Shown: positions 1 to 64,000 of the stretch, one piece after another
Layout: each line of letters opens with the position of its first letter
Position numbering within the stretch: the stretch's first letter is position 1
The notes under the pieces: generated by a model
Database searches by the model: none
The model's input: the letters and a program-made list of their open reading frames with translations, nothing else
Told to the model about the DNA's origin: nothing
Made by a program: the position numbers and the translations under genes
Assembly (NCBI GenBank): GCA_951406725.2
Contig: OX597842.1
Location: forward strand, 19,778,001 to 19,842,000
Direction of reading: 5' to 3'
Source: Octopus vulgaris
Taxonomy: Eukaryota
Length of the DNA stretch: 64,000 nucleotides

Positions 1-392
1 AATCAACATTTCTAAACTACCACCCGTTTCCTTCATTTTTTACAGAAATCTTTTAGGAACTAACTTATTCTAAATATGCGGAAAAATACGGACAAAAGTC
101 TCCAAACTATCCTGTAATTACGGTTAAGGTTAGCGCTGGGGGACACCAGACAAAATTGAAGTTGGAGGGATTTCTTAAATTTCAAAAAAGTATCATTAAA
201 AACTTGCAAACATGTTCGTTTATATATTCGCGTGAGTATACAAATACCTGTGCTTCGATGTACACAAATTGTTTCCACCCCCAATCCATTCTATGACTGT
301 TGTCTCCTGCGCAAAGCCTGGAGAAATTAACCCCAAAAACATGGATCGCAAATCGGCAGAAAATCTGAATCAACTTTCATGAGAATGTGGGT

Positions 393-408
393 GGCCCTGA
401 AAAGGACC
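393..408 (-). promoter_or_regulatory. Histone 3' stem-loop of H2B mRNA
   Basis: Minus strand reads GGTCCT-TTTC-AGGGCC followed by ACCCA, then a purine-rich CATGAAAG (U7 HDE-like); about 30 nt after the H2B stop. Confidence 0.95.
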
Positions 409-440
409 GTTATTCTTCGATGAAGAGAAACGAAGCAGGT

Positions 441-818
441 TTATTTGCTGCTAGTGTATTTGGTGACGGCCTTGGTACCCTCAGAGACGGCGTGTTTGGC
501 CAACTCACCAGGAAGGAGAAGACGGACAGCAGTCTGCACCTCACGGCTACTGATGGTCGAACGTTTGTTGTAGTGAGCCAAGCGGCTGGATTCAGAAGCT
601 ATTCTTTCGAACAGATCGTTGACAAAACTGTTCATGATGGACATAGCTTTGCTGGAGATGCCAGTGTCCGGGTGGACTTGCTTCATCACTTTGTAGATGT
701 AGATGGAATAACTTTCCTTCCTCTTCTTCTTACGTTTCTTGTCCCCGGCAGGGCGAGAGGTCTTGGCCTTGGAAGCCTTCTTGGCTCCTTTCGAAGCAGT
801 TGCTGGTGCTGGTGGCAT
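441..818 (-). CDS. H2B: Histone H2B (replication-dependent, intronless, 125 aa)
   Basis: [14 protein letters not shown]...[42 protein letters not shown]...AVTKYTSSK. The true ATG is at 818; the ORF track extends to an upstream TTG. A stem-loop lies downstream. Confidence 0.98.
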
Positions 819-1087
819 AATGTCACTTGCTCTCCTAATCAACCCTCGTCCACGCTATTTATAATTGACAAGTAGGCTCAGCCGAGCACCTTGCTGACGT
901 TTCGCGCCGATCAATTTCATTGGTGGAATTTGACAGCAGTCTAATCACGTGACATAAACCCGCTCCTTTTTCGCTCGGCAGTTTGTGGCTGCTGGAGCCT
1001 CATGACTGCTATTTAAAGGCAAAAGCCGCCGTCTTTTTTAAACTTTGGCCGTCTTCTTTGTTGAGAACTACTGTCGAACTTTGAAAT
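819..1087. promoter_or_regulatory. Bidirectional H2B/H2A promoter
   Basis: 269-bp spacer between divergent ATGs. TATAAATAG on the minus strand at about 856-864, CCAAT on the minus strand at about 919-923, TATTTAAA on the plus strand at about 1010-1017. Confidence 0.75.
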
Positions 1088-1465
1088 ATGTCTGGACGTG
1101 GTAAAGGAGGAAAAGTAAAGGGAAAGAGCAAGACCCGTTCGTCCCGTGCCGGACTTCAGTTCCCTGTCGGTCGTATCCACCGTCTTCTCCGTAAGGGAAA
1201 TTATGCCCAACGTGTCGGTGCCGGAGCCCCAGTCTACTTGGCCGCTGTGATGGAATATTTGGCTGCTGAGGTGTTGGAATTGGCAGGAAATGCTGCCAGA
1301 GATAACAAGAAATCGAGAATCATTCCCCGTCACTTGCAGTTGGCCATCCGTAACGACGAAGAATTGAACAAACTTTTGTCCGGAGTGACCATCGCCCAGG
1401 GTGGTGTTCTTCCCAACATTCAGGCTGTTCTTCTGCCCAAGAAAACCCAGAAGGCTTCCAAGTAA
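1088..1465 (+). CDS. H2A: Histone H2A (replication-dependent, intronless, 125 aa)
   Basis: [54 protein letters not shown]...[11 protein letters not shown]. There is no SQ(E/D) motif, so it is not H2A.X. Confidence 0.98.
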
Positions 1466-1503
1466 ATTAATTCGGTGGCATTTTTTGCTTTATCCGTATC
1501 AAC

Positions 1504-1519
1504 GGCCCTTTTCAGGGCC
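1504..1519 (+). promoter_or_regulatory. Histone 3' stem-loop of H2A mRNA
   Basis: GGCCCT-TTTC-AGGGCC preceded by AAC, about 40 nt after the stop. Confidence 0.95.
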
Positions 1520-2639
1520 TCTCACACTCTGCGTATTCGTCTTCTCTCGACTTAATATTTGCGATTTATAATCTGTCAAAACTATGTTATTTGGTATTGG
1601 TGCCGAATGAATGTTTTATTATTTATTCTTTCACCCGCATAATTTTCACTAGACGAAGAATACTCTTTTGTATGGGATCAGGAACCGCTGACCTCAAGGT
1701 GTGCGGTACTATTTAAGCAGAGTGGTCCCGGTGTGTTTGAGAATGTTTTTATGAGACACGGCTTTTTTTTTTTTTACTTATATTCCATACTTTGTTTAAA
1801 AGCAGCGGATATTTAACAAAAGCTGCTGCTCGGGGTTTCACGTTCCCGTTTGTCGGACAGTTTTGTTTGAAATACGGAGGGACTGTCCGGCGAACGGAAG
1901 CGTAAAGCCCCGGGTAGCAGCATTAGAATTTCTGCTGCTTTTAAATAAGGCATATTACTCTACTTATGGTATTTGAGTACGCTTTTTTTCCACCTTTTTT
2001 AACATGTGTTTACTCCGGTGTATGTATATATATAGGAATTGTTTTACACCTATTACACTATTTTTGGCTTTTGTGCCAGGGTTAGACCCGTAAGATTCAC
2101 GATGTGGATTTTCCGAGTCCTCTCCCCCACCCAACCCCTTTCGCGAGCGCGCCTTTTTTTTTTTTTTTTTGCCATATTCGTTTAGAGGAAGTTTTTACAC
2201 TTTTTATATTTTGTTTTTCTGACCGGTTTGACGAGCTAGTGCGTGTGCGCGCACAGGGACCACTCGTCATAAATAGTGGTGGGGCTGGAGAAAATGTGTC
2301 TGCATTTAAAAAAGGACGGATGCTAGGTGTGAGAGGCCTTGCATGAACACGCCGTGATCCCTTACCAAAGGTTTCAGTTAAAATAACAGGGCTCATGGGG
2401 TCGGCTATCCTGTTCTTTTCACTTCATATGTCCCTTTTTATTTGTTCTTGTAACTCATTCAATTTCATTTTCATTGTAAATAATCCATTCGATTTCACTG
2501 TAAATAGTTCCATTTCATCCACATGACCCCAAATCATTGTATTGTCCCCATCTATGTAAACCCTTACGGGTAATAAAGAAATACACTCTTCATAAATAGT
2601 ACCATGTTATGCTGCAAGCCCCTTATTTTTGTTCGGGGA

Positions 2640-2925
2640 GAAAAGGGATGGGTGGAAAACTGTAGGGGCCATGCGCAGGGATGCTGTCGGTGAGGTGAGG
2701 GTTGGCAACGAGTATAGTGGAGAGTTCCTGGTAGAAGTAGGCTGTTCACCAAGGTTCAGTCCTCAGCCCACTCTTATTCATTAGTCCTCTGGGCAATAGC
2801 AGGAATTCATGACAAGCTGACCCTAGGGGCTCCTCTGTGTTGGTGACCTTCGCTTATAGCTGGGTCACTACCAAAGCTGAAGGAGAAATTTCAGGTGTGG
2901 TAGGCAAGGCTAGAATTGAAGGGCC
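2640..2925 (+). mobile_element. Degenerate RTE-type LINE reverse-transcriptase fragment
   Basis: Frameshifted translation resembling VGNEYS.EF.VEVG.HQGSVLSPLLF, the QG..LSP.LF RT motif. Confidence 0.55.
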
Positions 2926-3044
2926 TTTGGGAAAAGACCATAGTCTTTATGTATACATATATATATATATTATATGTACATGTGGAGGTAGGTACGTACA
3001 TATATGTTTTATTTTATTTATTAATATGTTATGTATATATACAT

Positions 3045-3455
3045 AAGTTCAGCAAAAATTTAGATTCGAATGAATATGGTACTTATGCACCAGAATTTTG
3101 TATGGTGTTATCCATAAAAATTTGCGGGGTGATTATAATCAAAAATAAGCAACAAGAATGACTCTGGTAATTTGGTACAATTGTTTCGCACTACAACATT
3201 TTATTAAAAGTTGTTGGACTTCACAACCTCATATGTTCTTAAAATTTAAATCTACATCTTTGTCTGTATATCTACCTTCTCTATAATGTTGCCATTTGAT
3301 TTGAAAATTTTTATATTAATGGAAAACCTATATAATTGGCTGATGAGTACTCAACATCTTAAATCTGTTGTAATACTTACAGCATTTAATAAAATGATGT
3401 AGTGCAAAACAATTGTACCACATTACCGGAGTCATTCTTGTTGCTTATTTTGATT
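3045..3455. repeat. Palindromic interspersed repeat (copies at about 29535-30020 and 52795-53190)
   Basis: About 3140-3205 is the inverted complement of about 3385-3455, and the same sequence recurs twice more in the window. Confidence 0.6.
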
Positions 3456-3466
3456 ATATATATATG

Positions 3467-3735
3467 TGGAGGCGCAATGGCCTAGTGGACTCGCAGGATC
3501 GCGGTTTCGATTCCCAGACCGGGCGTTGTGAGTGTTTATTGAGCGAAAACACCTAAAGGCTCCACGAGGCTCTGGCAGGGGGGGGGATCCCTGCTGTACT
3601 CTTTCTCCCACTCTTCTGTCGGCCTGCTTGCTTAGCCAGCGGGGTGGCGTCCTTCGAAGGCTAAAACAATGCGAACACATTGTGACCAGCGATATGTAAC
3701 TACATCTGATGGTCTGGTCGGTCACGTGATCACAT
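3467..3735 (+). mobile_element. tRNA-derived SINE, family 2 (internally deleted)
   Basis: GTGGAGGCGCAATGGCCTAGTGG (A box) and GGTTTCGATTCCC (B box). The head is shared with the copies at 19967, 31573 and 48550. Confidence 0.85.
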
Positions 3736-4344
3736 ATACACATATATATCTATATATAGAGAGAGAGAGTTTACGAAAATAATCAAAAGACGAAGACAGG
3801 TGGTGTACAAAACAAACAGTTGTATTAGTATAATGCTTAGGAATAGAAAAAGTCTTTTACGTTTCGAGCCTACGCTCTTCTACAGAAAAAACAAGGAGGG
3901 AAAAAGATGTGTGTAGTGGCTAATGATCTATCATGGGGACGGCCATATATATATACATACATACATACTTTTATTAAAGCTGCAAATTTATCACAAAACT
4001 GTTAATCTGAGTGTCAGGTTTGCATTCAAGAGACAGGTGTGATGGAAACATTTCATTCCAACTGTCCAACAGACAAGAACATGAAACTCTGAGAAACAGT
4101 TTTGTAATAATTGGACAAACATTAATAGAATTTTTTATTCATTCAGAAATTATCTTAAATGGAATATATATATGAATATTATGAAAGAACAGCTTTTATT
4201 AAAAATATCAGAATTGATAAGGATATATAAAAATATAGTGTTAGTAAGTTGTTATAACATGCTGTTATATCTTCTTTATCCTGTGGATATATTTATTGTT
4301 ATATAAGATATTCCTTTCAACAAATGACTTTTGATATTGATACA

Positions 4345-4522
4345 GACACTCTTCTCTATGATGATAAAGATATCTGTAGTTAATTGTCTTTTTTCAGAGA
4401 AGGATATACCACAGAATCAGTTAGATGGTTTCTCTTCCATATCAATGTGTGTCTGTGTTTATCTAAGAGATTTATTTGAGAGAACCATTCACCACAGATA
4501 TCACAATGACATGGTTTCTCTC
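4345..4522 (-). pseudogene. Decayed zinc fingers in the 3' UTR of ZNF copy 1 (same at about 7105-7284 for copy 2)
   Basis: Past the TAG, an out-of-frame continuation reads [26 protein letters not shown], followed by a second broken finger. Confidence 0.75.
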
Positions 4523-5209
4523 CTAATGAATGAGTCTGTGAGTGGTCAAGTGATCTATTTCAGAGAATGATTCACCACAGGTGTCACAATGATGTGACTT
4601 CACCCCTGAATGAATACCTTTGTGTCTACTTAAATGTCCCTTTTGAGTGAATGATTTACTGCAGATATCACAGTGGTAAGGTTTATCACCTGTATGGATA
4701 AATCTGTGAGTGGATAAGTCACCACTTTGAGAGAATGATTTATCACAGATATCACATTGATATGGCTTTTCACCTGTATGAGTACGTTTATGTACAATTA
4801 CACCACTTTTGTGAGTGAATGATTTACCACAGATATCACACTGAAATGGTTTCTCTCCTGTATGGATAACCTTGTGAGCAGCTAAGTTACCATCTCGAGA
4901 GAATGATTTACCACAGATATCACACTGAAATGGTTTCTCTCCTGTATGAATACGTTTATGTACAGTTACAGCACTTCTTCGAGCAAATGTTTTACCGCAG
5001 ATATCACACTGATATGGTTTCTCCCCTGTGTGAGTAAGTCTGTGTGTATCCAAGTTAAATTTCATGGAGAATGATTTACCACAGATATCACAGTGATATG
5101 GTTTCTCTCCTGTATGAGTAAGTTTGTGAGTAGCTATGTAACTCTTTAGAGAGAATGATTTACCACAGATATCACAGTCGTATACAGATTTTCCTCTTTC
5201 TTTTGGCAT
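4523..5209 (-). CDS. C2H2 (Kruppel-type) zinc-finger protein, 8 fingers, single coding exon
   Basis: [19 protein letters not shown]... with eight CxxC-x12-HxxxH units joined by TGEKP linkers. The first ATG is at 5209. No KRAB, SCAN or BTB domain is visible. Confidence 0.93.
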   Translation of the reverse strand: MPKERGKSVYDCDICGKSFSLKSYIATHKLTHTGEKPYHCDICGKSFSMKFNLDTHRLTHTGEKPYQCDICGKTFARRSAVTVHKRIHTGEKPFQCDICGKSFSRDGNLAAHKVIHTGEKPFQCDICGKSFTHKSGVIVHKRTHTGEKPYQCDICDKSFSQSGDLSTHRFIHTGDKPYHCDICSKSFTQKGHLSRHKGIHSGVKSHHCDTCGESFSEIDHLTTHRLIH

Positions 5210-7284
5210 CTCTGCAGCTAAAACTAACAAAACTCCAAGATTCTCACACAATTCCTCTTTCTGTAATTTTTTTCTTCAACAAAATGGTCTGGAAATTTCA
5301 TTTCTTCTTGTTTCTATATTTTATTCCTAACAAATGTTACAACTGCCATATTTTTATCAAATATAAGCTTTGCTGATATCTTAAGATGTTGCAAATGTCT
5401 TTGTAAATTTATCCAAGTTTATTCAGAATCCAAATTTAGGTTTTACCCATTTCAGAGTGAATCCAAGAAATTTCACCAATAATGTCACTCAGAAGAAATA
5501 TTTTACTGAAATTCACAGTTAATTTACATAAACAGGGTTCTTATATCCAGTTCTGTGTAACATCGTCTTCAAAATATGATAAATATTGATGACGCTTCTG
5601 CAGTAAATTTCCTCTGATATTCTGAAATAAGAGAGAAACAACAGTTTAACACAGAGTGTAGCTTTGGTTATGACAAAGGCTTGGTGTTCATTTATATACG
5701 ACATTTACTGCTACAATGATAAATCTCATTTAAGAAACAGATTGGGTTTATTTACATTTCTGAAGAGAAAAAGGGATCTTTTCGGTTTGACCGGCAGTTT
5801 TTTCTAGTGGTGTCATATGAAATTGTCACCCATAATTATGACCCTAGTATCAATCTATTGCATTTCAATCTGTTTTAGGGTTAGGAGTGGGGGAAGGGTA
5901 ATTTTCTTTTTTTTTCCACAAATGTAAATAAACCCAATCTATTTCTTAAACGAGGGACATATTCATACTGCCTTTAGGCAGTACAAAAACAACAAAAAAG
6001 TGGAAGGTGCAGTTATGACGAAAGAAAAGCAGGACAAAAACGATGCATGCAAATGGGTTGGCTGGAGGTAAATCTAGATGGAAAAGCATGATAAATTTAT
6101 GAGAACCCGCTGGGACATTAATATATATATAATTATAATAAAGGGTTATTTGCAACAAGTTGCTTAAACCACATACCGAAAATATTAGAAATAGCAGCCA
6201 AATAGGCTACTATTACTATTACTACAAAAATAAGTCTCCACAAACAACAGTATTTGCAACCCAAACAACAGTATTTGCAACCTGTATATGGTAAAAGGAA
6301 TGAAGACAACGAAATCACACAGTCTACTTTATATATATATATATACACATGAGCAAAATACCCCCTCCTCCCGGCCGTCCAATGGAATGTGCTGAGTTGT
6401 CAAACATTTAAACCAAATTTTCTCAAGATAACTTGTCCGACCGCTCCATAGGCCTCCCCTTTGAGAAACACTGATTTAACCTAAATTAGGGACACCAGCA
6501 AAAGAAGAAATAAAGGTAGACTTTTTTTCTATTCCAAAGAAAAACGATTTTATTCACAAAAATATGCAACCGAAGAGTTTAAAGTACCAGTAATTATAAG
6601 GCTGTTGACTGGGAGAACACAAACATGGTTTAAACAGTAAGCTTGGCAGGAAAGAAACGTGCCTTTAAGCAGGACAAAAACAACAAAAAATGGAAGGTGC
6701 AGTTATGTACAGGTTGACGGAGGAAAACCAGGACAAAAACGGCTTTATTGATCGCATTCTCACCTGGAATATATTATTGTAATTTTTTCTCACCTGGAAA
6801 CGATTTTTGTAATTTTTTCAAAGACTAATACACGCCCTGATACAGTCGGTATCTACAAATCAAATTTAAGTGCAATCGGATGGAGGATGCCTGAAATCCA
6901 AGAAGACACACAGACAGAACGGATTTTATATAAGAGATTATGGAAAACAGCTTTTATTAAAAATATCAGAATGGTAGATATTGATGAGTATAAATAAAAA
7001 ATATAGTGTTTTGTTATAACATGCTGTTATATCTCCTTTATCAGCTGGATATATTTATTGTTATATAAGATATTCCTTTCAACAAATGGCTTTTGATATT
7101 GATACAGTCACTCTTCTCTATGATGAGAAATATATCTGTAGTTAATTGTCTTTTTTCAGAGAAGGATATACCACAGAATCAGTTAGATGGTTTCTCTTCT
7201 ATATCAATGTGTGTCTGTGTTTATCTAAGAGATTTATTTGAGAGAACCATTCACCACAGATATCACAATGACATGGTTTCTCTC

Positions 7285-9087
7285 CTAATGAATGAGTCTG
7301 TGAGTGGTCCAGTGATCTATTTCAGAGAATGATTCACCACAGATATCACAGTGATAAGGCTTTTCACCTGTATGAGTAGGTTTGTGATTAGTTAATTTAG
7401 CTTTTACAGAGAATGATTCACCACAGGTGTCACAATGATGTGATTTCATTCCTGAATGAACACCTTTGTGTCTACTTAAATGTCCCTTTTGAATGAATGA
7501 TTTACTGCAGATATCACAGTGATATGGCTTTTCACCTGTATGAGTACGTTTGTGATTAGTTAATTTAGCTTTTACAGAGAATGATTCACCACAGGTGTCA
7601 CAATGATGTGATTTCATTCCTGAATGAACACCTTTGTGTCTACTTAAATGTCCCTTTTGAATGAATGATTTACTGCAGATATCACAGTGATATGGCTTTT
7701 CACCTGTATGAGTACGTTTGTGATTAGTTAATTTAGCTTTTACAGAGAATGATTCACCACAGGTGTCACAATGATGTGACTTCACCCCTGAATGAATACC
7801 TTTGTGTCTACTTAATTGTCCCTTTTGAATGAATGATTTACTGCAGATATCACAGTGATATGGTTTCTCACCTGTATGAGTACGTTTGTGTTTAGTTAAG
7901 ACAACCTTTAGAGTGAATGATTTCCCACAGATATCACAGTGGTAAGGTTTCTCACCTGTATGGATAAACCTGTGAGTGGATAAGTCACCACTTTGAGAGA
8001 ATGATTTATCACAGATATCACATTGATATGGTTTCTCACCTGTATGAGTACGTTTGTGTACAGTTACAGCACTTCTGTGAGTGAATGATTTACCACAGAT
8101 ATCACAGGAATATGGCTTTTCTCCTGTATGAGTAAATTTGTGAGTAGCTAAGTCACTATTTCGAGAGAAGGATTTACCACAGATATCACACTGGTAAGGT
8201 TTCTCCCCTGTATGAGTAAGTCTGTGCTTACTTAAATTACATTGCAAGGAGAATGATTTACCACAGATATCACACTGATGGGGTTTCTCGCCAGTGTGAG
8301 TATGTTTGTGTTTAGCTAAGTCACCATTTCGAGAGAATGATTTACCACAGATATCACACTGGTAAGGTTTGTCGCCTGTATGAGTAAGTTTGTGCGTAAC
8401 TAAGTAACCGCATCGAGAGAATGATTTACTACAGATATCACAGTGATATGGTTTTTCTCCTGTATGAATACGTTTATGTATAGTTACAGTACTTCTTTGA
8501 GTGAATGATTTACCACAGATATCACACTGATAAGGTTTCTCCCCTGTATGAATAACTTTGTGTGTCACTAAGTTAACTCTCACAGAGAATGATTTACCAC
8601 AGATATCACACTGATAAGGTTTCTCACCTGTATGAATAAGTTTGTGTGTAGTTAAGTTACCTTTCAAAGAAAATAATTTACCACAGATATCACACTGATA
8701 AGGTTTCTTGCCTGTATGAGTATGTCTGTGTTTAGCTAAGGCACCATTTCGAGAGAATGATTTACCGCAGATATCACACTGATATGGTTTCTCCCCAGTG
8801 TGAGTAAGTTTGTGTGTATCCAAGTTAAATTTCATGGAGAATGATTTACCACAGATATCACAGTGATATGGTTTCTCTCCTGTATGAATACGTCTGTGAC
8901 ATGTTAAACCACTACAATTAGAAAATGATTTACCACAAATATCACAATGATATGGTTTATCGCCTGTATGAATACGTTTATGTACAGTTACAGCACTTCT
9001 TCGAGCGAATGATTTATCACAAATATCACACTGATAAGGTTTCTCACCTGTATGAGTAAGTTTGTGTTTAGCTAAGTTAACTCTCAT
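7285..9087 (-). CDS. C2H2 zinc-finger ORF, 21 complete fingers (paralogue of copy 1; possibly N-truncated or a pseudogene)
   Basis: 600-aa open frame of TGEKP-linked fingers. The last finger and 3' UTR are nearly identical to copy 1. The ATG lies inside a finger. Confidence 0.85.
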
Positions 9088-9564
9088 GGAGAATGATTTA
9101 CCACAGATATCACAATGATATGGTTTCTCTCCTGTGTGAGTAAGTGTCTAGTCAAAAGACCACTTTGAGAGAATGATTTACCACAGATATCACACTGATA
9201 TGGTTTCTCACCTGTATGAATATGTTTATGTACAGTTACAGCACTTCTGCGAATTAATGATTTACTGCAGATATCACAATGATATGGTTTCTCTCGTGTA
9301 TGAGTAAGTTTGTGTTTAGTTATGTGACAGTTTTGAGAGAATGATTTACCACAGATATCATACTGATATAGTTTTTGCTCTGTGTGAATATTTCTGTTAA
9401 TAGTTAGATTAAGTTTATTTTTAATATGATTTACCACAGATATCACAATGATGTGGCTTCTCTCCTGTATGAGTAAATTTGTGAGTAGCTAAGTTAACTT
9501 TCACAGAGAATGATTTACCACAGATATCACAGTCATATACAGATTTTCCTCTTTCTTTTGGCAT
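9088..9564 (-). pseudogene. Disrupted 5' part of ZNF copy 2 (about 5 fingers)
   Basis: Same MPKERGKSVYDC start (ATG at 9564) as copy 1. A TAA plus frameshift occurs at about 9421, zinc ligands are lost (His to Asn, Cys to Tyr), and a second frameshift occurs at about 9142. Confidence 0.85.
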
Positions 9565-10086
9565 CTCTGCAGCTAAAACTAACAAAACTCCAAGATTCTC
9601 ACACAATTCCTCTTTCTGTAATTTTTTTCTTCAACAAAATGGTCTGGAAATGTCCTTTCTTCTTGTTTCTATATTTTATTCCTAACAAATGTTACAACTG
9701 CCATATTTTTATCAAATATAAGCTTTGCTGATATCTTCAGATGTTGCAAATGCCTTTGTAAATTCATCCAAGTTTATTCGGAATACAAATTTAGATTTTA
9801 CCCATTTCAGAGTGAATCCAAGAAATTTCACCAATAATGTCACCCAGAAGAAATATTTTACTGTAATTCACAGTTAATTTACATAAACAGGGTTCTTATA
9901 TCCAGTTCTGTGTAACATCATCTTCAAAATATGATAAACATTGATGACGCTTCTGCAGTAAAATTCCTCTAATGCCAATGTCCTCTGATATTCTGAAATA
10001 ATAGAGAAACAACAGTTTAAGACAGAGTGTAGCTTTGGTTATGACAAAGGCTTGGGGTTCATTTATATACAACATTTATTGCCACT

Positions 10087-10443
10087 GTTGTATTTAGGAA
10101 TGGTCATTTTGCCAGTTTAGCCAATAAAAACACACGCACTATATATTTGGTGTTATTTTGCTTCAGTGTTATTTATTTTTTACATTAATCTTAATCTTAT
10201 TTCGGCCAGAGTTCTTTCGTCACACTCATCAGCTGACGGTTAGTAAGGAGAGACACACAAATAAGAAAGAAGAAAGCAAAGGACCACTGATGCGGTCACA
10301 GGAGTGTGATGAAAGAACTCTGGCCGAAAAAAGATTAGGATTAATGTAAAAAATAAATAACGTTGAAGCAAAGTAACACCAAATATATAGTGCGTGTGTT
10401 TTTATTGGCTAAACTGGCAAAATGACCATTCCGAAATACAACA
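10087..10443. repeat. About 360-bp palindrome (long inverted arms, short spacer)
   Basis: GTTGTATTTAGGAATGGTCATTTTGCCAGTTTAGCCAATAAAAACACACGCAC... is mirrored at about 10365-10443. Confidence 0.85.
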
Positions 10444-10749
10444 ATGTCTGTTTCAACACACAATTTCACATAAAAAATCTGGCAAAAGGCTTCAGAAAAT
10501 ACAGACTCAATCTTATATGAACATTGTATTTGAGAGGAGTACAAGGCCTTAAACAGATAACATTGTGTAACAAGATTTTGGGCCTTGGGTAGCAATTGTT
10601 ATTTCCTACATGCTTACCCCTAGAAAGTGGAGGCGCAATGGCCCAGTGGAGTCAACAGATGATCAAGCAGCTTTGTATCGCCTTGAAAAGAGTCTAAAAA
10701 CGGCCAGAGTTGGAAGAATCTCTCAATCATTTCGTAAGTACTGGACCAA

Positions 10750-11109
10750 CAGTTTAAAAGTGTTTAGTTACGTGGAAATTATTTTAAAAAACTGCCGGTC
10801 AAACCAAAAAGATCCCAAATATCTTACAAACTATAGAATTTTCTCAATAAAGCCAAGAGAAAAAGATGTTTTATAAACATATTCTACCAGTATACGAAGT
10901 TTAAAAGTGTTTAGTTACGTGGAAATTATTTTAAAAAACTGCCGGTCAAACCGAAAAGATCCCAAATATCTTACAAACTATAGAATTTTCTCAATAAAGC
11001 CAAGAGAAAAAGATGTTTTATAAACACATTCTACCAGTATACGAAGTTTAAAAGTGTTTAGTTACGTGGAAATTATTTAAAAAAACTGCCGGTCAAACGG
11101 AAAAGATCC
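10750..11109 (-). repeat. Tandem array (about 3 x 147 bp) of the terminal segment of a GGATC-TIR MITE
   Basis: Units end in ...CTGCCGGTCAAACCGAAAAGATCC at about 10815, 10962 and 11109. Other fragments of this family lie at about 5773-5960, 11280-11582 and 13376-13568. Confidence 0.85.
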
Positions 11110-11940
11110 AGACATGTATTCCCTTACGGCTGATGTAGTTTAACTCTCTTTTTTTCAAGGCTTGAGCACCAATTGAAGAATTCAAATTTGATGGCAAAGA
11201 ATCCAAATTAAATTGAAAACGTCTGTGGCTGTGTGGTAAGTAGCTTGTTTACCAACAACATGGTTCCGGGTTCAGTCTCTTGGTTTTATTGAGAAAATTC
11301 TAGAGTTTGTAAGATATTTGTTGTTTTTTTCTTCAATTTCTGCAATTTCAACCAATCAATGACGTCTATTGAGGTGAAACCATTCTGTGCCGTATGAATA
11401 TGTCCCTCGTTTAAGAAACAGATTGGGTTTATTTACATTTCTAAAGAAAAAAAGATGCCCTTTCCCCCAACCCTAACCCTAAATTAGATTGAAATGCAAT
11501 AGATCGATACTAGGGTCATAATTATGGGTGACAATTTCATATGACACCGTTAGAAAAAACTGCCGTTCAAACCGAAAGATCCAACAGATTAAATAAGAAC
11601 AACACACAGTACCTGTTTTTGGTAAACCCCCCCCCCCATCATACACTTAAAACATCGTTTTACGTTCTTCTAAAAACTTTCAACCGAATTTTTATGAACA
11701 TTTGTTATAGGATAGGTAGTCGTTTTAGGATCGACTAGTCACGACTAACTTGTGCGAGTGCGCGCACCGGGACCACTCTTCTTAAATAGTACCAACATCT
11801 TAGTTATTCCAATTTTTAAATTCGCATTTACATTGTGCGAGACCCTTCCGTGTATGGATTAAAACAATTATTTTCCTCCTTCAGTTTCTTTCCGATAATT
11901 TACTGAACACACACAAAAAAAAGTTCAAGTGAATAATACT

Positions 11941-12145
11941 CTCTCTTTACCCTTTTACTTGTTTCAGTCATTTGACTGCGGCCACGCAGGAGCACAGCCT
12001 TTAATCGAGCAACTCGACCCCGGGACTTATTGTTTTTGTAAGCCCAGTACTTATTCTATCGGTCACTTATGCCGAACCGCTAAGTAACGGGGACATAAAC
12101 ACACCAGCAATTCTCAAGCAATGTTAGGGGGACAAACACACACGC

Positions 12146-12194
<49 letters not shown>

Positions 12195-12575
12195 TACGAC
12201 GGGCTTCTTTTCAGTTTCTGTCTACCAAATCCACTGACAAGGCTATAGTAGAAGACACTTGCTCAAGGTGCCACGCAGTGGGACTGAACCCGAAACCATG
12301 TGGTTTGGTGGGGACAAACAGACACACAAACACATATATATACACCAGCATCGGTTGTCAAGCAATGCTAGAGGGACAAACACAGTCACACACATATATA
12401 TATACACATCTATACGACAGGCTTCTTTCAGTTTCCGTCTACCAAATCCACTCACAAGGATTTGGTTGGCTCGAGGCTATAGTAGAAGACACTTGCCCAA
12501 GGTGCCACGCAGTGGGGCTGAACCCGGAACCATGTGGTTGGTAAGCAAGCTACTTACCACACGGCCACTCCTGCG
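11941..12575 (-). mobile_element. tRNA-derived SINE family 1 (rearranged double copy)
   Basis: Reverse complement of the GCAGGAGTGGC.GTGTGGTAAG...GGTTCAG.CCCACTGCGTGGCACCTTGGGCAAG head and the ...GACTGAAACAAGTAAAAG tail. Confidence 0.9.
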
Positions 12576-12784
12576 CAATACTGACACATTAATGATAAAT
12601 CTAAAGAGAGATGCCCAGCCAAGGTAGACAATGACAGAATAAATATAACACTTACGTATTATATAATAGACCCAGTGTAGAGGAGGAAGATATCACACTA
12701 AATCCAAGGTGGACAATGACAGTAAGCAGGTAACATAGAGATCCAGCAAGGAACAAGTCGCAGTACGTTCAAGCAAGTCAGAAA

Positions 12785-12937
12785 TTAAACCGAGGTCGAC
12801 TTTGCATTTCGTCCTTTCGGGGTCGATTAAATAAGTACCAGTTACGTACTGGTGTCGATATAATCGACTTAATCTGTCTGTCTGTCCTTGTTTGTCCCCT
12901 CTGTGTTTAGCCCCTGGTGGGTAGCAAAGAAATAGGT
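12785..12937 (+). mobile_element. SINE fragment with a Meta-domain-like core
   Basis: GAGGTCGACTTTGCATTTCGTCCTTTCGGGGTCGATTAAATAAGTACCAG. A related piece lies on the minus strand at about 14725-14800. The family assignment is from recall only. Confidence 0.55.
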
Positions 12938-13567
12938 ATATAGGATCCGGCAACGAAGTCGCAGAACGTTGAGGCAGTCAGAACTTTAGCCAAGGAAGCG
13001 AATGATGGCTTCGTAAGAAATTCTAGGTTTTACCATGAATGCTGATTTATATTTTTAAGATCAACGTAGTAAAGAATGCAGGAGATAAATGATTGATATT
13101 GTTAATTAGCAATCACGTCTATTAAATTAAATGTTGGCTAATTATCTGTTAAACGAACGAGACAAGTAATAATGTAGGCGAGGGTCCATCAACGGCAGGG
13201 AATGAAAAATATTGCGGGAAAACGTACAATGGGGAAGTAACTCTGCATTTAGAGAATTCTTTAATTCACACCTGGGGTTATTTCGAACTCAGTTAAAATA
13301 TCCGTTACACGTGGTAGTCCTGGGACTTTTTTTTTGGGGGGGGGTATTGCCCACAAGGGGCTAAATATAGAGGTTCGGATCTTTTCGGTTTGAACGGCAG
13401 TTTTTCCTAGCGGTGTCATATGAAATTGTCACCCACAATTATGAGCCTAGTATCGATGTAATGCATTTCACTTTTTTGTTAGGGTTAGGGTTAGGGGTGG
13501 GGGAAGGGTATCTTTTTTTTTCTTCAGAAATGTAAATAAACCCAATCTGTTTCTTAAACGAGGGACA

Positions 13568-13725
13568 TATGTATATATACATATACATATATATATACAT
13601 ATATACTGGGATAATTGCTTAGTATACATATATATATATACATGTACATACACACACACACACATATATATATATACACACATATATATATACACATATA
13701 TATACATGTACATATATATACTCAC

Positions 13726-13758
<33 letters not shown>

Positions 13759-13871
13759 TATATATATATATATACACACACATATATATATATACATGTA
13801 TATATATATACATATATATATATACACACATATATATATATATATATTTACATATACACATATATATATAC

Positions 13872-13932
<61 letters not shown>

Positions 13933-14256
13933 CGTACATATATGTATACATATATATATATACATATACTTATATATGTATACATATATGCATACATATA
14001 TATATATACATATATGTATACATATATATATATACATATACATATACTTACATATATATGTATACATATATATATATACATATATATATACATACATATA
14101 TATGTATACATATACATATATATATATATATATACATATACATACATATATATATACATACATATATATGTATACATATACATATATATATATATATATA
14201 CATATACATACATATATATATATACATACATATGTATACATACATATGTTTACAAG

Positions 14257-14308
<52 letters not shown>

Positions 14309-14337
14309 CATATATATGTATACATGTATATATATAC

Positions 14338-14378
<41 letters not shown>
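13568..14378. repeat. Compound (TA)n/(CA)n microsatellite, about 810 bp
   Basis: Directly visible. It produces the spurious YI/HI-rich ORFs. Confidence 0.99.
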
Positions 14379-14381
<3 letters not shown>

Positions 14382-14583
14382 CGTTTGCCAGCGTCGTGTG
14401 GCACGTAAAAAGCACCCACTACACTCATGGAGTGGTTGGCGTTAGGAAGGGCATCCAGCCATAGAAACAGTGCCAAATCAGACTGGGCCTGGTGCAGCCT
14501 TCTGGCTTCCCAGACCCCAGTTGCACCATCCAACCCATGCTAGCATGGAAAGCGGACGCTAAACGAAGATGATGATGATGATG
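14379..14583 (+). mobile_element. SINE family 3, 3' part (AGGAAGGGCATCC core, (GAT)n tail)
   Basis: GGTTGGCGTTAGGAAGGGCATCCAGC...GCATGGAAAGCGGACG...GATGATGATG. Other copies lie at about 19050-19300(-), 21577-21920(-), 24255-24318(+) and 53577-53728(+). Confidence 0.8.
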
Positions 14584-15148
14584 ATATATATATATATATA
14601 TATATATGTAATAAATGTATATCTGAACCACACTGTTCCAACATGGCCTGGCAGAGGTGTTCAGGTTTTTTACTTTTACCCAGGAGCAGATAGGTCAATT
14701 ACATCAGACACCATTGTTCAATTAGTAATTATTTCATTGATCCCCGAAAGATGGAAGGCAAAGTCGACCTTGGCAGGATATGAACCCAGAATGTAAAGAC
14801 AGATGAAATTCCGATATTTGATGAGATATCCGACCTCTGCGAATTTCTTAAGATCCCCCCACCCTCCACACAAACGCACGCAAACACATATTTTCTACAT
14901 TGTGGTTTTGAGACTTTTTTAATACTGATTAGAGATCAATAACTGTTTTATGTTGTCGAGTAAATCAGAATTTGTTGTCTGAAGACATAGAAATAAAATC
15001 GAACAAAATATTCAGCAAAAACAAAATCCTGGTGTCTGAAATCGAATGAGATATTTCTGTTTCTGAAAGTGAAAGTAATTCAGACAATAACTCAGTGACA
15101 AAGAAAACGAACTTGTATCTGACTGTAACAAATGTTTGAATACTGTTT

Positions 15149-16818
15149 AGGAGCGGCTGTGTGGTAAGTAGCTTGTTTACCAAACACATGGTTCCAGGTT
15201 CAGTCCCACTGCATGGCACCTTGGGCAAGTGTCTTATACTATAGCCTCGGGCCAACCAAAGCCTTGTGAGTGGATTTGGTAGAAGGAAACTGAAAGAAGC
15301 CCATCGTATGTATATATATATATAGGTGTAGGAGCGGCTGTGTGGTAAGTAGCTTGGTTACCAACCACATGGTTCCGGGTTCAGTCCCACTGCGTGGCAC
15401 CTTGGACAAATATCTTCTACTATAGCCTCGGGCCGACCAAATCCTTGTGAGTGGATTTGGTAGACGGAAACTGAAAGAAGCCCATCGTATGTATATATAT
15501 ATATAGGTGTAGGAGCGGCTGTGTGGTAAGTAGCTTGTTTACCAACCACATGGTTCCGGGTTCAGTCCCACTGCATGGCACCTTGGGCAAGTGTCTTCTA
15601 CTATAGCCTCGGGACGACCAAAGCCTTGTGAGTTGATTTGGTAGACGGAAACTGAAAGAAGCCCATCGTATGTATATATATATATAGGTGTAGGAGCGGC
15701 TGTGTGGTAAGTAGCTTGGTTACCAACCACATGGTTCCGGGTTCAGTCCCACTGCATGGCACCTTGGGCAAGTGTCTTCTACTATAGCCTCGGGACGACC
15801 AAAGCCTTGTGAGTGGATTTGGTAGACGGAAACTGAAAGAAGCCCATCGTATGTATATATATATATAGGTGTAGGAGCGGCTGTGTGGTAAGTAGCTTGG
15901 TTACCAACCACATGGTTCCGGGTTCAGTCCCACTGCATGGCACCTTGGGCAAGTGTCTTCTACTATAGCCTCGGGACGACCAAAGCCTTGTGAGTGGATT
16001 TGGTAGACGGAAACTGAAAGAAGCCCATCGTATGTATATATATATATATAGGTGTTGGAGCGGCTGTGTGGTAAGTAGCTTGTTTACCAACCACATGGTT
16101 CCGGGTTCAGTCCCACTGCATGGCACCTTGGGCAAGTGTCTTCTAGTATAGCCTCGGGACGACCAAAGCCTTGTGAGTGGATTTGGTAGACGGAAACTGA
16201 AAGAAGCCCATCGTATGTATATATATATATATATAGGTGTAGGAGTGGCTGTGTGGTAAGTAGCTTGGTTACCAACCACATGGTTCCGGGTTCAGTCCCA
16301 CTGCATGGCTCCTTGGGCAAGTGTCTTCTACTATAGCCTCGGGACGACCAAAGCCTTGTGAGTGGATTTGGTAGACGGAAACTGAAAGAAGCCCATCGTA
16401 TGTATATATATATATATAGGTGTAGGAGCGGCTGTGTGGTAAGTAGCTTGGTTACCAACCACATGGTTCCGGGTTCAGTCCCACTGCATGGCACCTTGGG
16501 CAAGTGTCTTATACTATAGCCTCGGGACGACCAAAGCCTTGTGTGTGCATTTGGTAGACGGAAACTGAAAGAAGCCTGTTGTATATATGTATATATATAT
16601 ATATGTATGTGTGTGTTTGTGTTTATCCCCCTAGCATTGCTTGACAACCGATGCTGGTGTGTTTATGTCCCCGTGACTTAGCGGTTCGGTAAAAGAGACC
16701 GATAGAATAAGTACTGGGCTTACAAAGAATAAGTCCCAGGGTCGAGTTGCTCGATTAAAGGCAGTGCTCCAGCATGGCCGCAGTCAAATGACTGAAACAA
16801 GTAAAAAGAGAAAAGAGA
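15149..16818 (+). repeat. Tandem array of 8 SINE family-1 heads (about 181-185 bp) ending in one full SINE
   Basis: Heads start at about 15149, 15330, 15511, 15692, 15873, 16056, 16241 and 16424, each ending in a (TA)n run. Only the last has the 3' tail. Confidence 0.95.
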
Positions 16819-19800
16819 TTGGACCTAGTCACAGCGATTTCCAGGAGACAAAACCATTTGACCTTCTTTTATTTTTTCCCTCCTAGTTTGTTGGAAGCGA
16901 TTACTGTGCAGAACCATTGCTACACAGAATATAAGCAATGTGGTAGAAAGGGCCATTTCTGACCTCCCACATGCTTAGATGAAATCTGAGCATTTTCTGC
17001 TATAAATATAATAATGAGAATAAGCAAGTTACCCAGAATAGCAAACGATTGGAGCAGCAAAGAAGCTTTTGGAGACCTGCATGTTTCCAGTATCAAGATA
17101 GAGACAGGATTTTTAAAACTGTCACAATACCTACACTGAAGACACTAGTAGTGGGCCAGTAGGTGGAGAACCAAACTGGTCCCTTATTTAAAATAAGACC
17201 TTCATCATAATGCTTATAAATGAGTCTCTAACCATAAGATACTTTTATCTTGTTTCACTTTCATTTTCAAAGAGTACTCATTTGTTTTTGTTTATATGTT
17301 AATATAATAGTTTTAGCCATTATTTTCTATACTTTTTATGTGTTCTTAAGCAATACTATTACCAAAAACCATATTCTGATATTCCCTCATAAATGCCTAT
17401 CCATCTATGAGGGTAGGGTGAGGTACAAAGGCAGAGTATGTTTCCCACAGTACATGCTTGGCAAAATAGCAAATGGGGGATCAAAGTTTGCAAGATCTGT
17501 GAAGTCAATGCTGTATACTGCTGTGGGTTCAAATTCTAAAGAGGGAAAAGGGGACACTACTGTAAGCTAAATGGCCCTTAAAACATGCACCAATTTTGTT
17601 TCTTTACTTGTATAATCACAATCGTACGATTATGCAAAAAGAAATATTCCTAAAAATATAGAAGTTACGAGAAGTTATATGCTGAGCTTAAAGCAAACTT
17701 TTGCCATATTTTCTCTGCAAAACTACTTAAAAATGTCTTCCAATGGCTTTATGATAAAATATTAACCCACTGGTGGGGTAGTTCTGTATTTTTTCATGAT
17801 TAATGCAGTGGGGTATGGAGAACCCCATTAATAGTTTTAGCCATTTTTTTTAGTACTTTTTATGACTTTAGATGTGTTCCTAAGCAATAATATTACCAAA
17901 AACTGTATTCTAGAAGCAATGTTATAAATCCTAATTCATTCCCAGAAAAATATTTTACCTCTAAAATTTATAAAACTTGTAAATAAATGACATCACAGTG
18001 TCTCTTAGGAGATGGTGTTAGTTGAAGGCTACAAAACCTGCCACACACACACACACAGACAACTTCAGCTTTATATAAATAGATATATCATGCAATGCCA
18101 CTCCCTGTAAGAAGCATTTGTGCCAGTTCATGTAAAAAGCACACATGCTGATCCATGTGGTTATTCAACTTACTCCTTCCCCTGAGATTGCTGGCCTTGT
18201 GCCAAAATAATGTCAAACACAATAATGCCTTGATATATGAGTTAATTTCTTACTGGAGATTGCTCCTAAAGTGAAAACTCATAAAGCAAAGCAATAATTT
18301 CCCATAGAAGCAATGTTATAAATTGTAATTCATTCCCAGAAAAATATTTTACCAATAAAATTAATAATACTTGTAAATAAATGACAATAAAACAACAGTA
18401 GAATGTAAAGAATATTTTATGTAAAGTCAAGAACAATGTCAAGATTATTTAGAATAGACAAAATATTATTATTATAATTGTTTTCTGAATCGCTTTGAAA
18501 AGACTCAGGGACACCATCATTTGTAGACGTGACCACTGATTCACAAGCAAAGAAACTTGCAAAGTTCTCTGCAAAACTATTTAAAAATGTCTTCCAATGG
18601 CTTTATGATGAACCATCTTAACCCACTGGTGGGGTAGTTCTGTATTTTTTATCATTGGTGTGGTTGGGGTATGGAGAACCCCATTAATAGTTTTAGCTTG
18701 TTTTTAGTATTTTCTATGATTTTGATGTGTTCCTAAGCAATAATATTACCAAAAACCATATTCCGATATAATGTGTTTAACATGTAAACAAAAACAAGCG
18801 AGTACTCTTTGAAAATGAAAGTGAAACTAGATAAAAGTATCTTACGGAGGGGAGAGTGGTCCTTTCATATTCACTGTTTACTCATTGTTTGCACTCTCAT
18901 CCTCATCACTCTGAGCAAAGAAGTCGATGCAGATGTGCATCGCATGTTGCAAGCAGATTGGCTTGGAGAACTCTTGGAAGAAATTTCTTGTTTTGTGATC
19001 TTTTGACCTGGGGCATAATGACCATCTTTGTATGAAATCTTCATGATAACATCATCATCATCGTCGTTTAACGTCCGCTTTCCATGCTAGCATGGGTTGG
19101 ACGGTTCAACTGGGGTCTGGGAAGCCAGAAGGCTGCGCCAGAAGGCTGTGCCAGGCCCAGTCTGATCTGGCAGTGTTTCTATGGCTGGATGCCCTTCCTA
19201 ACGACAACCACTCCATGAGTGTAGTGGGTGCTTTTTACGTGTCACCGGCACAGGTGCCAGGGGAGGCTGGTAACGGCCACGATCGGATGGTGCTTTTTAC
19301 ATGTCATCTTGGAGGTAATTCTTTAGATGCTGAGAAATGTCGAATCTTATTTTCCATGTCTTTCCTCAAATATGGATGGGTTTTGTCTTGCAATGATGAA
19401 TTTGGTCCTCCACCAACTTCAGTCCCGATTCCCTCAGAAACTTTCAGACCCTGATAGCTGTTTGAGGGTTTGCCATGAACATATTATATGCATTTATTCC
19501 TGCAACATTGAGTATGGTGAAGAAAACTGTAACTGGCCAACATCGAGTATTTCTGGAAACATCGTACATGGAACACAATTGATCCACCACGGGGCCTACC
19601 CCTCCTTTAGTAATGTTGTAGAAGGTTCTAATCTCTGGTTTTCTTTTTTCTTTTGTACTTACATCAATTGCAGCATCATGATGCATTGTACTCCATAGGA
19701 CGACATTTTTACCTTTCGTGGGAACATATGGGGTCAGTGTAACATCCTTCTGGAAACCAAACAAGCTTGTATATTCAGTTCTGCCTCTTGTGGCAACAAA

Positions 19801-19966
19801 CTGAGGGGGAAGTTCTATCTTGTTCTTTCTGAAAGGGTCAACAAATGTTAATCTATATTTCTCCAAGAGATTAACTCTAAATCCATAACTTGTAAACCAA
19901 TTATCCATGGTAATATTTCTTCCAGTCCCTTTTATATGAGACCCCAACCATTTTACCACTGCTGCT

Positions 19967-20334
19967 GTTGCTGTTGAGTGTAGCGATCTTCGTCCTTGTG
20001 GGAGAAGTCCGAAACGTGGTCCTTTGCTATTCGTAAGACCCGCAGGAGAGAAAGCAGGTCAACCCCCGACACTGAGAGCATCGACGGATGGATGAATGCG
20101 CATCCAGGCTCAGTGGTTGCGTAGGAAGTCGGGGACAAGAAACAGGAAGAAAGAGTGAGAGAAAGTTGGGGCGAAAGAGTACAACAGGGGTCGCCACTAC
20201 CCCTTGCTGGAGCCTCATGGAGCTTTAGGTGTTTTTCGCTCAATAAACACATACAACGCCTGGTCTGGAAATCAAAACCGCGATCCTCTGACCACGAGTC
20301 CGCTGCCCTGACCATTGGGCCATTGCGCCTGCAC
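19967..20334 (-). mobile_element. SINE family-2 variant inserted in piggyBac
   Basis: tRNA-like head at the right end. 13-bp TSD TACCACTGCTGCT at 19954-19966 and 20335-20347. Confidence 0.9.
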
Positions 20335-20794
20335 TACCACTGCTGCTCCTGAATTACCTATAGAAGGGCCTTCTGCTTGTTTCCCCAAGTAGACCTCCAT
20401 ATATGATGCATAGAAAGTTTTAGCATCGGCCAAAAGAAAAAATTTTTATGCCATATTTTGCTGGTTTAAAATGGATAGTTCTCTGTAAAGGCAGCCAACA
20501 TTTCATCTACTGTCGCATACACTAAGACATTATAATTCAAGATACACTTAGCCATAAATTTCTCAAAGGACTTTCTAAAAGGTGCAATCTTATCCTCTCG
20601 CCTCCTTTCAGCTCAGGTGTGGATGTCATCAAACCTCAGAGACCCCAGCGAGAAATGAAACCTCTGCAAAGATATAGTTGCTGGAAAAATTTTAATTCCT
20701 GTACCATCCGTTGCCCAAACATCTTCCATATTCGTTCGGTTGCCTGTAAAACTCCCAACAGATAAAGAAGTCCTATTGTAGCTTTCATCTCCCT

Positions 20795-21352
20795 TTCATT
20801 ACTCTTTTACTTGTTTCAGTCATTTGACTGCGGCCATGCTGGAGCACCGCCTTTTAGTCGAGCAAATCGACCCCCAAGACTTATTCTTTGTAAGCCTCGT
20901 ACTTATTCTATCGGTCTCTTTTGCCGAACCGCTAAGTTACGAGGACGTAATCACACCAGCATCGGTTGTCAAGTGATGTTGGGGGCACAAACACACACGT
21001 TTATATACATATATACGACGGGCTTCTTTCAGTTTCCGTCTACCAAATCCACTCACAAGGCTTTGGTTGGCCCGAGGCTATAGTAGAAGACACTTGCCCG
21101 AGATGCTACGCAGCGGGACTGAACCCAGAACTATGTGGTTGGTAAGCAAGCTACTTACCACACAGCCATTCCTACGCCTACATATATACGACGGGCTTCT
21201 TTCAGTTTCCGTCTACCAAATCCACTCACAAGGCTTTGGTTGGCCCGAGGCTATAGTAGAAGACACTTGCCAAAGATGCCACGCAGTGGGACTGAACCCA
21301 GAACCATGTGGTTGGTAAGCAAGCTACTTACCACACAGCCACTCCTACGCCT
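20795..21352 (-). mobile_element. SINE family 1 with duplicated head, inserted in piggyBac
   Basis: Family-1 consensus with the head repeated twice. Confidence 0.9.
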
Positions 21353-22599
21353 AAGTGTCTCTTTTCACCTATCTTCATATTTTCGTTGTTTATTTTCAAT
21401 GTAGATATTACTGCAAGCTTCGAATTCATTCAGAAGTTCTTGTCTGAGAAACAAAGACCTTTACAGCAGACACAGGTTTTGCTGCTCCTCTTGGGTCCTG
21501 GGGAATCCTGGTAATTGTTCTATGCACGTGTATGCCGTGGAAGGCATGGGGGAATTCCTTTCCAGAAAGTTCCATTATCATCATCATCATCGTTTAACGT
21601 CTGTTTTCCATGCTAGCATGGGTTGGACGGTTCAACTGTGGTCTGGGAAGCCAGGAGGCTGCACCAGGCTCCAGTCTGATCTGGCAGTGTTTCTACAGCT
21701 GGATGCCCTTCCTAATGCCAACCACTCCGTGAGTGTAGTAGGTGCTTTTAATGTGTCACCGGCACAGAAGCCAGTCAAGGCAGCGCTAGCAACGGCCACG
21801 ATCGGATGGTGCTTTTTACATGCCACCGCCACGGAGGCCAGTCAGGGCGGCGCTGGCTACGGTCACGTTCGGATGGTTCCCTTACATGCCACCGGCACTG
21901 GTATCACAGCTACAAATTCCATTGATGTTAATTGATTGCGATTTTGATTTTGATTTGCCTAAAAAATGTTTTTCTCTGTTCCTGGTAGTCTGCTGTTCAT
22001 CTTCATCATCAGCTTCTTCCCTTCCTTCTAAAGAATCATCTGGTGAAGTCTGCAACATGCCATCTGCTTCAGTTCGTCCCTCATCATCTCTTATTTCTTC
22101 CTCAGCTTTACTCTCTTCTTTTGGAAGCAATTTCTTGTCTTACGATCTTTTGACCTGGGGCACAACGAGCATCTTTTTATGGAATCTTCATGATAACATC
22201 TTGGAGGTACCAGGTTCAATTCTCTTCAGATTCCTCTTCATTTGGTTCTTTGTCAAGAAATGATTCTCATTCTTCTATGTCTAATTCAACTCTTCAAGTT
22301 TTCTACTATATGGCTCAGAAACCTGGACGTTATCAAAGAAGCTGGAGAGGCAATTGGATGGAACTTCATCATCTGAATAAGATTTTCTAACTATAAAGGG
22401 TATGGCCTGGTCAGCCTGTAATGATATGCATAAGATCTGGTCATCAAATCTAAGTAGAGACTTCAAACTTCAAAGCCACAGTCAAACCAATTCTACTATA
22501 TGGCTCAGAAACCTGGAAGTTATCAAAGAAGCTTGAGAGGTGGTTGGATGGAACCTACACTCGCCTCCTTATGAGAGCTCAAAATCTCAAGTGGAAGCA

Positions 22600-22898
22600 C
22601 CAACAAACCAAAGTACAAATATATGGGAAACTACCACCTGTATAATCTCTTGTAAAAGGTAGAAGAGTCCAGTTTGCTGGACATTGTTGTAGAGCTGAAA
22701 AAGAGGTAATTTCTACTCTTCTCTGGAAGCCATCTACTCGCAATACCAGAGGGTGCACACTATCCTACCCTGATGTAATCTCCAGGGATACAGGCATCCA
22801 GCAACAGGACCTCCGTAATGCTATGATGGACCGTGAAGTCTGGCGTAGCATGGTAAATTCCATTGTCTTGACCACGGTCAAACAATGATGATGATGAT
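22600..22898 (+). mobile_element. RTE-like LINE 3' end with (GAT)n tail (piece triplicated at about 48107-48499)
   Basis: Translates as ...SYPDVISRDTGIQQQDLRNAMMDREVWRSMVNSIV..., followed by the tail ATGATGATGATG. Confidence 0.7.
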
Positions 22899-24354
22899 GT
22901 CTAATTCTCTCCCAATTTTGCCATTTGTCTGTCGTAGTTCACTGTGAACCTGAAAGGAAAGATTTCTCAACTTTTATGGCATTCACAACCATCCAATAAC
23001 ACAAAAAAACGTTGGACACTTGACAATAATTTATAATTTTATGCAAGAAATAATCAGCGTTTCAGATATAAAAATAAATAAACAATTATACAGAAAAGGA
23101 AATAAAATCGCCAAAGGTCCTTGACTTGCTTAAAGAAAACAACTTCCAGGCCAGATTCCCGAAGCAGTAGGAATTGTGGGGCCAGTGTATTACTGTGAAA
23201 GGTGAGTATTTCACAGGAGATGTTGTTAAAACTTTGGTAAATTAGTAATTTTTATGAAACATAGCTTGTCCGAGAACTTTTTGATACCATCTCGTATTTT
23301 TCTTGCAAATTCTGTAAAGAGTTTTTATTTTTTTTAATAAATAAATATTTTGATTTTGTTTGCTTATTTTTCTGTTGTTTTTATCTTATATAACATGTCT
23401 TTACATGATACACGTATAATACAATACCACATTAAAATACAAATCCTAAACCAAAAGAAACACAAACAGGAGGTGCAGCAAGTACCCTTATAGGGATCAC
23501 CGAATGCATTCTGTAAGGCAAGGCGCCAACAATGGTAAGAACTTCACTGTGGCAAATGTCACAGGTGGAAGAAATGGGTCACACTTCATTTCCTATTCTT
23601 AAGGATTTTGTTCTCGTTGGCTACGGAAGCAGTGACCCTTTGATTATAATTGAAGATATTTATGCTAAAGCAATGGGTATACATATGCAAATGTACCCCA
23701 CCGACTTTGTTTCTTCATAACTTCTGGAAAAAATGGGTATTTTTAAATGAAAATTTTGAGAAATACCTTTAAGAAAGTGTAGATTGCAATTATATTGGAA
23801 TAGCACACGTTGGTGGGACACCACACACACACATACACATCACATTCTTTTGCATTCTAAGATTCAGTCAAAATTTTCAAATTTGGAATATTCATGTAAT
23901 TTTCCAAGCTGAATCTGCTACCACTCACTTTTTCTGGAAAGAATATTTTAAAAAGTGGACCTTTTCTGTTTGTGTTTTTCCCTTCAGCTCCTTCGGTTTC
24001 AAATTTATTGATTTCGAGTTTAGTGTATTGATGTAGTTTTGTCTGTTAATTATATAAATGAAATTAGTTGTTGTCCTAAGTTGATAAATACACAGTTAAT
24101 AGCTTTTAAGATTTTTAAACTCCCAGTAAAAGACGGAGCAGAGTTTTGGAAAAAATATTGCTAAAATATGGATATAATTTATTTAAAAAACCAACTATTC
24201 CAATGCAATCAGTGAATGTCTTATTCTGATAAACAGAATTATTTCTTCTTTCCAGACCTCAGTTGAACCGTCCAACCCATGCTAGCATGGAAAGCAGACA
24301 ATGATGATGATGATGATGAAAAGAACACAAATTGTAGCGTTCTTATACTAATGT

Positions 24355-24479
24355 TTATTTCTTAAAATATTTGTAGCCGAACAAAGCGAGTCCAACAAGG
24401 AGTCCAGCAAGGAAGAGTGAGCCAAAAATGATTCCGACAATCTCGAGTGTAGTTAGTCCATGAGGTTTAGGTTTCGGAT
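24355..24479 (-). CDS. Gene A terminal exon: stalk, transmembrane helix and short tail
   Basis: Acceptor tttattgtttgtcaattgcag. In phase 1 it translates (N)PKPKPHGLTTLEIVGIIFGSLFLAGLLVGLALFGYKYFKK*, in frame with the upstream Ig-like exon. Confidence 0.85.
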
Positions 24480-24667
24480 CTGCAATTGACAAACAATAAA
24501 ATATATACCTTTTGTTTTTTAATAAAAAAGCTTGACCATTTTCATACTAAACTATTAAAAAATACTTCCATTTCTGTTATACAAATTCCATTTCAAAGTG
24601 ATCTAAAGGAAAAGTCCCCATCAAAATTTCCAGTAACACTATGTTGCACACATGAGCTTGGTTATAT

Positions 24668-25205
24668 AAAGCCTTGTGAGTGGATTTGGTAGACGGAAAC
24701 TGAAAGAAGCCCGTCGTATATATGTGTGTGTTTGTGTGTCTGTTTGTCCCCCTAGCATTGCTTGACAACCGATGCTGGTTTGTCTACATTCCCGTTACTT
24801 AGCGGTTCAGCAAGAGAACCAATTTGGTAGATGGAAACTGAAAGAAGCCCGTCGTATATATGTGTGTGTTTGTGTGTCTGTTTGTCCCCCTAGCATTAAT
24901 TGACAACCGATGCTGGGGTGTCTACGTCCCCGTTACTTAGCGGTTCAGCAAGAGAACCAATTTGGTAGATGGAAACTGAAAGAAGCCCGTGCGTATATAT
25001 GTGTGTGTTTGTGTGTCTGTTTGTCCTCCAAACATCGCTTGACAACCGTTGCTGGTTTGTCTACATCCCCGTTACTTAGTGGTTCGGCAAAAGAGAACTC
25101 ATAGAATAAGTACAAAGAATAAATCCTGGGGTTGATTTGCTCGACTAAAGGCGGTGCTCCAGCATGGCCACAGTCAAATGACTGAAACAAGTAAAAAGAG
25201 AAAGA
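24668..25205 (+). mobile_element. SINE family-1 3' part with internal triplication (paralogous copies at about 50712-51010, 57170-57568 and 62449-62845)
   Basis: Family-1 body and tail; an approximately 137-bp segment is repeated. Confidence 0.85.
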
Positions 25206-25834
25206 TAATATAACCTCCACACACACACACCTTGGTATTGACCCCCTCATCCTTTGCCCTTGTGGCAAATAAAAGAAACCCTTATATACAACTATCAACT
25301 GAGTCCATTGTGAAGATGGCCCCTCTACTTTCCTTCAACCAGGAAGGGCAACCAGTTTTTATCTGCTCGGGGCCCATGGCAAAAGGGATCATATAGTGGA
25401 CATGTCTGAAAGGGCTGAAGACCAGCAACTGCCATTTTGTCAAAACCCTAATAAACTTTATCAGGTTTCACTTGAAGAGGAAAATCAGGGTGGAGAGGTA
25501 AGTGCTGGCTTCCAAGCAGTTTGTTGAAAGGTGGGTGAGAGAGGTGAGCATTACCTGAGTGAATGGGCCTTCTCTTAGAGTGTACCTGTATATTGGAGAG
25601 GAAAGACTGGGAGAGGGTATCCACCCTGGTGGTCAGGGAGACCTTGGATTTACTGGGCTTTCGTAACGCGTAGCCCTTGACAGTCCCCCCACTATCAGGG
25701 ATCTTACTTTGAATTTCTTTTATTCTTTGTATGACTATTTACATGCTAAAACCCACACTGGACCCTCCCGAATGTTTTGCTTTGTGTTAGCCCTCTGTGG
25801 TCAATAAAGAAATTATTATAAATCATTTCCTTAC

Positions 25835-26083
25835 TCTTTATCTCCAAATCAATGTCTGCAGCATTAAGGTTGTCATCATCAAATTTCCAAGTCAAACATT
25901 CCTTAGTTACGTTTCTGATCCAAAGCGTGGAGGTATCTTCTAAATGAGTCACTTTATACTGAGAGCTATTAACGCATGTCCTGTCACATTCATATTTATA
26001 ATTGTGGCACTTCCAAACCACCGGTCGTTTCATATCAGATATTGTTATCGAAAGGGTGAGGTTTCCATTGAGCACAGCAGGTC
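25835..26083 (-). CDS. Gene A Ig-like exon A2 (249 bp, phase 1-1)
   Basis: Acceptor gatttctttatttcag, donor gtaagg. Open frame (x)PAVLNGNLTLSITISDMKRPVVWKCHNYKYECDRTCVNSSQYKVTHLEDTSTLWIRNVTKECLTWKFDDDNLNAADIDLEIK. Confidence 0.88.
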
Positions 26084-26416
26084 CTGAAATAAAGAAATCA
26101 GTTAAGAAGTTTGCTTCCAAATCATACGGTCCTGGGTTCAGTCCCACTACACAGCACCTTGGGAAAGTGTCTTCTACTACAGCATCAACCTTGTGAGTGG
26201 ATTTTCAAGATGGAAATTGAAAGAAGCCCATTCTATGTATGTGTGTGTGTGTGTATGTGTGCATGTGTATGTATATGTGTGTGTGTGTATATATATATAT
26301 ACATACACACTTGTGTGTTTCAAAGACTTGTGAGTGGATTTGATAGATGGAAACTAAAAGAAGCCTATTGTATGTATGTGTGTGTGTGTATATATATATT
26401 TATATGTATGTGTGTA

Positions 26417-26484
<68 letters not shown>

Positions 26485-26486
<2 letters not shown>

Positions 26487-27780
26487 AGCAACTTACCCAG
26501 GAATGTCATACCGAGTCTTACATGGAAACGGAGCTACAGATAAATTTGAAGTAAAAACAGGAGTTCGACAGGGCTGTATCCTTACTCCCTTTTTATTTCT
26601 ATTAGTTATAGATTGGATTATGAAGGAAACTACGATTGAAAGCCAAACAAGCATTGAATGGACGGATGTGGAAGCTGTAGAAGATCTCGACTTTGCAGAT
26701 GATAGGGGGCTGCTTTCACAAACATAGCCAAATGCAAAATAAAATGTCAAAATTAGAAGCAATAGCTGCCAAACTAGGATTGAAAGTCAACCTCAAATCA
26801 AAAATTATGCACGTTAATGAAGTAAACAATGAATGTATTAAACTAGAAACTGGTGAACTAGAGGATGTAGCCGAGTTTATGTATTCAGGTAGTAAGATAA
26901 CGTTTTCAGGTGGCACCAACGAAGATATTAAGGTGAGAATAAGTAAGGCAAGGACCGTTTTTCACCTGTTAAAGAAAGTATGGAGCGCAAGTGTAATTTC
27001 AATAAAGAACAAAATAACCTCTCGAAAGAGCTGTTTTTCACTCCTGCTCCAGAGCGTCGGCTGCGGGGTCACTCCGAAAAGCTCTATCTGTGACGATTTC
27101 ATCTCAATCGAAGGAGAGGGCCCTTCTCCATCCGGGTTGCGGTTCCCTGGAATAAGCTGCCGGACGAGATAATGAAGATGCCGACGACCGCTCGGTTCAA
27201 AGTCTCCCTTGTCCACAAATGGCCTGAACTCTTTGCATGAACACCACCCTGTACATAACTCCATGTCCCCCTACATGGCCTTGCTTTTTTGCTTTTTGAG
27301 CCCAAAAATTATCTTAACTTAAGTTAAAATTTTTAACACGAACGTAAAAGCGGTGTTATTGTATGGGGCTGAGACATGGCAAACAACAGTGAAATCAAAT
27401 AAGCAAATAAAACCATTCATCAACAGATGCTTGCGTAGTATACTTAAAATTAGATGGCCCAAACACATAAGCAATATGGAGCTATGGCAAAGAACAAATC
27501 AAGTTTCGATTAGGGAGCAAATATTTAAGAAAAAGTGGAAGTGGATTGGTAGCACAATTAGAAAAGACACACTAAATGTAGCAAAAAGTGTTTAAAGTGG
27601 AAACCGGTTGGATGTAAAAAGAAAGGTAGGCCTAAGAACTCCGTGGCGTAGATCAACACAAAAGGAACTAGAGAAAGGGGGACATTCATGGCAGAGTATA
27701 AGTACAGACGCGAAATATTATGCAACATGAAATTCAATTATGAGTGGCCAATACTCTGCGTTGGAGGGTCAAAGGTAGGA
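26485..27780 (+). mobile_element. RTE-clade LINE fragment carrying a nested CR1-type 3' fragment (about 27015-27300)
   Basis: GVRQGCILTPFLF, DLDFADD, RISKARTVF, LLYGAETW. The insert encodes an RRRG.FS.RVA.PWNKLPDEI-type CR1 C-terminus. Paralogous copies lie at about 30030-30620, 53730-55420 and 59478-60700. Confidence 0.9.
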
Positions 27781-28412
27781 AAGAAGAATATATTTACCAC
27801 TTTGGGTGATGTTATACTTTTGTGTCCTTGACAAACCTGTAAAGATGAAAACAAAAATTTTGATTTTTGAAAATTTTGAAGTCCATTGTGAAGATGGCCC
27901 CTCTACTTTCCCTCAACCAGGAAGGGCAACCAGTTTTTATCTGCTCGGGGCCCATGGCAAAGGGGATCATACAGTGGACATGTCTGAAAGGGCTGAAGAC
28001 CAGCAACTGCCATTTTGTCAAAACCCTAATAAACTTTTTCAGGTTTCACTTGAAGAGGAAAATCAGGGTGGAGAGGTAAGTGCTGGCTTCCAAGCAGTTT
28101 GTTGAAAGGTGGGTGAGAGGGGTGAGCATTACCTGAGTGAATGGGCCTTCTCTCAGAGTGTACCTGTATATTGGAGAGGAAAGACTGGGAGAGGGCATCA
28201 ACCCTGGTGGCCAGGGAGACCTTGGATTTTGTGGGCTTTCTTTATGTGTGGCCCTTCAAAGTCCCCCTTCTATCAGGGGTTTTACTTTGACTTTCTTTTA
28301 TTCATTGTATGACTTTTTACATGCTAAAACCCACACTGGACCCTCCCGAATGTTTTGCTTTGTGTTAGCCCTCTGTGGTTAATAAAGAAATTATTATAAA
28401 TCATTTCCTTAC

Positions 28413-28661
28413 TCTTTATCTTCAAATCAATTCTTCCAATATTAAGGTTGTCATCTTCGAATTTCCAAGTCGAACATTTCTTAGTTACTTTTCTGATCCA
28501 AAGCTTGGAGGTATCTCCACTATGTATTACTTTATAGTAAGGGCCATCAGCGCATGTCCTGTCACATTCATATTTATAATTCTGGCACTTCCAAACCACC
28601 GGTCGTTTCATATCAGATATTGTTATCGAAAGGGTGAGGTTTCTATTGAGCACAGCAGGTC
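28413..28661 (-). CDS. Gene A Ig-like exon A1 (249 bp, phase 1-1)
   Basis: Same splice sites as A2. (x)PAVLNRNLTLSITISDMKRPVVWKCQNYKYECDRTCADGPYYKVIHSGDTSKLWIRKVTKKCSTWKFEDDNLNIGRIDLKIK. Confidence 0.88.
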
Positions 28662-28939
28662 CTGAAATAAAGAAATCAGTTAAGAAGTTTGCTTTTCAAT
28701 CATACGGTTCTGGGTTCAGTCCCACTACACAGCACCTCGGGAAAGTGTCTTCTACTACAGCATCAGCCTTGTGAGTGGATTTTCAAGATGGAAATTGAAA
28801 GAAGCCCATTGTATGTATATGTGTGTGTATATATATACATACACACTTGTGTGTTTCAAAGCCTTGTGAGTGGATTTGATAGATGGAAACTGAAAGAAGC
28901 CCATTGTTTATATATATGTATATATATATATATATATGT

Positions 28940-29320
28940 AAATAGAAAATTATTATTTCTAAGTCCCTGAATGAGAAACATTCAGTAACATTACTCGAGA
29001 GTAAGGATTATTTGCCAGCATAATATGGCAGTCCTAGTTAGGGTGATTGTTACTGTTATCTAGCCCTAGGAAACACTGCCTCCAGCTGGGTATATGACAC
29101 GCTATCTATGTCCTATGGGATGCTAAACTCCCTTGTTTGAAAATATAAGGATGCAGCAAGTGTGTCATATAGCCTGCTGGAGACGATATTTCCTAGGGCT
29201 AAGGAACAGTAACAATCGTCCTAACCAGGACTGCCACATTATGTTGGCAAATAATCTCTACCCTAGAGTACTGTTACTCAATGTCTTTTGTTCAGAGATT
29301 TAGAAATAATTTTCTATTTG
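28940..29320. repeat. Palindromic element inside the duplicated unit (also at about 52160-52540 and 58733-59112)
   Basis: Imperfect inverted arms of about 165 bp: AAATAGAAAATTATTATTTCTAAG... and ...TTAGAAATAATTTTCTATTT. Confidence 0.8.
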
Positions 29321-31219
29321 TTAGATCAGAGACTTTGTGTCACTTTGGAAAGTATATATTTTGGACAAGAGTTTAGTGGAGTCATCTGTAGCCGAGCAGT
29401 TATTCTGTGCTGATGAAGGGAAATAACCCAGAGACCATTGGTATGCAGATAGATGATGTTTCCTAAGACTAAATTTACAGTATCATTCGTCCTAACCAAG
29501 ACTGCCACATTATGTTGGCAAATATATATATATATAAGTTCAGCAAAAATTTAGATTCAAATGAATATGGTACTTAATTTAGATGCACCAGAATTTTGTA
29601 TGGTGTTATCCATAGAAATCCGTGGGGTGATTATAATGAAAATAAGCAATAAGAATGACTCCGGTAATTTGGTACGATCGTTTCGTACTACATCATTTTA
29701 TTAAATTTTGTAAGTATTACAACAGTTTTAAAATACTGAGCACTCATCAGCCAATTATAGAGGTTTTCTGTTAATACAAACATTTTCATATCACGTGGCA
29801 ACATTATAGAGAAGGTAGATATATAGACAAAGATGTGGATTTAAATTTTAAGAACGTATGATGTAGTGGAACAACCAAATCTTAGTACCTCATATGTTCT
29901 TAAAATTTAAATCCACATCTTTGTCTATATATCTACCTTCTCTATAATGTTGCCACTTGATTTGATAACTTTTTTATTAATGGAAAGCCTCTATAATTGG
30001 CTGATGAGTACTCAGCATCTTATAGAGGGATTAGGCTATTATCAGCTCCCGGAAAAGATTTTAACAGGATACTTTTAGAGATGATGAGGACAGCAGTAAA
30101 GAAGAAGCTGGATTTAGGAAGAACCGTTCATGTGGAGATCAAACCGCCACTCTTGGTATCATTGTAGAGCAAAGCGCAGAGTGGAATGCACTCTATCTGC
30201 GACAATTTCATCTCAATTGAAGGAGAGGGGCCTTCTCCGTCCGGGTTGCGGATCCGTGGAATAAGCTGCCGGACGAGATAGTGAAGATGCCGACGACCGC
30301 TCGATTCAAAGTCTCCCTTGACCACAAATGGCCTGAACTCTTTGCATGAACACCACCCTGTACATAACTCCATGTCCCCCTAAATGGCCTTGCTTTTTTT
30401 GCTTTTTGAGCCAAAAAATTAACTTAACTTAGCTTAACTTGGATATAGAAAGAAAGGTAGGCCTAAGAACTCGTGGCAGAGATCAACAAAAAACGAACTA
30501 GAGAAAGGGGGACATTCATGGCAGAGTATAAGTACAGAGGCGAAAAATTATGCAACATGGAATTCAATTATGAGTGGCCTATACTCCGCGTTGGAGGGTC
30601 AAAGGCAGGAAAGAAGAATATATTTACCACTTTGGGTGATCTTATACTTTTGTGCCCTTGACAAATCTGTAAAAGACGAAAACAAAAATTTTTGATTTTA
30701 AGATGAAGTAATTCAAAATAATGTGAATAAATGAACATTACATTTCACAGTAATTTGATTGCTAAAGGATTAAACCAGCCATATCTGTTTTATGTTCTAA
30801 GTGGCTGGGTCCAGCCCCTCACACCTACCCTACAATGTCAGTCTAAAAATAAACAATCACATCATCAAAATGTCAAAACTACAAGATAACGAATGATTAA
30901 TTCAAAAACCAAGTCTAAATGAGCATTACATTAAACGGAATAAACTGATTGCTAACGAGTTAAAGTAGCCATACCTGGCACAAAGATTCTACCTGTTTCG
31001 TGTTTAAACTGGTAATGGGTCATCCTTTTACACCTGTCTTACAATGTCATTCTAAAAATGAACAGACAAGGACTGCTATGTAAAGAAGTGCTGATCTTTA
31101 ACTGCGGAGGCAATCTGTGGAAGAGGTGGACCCTGAAAGGTGCAGGACAAAACGGTGGAACATGAGGGCTTTGGATGTTGAGGCTGACATGTATTGATAA
31201 GTGACTGCGACTGCCAAAA

Positions 31220-31400
31220 AAAAACTCATATTTCTCAGAAACTGAAAAAATTTGTTCTGAAGGAGTGTAAAATGTTTGGGTTCTCCCCAGGAAATATTGG
31301 AAACATAAATGAAATTCCCACGTATTTCGATAAACCAGGAAACACTACAGCAGACACAGAGGGAAACGAAGCTGTTAAAGTAAAAACATCTGAGAATTTA
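31220..31400 (+). mobile_element. pogo/Tigger-like transposase fragment
   Basis: IGNINEIPTYFDKPGNTT...GNEAVKVKTS resembles the IGNMDETP.FD.P...G.K.V..KTT motif. Confidence 0.55.
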
Positions 31401-31419
31401 TTAAATAATGACGGGTTGT

Positions 31420-32483
31420 GGTTAAGAAAACGAAGATCATGTCAACAGCAGCCACAACAAACATCAGCATCAAGATCGATAACGAAGAGATCGAAGTGGT
31501 TGATCATTTCATCTTCCTTGGCTCCAAAATAAATCGAGATGGTGACTGCACTCCAGAAAAAAGATGGCGGATGGATGGAAGCACTCCGTCGGTTACGACG
31601 ACGAGGGTTCCGGTTGATCTGATCGACGGAACAGCCTGCTCGTGAAATTAACGTGCAAGTGGCTGAGCACTCCACAGACACGTGTACCCTTAACGTAGTT
31701 CTCGGGGATATTCAGCGTGACACAGAGAGTGACAAGGCCGGCCCTTTGAAATACAGGTACAACAGAAACAGGAAGTAAGAGTGAGAGAAAGTTGTGGTGA
31801 AAGAGTACAGCAGGGATCACCACCATCCCCTGCCGGAGCCTCGTGGAGCTTTAGGTGTTTTCGCTCAATAAACACTCACAACGCCCGGTCTGGGAATCGA
31901 AACCGCGATCCTATGACCGCGAGTCCACTGCCCTTACCACTGGGCCATTGCGCCTCCACAAGACGGCGGATAGTACTAGGCAGAGAGGCAATGGTCAGCA
32001 TGAGCAGGGCCTGGAAGAGTAGAGACATCAGACTCGCTACCAAATGCAGATTGGTGAATGCAATTGTCTTCCCAATAGCAACATATGGATGCGAGACCTG
32101 GACACTAAAGAAAGCTGACCAGAAGAGAATTAATGCATTCGAGCTTTGGTGTTGGAGAAGACTTTTACGGATTCCATGGATAACGAGGCTCACCAATGGA
32201 GAAGTTCTTAAGCAGATCAGGCCAAAAATGTCACTAGAAGCTAGGATCACCAAGCATAGATTGGCATATTTCAGTCATATTATGCGGAGAAAATCCCTGG
32301 AGAAGGACATCATGCTTGGAATGGTCAGTGGCAAGAGAGGAAGAGGCCGACCAAGAACCCACTGGCTTGACACCATCAAGAGTGATACTGGAATGAACAT
32401 AGCCAATCTGAAAAAGCGACCCAGGATAGAACTGACTGGAGGACACTGATCCATCGAGTGACCGAGAGTCGACTTTGACTGAG

Positions 32484-32520
<37 letters not shown>

Positions 32521-32735
32521 TTTGGTCATATGATGCGGAGAAAATCCCTGGAGAAGGACATCATGCTCGGAATGGTCAGTGGCAAGAGAGGAAGAGGCCG
32601 ACCAAGAACCCACTGGCTTGACACCATCAGGAGTGATACCGGAATGGACATAGCCAGTCTGAAAGAAGCGGCCCAGGATAGAACTGACTGGAGGACACTG
32701 ATCCATCGAGTGACCGAGAGTCGACTTTGACTGAC
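31420..32735 (+). mobile_element. RTE (BovB-like) LINE 3' region, 3' end duplicated (about 32515-32735)
   Basis: VVDHFIFLGSKI, IVFPIATYGCETWT, AFELWCWRRLLRIPW, GKRGRGRPR..WLD.I. Confidence 0.9.
31573..31959 (-). mobile_element. Full-length SINE family 2 inserted in the RTE
   Basis: 12-bp TSD AAGA(T/C)GGCGGAT at 31561-31572 and 31960-31971; tRNA-like head. Confidence 0.92.
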
Positions 32736-33529
32736 CGGATAGATAGACAGTGGTTTTGAAAGATAGTGGGTGATTCTCAAAGACAGTACCAAGATTAGTG
32801 TTGTATGGGGTGGGTGATGGGTATGAGGACTCACTGTTAATTAACCAGGGTGGGATATAGGGAATGTTTTGGGACCTGAGGTTCTGTAAATAAGTTGTTA
32901 ATGAGGCAGATAATTTATAAAGTTAATCCAAACATGAAAGCACAAAAAAAAACACAACACGAGGACATGGAACAAATATAGTATTATTGGACGCTCAGGA
33001 AAGAAGGAGGGTTTAATGTTTCGAGTGGAGCTCTTCATCGGAAACAAATGAGAAGGAAAGATCAAGAGAAGGGAAGACAGAGAATTTATAAGTGGGATTG
33101 TGGTGGAAAATCATGAATTTTGGAAATTTTCTTGCATAAGATGCATCAACAAAATTGGGAAAATCCCTACCAAAACAAAGAAAATCCTCCTTATGTGAGT
33201 GACCCCATTCCAGACCCCTGTGCACCTGAGTAAGTTTGCCTTAACAAAAATAAGTTATGGAAAGAAATTAAATAAAATATAAATAAAACTTACAGAGAAA
33301 TGTTACAAACAATAAGCAGAACAAGATCCATTTAGCCATGATCTGAAAAAATAATTTTCAAAAGCTGCAAAATAACAAAGTTTATAGCCCAGGGTCCGAG
33401 GCTGGTCAGGCTGAGAAAAACAAACAGTCAAAATGTCATCAGTCACTCTTTAATAGATTTATGGTCAAGCCTGTGGCATTGGAGATCTTATTCTTAACTA
33501 TTTCGAATACTACAGAACGCTGTACAGTA

Positions 33530-34018
33530 GAGACAAGTGCAGTTTGAACCAGGTTGGTATCAAAAGGCTTAAGAATTGTTTCTCTATTATATATTTGTCG
33601 AGATGTTCTGTGTTTCTTTCAATTAATTCTAAATATAACAAAGATCTTAGAAAAATAACTTAGTTACCATTTAGCTAGTGTAAGTAACATAAATTGCGAC
33701 TAAGGTTTGGCGGAAGATTTTAATTCAAAACTTATGAAAACAAGACATTTGTACTACAGAGCCAGAGCTGGTTTTAGTCAGGTTGGTAATGAAAGGGTTA
33801 AGAATTGTTTCTGTCGAGATGCTCTGTGTTTCTTTCAATTATTTTAAATATAACAAAGACTTTAGAAAAAATAACTTAGTTATCATTAAGCTAGTGTTAG
33901 GAACATAAATTGTGACTAATGTTTGGTGGAAGATTTTAATGCAAAACTTAAGAAAACAAGACATTTGTACTACAGGGTCAGAGGTGGTTTCGGTCGGGTT
34001 GGTAACAAAAGGGTTAAT
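33530..34018 (+). repeat. Tandem units of about 220-230 bp ending in AAAGGGTTAA (piggyBac-type MITE end)
   Basis: GGTTGGTA..AAAGG(G/C)TTAA at about 33572, 33801 and 34018. Confidence 0.5.
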
Positions 34019-35963
34019 GTAAAATTTGAAGAGAGACAGATTTAAACTTTGCACTGTTTCTGCCCCCCCCCCTTTTAGTTTTATCAATTACTATACAACA
34101 CTAAAGCAACTGCATTTTTTGTCTCATTCTTTCTTCTTGATGAGTGAAAACAAATACCAAATTACAGGTATTTGTATAATTGTGGCTTTCCAGGTAGAAT
34201 CCTGGTTTAAACAGTCCTTATAATTTCAGAAAATTTTTGCAACACACACAAATGAATATGATTATTGAAAAGACAGCATGGTGTTTCACTTTCTGGATCA
34301 TAAAATGAAATATCATCTTAATCATTAATTCAAGCGAATCAATGTCAGAAAATAGCATATCGATATATTACTGATGTTCACCTTAATTTTACGAAATAAT
34401 CTTTAATATATATCTTGTGTTTTTATTACAATAAAAACCAATATTTACAACAGAATCTCTTCTTTTTGGACAAACCTTATAGTTGTGGCTGGATGCAATT
34501 GGAAGTTTCAAAAACCAACTGGGAAATACAAACAACGAAAAGAACTTAGTTTCTGAAAGAAAAAAAGAAAAGATATTATTTCAAAAGTTTTACTGAAAAG
34601 GTACTGATTTTTAAAAAATTCAAAAAGTAAAAAGGTTATGAGGGGTTATATGGGGTACTTAAACGAAAATTCCACCAAAAATCAAATTTTAAAACCAGTT
34701 TTTTTTAACAGCATAAATGCTTTGATGGGGATAAAAATATTGAAAAACATTGAATACAGGTTAGAGCGAGGAAGAAACAAGAAAGGTGGTTGTGGGATGT
34801 GTTAGAAACAACAGGCAGATCTCCCTTAAATGACACACCTTTCTTTACTCATAACTTTCTGACAAATGGATATTAATGGATATATTGGAATTTGTTGTGA
34901 AAAAGTTTTCCGAGGGTGGGGCGAAAAGTTTTGGAAAATTCACATCAGTCGGCTTTATTTCCTCATAACTTTTGGAAAAATGGATATTTCTTTAGTGGAA
35001 TTTTCAACAAATATCATTCGGATTGTGAAGGTGACGATTATATCAGAATTTAATATGTAAACAAAATTTGTGGGCTCACACACATACATAATTACATACA
35101 CATCGTGAATTGAAACTTGAAATTTTGATAGCACAATGTTATATCTGTCAGTATGTGTGTGTGTGTGCAAACCTATCATATTTTTTTTTTCATAATAGAC
35201 TTCAATATTACTCTTTGCTCTTTTACTTATTTCAGTCATTTGGCTGCGGCCATGCTGGAGCACCGCCTTTAGCCGAGGAAATCGACCCCCAGGACTTATT
35301 CTTTGTAAGCCCAGTACTTATTCTATCGGTCTATTACGTACATGTATATGAAAGATAAGGAGTGTAGATGTGTGTTTGGGTGTGATTAACTAGAAGTAGA
35401 TACAGCTGAATAGGGCGTGGTTGCGCGTACATCCGTTTTCTTTCATAAACAGGGACACACATCTTTTACTTTCTCCTCCTCTCACTCAGAAGCAAATATC
35501 GCCTTCCACTCATCATCAAAATAAAAGAAAATAAAATAATTTTTTACGGGAATTAACGAACAATCCGCTGATCAAATTCGACGCTTCTGCAGCCAAAGCC
35601 GAAAGATTTCCAGACGTAATTCTTCAGTTTGGGTAAACAACGTCAGTCACTGACACAAACTTCTCTTATGGCACAAACGAAGAGGCGGTACTACTTGAGT
35701 ATAGACGTCACGGTGCGCACTTGTGTAGTCATGACTAGTCGATCCATACTTTGAGTTTTATTTACTTTGATTTTAAAAAATTCACTAACACTAACCCTGA
35801 CCCTACTTTTAGCCTTTCGTCATTTTTTCTTCATTGATAAATTAATTTAATTGTTACGCGTGTGTCTAAAATTATTCGTTTTGTTTTGAGACTCACGTGT
35901 ATTGTTTAAACTATTTTCCATTGCTTAAGAAAGAAAAAAACCCAAAGCAATGGAAAATAATTT

Positions 35964-37755
35964 GGTTAATATAGGGCGTTACGATTATCAGAAAATCAAA
36001 AAAAAAATGTGTGTAATAGGTGTAAAACAACTTCCTATGAACGAATAGGAAAAAAAAAATTCGCGCACACGAAAGGGGGGTGGGGGAGAGGCCTCGGAAA
36101 ATTCACATCGGGAAGTTCCGAAAGTGTCTGAGGAGCTGACCCGGGCACCAAAACAAAAAAAAAATAGTGTAATATGTGTAAAACAACTTGCTCTAAACGA
36201 ATATGAAAAAAAAAATGCGCGCTCGCGAAAGGGGGGTGGGGGAGAGGCTTCGGAAATTTCACATCTTCAGTCCACGGCCTTTAAACTAAGAAAAAATAGT
36301 GTAATTGGTGTAAAACTACTTGTTCTAAACGAGTATCAAGAACACACACTCACACATGAATCATAAACTCCGTATTTCGCAAAAAAAAAAAATAAAGAGA
36401 AGAAATTCTGGAAAAAGTGAAGAAATGTTGGATCTCATTCCTTGGTTAAAGCTATTTTAAACATTAAATTTATGCTTTTCTTTGAAATAGTTCAGATATA
36501 TGCAATTCTTCTCACTTATTAAGATGCATTTATCAGAAAAAAAGAGACAGAAAAAATTATTATTTTGTGTCAATCCTTCCCTAATTATCCTTTATTAATT
36601 AGTTTTGGCGTGTATTTTTTTCCCAAATTTATTTTTTCACCTTTACAACACTGTTTAGTAAAGCAATTAATTATCTTTATAATTTGCATATTTGACTTAT
36701 TAATCAAAATTCTCTAGATGTAATATATACTAAGTAATGCATCCTTCATTTATGTGTTCCGTTCTGTATTATGCATGCGTGACTGTTTGTATGTAAGTGT
36801 GTTTAACTGTGCACATGAATGTGAATATTAAAGAACATATTTATTTACTATGATTGTTATTTTCAGAACAAATAAATCTTTTGGCTGTTATGTTATTGAT
36901 GTTATTATTATTGCTAGTTAAAGGGCGGTGACTTGGCTGAATATTTTGAGTCTTGTAGTATGTAGTTGTGTTAGTCAATATTCTGAGTTCAAATCCAACT
37001 CATTTCTTTATCATCATTATCGATGGACCACTCAAAGAGGTATGTATACATTATCATTTTCGTAACATAATTTCTGTAGTATTTCAAGATGTTTCTGACA
37101 CGTATTTTGATTCACATGGCGGAGATCCAACATTTCTTCACTTTTTCCAGAATTTCTTCTCTTTATTTTATTTTTTTTTGCGAAATATGATTTTATGATT
37201 CATGTGTGAGTGTGTGTTCTTGATACTCGTTTAGAACAAGTAGTTTTACACCAATTACACTATTTTGTTCTTAGTTTAAAACTAAAGATGTGAAATTTCC
37301 GAAAGATGTGAAATTTCCGAAGCCTCTCCCCCACCCCCTATCGCGAGCGCGCATTTTTTTCATGATAGTCGTTTAGAGCAAGTTGTTTTACACATATTAC
37401 GCTGTTTTTGTTTTTGTTTTTGTGCCCGGTTCAGACGCCTTCGGAAATTCCCGATATAAATTTTCCGAGGCCTCTCCCCCACCCCTCTTTCGCGAGAGCG
37501 CATTTATTTTTGTCATATTCGTTTAGAGCAAGTTGTTTTACACATATTACACTATTTTTTTTTTGTTTTGGTGCCCGGGTCAGCTCCTCAGACACTTTCG
37601 GAACTTCCTGATGTGAATTTTCCGAGGCCTCTCCCCCACCCCCCTTTCGCGTGCGCGAATTTTTTTTTTCATATTCGTTCATAGGAAGTTGTTTTACACC
37701 TATTACACACATTTTTTTTTTGATTTTCTGATATTTATTACGCCCTATATTAACC
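35964..37755. mobile_element. Foldback/MITE-like element, about 1.8 kb, with long inverted arms containing tandem sub-repeats
   Basis: 35964 to about 36440 is the inverted complement of about 37125-37755 (GGTTAATATAGGGCG...CGCCCTATATTAACC). The centre is AT-rich and non-coding. Confidence 0.85.
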
Positions 37756-38221
37756 GAAAAATGGATGCAACGAATACTGCTTAAATGCTGTGGTTTTCAA
37801 CCAGGGTTCCGCGGAACCTTAGGCTTCCGTCAGTACAGTCCAGGGGTTCCGCAAGCTGTTACAAAACTGCTAAAATCGACAGTAATTTTTAATTCTCCTG
37901 TACAGATATGTGTGCATAATAAGTCAATTAAATTATTGCACAGGGGTTCCTCGAGCCAGTGGAATGCTTCCTTGGGGTTCCGCTCCAGCAAAAAGGCTGA
38001 AAAGCACTGGCTTAGATGCTGTGGATTCAGAGGGAGTGATAGGGAGATAGAGGGATGGAGAAGGTGAAAGAGAGGGAATATGGGTGTGTGCGTTTTCTGT
38101 ATTTACATTATTGGTAAATGAAGTGGAGAGAGAGAGAGAGAGAGAGAGTGTGTGTGTGTGTGTGTATAATGGGGAATAGAGGGAGGGAGAAGGTGAAAGA
38201 GAGGGAATATGGGTGTGTGTA

Positions 38222-38597
38222 TCTCTCTATATATAAACGGCAGTTTGTCTGTGCGTGTTTCTGTGTGTCTGTTTGCTTGTACCCTCACCCCGACCACGGC
38301 TTTCAACCGATTCTGATGAAACTTGACACACACATAGCCCAATGTCATAATTCAAAACTAACTTAGCGAAAATTTTGAAAAGTTTCCCCAGTTCTGAAAA
38401 AAATCGATAAATTCGACATGGGGTCGAGAATCGGAAACACGAACCACAAACTGTCTAGGGGACGCAACTCCATCCTTTTTTTACTCTCAAAAAAATATTT
38501 ACCATCATTTTTTTCCTATTTTTTGGCTATAACTCTCTAAAAATGCTTTATAGTTATTTCCCTTACAAACCTGAGCAACGCCGGGCGATACTGCTAG
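38222..38597 (+). mobile_element. Non-autonomous Helitron
   Basis: A|TCTCTCTATATATAAA...CC.GAGCAACGCCGGG hairpin...CTAG|T. Confidence 0.8.
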
Positions 38598-38629
38598 TTT
38601 TAAAACACACACACACCCGAATACAGGCA

Positions 38630-38973
38630 CTCTTTACCTTGTTTCAGTCATTTGACTGCGGCCATGCTGGAGCACCGCCTTTAGTCGAGCAAATCGACCC
38701 CGGGACTTATTCTTTGTAATCCCAGTACTTATTCTATCGGTTTCATTTTTGCCGAACCGCTAAGTGACGGGGACGTAAACACACCAGCATCGGTTGTCAA
38801 GCAATGCTAGGGGGACAAACACAGACACACAAACACACACATATATATATATACATATATACGACAGGCTTCTTTCAGTTTCCGTCTACCAAATCCACTC
38901 ACAAGGCATTGGTCGGCCCGGGGCTATAGCAGAAGACACTTGCCCAAGGTGCCACGCAGTGGGACTGAACCCG
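38630..38973 (-). mobile_element. SINE family 1 (5' truncated)
   Basis: Family-1 consensus. Confidence 0.88.
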
Positions 38974-39969
38974 GTAGAGAAATGCCGAAGGATCGCCCTT
39001 ATTTTGATGCAAAATTTGTAAACTTTTCTGTTGACAAATATTTTCTTTTCTCTCAGATGTACAGGCTCACACACACACACACACAGTCCTTTATCAAACC
39101 ATCCAACCCATGCCAGCATGGAAAGTAGATGTTAAAAGATGATGAGGATGTATAATGGTTTTTTGTTTTGACAAGTTGTGGTGCACCTGAGCACTGTATA
39201 CAATAATTCCATTATTATTATTGTTGTTCTTGTTGTTATTATTTTGCTGGAGTTTTTTTCCCTCGGTGAAAATCGTGCAGGTGAAAAGCTTAATAGGGGT
39301 GCGGGTGAAATTTCTGAGGTTTCCACCTCACCCCACCCCGATTTCGGGACTCGAAAAAGGATTTTATAGCATATTAGGAGATCATAGGAATTCATAGAAA
39401 ATGTTGTTCCGATTCAAACCGAAAAGATTCGTTTAATATTTCGAATTACATAATCTTTTACGGAGATACCCAAATCTTTTAAGAACTTAGGGCCTCGACG
39501 GCCCTGTCCAACATTGGAATTTAAAAACACTTACCCGAGAACAAGTATTCCAGTAACGACGACGTAGCATCTGCTGTCGAAGACTAAAAAGGATGCAAAG
39601 TTCTCCACTAATAGAATTAACCACTGCAGCTTCGACGGTTGGGATGTGTGGGCGAGGGGGTACTATGTTCAAAAATAAACATCATTAGGTCTCGTACCTC
39701 CTCGTACGACACTCGTATACATACTTATTATACATACGGACCCATACCAGCCTATACATATATACAGAGGTGGGCACGATTAATCTAAAAGTTAACTTCG
39801 TTAATTCTTTGAAAATTCAACGGAAGGTAGGGTTAAGGTTTATTGAACAAGAGGCATACCTACAGTTTAATACCCCACCGACTTTGTTGCATCAAAACCG
39901 CCAGAAAAACAGATACTTTTTAACGAAACCTTTACCAAATAATCGCTTATGCCCTGTAGATTGAGCATA

Positions 39970-40447
39970 TACTCTCTTTACTCTTTTACTTGTTTCAATC
40001 ATTTGACTGCGGCCATGCTGGAGCACCGCCTTTAATCAAGCAACTCGACCCCGGGACTTATTCTTTTGTAAGCCCAGTACTTATTCTATCGGTGTCTTTT
40101 GCCGAACCGCTAGGTAACGGGGACAGAAACACACCAGCATCAGTTGTCAAGCGATGTTGGTGGTGGTGGTGGGGGGACAAACACAGACACACAAACATAC
40201 ATATATACGACGGGCTTCTTTCAGTTTCCGTCTACCAAATCCACTCAGAAGGCTTTGGTCGGCCCGAGGCTATAGCAGAAGACACTTGCCCAAGGTGCCA
40301 CGCAGTGGGACTGAACCCTGAACCATGTGGTTGGTAAACAAGCTACTTACCACACAGCCACTCCTGCGCCTATCGGAAGATTTTTTGAGTAAAAGAAATT
40401 CTTTCAATAATAAATCTCTGAACGAAATTTCTTTCGTTTTCAAAACA

Positions 40448-40503
<56 letters not shown>

Positions 40504-40672
40504 GGCGCAGGAGTGGCTGTGTGGTAAGTAGCTTGCTTACCAACCACATGGTTCCGGGTTCAGTCCCACTGCGTGGCACCTTGGGCAAGTGTCTTCTACT
40601 ATAGCCTCAGGCCGACCAAAGCCTTGTGAGTGGATTTGGTAGACGGAAACTGAAAGAAGCCCGTCGTATATT

Positions 40673-40715
<43 letters not shown>

Positions 40716-40912
40716 GCGTGTGTGTTTGTGTGTCTGTGTTTGTCCCCCTAGCATTGTGTGTTTATCTCCCCGTTACTTAGTGGTTCGGCAAAAACCCTGA
40801 TAGAATAAGTACTGGGCTTACAAAAAGAATAAGTACCGGGGTCGAGTTGCTCGATTAAAGGCGGTGCTCCAGCATGGCCGCAGTCAAATGACTGAAACAA
40901 GTAAAAGAGTAA
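39970..40912. mobile_element. Head-to-head pair of full SINE family-1 copies (about 39970-40370 minus; 40504-40912 plus) with an (AAT)n spacer
   Basis: Both copies have a head and a tail; the spacer is about 133 bp. Confidence 0.92.
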
Positions 40913-41208
40913 TAATAATAATAAATTGGCATTCCATCACTATAACTCGACAAAATTTGACATTTGATTTCGGGTATTTCCGTGATAATTGCTGAAATGG
41001 GAGGACGAGAAGAAGGCTAATTGGGTTGTGTGTGCGTGTCTGTTCTGCTTTTATGTATACATAATTATATATAAAGATATAAGCATCTACTGTTAGCCAT
41101 TATCGTGGTAAACGATACTTAATCAAATACCAGTATTAAATGTTTGAACTACTGTGGGTCTTTACTAGGGTTTTTCTTTTAGAAGCGAGACTTAAACATG
41201 TACATTAA

Positions 41209-41721
41209 TCTATATATATAAAACTGTAGTTGTGTGAGTGTCTGTCCCCTTCGATTTAGATTCCTAACTACTCCTACATTTTGCGGTGCAGTTTAACCAA
41301 ATTCGGCTATCTTATAGTCGTGATTCATATCGAGCCCGTCTGAGTATTAGCGCGCGTATACGATGAGTCTACGATTTTAAAAATAATTTAACATCATTTT
41401 TTATTCCATTTTAATGCATATTTTATCGTGTGTCGATGGCGGCGGAGTTGGCGTCCATGGTCACACCTGCACCTGTTTGCTTCTCCCCCTTCTTCCCTCC
41501 CTCGTGAAGCTGTGGGGAAGGGAGTGTAAGGAAATCAACGTCGTAAAGCGTTGTCAAGGAGACCAGCGTTCTTTTAGAACAACGACTTCATGGCTTGAAG
41601 ACACCAAAACAGAAATGGCTAAGAAAGCCCGAATTGGCATCTATAAGGGAAGTAACTCTCTAAAAATGCTTATATAGTTATTTCCCTTACAAACCCGAGC
41701 AACGCCGGCCGATACTGCTAG
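41209..41721 (+). mobile_element. Non-autonomous Helitron
   Basis: A|TCTATATATATAAAA...CCCGAGCAACGCCGG...CTAG|T. The 3' 70 bp are shared with the copy at 38222. Confidence 0.8.
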
Positions 41722-42088
41722 TATATATATAAAGATATAAGCATCTACTGTTAGCCATTATCGTGGCAAACGATACTTAATCAAATACCAGTATTAAATG
41801 TTTGAACTACTGTGGGTCTTTACTAGGGTTTTTCTTTTATAAGCGAGACTTAAACATGTACATTAATCTCTAATAAACCATTTTATACATTACACGCCCA
41901 TAAAATGCCTCGTAGATCTTATTCAGCTATGTTTAAACTTTGCTGAAGAGCATGGTAGAAAATTTGATGCGGACGAAAGCAATGTTCAGGTTATGGAGAA
42001 GAAATAAAGCTGAAATTAAACAGATGCCAAAGATAAAGAAGGCAAGAAGGGGGAAAAGCCAAACATCCTGAACTTGAAAAAGATTTGC

Positions 42089-42668
42089 GGATCTTTTCTT
42101 TTTGAACGGCAGTTTGTAACATAATTTCTAGGTAACTAAAAAGTTTTAAACTTCGTATACTGAAAAAACTGCTGTTCAAACCGAAAAGATCCCGATTGCC
42201 TATTTATGACAAAACATTTGACAATAAAACTTTTTAAGAGTTTTGTTTAATGTTCATATCTAGACCCGGAACTGAAAATCCAAAAAATAGAAAACATATT
42301 CGAATAGGTGTAAAACAATGTGTAGGCAACGAACAGGGGGGAAAATGCGCGTAAAGCAACAGGAGGGTGGGGTGAGGACTTGGAAAAAATCACAAGATCC
42401 GAGTTTTTCTCTAAACTTTTAGGAAAATGGGTTTTTTCAATGAAATTTTATAGAAATACCGGATCTTTTCGCTTTGAACGGCAGATTTTTAAAAATAATT
42501 TCCACGTAACTAAACACTTTTAAACTTCGTATACTGGTAGAATGTGTTTATAAAACATCTTTTTCTCTTGGCTTTATTGAGAAAATTCTATAGTTTGTAA
42601 GATATTTCGTCTGAAAATCCGAGTGAAAGTTAACTAGAAATTGTCTGCCATTCAAAAGGAAAAGATCC
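42089..42668. mobile_element. GGATC-TIR MITE (Merlin-like), composite
   Basis: Ends GGATCTTTTC...GAAAAGATCC. 8-bp TSD AGATTTGC/AAATTTGC. The pogo frame rejoins across it. Confidence 0.8.
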
Positions 42669-42946
42669 AAATTTGCTTGAATGTGTAGAGGAAAGAAGAC
42701 TTGGTGGAATAGCCATTAATAACATTTGGGGATACAGGCAAAATTCGTTGCCAAAAAGATAAAACTTAATGGGTCAGAATTTAAAGCATCCCATGGCTGG
42801 GCCAGTAACTTTATGTCAAGGCACAACTTGTCTATTAGGAGGCGAACCCACATTTCACAAAAAGTTACCAGCTGATATTGAAGAGAAGTTAATGAACTTT
42901 CAGAAGTTTATTATTAAAATGCGATGGAAAAAGGATTATCCGTTGT

Positions 42947-43728
42947 GGATCTTTTCGTTTTGAACGGCAGACAATTTCTAGTTAACTAAACACTTTTAAA
43001 CTTCGTATACTGGTAGAATGTGTCAAAATAAAACATTTTTTTCTCTTGGCTTTCTTGAGAAAATTGTAATTTGTAAGTTTAACGTAGTTTAATTTTTCGA
43101 ATTTTAACCAATCCTATGCTCTCTTTTGAGTTAAAATCATTTGCTGCGTCTAAAACTGATACAGCATCCTGTAACTAACCCTAATCCTCCCCCTAACCCT
43201 TACCTTAATTTTTTTTCTTAATTATTAAATTAATTTAATTGTTACGCGTGTAAAGAAAATTAAAGCAATGGAATTAAATTAATTTAACAATTAAGAAAAA
43301 AAATTAGGGTTAGGGTTAGGGTCAGGTTTAGGGTTAGTTACAGGATGTTGTCTAAGTTTTAGACGCAGCAAATGATTTTAGTTGAATGGAGGTAATTGAT
43401 TGGTTAAAATTGCCGAAATGCTCGGATTTTCAGACGAAATATCTTACAAACTATAGAATTTTCTCAATAAAACCAAGAGAAAAAGATGTTTTATAAACAC
43501 ATTCTACCAGTATACGAAGTTTAAAAGTGTTTAGTTACGTGGAAATTATTTTAAAAAACTGCCGTTCAAACCGAAAAGATCCCAAATATCTTACAAACTA
43601 TAGAATTTTCTCAATAAAGCCAAGAGAAAAAGATGTTTTATAAACATATTCTACCAGTATACGAAGTTTAAAAGTGTTTAGTTAACTAGAAATTGTGTTG
43701 ACACGTGCCGTTCAAAAGGAAAAGATCC
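42947..43728. mobile_element. GGATC-TIR MITE (Merlin-like), palindromic, with internal TTAGGG-like repeats
   Basis: 8-bp TSD TCCGTTGT/CCCGTTGT. (CCCTAA)-like run at about 43175-43205 and (TTAGGG)-like run at about 43304-43337. Confidence 0.85.
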
Positions 43729-44284
43729 CCCGTTGTCATTGCTTGGTAAAGCGAACCAGACCCCATTAACTTTTGGTATTCCTGCAGATAGCACAATACT
43801 AGATTTCAGTGGTACATCGTCAATTACAATTAAAACCACGGGCCACGAAAGAAATCGTTTTACTGTCATGTTAGCTTGTATGGCTGACGGTATAAAACTT
43901 AAACCTTATATAATATTCAAACGTAAGACAGCACCCAAAACCGTGGAATTTCCAACAGGGATTATTGTTAGATATCAACCCAGGAGTGGCTGTGTGGTAA
44001 GTAGCTTGCTTACGAACCATATGGTTCCGGGTTCATTCCCACTGCGTGGCACCTTGGGCAAGTGTCTTCTACTATAGCCATGGGACGACCAAAGCCTTGG
44101 GAGTGGATTTGATAGACGGAAACTGAAAGAAGCCTGTCGTATATAATGTATGTGTGTGTGTTTATGTGTTTGTCCCCCCACCAACATCGCGGACTATACT
44201 CGAGGATTTACGGTAGATAAAAACAGAACAGGCACACACACACACAAGAACAAGCACGCACACACTATGGAGAAACATGAAATC

Positions 44285-44695
44285 GGATCTTTTCCTTTTG
44301 AACGGCAGTTTGTAACAATTTCTAGGTGACTAAAAAGTTTTAAACTTCGTATACTGGTAGAATGTGTTTATAAAACATCTTTTTCTCTTGGCTTTATTGA
44401 GAACATTCTATAGTTTGTAAGATATTTGTTGTTGTTTTTTCTTTAACTTCTGCAATTTCAACCAAACAATGGACGTCTATTGAGGTAAAAAACATTATAT
44501 GCCGTATGAATATGTCCCTCGTTTAAGAAACAGATTGAGTTTATTTACATTTGTGAAGAAAAAAAGATACCCTTCTCCCCACCCCTAACCCTAAAACAGA
44601 TTGAAATGCAATAGATCGATACTAGGGTCATAATTATGGGTGACAATTTCATATGACACCGCTAGAAAAAACTGCCGTTCAAACTGAAAAGATCC
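44285..44695. mobile_element. GGATC-TIR MITE, about 410 bp
   Basis: Both TIRs are present, with internal CCCTAACCCTAA. No clear TSD. Confidence 0.8.
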
Positions 44696-45189
44696 CATGT
44701 GTGTGTATGCATATATATGTAGGTAAATGGATATGTAAGTAAACAGATAGATAGGTACATAGGTAATATAGACATATGTACATTGTCACAAAAACCCATA
44801 CACAGACACACATAAGGAGACAGAGGTACACACACACGCACACAAACATGAATATGCAGAATACATGCATACAAACATAGACACACAGATAAATGCATGC
44901 AAACATACATACATCTGTATATGCACACACACACACACTGACCCACACATATGCGCACAAACAAAGAGAACGCAGCTTGGATAATGTACAGAGTCAATGA
45001 CTCTTGAAAAGATTGCAAGACACAATGAAAATTTTAGAAAAAATAAATAAGTAAATGAGTGGAAATCAAACCAGTGAGTGTGTTAAATAATAAAGCACTA
45101 ACAGAGAATGACTTTCCCCAGACACAATAAATTAGAAATAGTTGTTCTAGCATAATTTTAGATACAAAAACTAGTTTTCACTTTACTAA

Positions 45190-45430
45190 ATTACCAAGAG
45201 TATATGGAGAAGTTGTTACTGTCTTCTGAGGATCTGGGATGCCAAATGTCACTCAAAATTCACTTTCACCACTCCCATCTCAACTTCTTTCGTCTCAAGC
45301 TTGGAGTAGTGAGTGATGGGCATGGAGGAAGGTTCTACCTAGATATTACTGAGATGGAGAGCAACTACCAAGGCAAAGTGGAAACCCTGCATGATGGGGG
45401 ACATTTGCTGGATGCTCTTGTATGACATCC
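45190..45430 (+). mobile_element. DNA-transposase C-terminal fragment (Chapaev3/CMC-like)
   Basis: LGCQMSLKIHFHHSHLNFF..KLGVVSDGHGGRFYLDI.EME..YQGK resembles the MSLKIHFLHSHLDFF...SDE.GERFHQDI..ME.RYQG motif. The family name is from recall. Confidence 0.6.
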
Positions 45431-45499
45431 CAGAGACAAAGTATACAAGATTGCCCCCCAAAAATTCACTTCTGTCTGCTGTACTGTGATTTGTGTATA

Positions 45500-45888
45500 C
45501 TCTCTTTTACTCTTTTACTTGTTTCAGTCATTTGACTGCGGCCATGCTGAAGCACCGCCTTTAATCGAGCTTATTCTTTGTAAGCCCAGTACTTATTCTA
45601 TTGGTCTCTTTTTGCCGAACCGCTAAGTGACGAGGACGTAAACACACCAGCATCGGTTGTCAAGCAATGCTAGGGGTACAAACACTGACACACAAACACA
45701 TATATATATATATATACATATATACGACGGGCTTCTTTCAGTTTCCGTCTACCAAATCCACTCACAAGGCATTGGTCGGCCCGAGGCTATAGCAGAAGAC
45801 ACTTGCCCAAGGTGCCACGCAGTGGGACTAAACCCGGAACCATGTGGTTGGTAAGCAAGCTACTTACCACACAGCCACTCCTGCGCCT
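45500..45888 (-). mobile_element. Full SINE family 1
   Basis: Family-1 consensus. Confidence 0.9.
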
Positions 45889-46309
45889 ATTGTATTATCC
45901 AAGTAATTTACTTCCATCAATGTTCTGTATCTATGCCGTTTTTTTTTTTTTGCCTTTGTAACAGATGAAATAAACACATTATATTCTGAAACTATATGCA
46001 GTATAATTAAAATGGGATATGTGAAAGCAAAAAAAAAAACTAGAAGTGATAGAGCAAGACAGTTCAGAAATTTGAATTCACCACATCAAAATTAGTAAAA
46101 GACACCTATTCACATACTTACCTCAGAGCGAAAAAATTCTTCACAGTCCTTGGTAAATTCCGTTCTCGTAACTGTTTTCACAGCTTCATACTCAACCCAG
46201 CTTGATTTTTCAAATGGCTGTGAAACGAAAGTCTTATTATTTTAGTCTTTGGTTTGTAAGTGTTATTTCCTATTTGATTCTATTTAGAAATGAAAAGAAA
46301 TGACGATTT

Positions 46310-46830
46310 TGCTTTGTTGCTACCCAAGGACAAAAACTGTGTTACACAATGTTATCTGTTGAAGGCCTTCAACCCCTCTCAAATACAATGTTCATATAAG
46401 ATTGAGTCTGTATTTTCATGAAGCCTTGTTTAAAAAGAATCTAGCAGTAAATGTCGTATATAAATGAACCCCAAGCCTTTGTCATAACCAAAGCTACACT
46501 CTGTCTTAAACTGTTGTTTCTCTCTTATTTCAGAATATCAGAGGACATTGGCATGAGAGGAATTTTACTGCAGAAGCGTCATCAATATTTATCATATTTT
46601 GAAGTCGATGTTACACAGAACCTGACAGAAGAATCCTGTTTCTGTAATTAACAGACACTCCTGCACCTTTAAATATAAACAACATTAATGGGTTCTCATT
46701 AGAGGCATCTGCATCATTCTGAGAGCCTTCCTCTTTGGTGAATTACTCTCTGAAGTAGATCACTTGACCACTCACAGACTCATTCATTAGGAGAGAAACC
46801 ATGTCATTGTGATATCTGTGGTGAATGGTT
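46310..46830 (+). pseudogene. Third ZNF paralogue, opposite orientation, finger array deleted
   Basis: 46310-46650 matches the reverse complement of the ZNF 5' flank (about 10600-10485 and 10075-9870). 46745-46830 matches the last finger, stop and 3' UTR. Confidence 0.8.
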
Positions 46831-46859
46831 TCAGGAAGGTTTCCAGTAATACAGGTCAG

Positions 46860-47840
46860 GGATCTTTTCGGTTTGACCGGCAGTTTTTAAAAATAATTTC
46901 CACGTAACTAAACACTTTTAAACTTTGTATACTGGTAGAATGTGTTTATAAAACATCTTTTTCTCTTGGCTTTATTGAGAAAATTCTATAGTTTGTAAGA
47001 TATTTGGGATCTTTTCGGTTTGAACGGCAGTTTTTTAAAATAATTTCCATGTAACTAAACACTTTTAAACTTCGTATACTGGTAGAATGTGTTTATAAAA
47101 CATCTTTTTCTCTTGGCTTTATTGAGAAAATTCTATAGTTTGTAAGATATTTGGGATCTTTTAGGTTTGAACGGCAGTTTTTAAAAATAATTTCCACGTA
47201 CCTAAGCACTTTTAAACTTTGTATACTGGTAGAATGTGTTTATAAAACATCTTTTTCTCTTGGCTTTATTGAGAAAATTCTATAATTTGTAAGATATTTG
47301 GGATCTTTTCAGTTTGACCGGCAGTTTTTTAAAATAATTTCCACGTAACTAAGCACTTTTAAACTTTGTATACTGGTAGAATGTGTTTATAAAACATCTT
47401 TTTCTCTTGGTTTTATTGAGAAAATTCTATAGTTTGTAAGATATTTGGGATCTTTTCGGTTTGACCGGCAGTTTTTAAAAATAATTTCCACGTAACTAAG
47501 CACTTTCAAACTTCGTATACTGGTAGAATGTGTTTATAAAACATCTTTTCTTCTTGGCTTTATTGAGAAAATTCCATAGTTTATAAGATATTTGTTGTTT
47601 TTTCCTTCAATTTCTGCAATTTCAACCAATCAATGACGTCTCTTGAGGTGAAAACATTCTCTGCCGTATGAATATGTCCCTCGTTTAAGAAACAGATTGG
47701 GTTTATTAACATTTCTGAAGAAATAAGATACCTTCCCCGCACCCCTAACCTAACCCTAGAGCAGATTGAAATGCAATAGATCGATACTAGGGTCATAATT
47801 ATGGGTGACATTTTGATATCACACTGCTAGAAAAAAATCC
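46860..47840. repeat. GGATC-TIR MITE with 5 tandem terminal units of about 147 bp
   Basis: GGATCTTTT starts at about 46860, 47007, 47154, 47300 and 47448. Confidence 0.9.
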
Positions 47841-47895
47841 CATTTTCTGTAGTGGTTTCTTCATTAAAAGAAGAATTTCCTGAAGGCCATGAACA

Positions 47896-48083
47896 ATATT
47901 GATACAGTCACTCTTCTCTATGATGAGAAATATATCTGTAGTTAATTGTCTTTTTTCAGAGAAGGATATACCACAGAATCAGTTACATGGTTTCTCTTCC
48001 ATATCAATGTGTGTCTGTGTTTATCTAAGAGATTTATTTGAGAGAACCATTCACCACAGATATCACAATGACATGGTTTCTCT
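47896..48083 (-). pseudogene. ZNF 3' UTR fragment (decayed fingers), inverted relative to 46745-46830
   Basis: Near-identical to 7095-7282. Confidence 0.85.
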
Positions 48084-48549
48084 AATTTCCACGTAACTAA
48101 ACAGCCAGGGATACAGGCATCCAGCAACAGGACCTCCGTAATGCTATGATGGATCGTGAAGTCTGGCGTAGCATGGTAAATTCCATTGTCTCTACCACGG
48201 TCGCGATACCAGAGGGCGCACACTCTCTTACCCTGATGTAATCTCCAGGTGTACAGGCATCCAGCAACAGGACCTCCGTAATGCTATGATGGATCGTGAA
48301 GTCTGGTGTAGCATGGTAAATTCCATTGTCTCGACCACGGTCACGATACCAGAGGGCGCACACTCTCCTACCCTGATGTAATCTCCAGGGATACAGGCAT
48401 CCAGCAACAGGACTTCCGTAATGCTATGATGGACTGTGAAGTCTGGCGTAGCATGGTAAATTCCATTGTCTTGACCACGGTCAAACAATGATGATGATGA
48501 TATCTAATTCTCTCCCAATTTTACCATTTGTCTGTCGTAGTTCACTGTG

Positions 48550-48934
48550 GTGGAAGCACTCCGTCGGTTACGACGACGAGGGTTCCGGTTGATCCGATCA
48601 ACGGAACAGCCTGCTTGTGAAATTAACGTGTAAGTGGCTGAGCACTCCACAGACACGTGCACCCTTAAGGTAGTTCTCGGGGATATTCAGCGTGACACAG
48701 AGAGTGACAAGGCCGGCCCTTTGAAATACAGGTGCAACAGAAACAGGAAGTAAGAGTGAGAGAAAGTTGTGGTGAAAGAGTACAGCAGGGATCACCACCA
48801 TCCCTGCCGGAGCCTCGTGGAGCTTTTAGGTGTTTTCGCTCATTAAACACTCACAACGCCCGGTCTGGGAATCGAAACTGCGATCCTACGACTGCGAGTC
48901 CGCTGCCCTAACCACTGGGCCATTGCACCTCCAC
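48550..48934 (-). mobile_element. Full-length SINE family 2, young insertion
   Basis: Perfect 11-bp TSD AGTTCACTGTG (48539-48549 and 48935-48945). The empty site is in the paralogous segment at about 22936-22946. Confidence 0.95.
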
Positions 48935-50374
48935 AGTTCACTGTGAACCTGAAAGGAAAGATTTTGCACCTTTTATGGCATTCACAACCATCCAATAACA
49001 CAAAAAAAGTTGGACACTTGATAATAACTTATAATTTTATGCAAGAAATAATCAGCGTTTCAGATATAAAAATAAATAAACAATTATACAGAAAAGGAAA
49101 TAAAATCGCAAAAGGTCCTTGACTTGCTTAAAGAAAACAACTTCCAGGCCAGATTCCCGAAGCAGTAGGAATTGTGGGGCCAGTGTATTACTGTGAAAGG
49201 TGAGTATTTCACAGGAGATGTTGTTAAAACTTTGGTAAATTAGTAATTTTTATGAAACATAGCTTGTCCGAGAACTTTTTGATACCATCTCGTATTTTTC
49301 TTGCAAATTCTGTAAAGAGTTTTTATTTTTTTTAATAAATAAATATTTTGATTTTGTTTGCTTATTTTTCTGTTGTTTTTATCTTATATAACATGTCTTT
49401 ACATGATACACGTATAATACAATACCACATTAAAATACAAATCCTAAACCAAAAGAAACACAAACAGGAGGTGCAGCAAGTACCCTTATAGGGATCACCG
49501 AACCCATTCTGTAAGGCGAGGCGCCAACAATGGTAAGAACTTCACTGTGGCAAATGTCACAGGTGGAAGAAATGGGTCACACTTCATTTCCTATGCTTAA
49601 GGATTTTGTTCTCGTTGGCTACGGAAGCAGTGACCCTTTGATTATAATTGAAGATATTTATGCTAAAGCAATGGGTATACATATGCAAATGTACCCCACC
49701 GACTTTGTTTCTTCATAACTTCTGGAAAAATGGGTATTTTTAAATGAAAATTTTGAGAAATACCTTTAAGAAAGTGTAGATTGCAATTATATTGGAATAG
49801 CACACGTTGGTGGGACACCACACATACGCATACACATCACATTCTTTTGCAAGAAATTTGTTTTTATAAAAAATTTCAATTAAAAAATATGAATCGTTTC
49901 TCTTTGTATTCACTTTTTGAAATTCTAAGATTCAGTCAAAATTTTCAAATTTGGAATATTCATGTAATTTTCCATGCTGAATCTGCTACCGCTCACTTTT
50001 TCTGGACATAATTTTTTAAAAAGTGGACCTTTTCTGTTTGTGTTTTTCCCTTCAGCTCCTTCGGTTTCAAATTTATTGATTTCAAGTTTAGTGTATTGAT
50101 GTAGTTTTGTCTGTTAATTATATAAATGAAATTAGTTGTTGTCCTAAATTGATAAATATACAGTTAATAGCTTTTAAGATTTTTAAATTCCCAGTAAAAG
50201 ACGGAGCAGAGTTTTGGAAAAAATATTGCTAAAATATGGATATAATTTATTTAAAAAACCAACTATGCCAATGCAGTCAGTGAAAGTCTTAATCTGATAA
50301 ATAGAATTATTTTTTTCTTTTAGAGGATAAATATAGATAAAAAAACACAAATTGTAGCGTTCTTATACAAATGT

Positions 50375-50508
50375 TTATTTCTTAAAATATTTGCAGCAGA
50401 AGAAAGAGTGTCCGACAAGGATTATAGCAAGGCTGAGTATGCCAAGAATGATTCCAACAATCTCGAGTGTTCTGAGGGGTCTTGATCCATTAGGTTCAGG
50501 TTACGGAT
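50375..50508 (-). CDS. Gene B terminal TM exon with a premature TAA at its third codon
   Basis: Acceptor tttattgtttgtcaactgcag. (N)P*PEPNGSRPLRTLEIVGIILGILSLAIILVGHSFFCCKYFKK*, with the stop at 50501-50503. Confidence 0.8.
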
Positions 50509-51639
50509 CTGCAGTTGACAAACAATAAAATATATACCTTTTGTTTTTAACAAAAAATAGTAATATCTCCCAAGTTTGACCATTTTCATACTAAACTATT
50601 AAAAAATACTTTCGTTTCTGTTATACAAATTCCATTTCAAAGTGATCTAAAGGAAAAGTCCCCATCAAAATTTCCAGTAACACTATGTTGCACACATAAG
50701 CTTGGTTATATAAAGCCTTGTGAGTGGATTTGGTAGACGGAAACTGAAAGAAGCCCGTTGTATATATGTATATATAATGTATATATATATGTGTGTTTTT
50801 GTGTCTGTTTGTCCCCCTAGCATTGCTTGACAACTGATGCTGGGGTGTCTATGTCCCCATCACTTAGCAGTTCAGCAAGAGAACCGATAGAATAAGTACT
50901 AGGCTTACAAAGAATAAATCCTGGGATCGATTTGATAGACAAAAGGCGGTGCTCCAGCATGGCCACAGTCAAATGACTGAAACAAGTAAAAAGAGAAAGA
51001 GAAAGAGAATATAACCCGCCCCCCACACACACCTTGGTATTGACCCCCTCATCCTTTGCCCTTGTGGCAAATAAAAGAAACCCTTATTATATACAACTAT
51101 CAGCTGAGTCCATTGTGAAGATGGCCCCTCTACTTTCCCTCAACCAGGAAGGGTAATCAGTTTTTATCTGCTCGGGGCCCATGGCAAAGGGGATCATACA
51201 GTGGACATGTCTGAAAGGGCTGAATACTAGCAATTGGCATTTTTTCAAAACCCTAATAAGCTTTTTCAGGTTTCACTTGAAGAGGAAAATCAGGGTGGAG
51301 AGGTAAGTGCTGGCTTCCAAGCAGTTTGTTGAAAGGTGGGTGAGAGGGGTGAGCATTACCTGAGTGAATGGGCCTTCTCTCAGAGTGTACCTGTATATTG
51401 GAGAGGAAAGACTGGGAGAGGGCATCCACCTTGGTGGTCAGGGAGACCTTGGATTTTGTGGGCTTTCTTTACGTGTGGCCCTTGAAAGTCCCCCCACTAT
51501 CAGGGATCTTACTTTGAATTTCTTTTATTCTTTGTATGACTTTTTACATGCTAAAACCCACACTGGACCCTCCCGAATGTTTTGCTTTGTGTTAGCCCTC
51601 TGTGGTTAATAAAGAAATTATTATAAATCATTTCCTTAC

Positions 51640-51888
51640 TCTTTATCTTCAAATCAATTCTTCCAACTTTAAGGTTGTCGTCTTCAAATCTCCAAGTCAA
51701 ACATTCCTTAGTTACGTTTTTGATCCAAAGCTTGGAGGTATCTCCAAAATGAGTCACTTTATAGTCAGGGCCATCAGCGCATGTCCTGTCACATTCATAT
51801 CTATTATCCTGGCAAATCCAAGCCACCGGTCGTTTCATGTGTGGTATATATATCACAAGGTTGAGATCTCTATAGAGCTCAGCAGTTC
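51640..51888 (-). CDS. Gene B Ig-like exon B3 (249 bp, phase 1-1)
   Basis: (x)TAELYRDLNLVIYIPHMKRPVAWICQDNRYECDRTCADGPDYKVTHFGDTSKLWIKNVTKECLTWRFEDDNLKVGRIDLKIK, with AG and GTAAG boundaries. Confidence 0.88.
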
Positions 51889-53188
51889 CTGAAATGAAGA
51901 AATCAGTTAAGAAGTTTGCTTCCAAATCATACGATCCCGGGTTCAGTCCCACTACACAGCACCTGGGAAAGTGTCTTCTACTACAGCCTCAGCCTTGTGA
52001 GTGGATTTTCAAGATGGAAACTGAAAGAAGCCCATTCTATGTATAATTGTGTGTATGTGTGTGTATATATATATATACATACACACTTGTGTCTTTCAAA
52101 GCCTTGTGAGTGTATTTGATAGATGGAAACTGAAAGAAGCCCATTGTTTATATATATGTAAATAGAAAATTATTATTTCTAAGTCCCTGAATGAGAAACA
52201 TTCAGTAACATTAATCGAGAGTAAAGATTATTTGCCAACATAATATGGCAGTCCTAGTTAGGGTGATTGTTACTGCTATTTAGCCCTAGGAAACACTGCC
52301 TCCAGCTGGGTATATGACACATTATCTATGTCCTATGGGATGCTAAACTCCCTTGTTTGAAAATATAAGGATGCAGCTAGTGCGTCATATAGCCAGCTGG
52401 AGGCAACGTTTCCTAGGGCTAAAGAACAGTAACAATCGTCCTAACCAGGACTGCAATATTATGTTGGCAAATAATCTTTACCCTAGAGTACTGTTACTCA
52501 ATGTCTTTTGTTCAGAGATTTAGAAATAATTTTCTATTTGTTAGATCAGTGACTGTGTGTCACTTTGAAAAGTATATATTTTGGACAAGAGTTTAGTGGA
52601 GTAATCTCTAGACGAGCAGTTATTCGGTGCTGATGAAGGGAAATAACCCAGAGACCATTGGTATGCAGATAATGTGCTGTATAACCAGCTGGAGATGATG
52701 TTTCCTGAGACTAAATAACAGTACCATTCGTCCTAACCAGGACTGCCACATTATGTTAGCAAATAATCTTTACTTTATATATATATATATATATGAGTTC
52801 AAATGAAAATGGTACTTAATTTAGATGCACCAGAATTTTGTATGGTGTTATCCATAGAAATCCGTGGGGTGATTATAATGAAAATAAGCAACAAGAATTA
52901 CTCCGGTAATTTGGTACGATCGTTTCGTACTACATCATTTTATTAAATGTTGTAAGTATTACAACAGTTTTAAAATACTGAGCACTCATCAGCCAATTAT
53001 AGAGGTTTTCCATTAATACAAAAATTTTCATGTCGAGTGGCAACATGATAGAGAAGAAAGCCTCTATAATTGGCTGATGAGTACTCAGCATCTTAAATCT
53101 GTTGTAATACTTACAACATTTAATAAAGTGATGTAGTACGAAACGATCGTACCAAATTACCGGAGTTATTCTTGTTGCTTATTTTGAG

Positions 53189-53225
<37 letters not shown>

Positions 53226-53399
53226 GTATATATATATATATTAAGTGCAGGGCATCACTGGCAAGTTATAAATATATAAACACACAAGAGATAAGCAAGG
53301 GACAAAATAACAAAATACTTAACACCCAGTCATAATATTGTAAGAGGCAGCTTCTACCTGGCCGGAATCCATGCTAGGTATCAGTCAGCAAGTAATTTT

Positions 53400-53560
53400 C
53401 TTCATGGAACATGATTAGTTTCTTGCAGACTATTCATTCCATGACTTTGCTGATGTCTGAGGTCAGAGAGACAGGCCTATAATTTTTAGCACCTGCCCTG
53501 CTTCCTCCTTTATGAATACAGCATATTATTCCTTCTTTCAGTTTGTCTGGGAGCTTACCA
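53400..53560 (-). mobile_element. CR1/Jockey-type RT fragment
   Basis: LPDKLKEGIICCIHKGGSR....NYRPVSLTSDISKVME. Confidence 0.75.
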
Positions 53561-56500
53561 ATTAAAAGAAGCTGCAGTGGCATTAGGAAGGGCATCCAGC
53601 TGTAGAAACACTGCCAGATCAGGCAGGAGCCTGGTGCAGCCTCCTGGCTTCCCAGACCCCGGTCGAACCGTCCAACCCGTGCTAGCATGGAAAGCGGACG
53701 TTAAACGATGATGATGATGATGATGATGAAATAGCAGTAGAAATGTTTCATCCATTATTTTCTAAGATAGGGCAGGAAGAAAATGTGCCTAATGACTGGA
53801 AAGAGGGACTCATTGTGAAATTGCCAAAAAAAGGAGATTTAAGCTTTTGCGGAAATTATAAACGGATTATGCTATTATCAGCTCCCGGAAAAGATTTTAA
53901 CAGAATACTTTTAGAGATGATGAGGACAGCAGTTGACAAATTGTTGTGTAAAGAAGAAGCTGGATTTAGGAAGAGATCAAATCGCCACTCTTTGTATCAT
54001 CGTAGAGCAAAGCGCAGAGTGGAATGCACCGATTTATTGAATTCGAAAAAGCATTCGATAGTGTAGATAGGGAAGGCTTATTGAAAATTATGCAGCACTA
54101 TGGCATACCAGACAAGTACATATCTATAATAAGAGCAACTTACCAAGGAATGTCATGCCGAGTCTTGCAAGGAAACGGAGCTACGGATAAATTCGATATA
54201 AAAACAGGAGTTCGACAGGGCTGTATACTTTCTCCCGTTTTATTTCTATTAGTCATAGATTGGATTATGAAGGAAACTACGATTGAAAGCCAAACAAGCA
54301 TTGAATGGACGGATGTGGAAGCTGTAGAAGATCTCGACTTTGCAGATGATAGGGGGCTGCTTTCACAAACATAGCCAAATGCAAAATAAAATGTCAAAAT
54401 TAGAAGCAATAGCTTCCAAACTAGGATTGAAAGTCAACCTCAAATCAATAATTATGCACGTTAATGAAGTAAACATCAAATGTATTAAACTAGAAACTGG
54501 TGAACTAGAGGATGTAGCCAAGTTTATGTATTCAGGTAGTAAGATAACGTTTTCAGGTGTCACCGACGAAGATATTAAGGTGAGAATAAGTAAGGCAAGG
54601 ACCGTTTTTCACCTGTTAAAGAAAGTATGGAGCGCAAGTGTAATTTCAATAAACAACAAAATAACCTGTCGAAAGAGCTGTTCTTAACTCCTGCTCCAGA
54701 GCGTCAGCTCGGAGTCACTCCAAAAAGCTCTATCTGTGACGATTTCATCTCAATCGAAGGAGAGGGGCCTTCTCTGTCAAGGTTGCAGATCCGTGGAATA
54801 AGCTGCCGGACGAGATAGTGAAGATGCCGACGACCGGTCGGTCCAAAGTCTCCCTCGACCACAAATGGCCTGAACTCTTTGCATGAACACCACCCTGTAC
54901 ATAACTCCATGTCCCCCTACATGGCCTTTTGCTTTTTGCTTTTTGAGCCAAAATATTAACTTAAGATTTTTTAACACTAATGTTAAAGCGATGTTCTTGT
55001 ATGGGGCTGAGACATGGCGAACAAAAGTTAAGTCAAATAAGCAAATACAACCATTCATCAACAGATACTTGCGTAGTATACTTAAAATTAGATGGCCCGA
55101 ACACATACGCAATATGGAACTATGGTAAAGAACAAATCAAGTTTCGATTAGGGAGCAAATATTTAAGAAAGAGTGGAAGTGGATAGGTAGCACGATTAGA
55201 AAAGACACACTAAATGTAGCGTAAAGTGTTTAAAGTGGAAACCGGTTGGATGTAAAAAGAAAGGTAGGCCTAAGAACTCGTGGCGTAGATCAACACAAAA
55301 GGAACTAGAGAAAGGGGGACATTCATGGCAGAGTATAAGTACAGAAGTGAAAAATTATGAAACATGGAAGTCAATTATGAGTGGCCTATACTCCACGTTG
55401 GAGGGTCAAAGGTAGGAAAGAAGAATATATTTACCACTTTGGTAGATCTTATAAATGCTATCACTTGAGAAACCTGTAAAAGATGAAAACAAAAATTTTG
55501 ATTTTAAGATGAAATATTTCAAAATAATGTGAATAAATGAACATTATATTTCACAGTAATTTGATTGCTAAATGATTAAACCAGCAATATCTGTTTTATG
55601 TTCTAAGTGGCCGGGTCCAGCCCCCACACCTACCCAACAATGTCAGTCTAAAAATAAACAACCACATCATCAAAATGTCAAAACTACAAGATAATGAATG
55701 ATTAATTCGAAAACCAAGGCTAAATGAGCATTACATTAAACGGAATAAACTGATTGCTAACGAGTTAAAGTAGCCATACCTGGCACAAAGATTCTACCTG
55801 TTTCGTGTTTAAACTGGTAATGGGTCAGCCTTTTACACCTGTCTTACAATGTCATTCTAAAAATGAACAGACAAGGACTGCTATGTAAAGAAGTGCTGAT
55901 CTCTAGCTGCGGAGGCAATCTGTGGAAGAGGTGGACCCTGGAAGGTGCAGGACAAAACGGTGGAACATGAGGGCTTTGGATGTTGAGGCTGACATGTATT
56001 GATAAGTGACTGCAATTCCTGGGGATTTGCTCTTCTTCATAAGATATGTCAAGCTAATGGAAATCAAGGATGTGGCCAGTGTCGGTAATTAGTAAAAGGC
56101 ACCTGTGCCGGTGACGTGTAATTTATAAATCTTTCATCAAAACTTTATTGAGAATTTTCAAAATGTGCTCCATCGGCCCCCTGGATATTTCAAATGTATC
56201 TGTAGACTTGTGAAACACATTTGGAAGTATTTGAGGAGTTTATCTTCTGCACTGCTAACTGAATGCATTCTTTAAGTTCAGCTAAAAGATTGCTCCATCT
56301 GGGGCATTGTGGGAAAGAAATTAATTGCAATCGTATTGAAAAAAGTTGTCATGGACAGATAAGGAATGAAAATAAAATTATAAACAAAATTAAAAATTTA
56401 ATCACTTAACATATATTAAATATGTGAAGCAGAAACAAAAAGGACCTTTAAAAAAAGGGTCCAATTTCACTGAAATAGATAATTAATTCTGGGACAGTCT

Positions 56501-58197
56501 GTATTGAAAACACTTAGCCCTACTCAAATGACCCTACACTCTGAAATCTTTACCAAGAACAAAGTCCATGGGGTAAAGAGTGGCTATAAGGGGAATCCAG
56601 GTGGGCAGATATGGAGATAACGATGTAAATAAACAAATAAAACTGAGTGGGTTAGATATACATCCATGCGTACACGTTAATAGAGAGGAAGCAAAGACTG
56701 AAAAATTTCAGACGGAGAATATTCAAGCATCAGAAATCTGAATTAAATATTAACAGAGCAAACTTACACAGACTAGAAAGGCACAGAAAATCAAAGGGGA
56801 GAATGTATGGTGTTACAGCTCCTTTCTTGGCGATCGGGGTTACTTCATCTTTGGTAGATGTACCATCCATACTCACAAATAGGTCTCACTTTTTTTCACC
56901 AAAAATTTAGATAAAAATCAGGGGTACAAACTATCCAATAGATATTACAGGGATCTGAAGTGGTGTATCGGTAGTCCATGGCATACCCTGGACCTGGGCT
57001 TTTCAGTTTTAAAATTGTTATGGAAACTTTTCTGCAATGTTTACTAGAAAGCAGAAACTGGAAGTTTGGTATTTGGTATTTTTTTGACATCCACTCACCC
57101 CAATCTTTAGTTTAAAAATTTTAATAATTGCAAACCCTACTTACAAAGTTATAGTAAGAGTTATCAATAGGCACAGAAGTGGCTGTGTGGTAAGTAGCTT
57201 GCTTACGAACCACATGGTTCCGGGTTCAGTCTCACTGTGTGGCATGTTGGGCAAGTGTCTTTTACTATAGCCTCGGGCCGACCAAAGCCTTGTGAGTGGA
57301 TTTGGTAGACAGAAACTGAAAGAAGCCCGTCGTATATATGTATATATATATATGTGTGTTTGTGTGTCTGTTTGTCCTCCAAATATCGCTTGACAACTGA
57401 TGCTGGTGTGTCTACGTCCCTATTACTTAGCAGTTCGGCAAAAGAGAACCGATAGAATAAGTACTAGGCTTACAAAGAATAAATCCTAGAGTCGATTTGA
57501 TCGACAAAAGGCGGTGCTCCAGCATGGCCACAGTCAAATGACTGAAACAAGTAAAAAGAGAAAGAGAATATAACCCCACCCACACACACACCTTGGTATT
57601 GACCCCCTCATCCTTTGCCCTTGTGGCAAATAAAAGAAACCCTTATTATATACAACTATCAGCTGAGTCCATTGTGAAGATGGCCCCTCTACTTTCCCTC
57701 AACCAGGAAGGGCAACCAGTTTTTATCTGCTCGGGCCCCATGGCAAAGGGGATCATACAGTGGACAAGTCTGAAAGGGCTGAAGACCAGCAACTGCCATT
57801 TTGTCAAAACCCTAATAAACTTTTTCAGGTTTTACTTGAAGAGCAAAATCAGGGTGGAGAGGTAACTGCTGGCTTCCAAGCAGTTTGTTGAAAGGTGGGT
57901 GAGAGAGGTGAGCATTACCTGAGTGAATGGGCCTTCTCTCAGAGTGTACCTGTATATTGGAGAGGAAAGACTGGGAGAGGGCATCCACCCTCGTGGTCAG
58001 GGAGACCATGGATTTTGTGGGCTTTCTTTACGTGTAGCCCTTGAAAGTGCCCCCACTATCAGGGGTTTTACTTTGACTTTCTTTTATTCTTTGTATGACT
58101 TTTTACATGCTAAAACCCACGCTGGACCCTCCCGAATGTTTTCCTTTGTGTTAGCCCTCTGTGGTTAATAAAGAAATTATTATAAATCATTTCTTAC

Positions 58198-58446
58198 TCT
58201 TTATCTCCAAATCAATTTTTCCAACATTAAGGTTGTCATCATCAAATTTCCAAGTCGAACATTTCTCAGTTACTTTTCTGATCCAAAGCGTGGAGGTATC
58301 TCCAAAATGAGTCACTTTATACTGAGAGCTATTAACGCATGTCTTGTCACATTCATATTTATAATTGCGGCACTTCCAAACCACCGGTCGTTTCATATCA
58401 GGTATTGTTATCGAAAGGGTGAGACATCCATTGAGCACAGCAATTC
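58198..58446 (-). CDS. Gene B Ig-like exon B2 (249 bp, phase 1-1)
   Basis: (x)IAVLNGCLTLSITIPDMKRPVVWKCRNYKYECDKTCVNSSQYKVTHFGDTSTLWIRKVTEKCSTWKFDDDNLNVGKIDLEIK, with AG and GTAAG boundaries. Confidence 0.88.
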
Positions 58447-61400
58447 CTGAAATAATGAAATCAGTTAAGAAGTTTGCTTCCAAATCATATGGTCCCGGGT
58501 TCAGTCCCACTACACTGCACCTTGGGAAAGTGTCTTCTACTACAGCCTGTGTGGATTTGCTAGATGGAAACTGAAAGAAGCCCATTGTATGTATCTGTGT
58601 GTGTGTGTATGTATATGTGTGTGTGTATATATGTATATACATACACACTTGTGTGTTTCAAAGCCTTGTGAGTGTATTTGATAGATGGAAACTGAAAGAA
58701 GCCCTTTGTTTATATATATGTATATATATATGTAAATAGAAAATTATTATTTCTAAGTCACTGAATGAGAAACATTCAGTAACATTACTCGAGAGTAAGG
58801 ATTATTTGCCAACATAATATGGCAGTCCTAGTTAGGGTGATTGTTACTGTTATCTAGCCCTAGGAAACACTGCCTCCAGCTGGGTATATGACACATTATC
58901 TATGTCCTATGGGATGCTAAACTTCCTTGTTTGAAAATATAAGGATGCAGCTAGTGTGTCATATAGCCAGTTGGAGACGATGTTTCCTAGGGCTAAGGAA
59001 CAGTAACAATCGTCCAGACCAGGACTGCCACATTATGTTGGCAAATAATCTTTACCCTAGAGTACTGTTACTCAATGTCTTTTGTTCAGAGATTTAGAAA
59101 TAATTTTCTATTTTTTAGATCAGTGACTGTGTGTCACTTTGAAAAGTATATATTTTGGACAAGAGTTTAATGGAGTCATCTCAAGCCGAGCAGTTATTCT
59201 GTGCTGATGAAGGGAAATAACACAGAGACCATTGGTATGCAGATAATGTGCTGTATAACCAGCTGGAGATGATGTTTCCTGAGACTAAATAACAGTACCA
59301 TTCGTCCTAACCAGGACTGCCACATTATGTTGGCAAATAATCTTTATTTTATATATATATATATATATATATGTATACACACAAAATAAGAAAATGGAGG
59401 AATAGATTCCTTTCAATCATCAACTTCCAGATAATACCAATTCATATAATTTATTAACTAATTATTTAGATTTAATAGGACAGGGCTGTATACTTTCTCC
59501 CGTTTTATTTCTATTATTCATAGATTGGATCATGAAGGAAACTACGATTGAAAGCCAAACAAGCATTGAATGGACGGATGTGGAAGCTGTAGAAGATCTC
59601 GACTTTGCAGATGATATAGCGCTGCTTTCACAAACATAGCCAAATGCAAAATAAAATGTCAAAATTAGAAGCAATAGCTGCCAAACAAGGATTGAAAGTC
59701 AACCTCAAATCAAAAATTATGCACGTTTATGAAGTAAACTTTGAATGTATTCAACTAGAAACTGGTGAACTAGAGGATGTAGCCGAGTTTATGTATTCAG
59801 GTAGTAAGATAACGTTTTCAGGTGGCACCGACGAAGATATTAAGGTGAGAATAAGTAAGGCAAGGACCGTTTTTCACCTGTTAAAGAAGGTATGGAGCGC
59901 AAGTGTAATTTCAATAAAGAACAAAATAACCTCTCGAAAGAGCTGTTCTTCACTCCTGCTCCAGAGCGTCGGCTGCGGGGTCACTCCGAAAAGCTCTATC
60001 TGTGACGATTTCATCTCAATCGAAGGAGAGGGGCCTTCTCTGTCCGGGTTGCGGTTCCGTGGAATAAGCTGCCGGACGAGATAGTGAAGATGCCGACGAC
60101 CGCTCGATTCAAACTCTCCCTTGACCACAAATGGCCTGAACTCTTTGCATGAACACCACCCTGTACATAACTCCATGTTCCCCTACATGGCCTTTTGCTG
60201 TTTGCTTTTTGAGCCCAAAAATTAACTTAACTTAAGTTAAGAATTTTTAACACTAACGTAAAAGTGGTGTTATTGTATGGGGCTGAGACATGGCAAACAA
60301 CAGTCAAGTCAAATAAGCAAATACAATCATTCATCAACAGATGCTTGCGTAGTATACTTAAAATTAGATGGCCCCAACACATACGCAATATGGAGCTATG
60401 GCAATGAACAAATCAAGTTTTGATTAGGGAGCAAATATTTAAGAAAAGGAGGAAGTGGATTGGTAGCACAATTAGAAAAGACACACTAAATGTAGTGAAA
60501 AGTGCTTTAAAGTGGAAACCGGTTGGATATAGAAAGAAAGGTAGGCCTAAGAACTCGTGGCATAGATCAACACAAAAGGAACTAGAGAAAGGAGGACATT
60601 CATGGCAGAGTATAAGTACAGAGGCGAAATATTATGCAACATGGAATTCAATTATGAGTGGCCTATACTCCACGTTGGAGGGTCAAATGTAGGAAACAAG
60701 AATATATTTACCACTTTGGGTGATCTTGTAAATGTTTGCACTTGAGAAACCTGTAAAAGATGAAAACAAAAATTTTTGATTTTAAGATGAAATAATTCAA
60801 AACAATGTGAATAAATGAACACTATATTTCACAGTAATTTGATTGCTAAATGATTAAACCAGCAATATCCGTTTTATGTTCTAAGTGGCCGGGTCCAGCC
60901 CCTCACACCTACCCTACAATGTCAGTCTAAAAATAAACAATCACATCAGCAAAATGTCAAAACTACAAAATAAAGAATGATTAATTCAAAAACCAAGACT
61001 AAATGAGCACTACATTAAACGAAATAAACTGATTGCTAACGAGTTAAAGTAGCCATACCTGGCACAAAGATTCTACCTGTTTCGTGTTTAAACTGGTAAT
61101 GGGTCAGCCTTTTACACCTGTCTTACAATGTCATTCTAAAAATGAACGGACAAGGACTGCTATGTAAAGAAGTGCTGATCTCTAACTGTGGAGGCAATCT
61201 GTGGAAGAGGTGGACCCTGGAAGGTGCAGGACAAAACGGTGGAACATGAGGGCTTTGGATGTTGAGGCTGACAAGTATTGATAAGTGACTGTGATTTCTG
61301 GGGATCTGCTCTTCTACAGAAGATATGTCAAGCTAATGGAAATCAAGGATGTGGCCAGTATCGGTAATTAGTAAAAGGCACCTGTGCCAGTGACGTGTAA

Positions 61401-63475
61401 TTTATAAATCTTTCCTCAAAACTTTATTGAGAATTTTCAAAATGTGCTCCATCGGCACAATGGAAATTTCAAATGTATCTGTAGACTTGTGAAACACATT
61501 TGGAAGTATTTGAGGAGTTTATCTTCTGCACTGCTAACTGAATGCATTCTTTAAGTTCAGCTAAAAGATTGCTCCATCTGGGGCATAGTGGTAAAGAAAT
61601 TAATTGCAATCGTATTGAAAAAAGCTGTCATGGACAGATAAGGAATGAAAATAAAATTATAAACAAAATTAAAAATTTAATCACTTAACATATATTAAAT
61701 ATGTGAAGCAGAGACAAAAAGGGTCTTTAAAAAAAAAGGTCCAATTTCACTGAAATAGATAATTAATTCTGGGACAGTCTGTATTGAAAACACTTAGCCC
61801 TACTCAAATGACCCTACACTCTGAAATCTTTACCAAGAACAAAGTCCATGGGGTAAAGAGTGGCTATAAGGGGAATCCAGGTGGGCAGATATGGAGATAA
61901 CGATGTAAATAAACAAATAAAACTGAGTGGGTTAGATATACATCCATGCGTACACGTTAATAGAGAGGAAGCAAAGACTGAAAAATTTCAGACGGAGAAT
62001 ATTCAAGCATCAGAAATCTGAATTAAATATTAACAGAGCAAACTTACACAGACTAGAAAGGCACAGAAAATCAAAGGGGAGAATGTATGGTGTTACAGCT
62101 CCTTTCTTGGCAATCGGGGTTACTTCATTGTTGGTAGATGTACCATCCATACTCACAAATAGGTCTCACTTTTTTTCACCAAAAATTTAGATAAAAATCA
62201 GGGGTACAAACTATCCAATAGATATCACAGGGATCTGAAGTGGTGCATCGGAGGTCCATGGCATACCCTGGACCTGGGCTTTTCAGTTTTAAAATTGTTA
62301 TGGAAACTTTTCTGCAATGTTTACTAGAAAGCAGAAACTGGAAGTTTGGTATTTGGTATTTTTTGACATCCAGTCATCCCAATCTTTAGTTTAAAAATTT
62401 TGATAATTGCAAACCCTACTTACAAAGTTATAGTAAGAGTTATCAATAGGCGCAGAAGTGGCTGTGTGGTAAGTAGCTTGCTTACGAACCACATGGTTCC
62501 GGGTTCAGTCTCACTGTGTGGCATGTTGGGCAAGTGTCTTCTACTATAGCCTTGGGCCGACCAAAGCCTTGTGAGTGGATTTGGTAGACAGAAACTGAAA
62601 GAAGCCCGTCGTATATATGTATATATATATATGTGTGTTTGTGTGTCTGTTTGTCCTCCAAACATCGCTTGACAACTGATGCTGGTGTGTCTATGTCCCC
62701 GTTACTTAGCAGTTCGGCAAAAGAGAACTGATAGAATAAGTACTAGGCTTACAAGGAATAAATCCTGGGGTCGATTTGATCGACAAAACGCGGTGCTCCT
62801 GCATGGCCACAGTCAAATGACTGAAACAAGTAAAAAGAGAAAAAGAATATAACCCCCACACACACACACCTTGGTATTGACCCCCTCATCCTTTGCCCTT
62901 GTGGCAAATAAAAGAAACCCTTATTATATACAACTATCAGCTGAGTTCATTGTGAAGATGGCCCCTCTACTTTCCTTCAACCAGGAAGGGTAATCAGTTT
63001 TTATCTGCTCAGGGCCCATTGCAAAAGGGATCATACAGTGGACATGTCTGAAAGGGCTGAAGACCAGCAATTGCCATTTTGTCAAAACCCTAATAAACTT
63101 TGTCAGGTTTCACTTGAAGAGGAAAATCAGGGTGGAGAGGTAAGTGCTGGCTTCCAAGCAGTTTGTTGAAAGGTGGGTGAGAGAGGTGAGCATTACCTGA
63201 GTGAATGGGCCTTCTCTCAAAGTGTACCTGTATATTGGAGAGGAAAGACCGGGAGAGGGCATCCACCCTGGTGGTCAGGGAGACCTTGGATTTACTGGGC
63301 TTTCGTAACGCGTAGCCCTTGACAGTCCCCCCACTATCAGGTCTCTTACTTTGAATTTCTTTTATTCTTTGTATGACTTTTTACATGCTAAAACCCACAC
63401 TGTACCCTCCCGAATGTTTTCCTTTGTGTTAGCCCTCTGTGGTTAATAAAGAAATTATTATAAATCATTTCTTAC

Positions 63476-63724
63476 TCTTTATCTCCAAATCAATTTTTCG
63501 AACGTTAAGGTTGTCATCATCAAATATCCAAGTCAAACATTTCTTAGTTACTTTTTTGATCCAAAGCGTGGAGGTATCTCCATCCTGTGTCACTTTATAG
63601 TCAGGGCCATCAGCGCATGTCTTGTCACATTCATATTTATAATTGCGGCACATCCAAACCACCGGTCGTTTCATATAAGGTATTGTTATCGTAAGGGTGA
63701 GACATCCATTGAGCACAGCAATTC
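63476..63724 (-). CDS. Gene B Ig-like exon B1 (249 bp, phase 1-1)
   Basis: (x)IAVLNGCLTLTITIPYMKRPVVWMCRNYKYECDKTCADGPDYKVTQDGDTSTLWIKKVTKKCLTWIFDDDNLNVRKIDLEIK, with AG and GTAAG boundaries. Confidence 0.88.
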
Positions 63725-64000
63725 CTGAAATAATGAAATCAGTTAAGAAGTTTGCTTCCAAATCATATGTTCCCGGGTTCAGTCCCACTACACTGCACCT
63801 TGGGAAAGTGTCTTCTACTACAGCCTGTGTGGATTTGCTAGATGGAAACTGAAAGAAGCCCATTGTATGTATCTGTGTGTGTGTGTATGTATATGTGTGT
63901 GTGTATATATGTATATACATACACACTTGTGTGTTTCAAAGCCTTGTGAGTGTATTTGATAGATGGAAACTGAAAGAAGCCCTTTGTTTATATATATGTA

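Follow-up and report, generated by a model that had tools for sequence, protein, structure and literature searches.

Gene content and exon structure

The window (the whole stretch of 64,000 nucleotides analysed here, C29 19,778,001-19,842,000 of Octopus vulgaris) contains one complete immunoglobulin (Ig)-domain gene, A, and part of a second, B. The flanking sequence was examined to 19.70-20.48 Mb (780 kb), and 16 genes with 26 Ig exons were mapped between C29 19.75 and 20.48 Mb, one further close copy lying outside this 16-gene cluster at 22.36 Mb. A protein search of the genome returned 80 matches, mostly on C29. Older subfamilies of the same domain were encountered at C29 0.33, 7.2-7.6, 16.5, 18.2-18.6, 19.59 and 27.4 Mb and on other contigs; they account for about 50 more exon matches, none of which has a stop.

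The genes follow a single plan, in which a leader exon is followed by one to four pairs of a 39-nt micro-exon and a 249-nt Ig exon, and then by an end exon. Both the micro-exons and the Ig exons are in phase 1-1 with AG/GT ends; exons encoding Ig-superfamily domains are as a rule in phase 1-1, and the 249-nt exons conform to it. No stop codon occurs in any of the 26 Ig exons, all of which have canonical splice sites and encode distinct proteins, and there is no N in the 780-kb region.

The five domains on which a first-pass annotation of the window was based are 249-nt phase-1 exons of the two genes, gene A comprising A1 and A2, and gene B comprising B0 (beyond the window), B1, B2 and B3. Gene A, on the minus strand, consists of a signal-peptide coding exon (33294..33339, 46 nt from the ATG, phase 1), a first 39-nt micro-exon encoding the end of the leader and the predicted A strand (30628..30666), domain 1 (exon A1, 28413..28661), a second micro-exon (27798..27836), domain 2 (exon A2, 25835..26083) and a last coding exon for a stalk, a transmembrane helix and a very short basic tail (24355..24479). 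For gene B, the window lacks the leader, the first micro-exons and domain B0, which are located at C29 19.844-19.852 Mb. They are followed, on the minus strand of the window, by domain 2 (B1, 63476..63724), a micro-exon (60712..60750) preceding domain 3 (B2, 58198..58446, with a fifth cysteine at residue 7 and a VNSSQY block), a micro-exon (55435..55473) preceding domain 4 (B3, 51640..51888, of a divergent TAELYRD type and the least mosaic), and a transmembrane-type exon (50375..50508) with an in-frame TAA at 50502-50500, so that gene B is predicted to encode a secreted product or to be a pseudogene. The inverted duplicate of gene B, g10, has three domains.

Four kinds of end exon were distinguished among the 16 cluster genes: a helix followed by a short basic tail (5 genes, gene A among them), the same exon with a stop just past the hydrophobic stretch (4 genes), an exon with a stop two codons in (3 genes, including gene B), and a different exon with a hydrophobic C-terminus at its end (4 genes). 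Judging from these ends, products of the second and fourth kinds may be GPI-anchored and those of the third kind secreted. All three genes with a TAELYRD-type last domain carry the early stop; in O. sinensis models this domain type precedes an intact helix. Extra leader exons of a second type, found upstream of g5, g6 and g9 (C29 19.97, 19.99 and 20.156 Mb), suggest alternative first exons.

Current gene models at the locus are fused and unnamed. Database models of 694 and 869 aa were rejected as fused, and models P0001, P0015 and P0016 either combine genes B and A with zinc-finger fragments or link a receptor gene to histone H2B, which is likely a mis-annotation; multi-isoform models of O. 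sinensis may be fused as well. A single Dscam-like gene was also rejected as a model of the locus, given 16 leader-to-end units, a separate micro-exon for each Ig exon and database models that string the domains in tandem; some exon skipping is possible.

Expression and relatives

In two sequencing runs guessed, not recorded, as RNA, read depth stays within exon bins, at about 1,000-2,500 compared with about 10-20 for unique flanks. One of these runs (X1) shows splice joints from the signal-peptide exon of gene A to its first micro-exon and from a micro-exon to an Ig exon (26082-30627, CT..AC ends). Both depth and joints may stem from paralogues. The cluster is apparently expressed. Between window positions 25700 and 26180, no public run has more than 0.42 of the sampled words; high polymorphism, runs from other species or filtering may account for this.

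An unnamed O. vulgaris prediction contains the A2 peptide without a mismatch, and O. sinensis LOC115225115/6 resemble this peptide at 75-80%. A profile search gave 41 matches, among which Octopus species and Argonauta score high, and abalone and cuttlefish low; 16 unnamed matches were looked up, and the named ones are from cephalopods or abalone. A literature search of CC-licensed PMC and bioRxiv texts found no study of this receptor family, the locus identifier giving 0 matches, and the genes apparently form an undescribed octopod Ig-receptor cluster. In ten O. sinensis domains, only 7 residues are unseen in the O. vulgaris copies; 6 of the 10 are 6-11 residues away from every single copy, and most can be painted as mosaics, so that the O. 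sinensis models hold the same residues in mostly new combinations. The O. sinensis match of the divergent copy g15d1 differs from it at 1 residue.

Duplications, repeats and neighbouring genes

A paralogue of at least 93% identity exists for about 80% of the region. Direct and inverted segmental duplications of 6-14 kb (93.5-99.4% identity) contain receptor genes, and the window itself holds a tandem 5.28-kb duplication of a domain unit (54214..64000; 54214-58722 against 59479-64000, 95.5%). Core histone genes are interleaved with the receptor genes in shared segmental duplications (C29 19.72-20.37 Mb): motif searches of the 780 kb gave 13 H2B, 10 H2A, 9 H3 and 9 H4 matches and none for H1, an H2B and an H2A gene being located in the window at 444-1462. 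These histone repeats may act as substrates for mispairing. Zinc-finger arrays also occur among the cluster genes, and the window has two C2H2 arrays on the minus strand, with 8 and 22 fingers in open frames (4475-5275 and 7240-9538).

TA/CA microsatellites and fragments that we take to be SINE-like lie directly upstream of the Ig exons (26190-26484, 28765-28944, 58586-58738 and 63864-63916), where the remnant adjoins the splice acceptor. Other repeats of the window are an eight-copy tandem array of a 181-nt SINE-like unit (15148-16599), a 147-nt satellite (10751-11109, 43437-43729 and 46859-47594) that forms a far longer array near C29 20.275-20.284 Mb, and an 800-nt AT-type microsatellite (13567-14378).

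Predicted fold of the domain

AlphaFold2 was run on a three-domain O. sinensis member using 22 sequences. The model (mean pLDDT 78.5, pTM 0.36) has three beta-sandwiches and a C-terminal helix, each sandwich being formed of two sheets with strands A/A', B, C, C', (C''), D, E, F and G, in a strand naming that is our own. The best structural matches were pIgR, obscurin, TCR, VHH and CD8 (Z 10.2-10.8), and single domains superposed on V- and I-set domains with an rmsd of 2.5-2.6 A over about 90 residues. The domain is thus predicted to have the V-frame of the Ig superfamily (V/I-set, the two not being separable on this model). At the sequence level, the Pfam I-set match reached only E=0.096, and a PDB sequence search gave no match at E<=1. 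The canonical B-F cysteines are absent and the C-strand Trp is kept; four cysteines at exon residues 25, 32, 36 and 62 (end of strand C, C'-C'' and E-F loop) are invariant in 26 of 26 copies, none of them being central in strand B or F; a fifth, at residue 7, is present in 6 copies.

The motifs that distinguish the copies were placed on this model. IAVLNGC would run from A' to B, the ADGP/VNSS block would lie in the C''-D region, SKLWI in strand E, NVTKECL and KCSTW in the E-F loop, and DLKIK in strand G. In A2 the VNSSQY block (25956..25973, minus strand; predicted C''/C''D region) creates an N-glycosylation sequon, and swaps between copies turn such sequons on or off at residues 7, 38, 49 and 57.

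Conflicting groupings among the domain exons

The first-pass annotation had claimed that these motifs group the five domains in incompatible ways. A six-frame search recovered the motifs in frame on the minus strand with the groupings described, and the conflict exceeds chance: 9 of the 10 possible 2|3 splits are represented (B1+B2 at 11 sites, A1+B3 at 8, A2+B1 at 7, A1+A2 at 6, A2+B2 at 5 and the others at 1-3), and the best tree fits only 19 of 46 two-state informative sites. Since SKLWI, DLKIK and KCSTW each correspond to a one-base difference and NVTKECL to two bases, these four motifs are weak when taken alone; the weight rests on the VNSSQ block (5-6 linked bases), an intron block with 6 linked bases, and the run shared by B1 and B2.

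The intron block is a 35-nt variant found after A2 (25649..25683, plus strand) and after B1 (63291..63325, plus strand), and was thought to be common to these two units only. Within the window this is correct, the variant being exact twice; genome-wide, it is exact in 6 of 26 copies (A2, B1, B0, g10d2, g11d1 and g11d2) and split or part-recombinant in others. A direct A2-B1 exchange was rejected, as the partners are spread over the cluster, and no such event is needed because the closest partners of A2 at the block are g4d1 and g8d2.

For the DNA tests, the distant copies and g16d1 were left out throughout (26 units); g13d1, with a non-homologous downstream intron, was also left out (25 units), as was g14d1 (long branch, same intron problem) in the silent-site, GENECONV-like and 3SEQ-like tests (24 units). 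The PHI test, which the first-pass annotation had proposed, was significant for the five units (p=2e-4 over 49 informative sites) and, at the same p=2e-4, for the 25 units, where the downstream intron alone was also significant. The intron-only test among the five was not significant (p 0.22-0.48), nor was the exon-only test in the 25 units (w=100, p=0.49), as expected once conflict saturates. Restricted to 91 silent sites in 24 units, ignoring pairs within <=3 nt, PHI gave p=1e-4, and silent incompatibility rose with distance (0.12, 0.15, 0.25, 0.32 and 0.38 from 4-10 to 81-160 nt). The far-minus-near contrast was 0.12, against a maximum of 0.021 in 120 simulations on a single maximum-likelihood tree (GTR+I+G).

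In the GENECONV-like test on the 24 units, identical runs were long enough to reach p<0.05 in 99 of 276 pairs, where about 14 would be expected; 7 pairs were globally significant, none of them between two of the five domains. With the 3SEQ-like test, 20 of the 24 units were significant mosaics after Bonferroni correction over 12,144 triplets, including A1, A2 and B2; B3 and g10d3 were not significant, and B1 and B0 missed the cut-off in the short alignment (0.054 and 0.094). A1 and A2 have zero private variants. AU tests on six segments, each of which preferred its own tree, were not relied on, being biased towards the fitted tree and including a partly non-homologous unit. A single tree thus fails to explain all segments, as judged by the silent-site PHI test, the simulations and the 20 mosaic units, and these sequence comparisons support reading the patchwork as exchange among paralogous domain exons. 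The idea that loop types in particular are recombined holds for the exchange itself and fails for SKLWI and DLKIK, which are strands on the model; that recombined loops yield new specificities is a suggestion of the first-pass annotation.

Substitution pattern in exons and introns

Pairwise dN/dS was 1.77 (0.99-3.98) for the five domains and 1.53 (0.92-2.84) for the 25 units, with intervals that touch 1. When each variant was counted once, 112 replacement and 20 silent changes were obtained (ratio 1.84, p=0.005), and the density of replacement changes is 2.5x the intronic density. The distance to the nearest paralogue has a median of 10 per 250 nt in the exon, against 1-4 in intron windows. 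Diversifying selection on the Ig exons is probable from these counts.

Probable crossover and conversion-like tracts

The sequence of B1 agrees with that of B2 for about 3.5 kb upstream and with that of B0 for about 2.8 kb downstream. Its diagnostic sites favour B2 by 66:8 before exon nt ~105 and B0 by 71:13 after it (Fisher p 8e-22), which places the putative breakpoint at exon nt 103-112 (63613..63622, minus strand). Because of the order B0-B1-B2 and the single switch of partner, B1 is best explained as a chimera of a B2-like 5' part and a B0-like 3' part, produced by an unequal crossover within the exon that would have added one domain. Gene conversion, which had been put forward alongside segment shuffling, is therefore not supported as the sole process.

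Bounded tracts of about 250-400 nt were found in A1 and g11d1. Upstream, A1 is almost the same as g5d1; from exon nt 121 to +371 (28291..28541, minus strand) it is g12d1-like, and beyond that g8d1/g5d1-like again. Diagnostic sites are 22 vs 1 in exon nt 121-249, and 4 vs 0 and 8 vs 1 the opposite way in the flanks. Copy g11d1 is g8d1-like, then g11d2-like from nt 80 to ~471, then g8d1-like. Both tracts fit conversion, donor and recipient not being polarised, and two successive crossovers would look alike.

The mosaic structure very probably results from DNA exchange between paralogous copies, likely in the germline and by unequal crossover together with conversion, with selection likely retaining the combinations. 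Under this model, the misaligned segmental duplications would pair in meiosis, crossovers would gain or lose whole units of micro-exon and Ig exon, so that genes come to have 1-4 domains, and tracts between tens and a few hundred bases long would exchange residues of the surface, glycosylation sequons and a free cysteine, the new exon combinations then being retained by selection.

Alternatively, the exchange could be a programmed, exon-targeted and templated diversification (VLR- or chicken-Ig-like), possibly somatic too, with the cluster members as donors. Long stable intron partners do change at or near the exon: 23 of 30 comparisons between intron segments about 1 kb apart retain the nearest partner, against 10 of 22 across the exon (comparisons that are not independent), the conflict between intron sites is 0.55 when they span the exon vs 0.32, and microsatellites lie directly upstream of the exons. 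However, breakpoints fall in introns as well, every copy is a complete gene with leader and end exons rather than a donor cassette, and selected meiotic recombinants predict the same pattern, which fits selection for exonic recombinants, a hotspot also being possible. We consider such a programmed process very unlikely.

Slightly less probable still is an artefact of assembly or polishing, in which collapsed repeats or haplotype switches would have joined paralogues. The extent of duplication (about 80% at >=93%) would favour such errors, no public run contains more than 0.42 of the words sampled from the A2 stretch, and the matching O. vulgaris protein models are not independent of the C29 assembly. 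Haplotype switches, named by the first-pass annotation as the outcome that would undo its reading, are nevertheless unlikely breakpoints, since the phylogenetic signal shifts over 20-80 nt and the O. sinensis models, from another assembly (which could be misassembled too), reshuffle the same residue alphabet into other combinations; the region has no N, and the 26 exons are intact with canonical splice sites.

A single duplication history in which a few selected or hypermutable sites underwent the same point mutations repeatedly and convergently has the lowest probability of all and is largely refuted, despite the three one-base motifs, the excess of replacement changes and a short-range incompatibility of 0.38 in the exon vs 0.19 in introns, because the decay with distance is the same at silent and intronic sites, single-tree GTR+I+G simulations never reach the observed contrast, 5-7 linked bases travel together and flanks of kilobase length change partner at a single position. 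Such mutation may still contribute at single sites, and as the exon has only 7 informative silent sites, part of its homoplasy may be recurrent mutation.

Comparison with known systems

Germline exchange between clustered paralogues has precedents. In the mammalian CEACAM/PSG genes, as presented in the sections of PMC2832619 used here, gene conversion and recombination occur among the ligand-binding domains of clustered Ig genes. The octopus cluster resembles them, as far as those sections go, in its clustered Ig genes of variable domain number, in its predicted secreted, GPI-anchored and short-tailed transmembrane forms, and in GPI forms that would arise through a stop in the transmembrane exon; it differs in having one domain type throughout, with four non-canonical cysteines, and in an exchange that gives unique mosaics rather than paired look-alikes (PMC2832619). 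The resemblance is one of analogy only, no homology to CEACAM being detected in the PDB sequence search (E<=1) or among the named profile matches, which are from cephalopods or abalone. No member with an ITIM or ITAM was found in the cluster, whose end exons stop within a few residues of the hydrophobic segment.

With the Alr complex of Hydractinia, as covered by the part of PMC9546547 consulted, the octopus genes share an organization as an invertebrate complex of single-pass proteins, with 1-3 Ig-like domains in Alr encoded by one exon each, and the absence of the canonical B-F cysteines. Alr proteins differ in carrying an Fn3-like segment and a long tail that often includes an ITAM/ITIM (PMC9546547, same part). 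The octopus domains keep the C-strand Trp and need a 39-nt micro-exon each, and an allorecognition role like that of Alr is hypothetical for the octopus genes. Both the Fn3-like segment and a long cytoplasmic tail are absent from the octopus cluster genes. Homophilic binding specific to the allele and extreme allelic polymorphism are further marks of Alr.

The Sp185/333 (SpTransformer) genes of the sea urchin are likewise, in the portion of PMC5103432 considered, tightly clustered in segmental duplications flanked by short tandem repeats, with mosaic coding sequences, inferred recombination and conversion, and few broken genes; KIR and plant R clusters are summarised there as similar systems. 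Sp185/333 proteins are not of the Ig fold and vary by presence or absence of elements, whereas the octopus exons are fixed at 249 nt and vary by blocks of substitutions (PMC5103432, same portion). Biomphalaria FREPs and arthropod Dscam are further cases of invertebrate diversification of Ig-domain proteins, as stated in the passages of PMC13428168 considered.

Cephalopod immune and self-recognition receptors are poorly known. The octopus proteins lack the fibrinogen domain of FREPs, and the genes lack an alternative-exon array of the Dscam kind sharing one leader and one membrane exon, each having its own. Receptors that diversify somatically, such as FREPs and VLRs, show sequences in somatic cells that the germline lacks, and a counterpart of this in the octopus would be hypothetical. 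The cluster is compact, young and apparently expressed, and bears the signature of a recognition locus (mosaic exons, excess of replacement changes, variation in copy number and anchor), which makes it a concrete target for asking whether octopuses have a hypervariable receptor complex. By analogy with the systems above, its products are most likely receptors or decoys with variable ligand binding that would act in host-microbe or self/non-self recognition; as the tails are only a few residues long, signalling, if any, would pass through a partner. A stronger proposal, which we regard as rather unlikely, is that the cluster is a hypervariable recognition complex with exchange focused on the Ig exon, giving each animal, and perhaps each cell lineage, its own combinations of surface patch, glycan and anchor; if true, this would be an undescribed cephalopod locus of allorecognition or anticipatory immune receptors. 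By these comparisons the octopus cluster works like CEACAM/PSG and Sp185/333 and, in anatomy, like Alr, and is a member of none of them, since no homology, no signalling tails and no Fn3-like segment were found. The evolutionary mechanism is already known from CEACAM, KIR and Sp185/333; the family is apparently new.

What the first reader, a model, noticed from the sequence alone, without database searches (positions are those of the whole stretch)
50375..50508. Membrane-bound versus secreted paralogue switch by a single stop codon
Seen: gene A reads CCG AAA CCT at the start of the TM exon, whereas gene B reads CCG TAA CCT, ending the protein immediately after the last Ig-like domain. The rest of the TM frame is still open and all three B domain exons are intact. 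The stop is in what appears to be the last exon, so exon-junction-dependent NMD would not be expected. Inference: gene B makes a soluble multi-domain form (decoy, opsonin or signal); otherwise it is a very recent pseudogene.
Basis: partly seen in the sequence, partly recalled or inferred. Interest (0 to 1): 0.7.

Follow-up and report, generated by a model that had tools for sequence, protein, structure and literature searches.

The report
Anchorless octopus immunoglobulin-like protein gene
An octopus gene from a fast-evolving, unstudied cluster of antibody-fold surface proteins has a real stop codon just before its membrane anchor, shared with a sister species, so it probably makes a released form, a trick known from mammalian receptor families.

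Summary
Confirmed. The window is Octopus vulgaris. Gene B's last exon reads CCG TAA where paralogue A reads CCG AAA; lysine is ancestral (28 of 29 comparable proteins). The stop is not an assembly error: an O. sinensis RefSeq isoform ends at the same NP, and spliced contigs of run X17 (organism B) carry it. In organism-A runs the exon is spliced, but the stop base was not displayed. The domains fold as Ig without the canonical disulfide and diverge faster than their introns (omega 2.1-2.9), unlike a decaying gene. Corrections: A and B differ by much more than one codon; the open remnant frame is uninformative; and 13 of 14 O. sinensis models splice the same domain to an intact TM exon. A third paralogue stops at the end of the hydrophobic stretch (GPI-signal-like). 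Best reading: a secreted member of an undescribed octopod Ig-like cluster with TM, GPI-like and soluble ends, working like CEACAM/PSG but not homologous. The protein itself was not detected.

The parts
50375..50508 (-). Gene B terminal exon: Asn-Pro-stop, then an untranslated remnant of the TM frame
   Evidence: spliced joint 50508-51640 and X17 record 11 (50366-50508, 1 other letter)
50501..50503 (-). Derived TAA (ancestral AAA, Lys)
   Evidence: same end in XP_036369926.1; letters seen in X17 loose end
50374..50379 (-). AATAAA overlapping the ancestral stop; candidate proximal poly(A) signal
   Evidence: the X17 contig ends at 50366; use as a poly(A) site is inferred
51640..51888 (-). Gene B last Ig-like domain exon (249 nt, phase 1/1)
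   Evidence: 100% match in P0002
55435..55473 (-). Gene B 39-nt micro-exon (linker and first strand of the last domain)
   Evidence: X17 loose end at 51889 reads the O. sinensis version of it
58198..58446 (-). Gene B Ig-like domain exon
60712..60750 (-). Gene B 39-nt micro-exon
63476..63724 (-). Gene B Ig-like domain exon (the gene continues beyond 64000)
24355..24479 (-). Gene A terminal exon, intact: short stalk, TM helix, 9-residue tail; AAA at 24474-24472
25835..26083 (-). Gene A Ig-like domain exon 2
27798..27836 (-). Gene A 39-nt micro-exon
28413..28661 (-). Gene A Ig-like domain exon 1
30628..30666 (-). Gene A 39-nt micro-exon
33294..33342 (-). Gene A leader exon (ATG at 33339, hydrophobic signal-peptide-like stretch)
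   Evidence: signal function inferred
34446..34552 (-). Probable 5' untranslated exon of gene A (3' end approximate)
48935..50888 (.). 3' block duplicated with gene A (22936-24823; 84-98% identity): A and B arose by segmental duplication

Best explanation
Gene B is one copy in a tandem cluster of octopod Ig-like surface-protein genes built of a leader, repeated [39-nt + 249-nt] domain units and a terminal anchor exon. An A-to-T change turned the Lys codon two residues into B's terminal exon into TAA, most simply before O. vulgaris and O. sinensis split. SHOWN: the stop, its presence in two species, splicing of the last domain onto this exon, an Ig fold for the domain, and faster protein than intron change in the domain exons. 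INFERRED: the mRNA escapes junction-dependent NMD; with its leader (outside the window) it makes a 4-domain (5 in O. sinensis) glycoprotein with no anchor that is secreted; it binds the same kind of ligand as the membrane paralogues and acts as a soluble competitor or decoy, most likely at a host-microbe or cell-recognition interface.
For: Stop shared with XP_036369926.1, which ends GRIDLKIKNP. X17 record 11 spans 50366-50508 with 1 other letter, at 50456 and synonymous in the remnant frame. X17's two loose ends at 51640 read exactly window 50494-50508, including the stop. The joint 50508-51640 has CT..AC ends in X2 and X6 and depth 0 in DNA run X1. Lys is at this position in 28 of 29 proteins, 6 distinct tails. 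Fold: pLDDT 86; best VIA Z 10.9, rmsd 2.0 over 86 residues, to an Ig-like domain, and the listed top rows are Ig domains or antibody chains. Five domain exons: 60 of 246 columns vary against 50 of 493 in flanking introns (Fisher p about 1e-6); GY94 omega 2.13-2.95 over all 15 topologies, p 0.003-0.02 against omega=1 for the 5 best; no stop or indel. B's last domain has 12 private nonsynonymous and 3 synonymous changes. O. vulgaris and O. sinensis split about 2.5 Mya (10.1101/2023.05.16.540928, passages).
Against: No B peptide was found in the stored, truncated parts of the mucus and ink proteome tables. The family peptides found in mucus belong to a member with a TM and tail, so reaching mucus needs no stop. 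13 of 14 O. sinensis models put an intact TM exon after the same domain. The base at 50503 is not among the 40 rows shown for X1, X2 or X6 (88 hidden). X1 (DNA) shows only the paralogue-type contig across the exon. By depth arithmetic the X6 joint may come from other paralogues. The selection signal covers the five exons' whole history and cannot be dated to after the stop; gene conversion can homogenise introns; the counts are small. B's leader was not seen in the window. No ligand is known.
Confidence: 0.6

Rival explanations
1. One gene with a choice of ends: the same domains are spliced either to the stop exon (soluble) or to a more distant intact TM or GPI-signal-like exon, so the switch is alternative terminal-exon use and not a difference between genes.
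For: O. sinensis LOC115225115 models end in TM (13 of the 14 that carry this domain), in NP-stop (1 of 14), or after another domain in a tail-less hydrophobic end (P0020). Hydractinia Alr genes do this (PMC9546547, passages).
Against: In the window the only other TM exon downstream is A's, 27 kb away and past A's own leader and domains. Both X17 loose ends shown at 51640 read the stop exon (904 loose ends not shown). Short-read models in a cluster of 85-95% identical exons can be chimeric (inference); the O. vulgaris models themselves fuse B, A and a histone.
Confidence: 0.2
2. B is a transcribed, recently disabled duplicate: the stop drifted to high frequency and any truncated protein is irrelevant.
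For: No protein evidence. Anchor-disrupting changes recur in this exon lineage: an internal TGA in the paralogue-type contig of X1 and a 14-nt gap in X2 record 17. About 2.5 My is short for decay to show.
Against: The three domain exons and two micro-exons in the window are open with canonical splice sites. The O. sinensis form is open over five domains. The last domain differs between the species by 8 residues, needing at least 9 nucleotide changes, while the untranslated remnant differs at 1 of 143 nt (Fisher p 0.10, suggestive only).
Confidence: 0.15
3. The stop is conditional: A-to-I editing (UAA to a Trp codon, two edits) or readthrough restores the TM form from the same mRNA.
For: The frame after the stop is open and hydrophobic. 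Coleoids edit mRNA heavily (recalled, no call).
Against: No unusual structure around the stop (z 0.30). Both A's are unpaired in the spliced-mRNA fold (pairing 0.04 and 0.09), and the best long-range duplex (-31.9 kcal/mol) lies within the range of 6 control sites (-18.5 to -32.9). X17 record 11 shows no change at 50501-50502 (contigs drop rare variants). An open remnant is expected by chance.
Confidence: 0.03
4. The TAA is a sequencing or assembly error.
For: The base was not displayed for the three organism-A runs, and DNA run X1 shows only a paralogue-type contig there.
Against: The same stop is in a separate assembly of another species and in X17 contigs.
Confidence: 0.02

Closest known systems
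Mammalian CEA family (CEACAM/PSG)
   Same: A clustered, fast-evolving Ig family whose members are TM, GPI-anchored or secreted. GPI signals arose by stop codons in the TM exon, and secreted forms by nonsense or splice changes, some proposed as decoys (PMC2832619 and PMC5856374, passages). The octopus cluster shows the same three kinds of end.
   Different: No sequence homology found: the family profile matched 0 of 177,635 PDB sequences at E<=1. The closest TM paralogues have 9-11-residue tails; I did not scan tails for ITIM or ITAM motifs. Here the stop sits at the start of the TM exon and leaves the remnant in the 3' UTR. An analogy, not membership.
Hydractinia Alr family
   Same: Clustered invertebrate Ig genes whose V- and I-set folds lack the canonical B-F disulfide, with alternative TM exons and possibly secreted isoforms (PMC9546547, passages).
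   Different: No Fn3-like region; near-identical repeated domains; a conserved Trp in the C strand and a Cys-x3-Cys pair; no allorecognition data; homology not tested directly.
O. sinensis LOC115225115 isoform X6 (XP_036369926.1)
   Same: The same last domain (8 of 82 residues differ) and the same NP end: the probable orthologous product.
   Different: Five domains against four modelled in O. vulgaris; named only 'uncharacterized protein'. The O. vulgaris models seen (CAI9743596.1, CAI9743597.1) skip the stop exon and fuse B to A.
Thy-1 / V-set-like single-domain GPI proteins
   Same: The nearest named clusters by language-model features for the single-domain member P0044 (score 0.94).
   Different: A lead only: no alignment, and no Cys in the predicted B and F strands.

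Membership tests
Immunoglobulin superfamily (V/I-set-like) | Ig beta-sandwich fold | tested here: met
   Model of family member P0044, pLDDT 86; VIA Z 10.9, rmsd 2.0, 86 residues; Foldseek best E 9.4e-4 to an obscurin Ig domain; Pfam I-set 28.9 bits for whole P0012 (cut-off 23.7), with no single stretch passing. P0012 models as five repeats of the same strand pattern, at pLDDT 69 only.
Immunoglobulin superfamily (V/I-set-like) | Core Trp in strand C | tested here: met
   W51 is invariant in 29 sequences and lies in strand 49-53; the strand lettering is my assignment.
Immunoglobulin superfamily (V/I-set-like) | Canonical B-F disulfide | tested here: not met
   No Cys in strands 36-41 or 92-96 of the model; the invariant Cys are 60 and 64. 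This marks a non-canonical Ig domain; such domains are accepted as IgSF on structure (PMC9546547).
CEACAM/PSG family | Sequence homology to CEA N/A/B domains | tested here: not met
   Profile search of PDB chains gave 0 matches at E<=1; the 36 named hits of 37 are all Octopus; CEACAM chains appear only as fold-level rows at 12% identity.
CEACAM/PSG family | TM, GPI and secreted members derived by changes in the TM exon (works-like criterion) | tested here: inconclusive
   A crude hydropathy rule on 50 distinct tails gave 26 TM+tail, 11 tail-less hydrophobic and 13 without anchor; several of the last are probably truncated models (P0001, P0051, P0056 and P0055 left out). No GPI predictor or biochemistry was available.
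Secreted protein | Signal peptide present and no anchor | tested here: inconclusive
   No anchor: shown. The leader lies outside the window; it is hydrophobic in CAI9743596.1 and P0012; no signal-peptide predictor was run.
Secreted protein | Protein detected in extracellular fluid | tested here: inconclusive
   No B motifs in the stored, truncated parts of two proteome tables; a third supplement was unreadable.
Hydractinia Alr | V-set + I-set + Fn3-like architecture and an allorecognition role | tested here: not met
   Only repeats of one domain type precede the anchor; the role is not testable here.

The most novel reading that the evidence does not exclude
Octopods have independently evolved a CEACAM/PSG-like recognition system: a chromosomal cluster of non-canonical Ig genes under diversifying selection in which one TM exon lineage was converted separately into a secreted form (stop at its start, gene B) and a GPI-anchored form (stop at the end of the hydrophobic stretch, CAI9743624.1), giving receptor and soluble-decoy pairs for microbe or self recognition.
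Probability: 0.3. Interest if true: 0.75.

Novelty: new member of a known kind. Interest (0 to 1): 0.48.

Why it matters
Loss of an anchor by a stop codon is a known route, and RefSeq already lists the O. sinensis product without comment. What seems not to be described in the library searched is the family itself: an Ig-fold cluster found only in octopods in these searches, with omega near 2 and three kinds of C-terminus. It is a concrete candidate for diversified recognition molecules in cephalopods, and gene B would be the easiest member to study, because it needs no engineering to be soluble.

Tried and rejected
No whole genome is held, so other terminal exons outside the window could not be placed. 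Pfam on single domain exons: 0 of 5 pass a cut-off. PDB sequence profile search: no match. No run was on record as RNA; RNA status of X2, X6 and X17 is a guess, backed here only by the spliced joint. DNA run X1 gave no B-type contig over the exon, which is no evidence of absence. I first read the X6 joint as B-specific and rejected that: its depth 1797.7 equals 297.6 (paralogue-type contig) plus about 1500 from a contig that stops between 50493 and 50490, where a TM-intact paralogue would diverge. The open remnant frame was rejected as evidence of constraint. The editing or readthrough switch found no structural support. Alternative acceptors near 50508 that would skip the stop in the TM frame: none among the 17 AG sites listed. 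The other 'soluble' O. sinensis tail (P0003) matches repeated sequence beside zinc-finger arrays and is probably spurious. Six locus ids gave 0 papers. The readable supplements of PMC9712504 (one file not searched) and PMC13230822 held none of the ids. The PMC11431876 supplement was unreadable; its main text, seen as passages, does not name the locus. 10.1101/2022.06.11.495763 (passages) treats other novel genes. The four look-ups of earlier findings were empty. No complex prediction was run, as no binding partner is claimed.

Full report
1. Observation. Both genes lie on the minus strand. Five 249-nt phase-1 domain exons were found: three for B (63724-63476, 58446-58198, 51888-51640) and two for A (28661-28413, 26083-25835). 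Each domain is preceded by a 39-nt micro-exon, and A has a leader exon with ATG at 33339. Joined by coordinates, A gives an open leader + 2 domains + TM + short tail, and B an open run of domains ending Asn-Pro-stop. The stop is TAA at 50503-50501; A has AAA at 24474-24472. The terminal exons differ at 15 of 96 nt in the TM part and by a 9-nt indel. The 3' flanks are 84-98% identical, so A and B come from a segmental duplication. No alternative acceptor among the 17 AG sites listed near 50508 skips the stop in the TM frame.

2. Identity. B's last domain matches an Octopus vulgaris model at 100% (9 hits of 15 candidates). The O. vulgaris models seen, CAI9743596.1 and CAI9743597.1, skip the stop exon and fuse B to A; the longer also starts with a histone. 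They show a leader and a fourth domain for B beyond 64000. A profile search gave 37 hits among 6473 candidates: 36 named, all Octopus, and 1 unnamed. One search of representatives gave 27 hits, of which P0056 looks like a repeat artefact; among those looked up, one is from Argonauta. No squid or cuttlefish name appeared, but not all hits were looked up.

3. Is the stop real? O. sinensis XP_036369926.1 (LOC115225115 isoform X6, 496 aa, five domains) ends GRIDLKIKNP. I did not see its nucleotide sequence, so that it uses the same exon is inferred. Four runs were laid on 49000-52000. In X17 (organism B) one contig spans 50366-50508 with a single other letter, at 50456, synonymous in the remnant frame. 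Two loose ends at 51640 read exactly window 50494-50508, including the stop. X17 also carries two domain changes (I14V, H16N) and the linker variant of the O. sinensis proteins. The joint 50508-51640 with CT..AC ends (GT-AG on the minus strand) is seen in X2 (1 contig) and X6 (2 contigs) and not in DNA run X1. Limits: position 50503 is not among the 40 rows shown (88 hidden). In X2 the joint contig has window letters at 50490 and 50493 by depth arithmetic, so it is B-type, but its stop base was not displayed. The X6 joint may come from paralogues, although X6 has B letters at 50424-50425 (0 of depth 842 differ). X1 shows only a paralogue-type contig. So the stop is directly confirmed in organism B and in the O. 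sinensis annotation, and not directly in other organism-A individuals. The species split about 2.5 Mya (10.1101/2023.05.16.540928, passages).

4. Direction and relatives of the exon. Of 29 fetched proteins whose tail starts Asn-Pro or Asp-Pro, 28 continue with Lys (6 distinct tails) and one stops, so TAA is derived. The paralogue-type contig in X1 carries changes at 50493, 50490, 50454, 50425-50424 and 50413 that read like O. vulgaris CAI9743624.1 (P0039), a separate model on a contig of the same length as the one holding P0002. That protein keeps the Lys and stops at the end of the hydrophobic stretch with no tail. It is B's closest terminal-exon relative, closer than A, and its end resembles a GPI signal (inference; no predictor run). 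A second tail-less hydrophobic end occurs in P0010, P0020, P0029 and others. A crude rule sorted 50 distinct tails into 26 TM+tail, 11 tail-less and 13 unanchored, several of the last probably truncated models (four proteins left out). Against a clean gene-level switch: 13 of 14 O. sinensis models with B's last domain end in an intact TM exon. That exon type exists in O. vulgaris too (CAI9743612.1) but not in this window.

5. Fold and evolution. A single-domain member modelled at pLDDT 86 and matched Ig domains (Z 10.9, rmsd 2.0, 86 residues; Foldseek best E 9.4e-4). It has the C-strand Trp, no Cys in the strands that I assign as B and F, and an invariant Cys-x3-Cys. The O. sinensis soluble form modelled as five such repeats at low confidence (pLDDT 69, pTM 0.31) and has five N-glycosylation sequons. 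Among the five window exons, dN/dS exceeds 1 in 9 of 10 pairs. Variable columns are 60 of 246 against 50 of 493 in flanking introns (p about 1e-6), and GY94 omega is 2.13-2.95 over 15 topologies (p 0.02 against omega=1 on the best tree). Gene conversion and small counts limit this, and it cannot be dated relative to the stop.

6. How it most likely works. Shown: B mRNA splices onto the stop exon; no canonical downstream intron appears among the 15 joints shown (157 hidden); an AATAAA lies about 120 nt after the stop. Inferred: a stable mRNA and a secreted multi-domain glycoprotein that shares ligands with the membrane paralogues and competes with them (0.6). Rivals: alternative terminal exons of one gene (0.2), a transcribed disabled copy (0.15), editing or readthrough (0.03; no supporting structure), and error (0.02). 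The open remnant does not help decide: 81% of simulated copies stay open after 5 changes. Three peptides of family member LOC115230628 are in an O. vulgaris skin mucus proteome (PMC10138644, supplement rows). That member has a TM and tail, and no B motif was found in the stored, truncated tables of the mucus and ink studies. Supplements that I could not see (PMC11431876, one file of PMC9712504, the cut parts of the two tables, bioRxiv files) may hold B peptides or expression data.

7. Comparison and novelty. It works like the CEA family, where stop codons in the TM exon gave GPI signals and nonsense or splice changes gave secreted members proposed as decoys (PMC2832619, PMC5856374; passages). 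It also resembles Hydractinia Alr in having non-canonical Ig folds with alternative ends (PMC9546547; passages). It is a member of neither: no sequence match was found. It is a non-canonical IgSF member by fold. Five library searches (listings and abstract starts only) showed no description of the family; the library lacks most subscription papers. Verdict: real and conserved, a known kind of event, in an apparently undescribed family. Interest 0.48.

Noticed in passing
window 25835-63724 (five domain exons): The domain exons diverge more than twice as much as their flanking introns (24% against 10% of columns variable) and have omega above 2, pointing to diversifying selection on the Ig-like domains.
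   Followed up: yes
P0039 / CAI9743624.1; X1 record 2 laid on 50293-50527: A sister copy of B's terminal exon keeps the Lys but has a TGA at the end of the hydrophobic stretch, giving a GPI-signal-like end; X2 record 17 shows a similar copy with a 14-nt gap at 50432.
   Followed up: partly
window 447-818 (-) and 1088-1459 (+): A divergent histone H2B/H2A pair. Two O. vulgaris models (CAI9743596.1, CAI9743612.1) fuse an H2B to Ig-like genes, which suggests histone pairs are interspersed with, and perhaps co-duplicated with, these genes.
   Followed up: no
window 4400-9500 (-), remnants at 46730-48100: C2H2 zinc-finger arrays, with a 619-codon open frame at 9147-7291; remnants between B and A were used as false exons in the fused O. 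vulgaris models.
   Followed up: no
P0002/P0011 C-terminus against window 24355-24479: The public model ends in a TM exon whose stalk differs from A's while its TM is identical; it is not in the window and probably lies beyond position 1. TM parts of two paralogues look more alike within each species than between them, hinting at gene conversion.
   Followed up: no
window 54214-58722 against 59479-64000: A 4.5-kb direct repeat at 95.5% identity: the recent duplication of a whole [micro-exon + domain exon] unit within gene B.
   Followed up: no
window 46859-47594, also near 10751-11120 and 43437-43729: A 147-bp tandem repeat family, about five copies at 95% identity in the largest array.
   Followed up: no
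P0067 / LOC115230628: Peptides of this TM-bearing family member are in O. vulgaris skin mucus (PMC10138644 supplement), the only protein-level evidence for the family seen here.
   Followed up: partly

Follow-up and report, generated by a model that had tools for sequence, protein, structure and literature searches.

In the window (the whole 64-kb stretch of Octopus vulgaris DNA analysed here), the region 51640-63724, referred to below as array A, is best explained, with a probability of about 0.8, as belonging to one gene whose duplicated two-exon Ig-like units are spliced serially, most likely to encode a secreted four-domain protein, and which lies beside a membrane-anchored two-domain paralog, B. 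The region would form the 3' portion of a single transcribed gene, a member of an octopod Ig-like family; the ancestor of this gene would have consisted of a leader, a 39-nt micro-exon, a 249-nt Ig exon, and a terminal exon. Unequal crossing-over would then have duplicated the internal unit of micro-exon and Ig exon, along with its intronic repeats, and the main mRNA would join the units in series, generating a string of Ig-like domains of which three lie in the window and four are present in the public model. Diversity would arise mainly at the DNA level, through the number of genes and units, gene conversion, and amino-acid change, with in-frame skipping of units as a possible minor addition.

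Array A is composed of three 249-nt Ig-like exons on the minus strand, arranged in tandem units of approximately 5.3 kb (Table 1). An earlier note on this DNA had described such exons as frame-neutral cassettes of 249 nt and phase 1-1, and all five (A1-A3 of array A, B1 and B2 of paralog B) are indeed open, bounded by AG/GT, and of phase 1-1; the description missed, however, a 39-nt micro-exon, and the repeated cassette is one of 288 coding nt spread over two exons (39 + 249), also of phase 1-1. All serial unit-to-unit junctions are in frame. According to the strand list and the points at which structure alignments start, the micro-exon encodes a linker and the first strand of the Ig domain that follows. 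In paralog B, joining the leader 33294-33339 directly to a 249-nt exon would produce a stop codon, and a micro-exon is therefore needed between them.

The view that neither transmembrane (TM) nor leader exons lie between the Ig exons holds within the units, since none of nine leader-like candidates on the minus strand of 24000-64000 falls inside a unit, and a BLAST search with the TM exon found just two terminal exons, again none inside units; it overlooked, however, the leader of paralog B, which lies in the window. The two terminal exons also bear out the proposal of one shared terminal exon per array, but that of array A provides no membrane anchor: in the genome sequence, its third codon is an in-frame TAA (50503-50501), located ahead of the hydrophobic membrane segment, and the end of the product reads N-P-stop. 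Since this exon stops after two codons, a product that is probably secreted, and not membrane-anchored, is predicted. According to the public O. vulgaris model P0022, a leader and one further unit precede A1, past the end of the window. Paralog B, by contrast, is predicted to be a membrane-anchored protein of two domains.

Table 1. Features of array A, of its repeats, and of paralog B (positions are those of the window).
Feature	Position	Strand	Remarks
Ig-like exon A1	63476-63724	(-)	249 nt, phase 1-1; joint 60748-63474 in run X1
Micro-exon m2	60712-60750	(-)	39 nt, phase 1-1; joints 58445-60711 (X1, X7, X9) and 60748-63474 (X1)
Ig-like exon A2	58198-58446	(-)	249 nt, phase 1-1; joints 58445-60711 and 55471-58196
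Micro-exon m3	55435-55473	(-)	39 nt; joints 51887-55434 (X5, X7, X9; loose end in X1) and 55471-58196 / 55471-63474
Ig-like exon A3	51640-51888	(-)	249 nt, phase 1-1; copy diverging most; contig joints
Terminal exon, array A	50375-50508	(-)	TM-exon homologue; joint 50508-51640 in X1, X5
Probable long 3' UTR, array A	49158-50374	(-)	contigs of depth 110-756 in X1, X5
Hairpin	52156-52540		intron between m3 and A3
Hairpin, further copy of the 52156-52540 element	58730-59120		intron between m2 and A2
Hairpin, third copy of the 52156-52540 element	28936-29320		window repeat
Second hairpin element	52874-53192		relatives at 3134-3458, 29632-30022
SINE-like repeat (presumed)	57167-57567	(+)	very high contig depth
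SINE-like copies (presumed)	50712-51002, 62446-62846	(+)	same strand as 57167-57567
SINE-like remnants (presumed)	51908-52164, 58466-58733, 63744-64000	(+)	same strand as 57167-57567
Decayed reverse-transcriptase fragment inside units	59479-60692	(+)	also ~53686-55350, 26469-27867
Ig exons B1, B2	28413-28661, 25835-26083	(-)	249 nt, phase 1-1, open frames
Micro-exons, paralog B	30628-30666, 27798-27836	(-)	39 nt, phase 1-1
Leader (signal peptide) exon, paralog B	33294-33339	(-)	phase 1; agrees with N-termini of public models
Probable 5' UTR exon, paralog B	34476-34552 (approximate)	(-)	deduced from public models
TM exon, paralog B	24355-24479	(-)	intact; tail of ~7 residues

Evidence on how the units are joined comes from transcript contigs of four of the 24 listed runs (X1, X5, X7, and X9, from four studies and under two organism labels), placed on 49000-64000 at a threshold of 92% likeness that contigs of paralogs could pass. 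The RNA status of these runs is a guess in the record, and they are taken as RNA because of their GT-AG joints: among the 15 joints listed (of 142), the six with CT..AC ends all coincide with predicted exon borders, while the other nine have non-canonical ends and lie mostly within repeats. An Ig exon is joined to the micro-exon of the next unit in all four runs (60748-63474 in X1, 55471-63474 in X5, 55471-58196 in X7 and X9), as is a micro-exon to an Ig exon (58445-60711 in X1, X7, and X9; 51887-55434 in X5, X7, and X9, with a matching loose end in X1). Furthermore, contig depth is equal on both sides of micro-exon m3 in three of the four runs (X5, 587.5; X7, 149.1; X9, 432.8), from which we infer that a single contig spans Ig exon, micro-exon, and Ig exon in each. 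The junction between A3 and the terminal exon, whose short side is of 23 letters, appears among the joints listed in two of the four runs (X1, X5); the 15 listed joints (of 142) include none from A1 or A2 to the terminal exon and no unambiguous skip of a unit. The first 32 and the last 24 letters are identical in A1 and A2, and the joint 55471-63474 of X5 is not callable as a skip because its 20 letters are fewer than those 24. Contigs are short and copies alike, so that several joints are not assignable to one copy and some may come from paralogs; contigs over 49158-50374, in particular, may derive from a paralog or from another allele, 48935-49851 being 98.5% identical to 22936-23854. Overall, these observations support the splicing of array A units in series, as beads on a string.

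Public gene models lead in the same direction. All five Ig exons of the window are found, identical letter for letter, in O. vulgaris protein models (CAI9743596.1, CAI9743597.1); the public model is itself a fusion, a single protein made up of histone H2B, array A, zinc-finger pieces, and gene B, in which the terminal exon of array A is skipped. In O. sinensis, LOC115225115 and LOC115225116, two uncharacterised RefSeq loci with automatic names, belong to the same family and cluster and display the same repeat of micro-exon and Ig exon. Retrieval yielded 18 models of the former and eight of the latter, with an accession gap of two that may hide more isoforms, and all 26 are multi-domain: seven models have five domains, 11 have four, five have three, and three have two, such that LOC115225115 has four to five domains in 18/18 models and LOC115225116 two to three in 8/8. 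A search by short length recovered five single-domain proteins, all of other loci. Isoform X6 of O. sinensis carries the N-P-stop end behind a domain that matches A3, as in array A. The earlier note had left the choice between a whole string and one or a subset of domains undecided, a fair position on sequence; public transcript data do discriminate, in favour of the string (four of four runs, 26 of 26 models) and against an exclusive choice of the Dscam type. Variable length through skipping, which it also considered, is encountered in the O. sinensis models, and not unambiguously among the 15 listed joints (of 142).

The O. sinensis models also show alternative leaders and at least four different ends, besides unit skipping. 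Three of the 18 LOC115225115 models begin with the leader and domain of a further locus, LOC115225109, while one more of these and one of the eight LOC115225116 models begin with its leader only; such models are therefore chimeric across loci, reflecting either real read-through or mis-mapped short reads. Domains D5 and D6 never occur in one model, and D6 is most simply assigned to the next gene.

The introns of array A are rich in repeats that were duplicated along with the exons. The stretch 54214-58722 is 95.5% identical to 59479-64000 over 4524 nt, and 54214-64000 is a recent tandem duplication, for which unequal crossing-over is the likely mechanism. A 385-nt hairpin, which we take to be MITE-like together with its copies, sits in the intron that separates the micro-exon from the Ig exon in A2, A3, and B1; the repeat at 57167-57567 and its copies are presumably SINE-like, and the fragment at 59479-60692 presumably LINE-like, judging from its motifs. 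The suggestion that duplicated palindromes and SINEs could supply competing RNA pairings is borne out in part, in that both are duplicated and hairpins pair across units, with duplexes of -209 and -217 kcal/mol as opposed to -207 and -219 kcal/mol for local ones. The cross-unit duplex would loop out A2 and m3, which is exactly one in-frame unit, and the hairpins could thus allow unit skipping, but not enforce a one-only choice; the local stem, which has a 33-nt loop, should form before the cross-unit duplex. The SINEs, however, lie on one strand (eight of eight hits in 50300-64000), and this shared orientation rules out SINE-SINE pairing within the array. As a candidate docking site, the unique part of the last intron (50509-50711) does not exceed shuffles in its pairing with the four unit introns, 27-73 of 100 shuffles reaching the observed pairing in a test of perfect words only; an upstream docking site would fall outside the window.

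These data weigh heavily on the idea of an exclusive array similar to that of Dscam1, in which each mRNA would include one Ig unit picked by competing RNA pairings. Homologous frame-neutral cassettes ahead of one terminal exon, cross-unit hairpin pairing as strong as the local one, and the mutual avoidance of D5 and D6 in the O. sinensis models are all features that such an array would display; nevertheless, the joints between Ig exons and next units in every run, the count of 0/26 for single-domain O. sinensis models, the absence of A1- or A2-to-terminal joints among the 15 listed (of 142), the single orientation of the SINEs, and the shuffle-level pairing (perfect words) of the unique part of the last intron make it very improbable. 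Even less credit, to the point of being exceedingly improbable, can be given to the units being small genes independent of each other, each equipped with a promoter and a 3' end, an outcome that the earlier note had named as one that would overturn its reading. Single-domain genes of the family do exist at separate loci (P0018-P0020), but the units of array A contain neither leader-like nor terminal exons (0 of each) and are spliced to each other.

Two further possibilities partly overlap with the serial splicing of a single gene. In one of them, which is unlikely but deserves consideration, splicing would be combinatorial over the whole cluster, with transcripts that extend over neighbouring genes and combine different leaders, sub-strings of domains, and ends of the TM or secreted type. 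Parts of different loci are indeed brought together in the O. sinensis RefSeq models, with at least four ends and unit-skipping forms, and phase 1 is common to all internal exons; however, short reads mis-mapped among copies that are 83-93% alike would yield the same mixed models, and in the contig stretch, which is limited to 49000-64000, the sole candidate for a skip among the 15 joints listed (of 142) is the 55471-63474 joint of X5, with its 20 letters against the 24 common to A1 and A2. In the other, which is distinctly improbable, array A would be a transcribed but decaying paralog, carrying a nonsense codon in its TM exon and devoid of a function of its own. The stop takes the place of a lysine present in an intact terminal exon of a paralog (P0018), the public O. 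vulgaris model leaves out the terminal exon of array A, and repeats and young duplicates abound in the region. Against decay, the three Ig exons and two micro-exons all have open frames and undamaged splice sites, O. sinensis isoform X6 is modelled with this N-P-stop end behind the matching domain, and the exons of array A diverge more than its introns; in addition, a stop in a last exon should escape nonsense-mediated decay. A more ambitious proposal, improbable as matters stand, is that of an octopod variable recognition system in which many leaders, exchangeable Ig units of two exons, and ends of the TM or secreted type would be mixed both in DNA, through conversion and unit number, and by cross-gene splicing, with hairpins that pair across units looping out entire units; if true, the domain strings would form a distinct set in every animal or cell, and the system would represent a first molecular candidate for immune diversity or self-recognition in the octopus.

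Returning to the single gene with serially spliced units, the fold of its product was approached through P0005, a three-domain relative from O. sinensis, modelled with a 19-row alignment. The model (mean pLDDT 77) comprises a TM helix and three beta-sandwiches with loose linkers. Ig tandems are its top Foldseek matches (titin, E 5.6e-10), and VIA-align retrieves V- and I-set domains with Z of ~10 and rmsd of 2.5-3 A over ~90 residues, in alignments that start within the micro-exon; these structure matches are generic for Ig, at 6-20% identity. With E values of up to 0.1 and a best value of 9.8e-10, Pfam I-set is matched by 14 of the 19 relatives. An Ig beta-sandwich fold for the family is therefore supported, by way of a modelled close relative. 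The bare 249-nt exons are far less informative: four of the five match no Pfam family and the fifth just weakly matches XLF and I-set, prediction for a bare 82-residue exon reaches a pLDDT of 38 (from a 5-row alignment and with the micro-exon strand absent), and a sequence search of solved structures returns just titin (E 0.044) and obscurin (E 0.74). Canonical V- and I-set Ig domains possess a disulfide between strands B and F and a D-x-G-x-Y-x-C motif. In this family, alignment and strand list place invariant cysteines at exon residues 25, 32, 36, and 62, with the B-strand segment and the position of the F-strand motif both free of them; the domains are thus non-canonical, with four cysteines that are not the B-F pair. 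With regard to the range of the family, a profile search against 1.84 billion representatives yielded 46 hits, the weak ones including very long multi-domain proteins, and the ten unnamed hits that were looked up are all from Octopus or Argonauta; among the hits named, the family is confined to octopods. ESM Atlas features, which serve as a lead only, point to unnamed mollusc clusters (0.91) and to V/I-set clusters (0.86-0.87).

At the DNA level, the five Ig exons are 83-93% identical to each other, and dN/dS ranges from 1.01 to 4.91 in all ten exon pairs, which are not independent. Exons A1 and A2 are 92.4% identical, versus 96.0% for the remainder of the unit (Fisher p = 0.009), and a pooled minimum count comprises nine synonymous changes versus 59 non-synonymous ones, a borderline departure from neutrality (p = 0.054); such values are suggestive of an excess of amino-acid change, as expected from diversifying selection. 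When exons and flanks are considered together, 51 informative sites form 1275 pairs, of which 693 are incompatible; between adjacent sites, 12 incompatible pairs are observed versus 27 expected, a number as low being reached in 0 of 20000 permutations. Neighbouring sites hence agree beyond chance, which indicates mosaic exons, probably generated by gene conversion or unequal crossing-over.

Several known systems share elements of this design. The vertebrate clusters of CEACAM/PSG, LILR/KIR, and CD300 genes evolve through duplication of phase 1-1 Ig exons, and exhibit variable domain number, secreted and membrane forms, and gene conversion. The octopus cluster appears alike in those traits, although no sequence relation to these paired-receptor clusters was found and the genes of the window, in contrast to them, have no visible signalling motifs. 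Members of the Dscam family carry many Ig and FNIII domains and a long cytoplasmic tail; FNIII is absent from the 22 Pfam families matched by the 19 relatives, and the octopus products end, instead, at a stop or in a short tail. As described in PMC8791459, a docking site of pancrustacean Dscam1 competes for the selector at each variant so that exactly one exon is included; tandem homologous, frame-compatible Ig exons ahead of shared exons are a feature common to both, but the octopus units are spliced serially. In addition, O. vulgaris possesses a separate Dscam, for which one transcript was found, according to PMC6339937. The cassettes of chelicerate sDscam and of clustered protocadherins, some of them multi-exon, are likewise arranged in tandem upstream of a common 3' part, and are selected by their own promoters, as stated in PMC10084454, whereas the octopus units lack a leader and are joined to each other.

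By analogy of design, the octopus cluster may work most like the Alr cluster of Hydractinia. PMC9546547 describes a cluster of genes and pseudogenes with one to three tandem Ig-like domains and alternative TM or secreted splice ends, in which domains 2 and 3 are devoid of the canonical cysteine pair and the function of Alr1 and Alr2 is established; the likeness thus encompasses the cluster itself, the tandem Ig-like domains, their odd cysteines, and the membrane and secreted ends. The same source (PMC9546547) also brings out differences, in that an Alr domain is a single exon whereas the octopus domain is split (39 + 249 nt), Alr proteins have an Fn3-like spacer that neither array A nor paralog B contains, and their cytoplasmic tails, some with ITAM/ITIM, have no counterpart seen in the octopus, where the tail is of ~7 residues. 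In the available text of PMC9068888, which deals with tandem arrays in cephalopods, the word immunoglobulin occurs 0 times, and no paper on the octopod Ig-like family was found by locus identifiers or octopus topics in a search of titles and abstract starts that covered few subscription papers.

What is new is thus an octopod member of a fast-evolving type of invertebrate Ig-like cluster. The Dscam-like reading, which would have been striking in a mollusc, fails; what remains is a cluster of non-canonical Ig-like genes that is expressed, combines membrane forms with probably secreted ones, has mosaic exons, and tends towards amino-acid change, traits that are those of recognition molecules engaged in an arms race. 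Fold, topology, and divergence point to a possible role in recognition or adhesion, be it immune or self/non-self, and the cluster offers a concrete and testable target for work on cephalopod immunology and self-recognition. At the same time, the public O. vulgaris gene model at this locus is exposed as a multi-gene fusion.

A larger block, made up of a histone H2B gene and the Ig-like gene, seems to be repeated as one. The N-terminus of P0020, a single-domain protein of the same family from a separate locus, is H2B, as is that of P0022, the public O. vulgaris model that joins H2B, the Ig-like array, zinc-finger pieces and the paralogous gene B in one product, and H2B and the Ig gene are fused in public models.

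Features of the window outside the Ig-like exons
Feature	Position	Strand	Remark
Histone H2B reading frame	510-818	-	100% identity to residues 1-103 of P0022
84-nt repeat arrays and stray finger pieces	4400-9500 and 46793-48097		Belong to the block between the Ig genes
Long palindromic tract of simple repeat	13522-14380		
Tandem array, SINE-derived	15054-16630		Units of ~181 nt
Open exon-like stretch	46119-46217	-	33 codons, GT donor

The 84-nt repeats are presumably of the C2H2 zinc-finger type, and stops are present in some of the finger pieces. The exon-like stretch is used by the fused O. vulgaris model. All Ig exons of the window match the public O. vulgaris model exactly, unlike the terminal segment of gene B (24355-24479), where the first residues of the model differ from the window translation. 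Furthermore, the model splices the first Ig exon of gene B straight to the second, omitting an intact micro-exon (27798-27836) that lies outside the interval used for read placement.

Within the probable 3' UTR of the array, contigs from two sequencing runs (X1 and X5) skip 250 nt at 49185-49436 with non-canonical ends, which may represent a deletion in an allele or paralog.

More distant relatives from O. bimaculoides, O. sinensis and Argonauta hians (P0064, P0058, P0059 and P0070), encoded on other, larger contigs, carry a single domain of the Ig-like family together with a different, cysteine-containing second domain, an arrangement that is possibly the older form of this octopod family.

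Follow-up and report, generated by a model that had tools for sequence, protein, structure and literature searches.

In a tandem cluster of 12 Octopus vulgaris genes predicted to encode immunoglobulin (Ig)-fold proteins, amino-acid-changing variation in the domain exons is, cluster-wide, about three times as high as variation in the introns beside them, and diversifying selection together with shuffling of sequence blocks is likely to act on these putative recognition proteins. The window analyzed here is the 64,000-nt stretch at positions 19,778,001–19,842,000 of contig OX597842.1 (assembly GCA_951406725.2), to which all exon coordinates refer; the main comparison set comprises 21 close copies of the domain exon from the cluster, taken from this single O. 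vulgaris assembly. To our knowledge, cephalopods have no established variable recognition family beyond the neural protocadherins and the chemotactile receptors. Searches with nine LOC identifiers and by topic returned no description of the family (subscription journals and supplementary tables, which may mention the genes, were outside their scope). An unnamed Ig-fold cluster with putative transcripts, an omega near 2, predicted membrane and secreted forms, and domains built by recombination offers concrete candidates for immune or self recognition in the octopus.

Each of the 12 genes has its own signal-peptide exon and last exon, and encodes a signal peptide, one to four like domains, a short stalk and an anchor. 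The features of genes A and B are listed in Table 1. Exons B1 and B2, each 249 nt with AG/GT ends and phase 1-1, are consecutive domain exons of one gene, spliced in series through micro-exons. The gene B joints from last exon to B0 (50508|51640), B0 to micro-exon, micro-exon to B1, B1 to micro-exon, and micro-exon to B2 (60750|63476, with 20 letters on the short side) were found in 2, 4, 3, 3 and 1 of four putative RNA runs, respectively, as assembled contigs that carry no level, strand or tissue and to which near-identical paralogues may contribute. Gene models of O. sinensis show the same four-domain order as gene B, and domain skipping. Because the gene B stop lies ahead of the anchor-like segment, its product is predicted to be secreted; O. 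sinensis isoform X6 likewise ends in NP. Across the cluster, last exons encode a few-residue tail, a shortened anchor or a stop, and both membrane and secreted forms are predicted, with three of the 12 genes assigned to the secreted class and four having a shortened anchor. No ITIM/ITAM or other signaling tail was seen in the 12 cluster genes read, although distant family members have longer tails; because no such tail was seen, the cluster proteins would serve as adhesion, coat or decoy molecules, not as signaling receptors.

Table 1. Features of genes A and B, in window coordinates
Feature	Position	Strand	Basis or remark
Gene A signal-peptide exon (coding part)	33294..33339	-	Gene reading
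Gene A micro-exon 1	30628..30666	-	Gene reading
Exon A2, gene A domain 1	28413..28661	-	Sequence comparison
Gene A micro-exon 2	27798..27836	-	Gene reading
Exon A1, gene A domain 2	25835..26083	-	Sequence comparison
Gene A stalk, transmembrane segment, very short basic tail	24355..24479	-	Gene reading
Intron upstream of B2	63725 to about 65990, past window edge; 63725..64000 in window	-	
Exon B2, gene B second domain, mosaic	63476..63724	-	Sequence comparison with B1 and B3
Intron downstream of B2	60751..63475	-	About 98.7% identical to that of B3, about 96% to that of B1
39-nt micro-exon (linker and strand A) of the B1 domain	60712..60750	-	Gene reading and RNA-contig joints
Intron upstream of B1	58447..60711	-	99.4% identical to intron upstream of B2
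Exon B1, strands A'-G of gene B third Ig-fold domain (predicted)	58198..58446	-	Spliced at both ends in putative RNA contigs
39-nt micro-exon of the B0 domain	55435..55473	-	Gene reading and RNA-contig joints
Exon B0, gene B fourth domain, of a more divergent type	51640..51888	-	Sequence and RNA-contig joints
Gene B last exon	50375..50508	-	N-P-stop, TAA 50503-50501, before anchor-like segment

The original prediction read a signature of diversifying selection from the B1/B2 pair, and its counts were reproduced: the exons differ at 19 nucleotides (Nei-Gojobori Sd = 2.0, Nd = 17.0; 15 residues changed), the adjoining upstream intron at 1 of 276 (58447–58722 against 63725–64000), and W24, C26, C33, C37, C63 and MKRPV are unchanged across the five exons in the window. 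K19 is variable among the 21 family copies. The accompanying caveat, that the intron on the other side is more diverged, was also borne out, with differences at 16 of the adjacent 249 nt and at 168 of 3982 columns (4.2%) over the whole downstream stretch. Of the 249-column non-exon windows, 6% reach at least 19 differences; with 192 non-synonymous and 54 synonymous sites, neutrality expects about 15 of the 19 exon differences to be non-synonymous (binomial p = 0.18). Taken alone, the pair does not depart significantly from chance and proves little about selection. The intron upstream of B2 is B1-like (13 of 2264 aligned columns differ), the one downstream is B3-like (34 of 2716 differ), and the exon between them is a mosaic, identical to B3 at 18 sites and to B1 at nine and unique at one among the three; it resembles B1 at the 5' end and, from about nt 48–112 onward, mostly B3. 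B2 is thus a recombinant with the switch point inside the exon, and the exon-versus-intron contrast is largely a recombination boundary, a clear case of a single comparison of this kind being misleading, with selection visible only family-wide.

It is highly improbable that an assembly or haplotype artefact, namely a false 5.3-kb duplication or mis-polishing between paralogues, produced the pair. The duplicated flanks differ by just 0.6–1.3% and could be allelic, and two other cluster genes that finish with a B0-type exon contain three domains, versus four in gene B. However, a B2-like domain with T12, R27, K35 and the QDG block is present in O. sinensis (8 differences), in which the four-domain order is shared; all 19 B1/B2 differences are variants shared with other family copies and hence not random errors; and an artefact would leave unexplained six disjoint flank-matched pairs elsewhere as well as the A1 and A2 pairs.

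Among the 21 copies, pN is 0.130, pS 0.070 and downstream intron diversity 0.041. The pN/pS ratio of 1.85 (codon bootstrap 95% CI 1.18–3.24) was reached in 42 of 2275 simulations that combined recombination with neutrality throughout. For the 13 copies compared with both introns, diversity is 0.111 in the exon versus 0.040 upstream and 0.041 downstream, an exon/flank ratio that only one of 1510 neutral simulations produced. In seven disjoint pairs whose flanks match to within 3% on either side, the flanks differ at 105 of 8322 positions (1.3%, biased low by selection of the pairs on flank identity) and the exons at 114 of 1743 (6.5%; Nd 96, Sd 18, p = 0.015). None of the 21 copies has a premature stop. 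Under four codon-frequency models, M0 omega was 1.96–2.10 and the M1a/M2a statistic 50–62; the M8a/M8 statistic was 50.3 under F3x4, and M2a places about 40% of codons at dN above dS. Recombination was detected (p = 0.0005, 21 copies) and inflates naive site-model tests to 42–80% false positives; therefore, the list of 17 sites is soft. Recombination without selection nevertheless hardly reproduces these values in simulation: an omega of at least 1.96 was obtained in 0 of 113 recombining no-selection simulations, and an M1a/M2a statistic of at least 50.4 in 1 of 113, the simulations being based on a crossover coalescent rather than on birth-death turnover with conversion. The exon stands above both flanks with dN > dS, robustly to recombination simulations. 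Both proposed processes, positive selection and conversion between paralogues, are supported by the 21-copy analysis, although not by the B1/B2 contrast from which they had been read. With each variant counted once, the excess of non-synonymous over synonymous changes has p = 0.03–0.18 depending on kappa (p = 0.08 with 19 copies), and in wider sets omega is 1.0 over 29 copies and 0.67 over 8 distant copies. Synonymous sites are also above the intron level (p about 0.03–0.04); therefore, variation that is old or was imported accounts for some of the exon peak.

Such import features in an account that dispenses with positive selection, in which relaxed surface constraint, neutral mosaic recombination and exon-limited import from older paralogues, exon-limited because homology to them persists only in exons, would have fooled the codon models. 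The recombinant nature of B2, the elevated pS and the false-positive rate of the naive tests fit this account, as does the presence of 49 of 85 segregating alleles in five distant paralogues, compared with 31 of 137 control bases. We nevertheless consider it quite unlikely: relaxation caps mean omega at 1, whereas about 1.9 is observed despite 35 of 82 residues being invariant among family copies; the distant donors have a pN/pS of 0.74, so that import would lower the ratio; and variants absent from six distant copies comprise 29 non-synonymous and 5 synonymous changes (ratio 1.9, p = 0.12). There is only a very slight chance that mutation itself was targeted to the exon, through conversion from spliced, A-to-I edited cDNA or through local hypermutation. 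The peak does match the exon width, diversity is high in the micro-exon (0.16) and in the last exon (0.12) too, and CpG-type sites account for 19 of 86 segregating exon sites versus 7 of 76 in the intron. However, the A>G excess is not significant (14/104 versus 6/82, p = 0.23), diversity differs by codon position (0.135, 0.115, 0.096), and 13 four-fold sites lie at the intron level (0.033); an editing or cDNA signature was sought among the exon variants and not found.

The domain is predicted to adopt an Ig fold, the Greek-key beta-sandwich of the immunoglobulin superfamily (IgSF; V/I-set). The structural model of P0041, a relative from O. sinensis, has a pLDDT of 93–97 over residues 21–110, and its best Foldseek matches are VNAR and the I-set domains of titin/obscurin (E 4e-5, probability 1.0; TM 0.46–0.50, computed on the whole 135-residue model), with VIA Z scores of 10–11 to V/I-set domains (obscurin Ig32: Z 10.7, rmsd 2.8, 88 aligned). 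All 29 of the 29 copies compared keep the core Trp, W24, which falls in the predicted C strand. By strand order, I13 and F68 occupy the positions of the canonical B-F disulfide (Cys23-Cys104), which is absent, and the cysteines are at 26, 33, 37 and 63, with C33–C37 and C26–C63 as the putative disulfides; as the Alr V-set domains also lack the canonical pair, this marks an atypical IgSF member, not a non-member. The tyrosine corner and the EF-loop Asp are absent as well, with W66 in place of Tyr and K, E or N at the Asp position (62). The C'' strand region has two bridge residues only by DSSP, and V-set and I-set matches are tied. Pfam returned no family for three of three single exons and partial I-set matches only, summed over repeats, for whole proteins; a model of the five exons lacking strand A had a pLDDT of 38, and a profile search of solved structures gave no matches. 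In the ESM Atlas, the best clusters were mollusc proteins without names (0.91–0.93), with V-set clusters at 0.89, which serve as leads only. A CD2 match (E 0.018) was set aside as its alignment crosses a domain junction, the link to Haliotis proteins is weak, with E 1e-6 across five repeats and an hhalign probability of 6%, and bacterial matches were treated as chance (three looked up by name; the two scanned carry HYR repeats).

When residues are assigned as inward or outward by strand alternation, not by solvent accessibility, 2 of 21 inward residues vary, compared with 45 of 61 others. The proposed ligand-binding surface is not demonstrated by the variation, as variable residues occupy both sheets and every loop, and no single binding patch was found among them; most outward positions vary, the putative GFC face about twice as much as the ABED face. 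All 21 domain proteins are distinct and assembled from shuffled blocks, and 51 of their 81 minor amino-acid variants are seen again among 11 domains from O. sinensis. The binding partner might be another octopus, in self/non-self, mate or gamete recognition through like-with-like or allele-specific binding as in Hydractinia Alr. The spread of variation over the whole outer surface, the distinctness of the 21 proteins, the tandem domains with tiny tails, which suit adhesion, and an Alr domain 1 similarly devoid of the canonical cysteines (PMC9546547) speak for this possibility, which we regard as unlikely: the secreted and anchor-shortened genes fit coats or decoys better, and the cluster has neither Alr's FN3-like spacer nor an ITAM/ITIM tail. 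A broader proposal, that octopods possess a germline-diversified Ig system in which exon-limited block shuffling and selection yield an individual-specific membrane and secreted repertoire, as a self/non-self or variable immune code, is speculative and improbable. Rather, we think it fairly likely that selection for new surface residues, combined with recombination between copies, explains the exon divergence, the probable driver being an arms race against a binding partner that itself changes, for instance a microbe or parasite. Unequal crossover and conversion would keep homogenizing the introns, while tracts making two exons alike would be selected against and those importing a different block favored, leaving a divergence peak of exon width; in B1/B2, a recent exchange ending inside the exon would have made the upstream introns near-identical.

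Arthropod Dscam contains arrays of tandem, near-identical Ig exons, one of which is chosen per transcript; the octopus exons are also tandem and near-identical but are joined in series via micro-exons, not mutually exclusive, and no two genes share a signal-peptide or last exon. In vertebrate CEACAM/PSG proteins, the N domain has no disulfide and some members are secreted, and the octopus domain likewise lacks the canonical disulfide and has predicted secreted members. CEACAM/PSG also resembles the octopus cluster in its tandem Ig-fold genes, conversion among domain exons, fast non-synonymous change (there on the CC'C''FG face) and receptor/decoy logic (PMC5112662). CEACAM1 is among the tied structural matches (Z 10.1, rmsd 2.4, 89 aligned), as are many Ig domains, and neither Pfam nor the PDB sequence searches listed a CEACAM. 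Unlike CEACAM/PSG, the octopus genes read carry no ITIM/ITAM tail, and every domain, not the N-terminal one alone, is diversified; furthermore, in Xenopus, conversion keeps the exons similar and it is the introns that diverge (PMC5112662), the opposite of the octopus pattern. Hydractinia Alr is likewise a clustered invertebrate IgSF in which the domains have no B-F cysteine pin, are missed by Pfam (in the octopus, as single exons) and model as Ig folds (PMC9546547). Alr domain 1, however, mostly lacks Trp41 and keeps an Arg-Asp salt bridge (PMC9546547), whereas the octopus domain keeps the Trp and has four cysteines of its own, and the V-I-I, FN3-like spacer and signaling-tail layout of Alr differs from the spacerless octopus architecture. 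Finally, exon 5 of the human red/green opsins is a diverged exon between two homogenized introns, read as selection resisting conversion (PMC3924837). The octopus exon is also a divergence peak between homogenized introns, but in a many-copy patchwork with dN > dS, whereas the opsins are two fixed paralogues kept apart by two sites.

The domain exons B1 and B2 of gene B, 249 nt each, differ at 19 nucleotides, with 2 synonymous (Sd) and 17 non-synonymous (Nd) differences that change 15 residues. As originally predicted, the upstream introns are nearly identical, differing at 1 of 276 positions (13 of 2264 over their full length), W24, four cysteines and MKRPV are invariant in the five window exons, and divergence is higher on the other side, where the 249 nt downstream of the two exons differ at 16. 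Taken alone, the pair makes a weak case for selection: 78% of the sites are non-synonymous, and a count of 17 among 19 therefore falls short of significance (p = 0.18).

Our genome search for the family exon yielded at least 83 matches, mostly on contig OX597842.1 (C29), whose positions 19778001-19842000 make up the window, and 82 of those listed lack an internal stop. In the stretches fetched between 19.74 and 20.33 Mb of this contig, we counted 12 genes with 22 domain exons, each of which opens with a signal-peptide exon, continues with one to four pairs of 39-nt micro-exon and 249-nt exon, and closes with a last exon. The last exon encodes a complete anchor followed by a tail only a few residues long in five genes, a shortened anchor in four, and N-P-stop in three, among them gene B. 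Gene B runs from the signal peptide through B3, B2, B1 and B0 to the last exon, with B3 and the gene start lying outside the window. The B1 translation is contained with 100% identity in a public Octopus vulgaris predicted protein, and the O. sinensis relatives (LOC115225115/116) carry only the annotation "uncharacterized." The public model CAI9743596.1, a single protein of 869 aa, joins an H2B-like start to gene B and then to an unrelated stretch and a part resembling the neighboring gene A; it runs through the gene B stop and is likely a mis-annotation. Three O. sinensis isoforms (P0020, P0029 and P0038) have an alternative short hydrophobic C-terminus that by eye resembles a GPI-anchor signal and was not located in the window.

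Features of the window and of the surrounding cluster (window positions unless C29 is given)
Feature	Position	Strand	Remarks
Histone H2B and H2A	441-1465	H2B minus, H2A plus	Divergent
C2H2 zinc-finger arrays	4523-5275, 7285-9488	minus	Interleaved with Ig cluster
Tandem arrays	15145-16620, 46859-47594		181-bp short-repeat fragment; 147-bp unit
Inversion, ~380 bp	28940-29319 vs 52160-52539, 58734-59113		Intron upstream of A2 (gene A) vs those of B0, B1
Decayed reverse-transcriptase fragments	54000-55400, 59480-60700		Inside each duplicated unit; presumably LINE-like
Micro-exon	60712-60750 and others		Signal-peptide end and strand A; internally duplicated copies double as inter-domain linker; diversity 0.16 across 21 copies
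5' UTR exon, repeated partial copies	C29 20247827-20250306, 20315208-20317217		Upstream of some genes; several at 236-bp spacing

In contigs from four runs of putative RNA, one from each of four studies, we found GT-AG joints between the last exon and B0 (2/4 runs), B0 and micro-exon (4/4), micro-exon and B1 (3/4), B1 and micro-exon (3/4), and micro-exon and B2 (1/4), although paralogues may account for some of these. The contigs join domain exons in series, which supports serial splicing of the gene B exons and argues against Dscam-type exon choice.

Selection was assessed on 21 copies (21 of the 22 domain exons), retained from 30 fetched loci for an alignable downstream 530 nt; nine loci were excluded. 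Mean pN was 0.130 and pS 0.070, compared with intron values of 0.041 downstream (512 columns) and 0.072 upstream (89 columns); pN exceeded pS in 205 of 210 non-independent pairs, and pN/pS was 1.85 (codon-bootstrap interval 1.18-3.24). Our own codon-model code gave an M0 omega of 1.96, statistics of 50.4 for M1a/M2a and 50.3 for M8a/M8, and ~43% of codons with omega ~4, the M0 and M1a/M2a results being stable over four frequency models and without two B0-type copies. Recombination among the copies is strong (incompatibility test, p = 0.0005) and inflates such tests, with false positives of 42%, 80% and 74% in three simulated null sets. With recombination modelled, omega nevertheless stood out: none of 113 nulls reached 1.96 (highest 1.59), and one matched or exceeded the M1a/M2a statistic. 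The pairwise ratio of 1.85 was attained in 42 of 2275 all-neutral simulations and never in 600 that included a purifying class. All of our nulls represent crossover within a coalescent rather than the birth of genes and conversion between them. For the 13 copies whose flanks can be aligned over a long stretch, the exon had a diversity of 0.111, compared with 0.040 in the upstream and 0.041 in the downstream flank, an exon-to-flank ratio attained in 1 of 1510 neutral simulations. The original exon-intron argument calls for pairs that match in both flanks; 11 of the 210 pairs do so, and the seven disjoint ones differ by 1.3% in the flanks and 6.5% in the exons (Nd 96, Sd 18, p = 0.015).

However, when each variant is counted once, the support for positive selection becomes marginal (p 0.03-0.18; 0.08 by another count). 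Furthermore, synonymous variation in the exons is above the intron level, and many segregating alleles recur in distant paralogues (49/85 vs 31/137 controls); thus, the exon peak is partly old or imported variation. Omega drops to 1.0 across 29 copies and 0.67 across eight distant ones, placing the strongest signal among the young expansion. Selection is well supported at the family level, and we consider positive selection on these exons very probably real. The predicted "positive selection and/or conversion" is supported for both processes by the family-wide analysis, not by the B1/B2 contrast.

The downstream intron of B2 pairs with that of B3 (34 of 2716 positions differ) rather than B1. 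When B1, B2 and B3 are aligned together, B2 sides with B1 at 16 of the 18 variable sites upstream and with B3 at 62 of the 96 downstream; within the exon, it groups with B3 at 18 sites, with B1 at nine, and is unique at one. These groupings point to a recent exchange tract ending within the exon, probably an unequal crossover or conversion. At all 19 B1/B2 differences, both alleles are present in other copies; hence, these are shuffled family variants rather than post-duplication mutations. Since O. sinensis has a B2-like domain, this type of exon seems to predate the near-identical flank beside it.

The structural model of a single-domain O. sinensis relative (P0041, from 29 sequences; pLDDT 93-97 across the domain) resembles V- and I-set Ig domains. 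Read by strand order in this predicted model, the canonical cysteine positions hold I13 and F68, W24 is retained, and CxxxC comes after strand C'. Among the close relatives looked up, named matches come only from Octopus and Argonauta; a Haliotis match is weak. Variable residues make up 2 of 21 inward positions vs 45 of 61 others, with faces assigned by strand alternation, a contrast that is partly circular because inward residues are hydrophobic. By region, the GFC face has a pN of 0.22 compared with 0.11 for ABED, the loops spanning 0.10-0.27, and omega is 5.4 in the last third of the exon vs ~1.5 in the other two thirds. As for the proposed ligand-binding surface, variation thus extends over almost the whole surface, fastest on the F-G side, and does not single out one binding site. 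N-glycosylation sequons at residues 8, 39, 50 and 58 come and go among the 21 copies (none in B2, three in A1).

To conclude, the family combines mosaic copies and homogenized introns with diverse, intact exons in which dN exceeds dS. Selection would purge exchanges that make domains alike and retain new combinations. By analogy with CEACAM clusters (PMC5112662), the likely driver would be a changing external partner; we hold the complete interpretation, in which this partner is a microbe or parasite, to be reasonably probable. Its main rival is an identity code, which the family might provide as in Hydractinia Alr (PMC9546547). We found no description of this family in the accessible portions of the literature searched. 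The evolutionary pattern is of an already known kind, the exon peak resembling the divergence peak reviewed in PMC3924837, which follows the same reasoning of selection against conversion.
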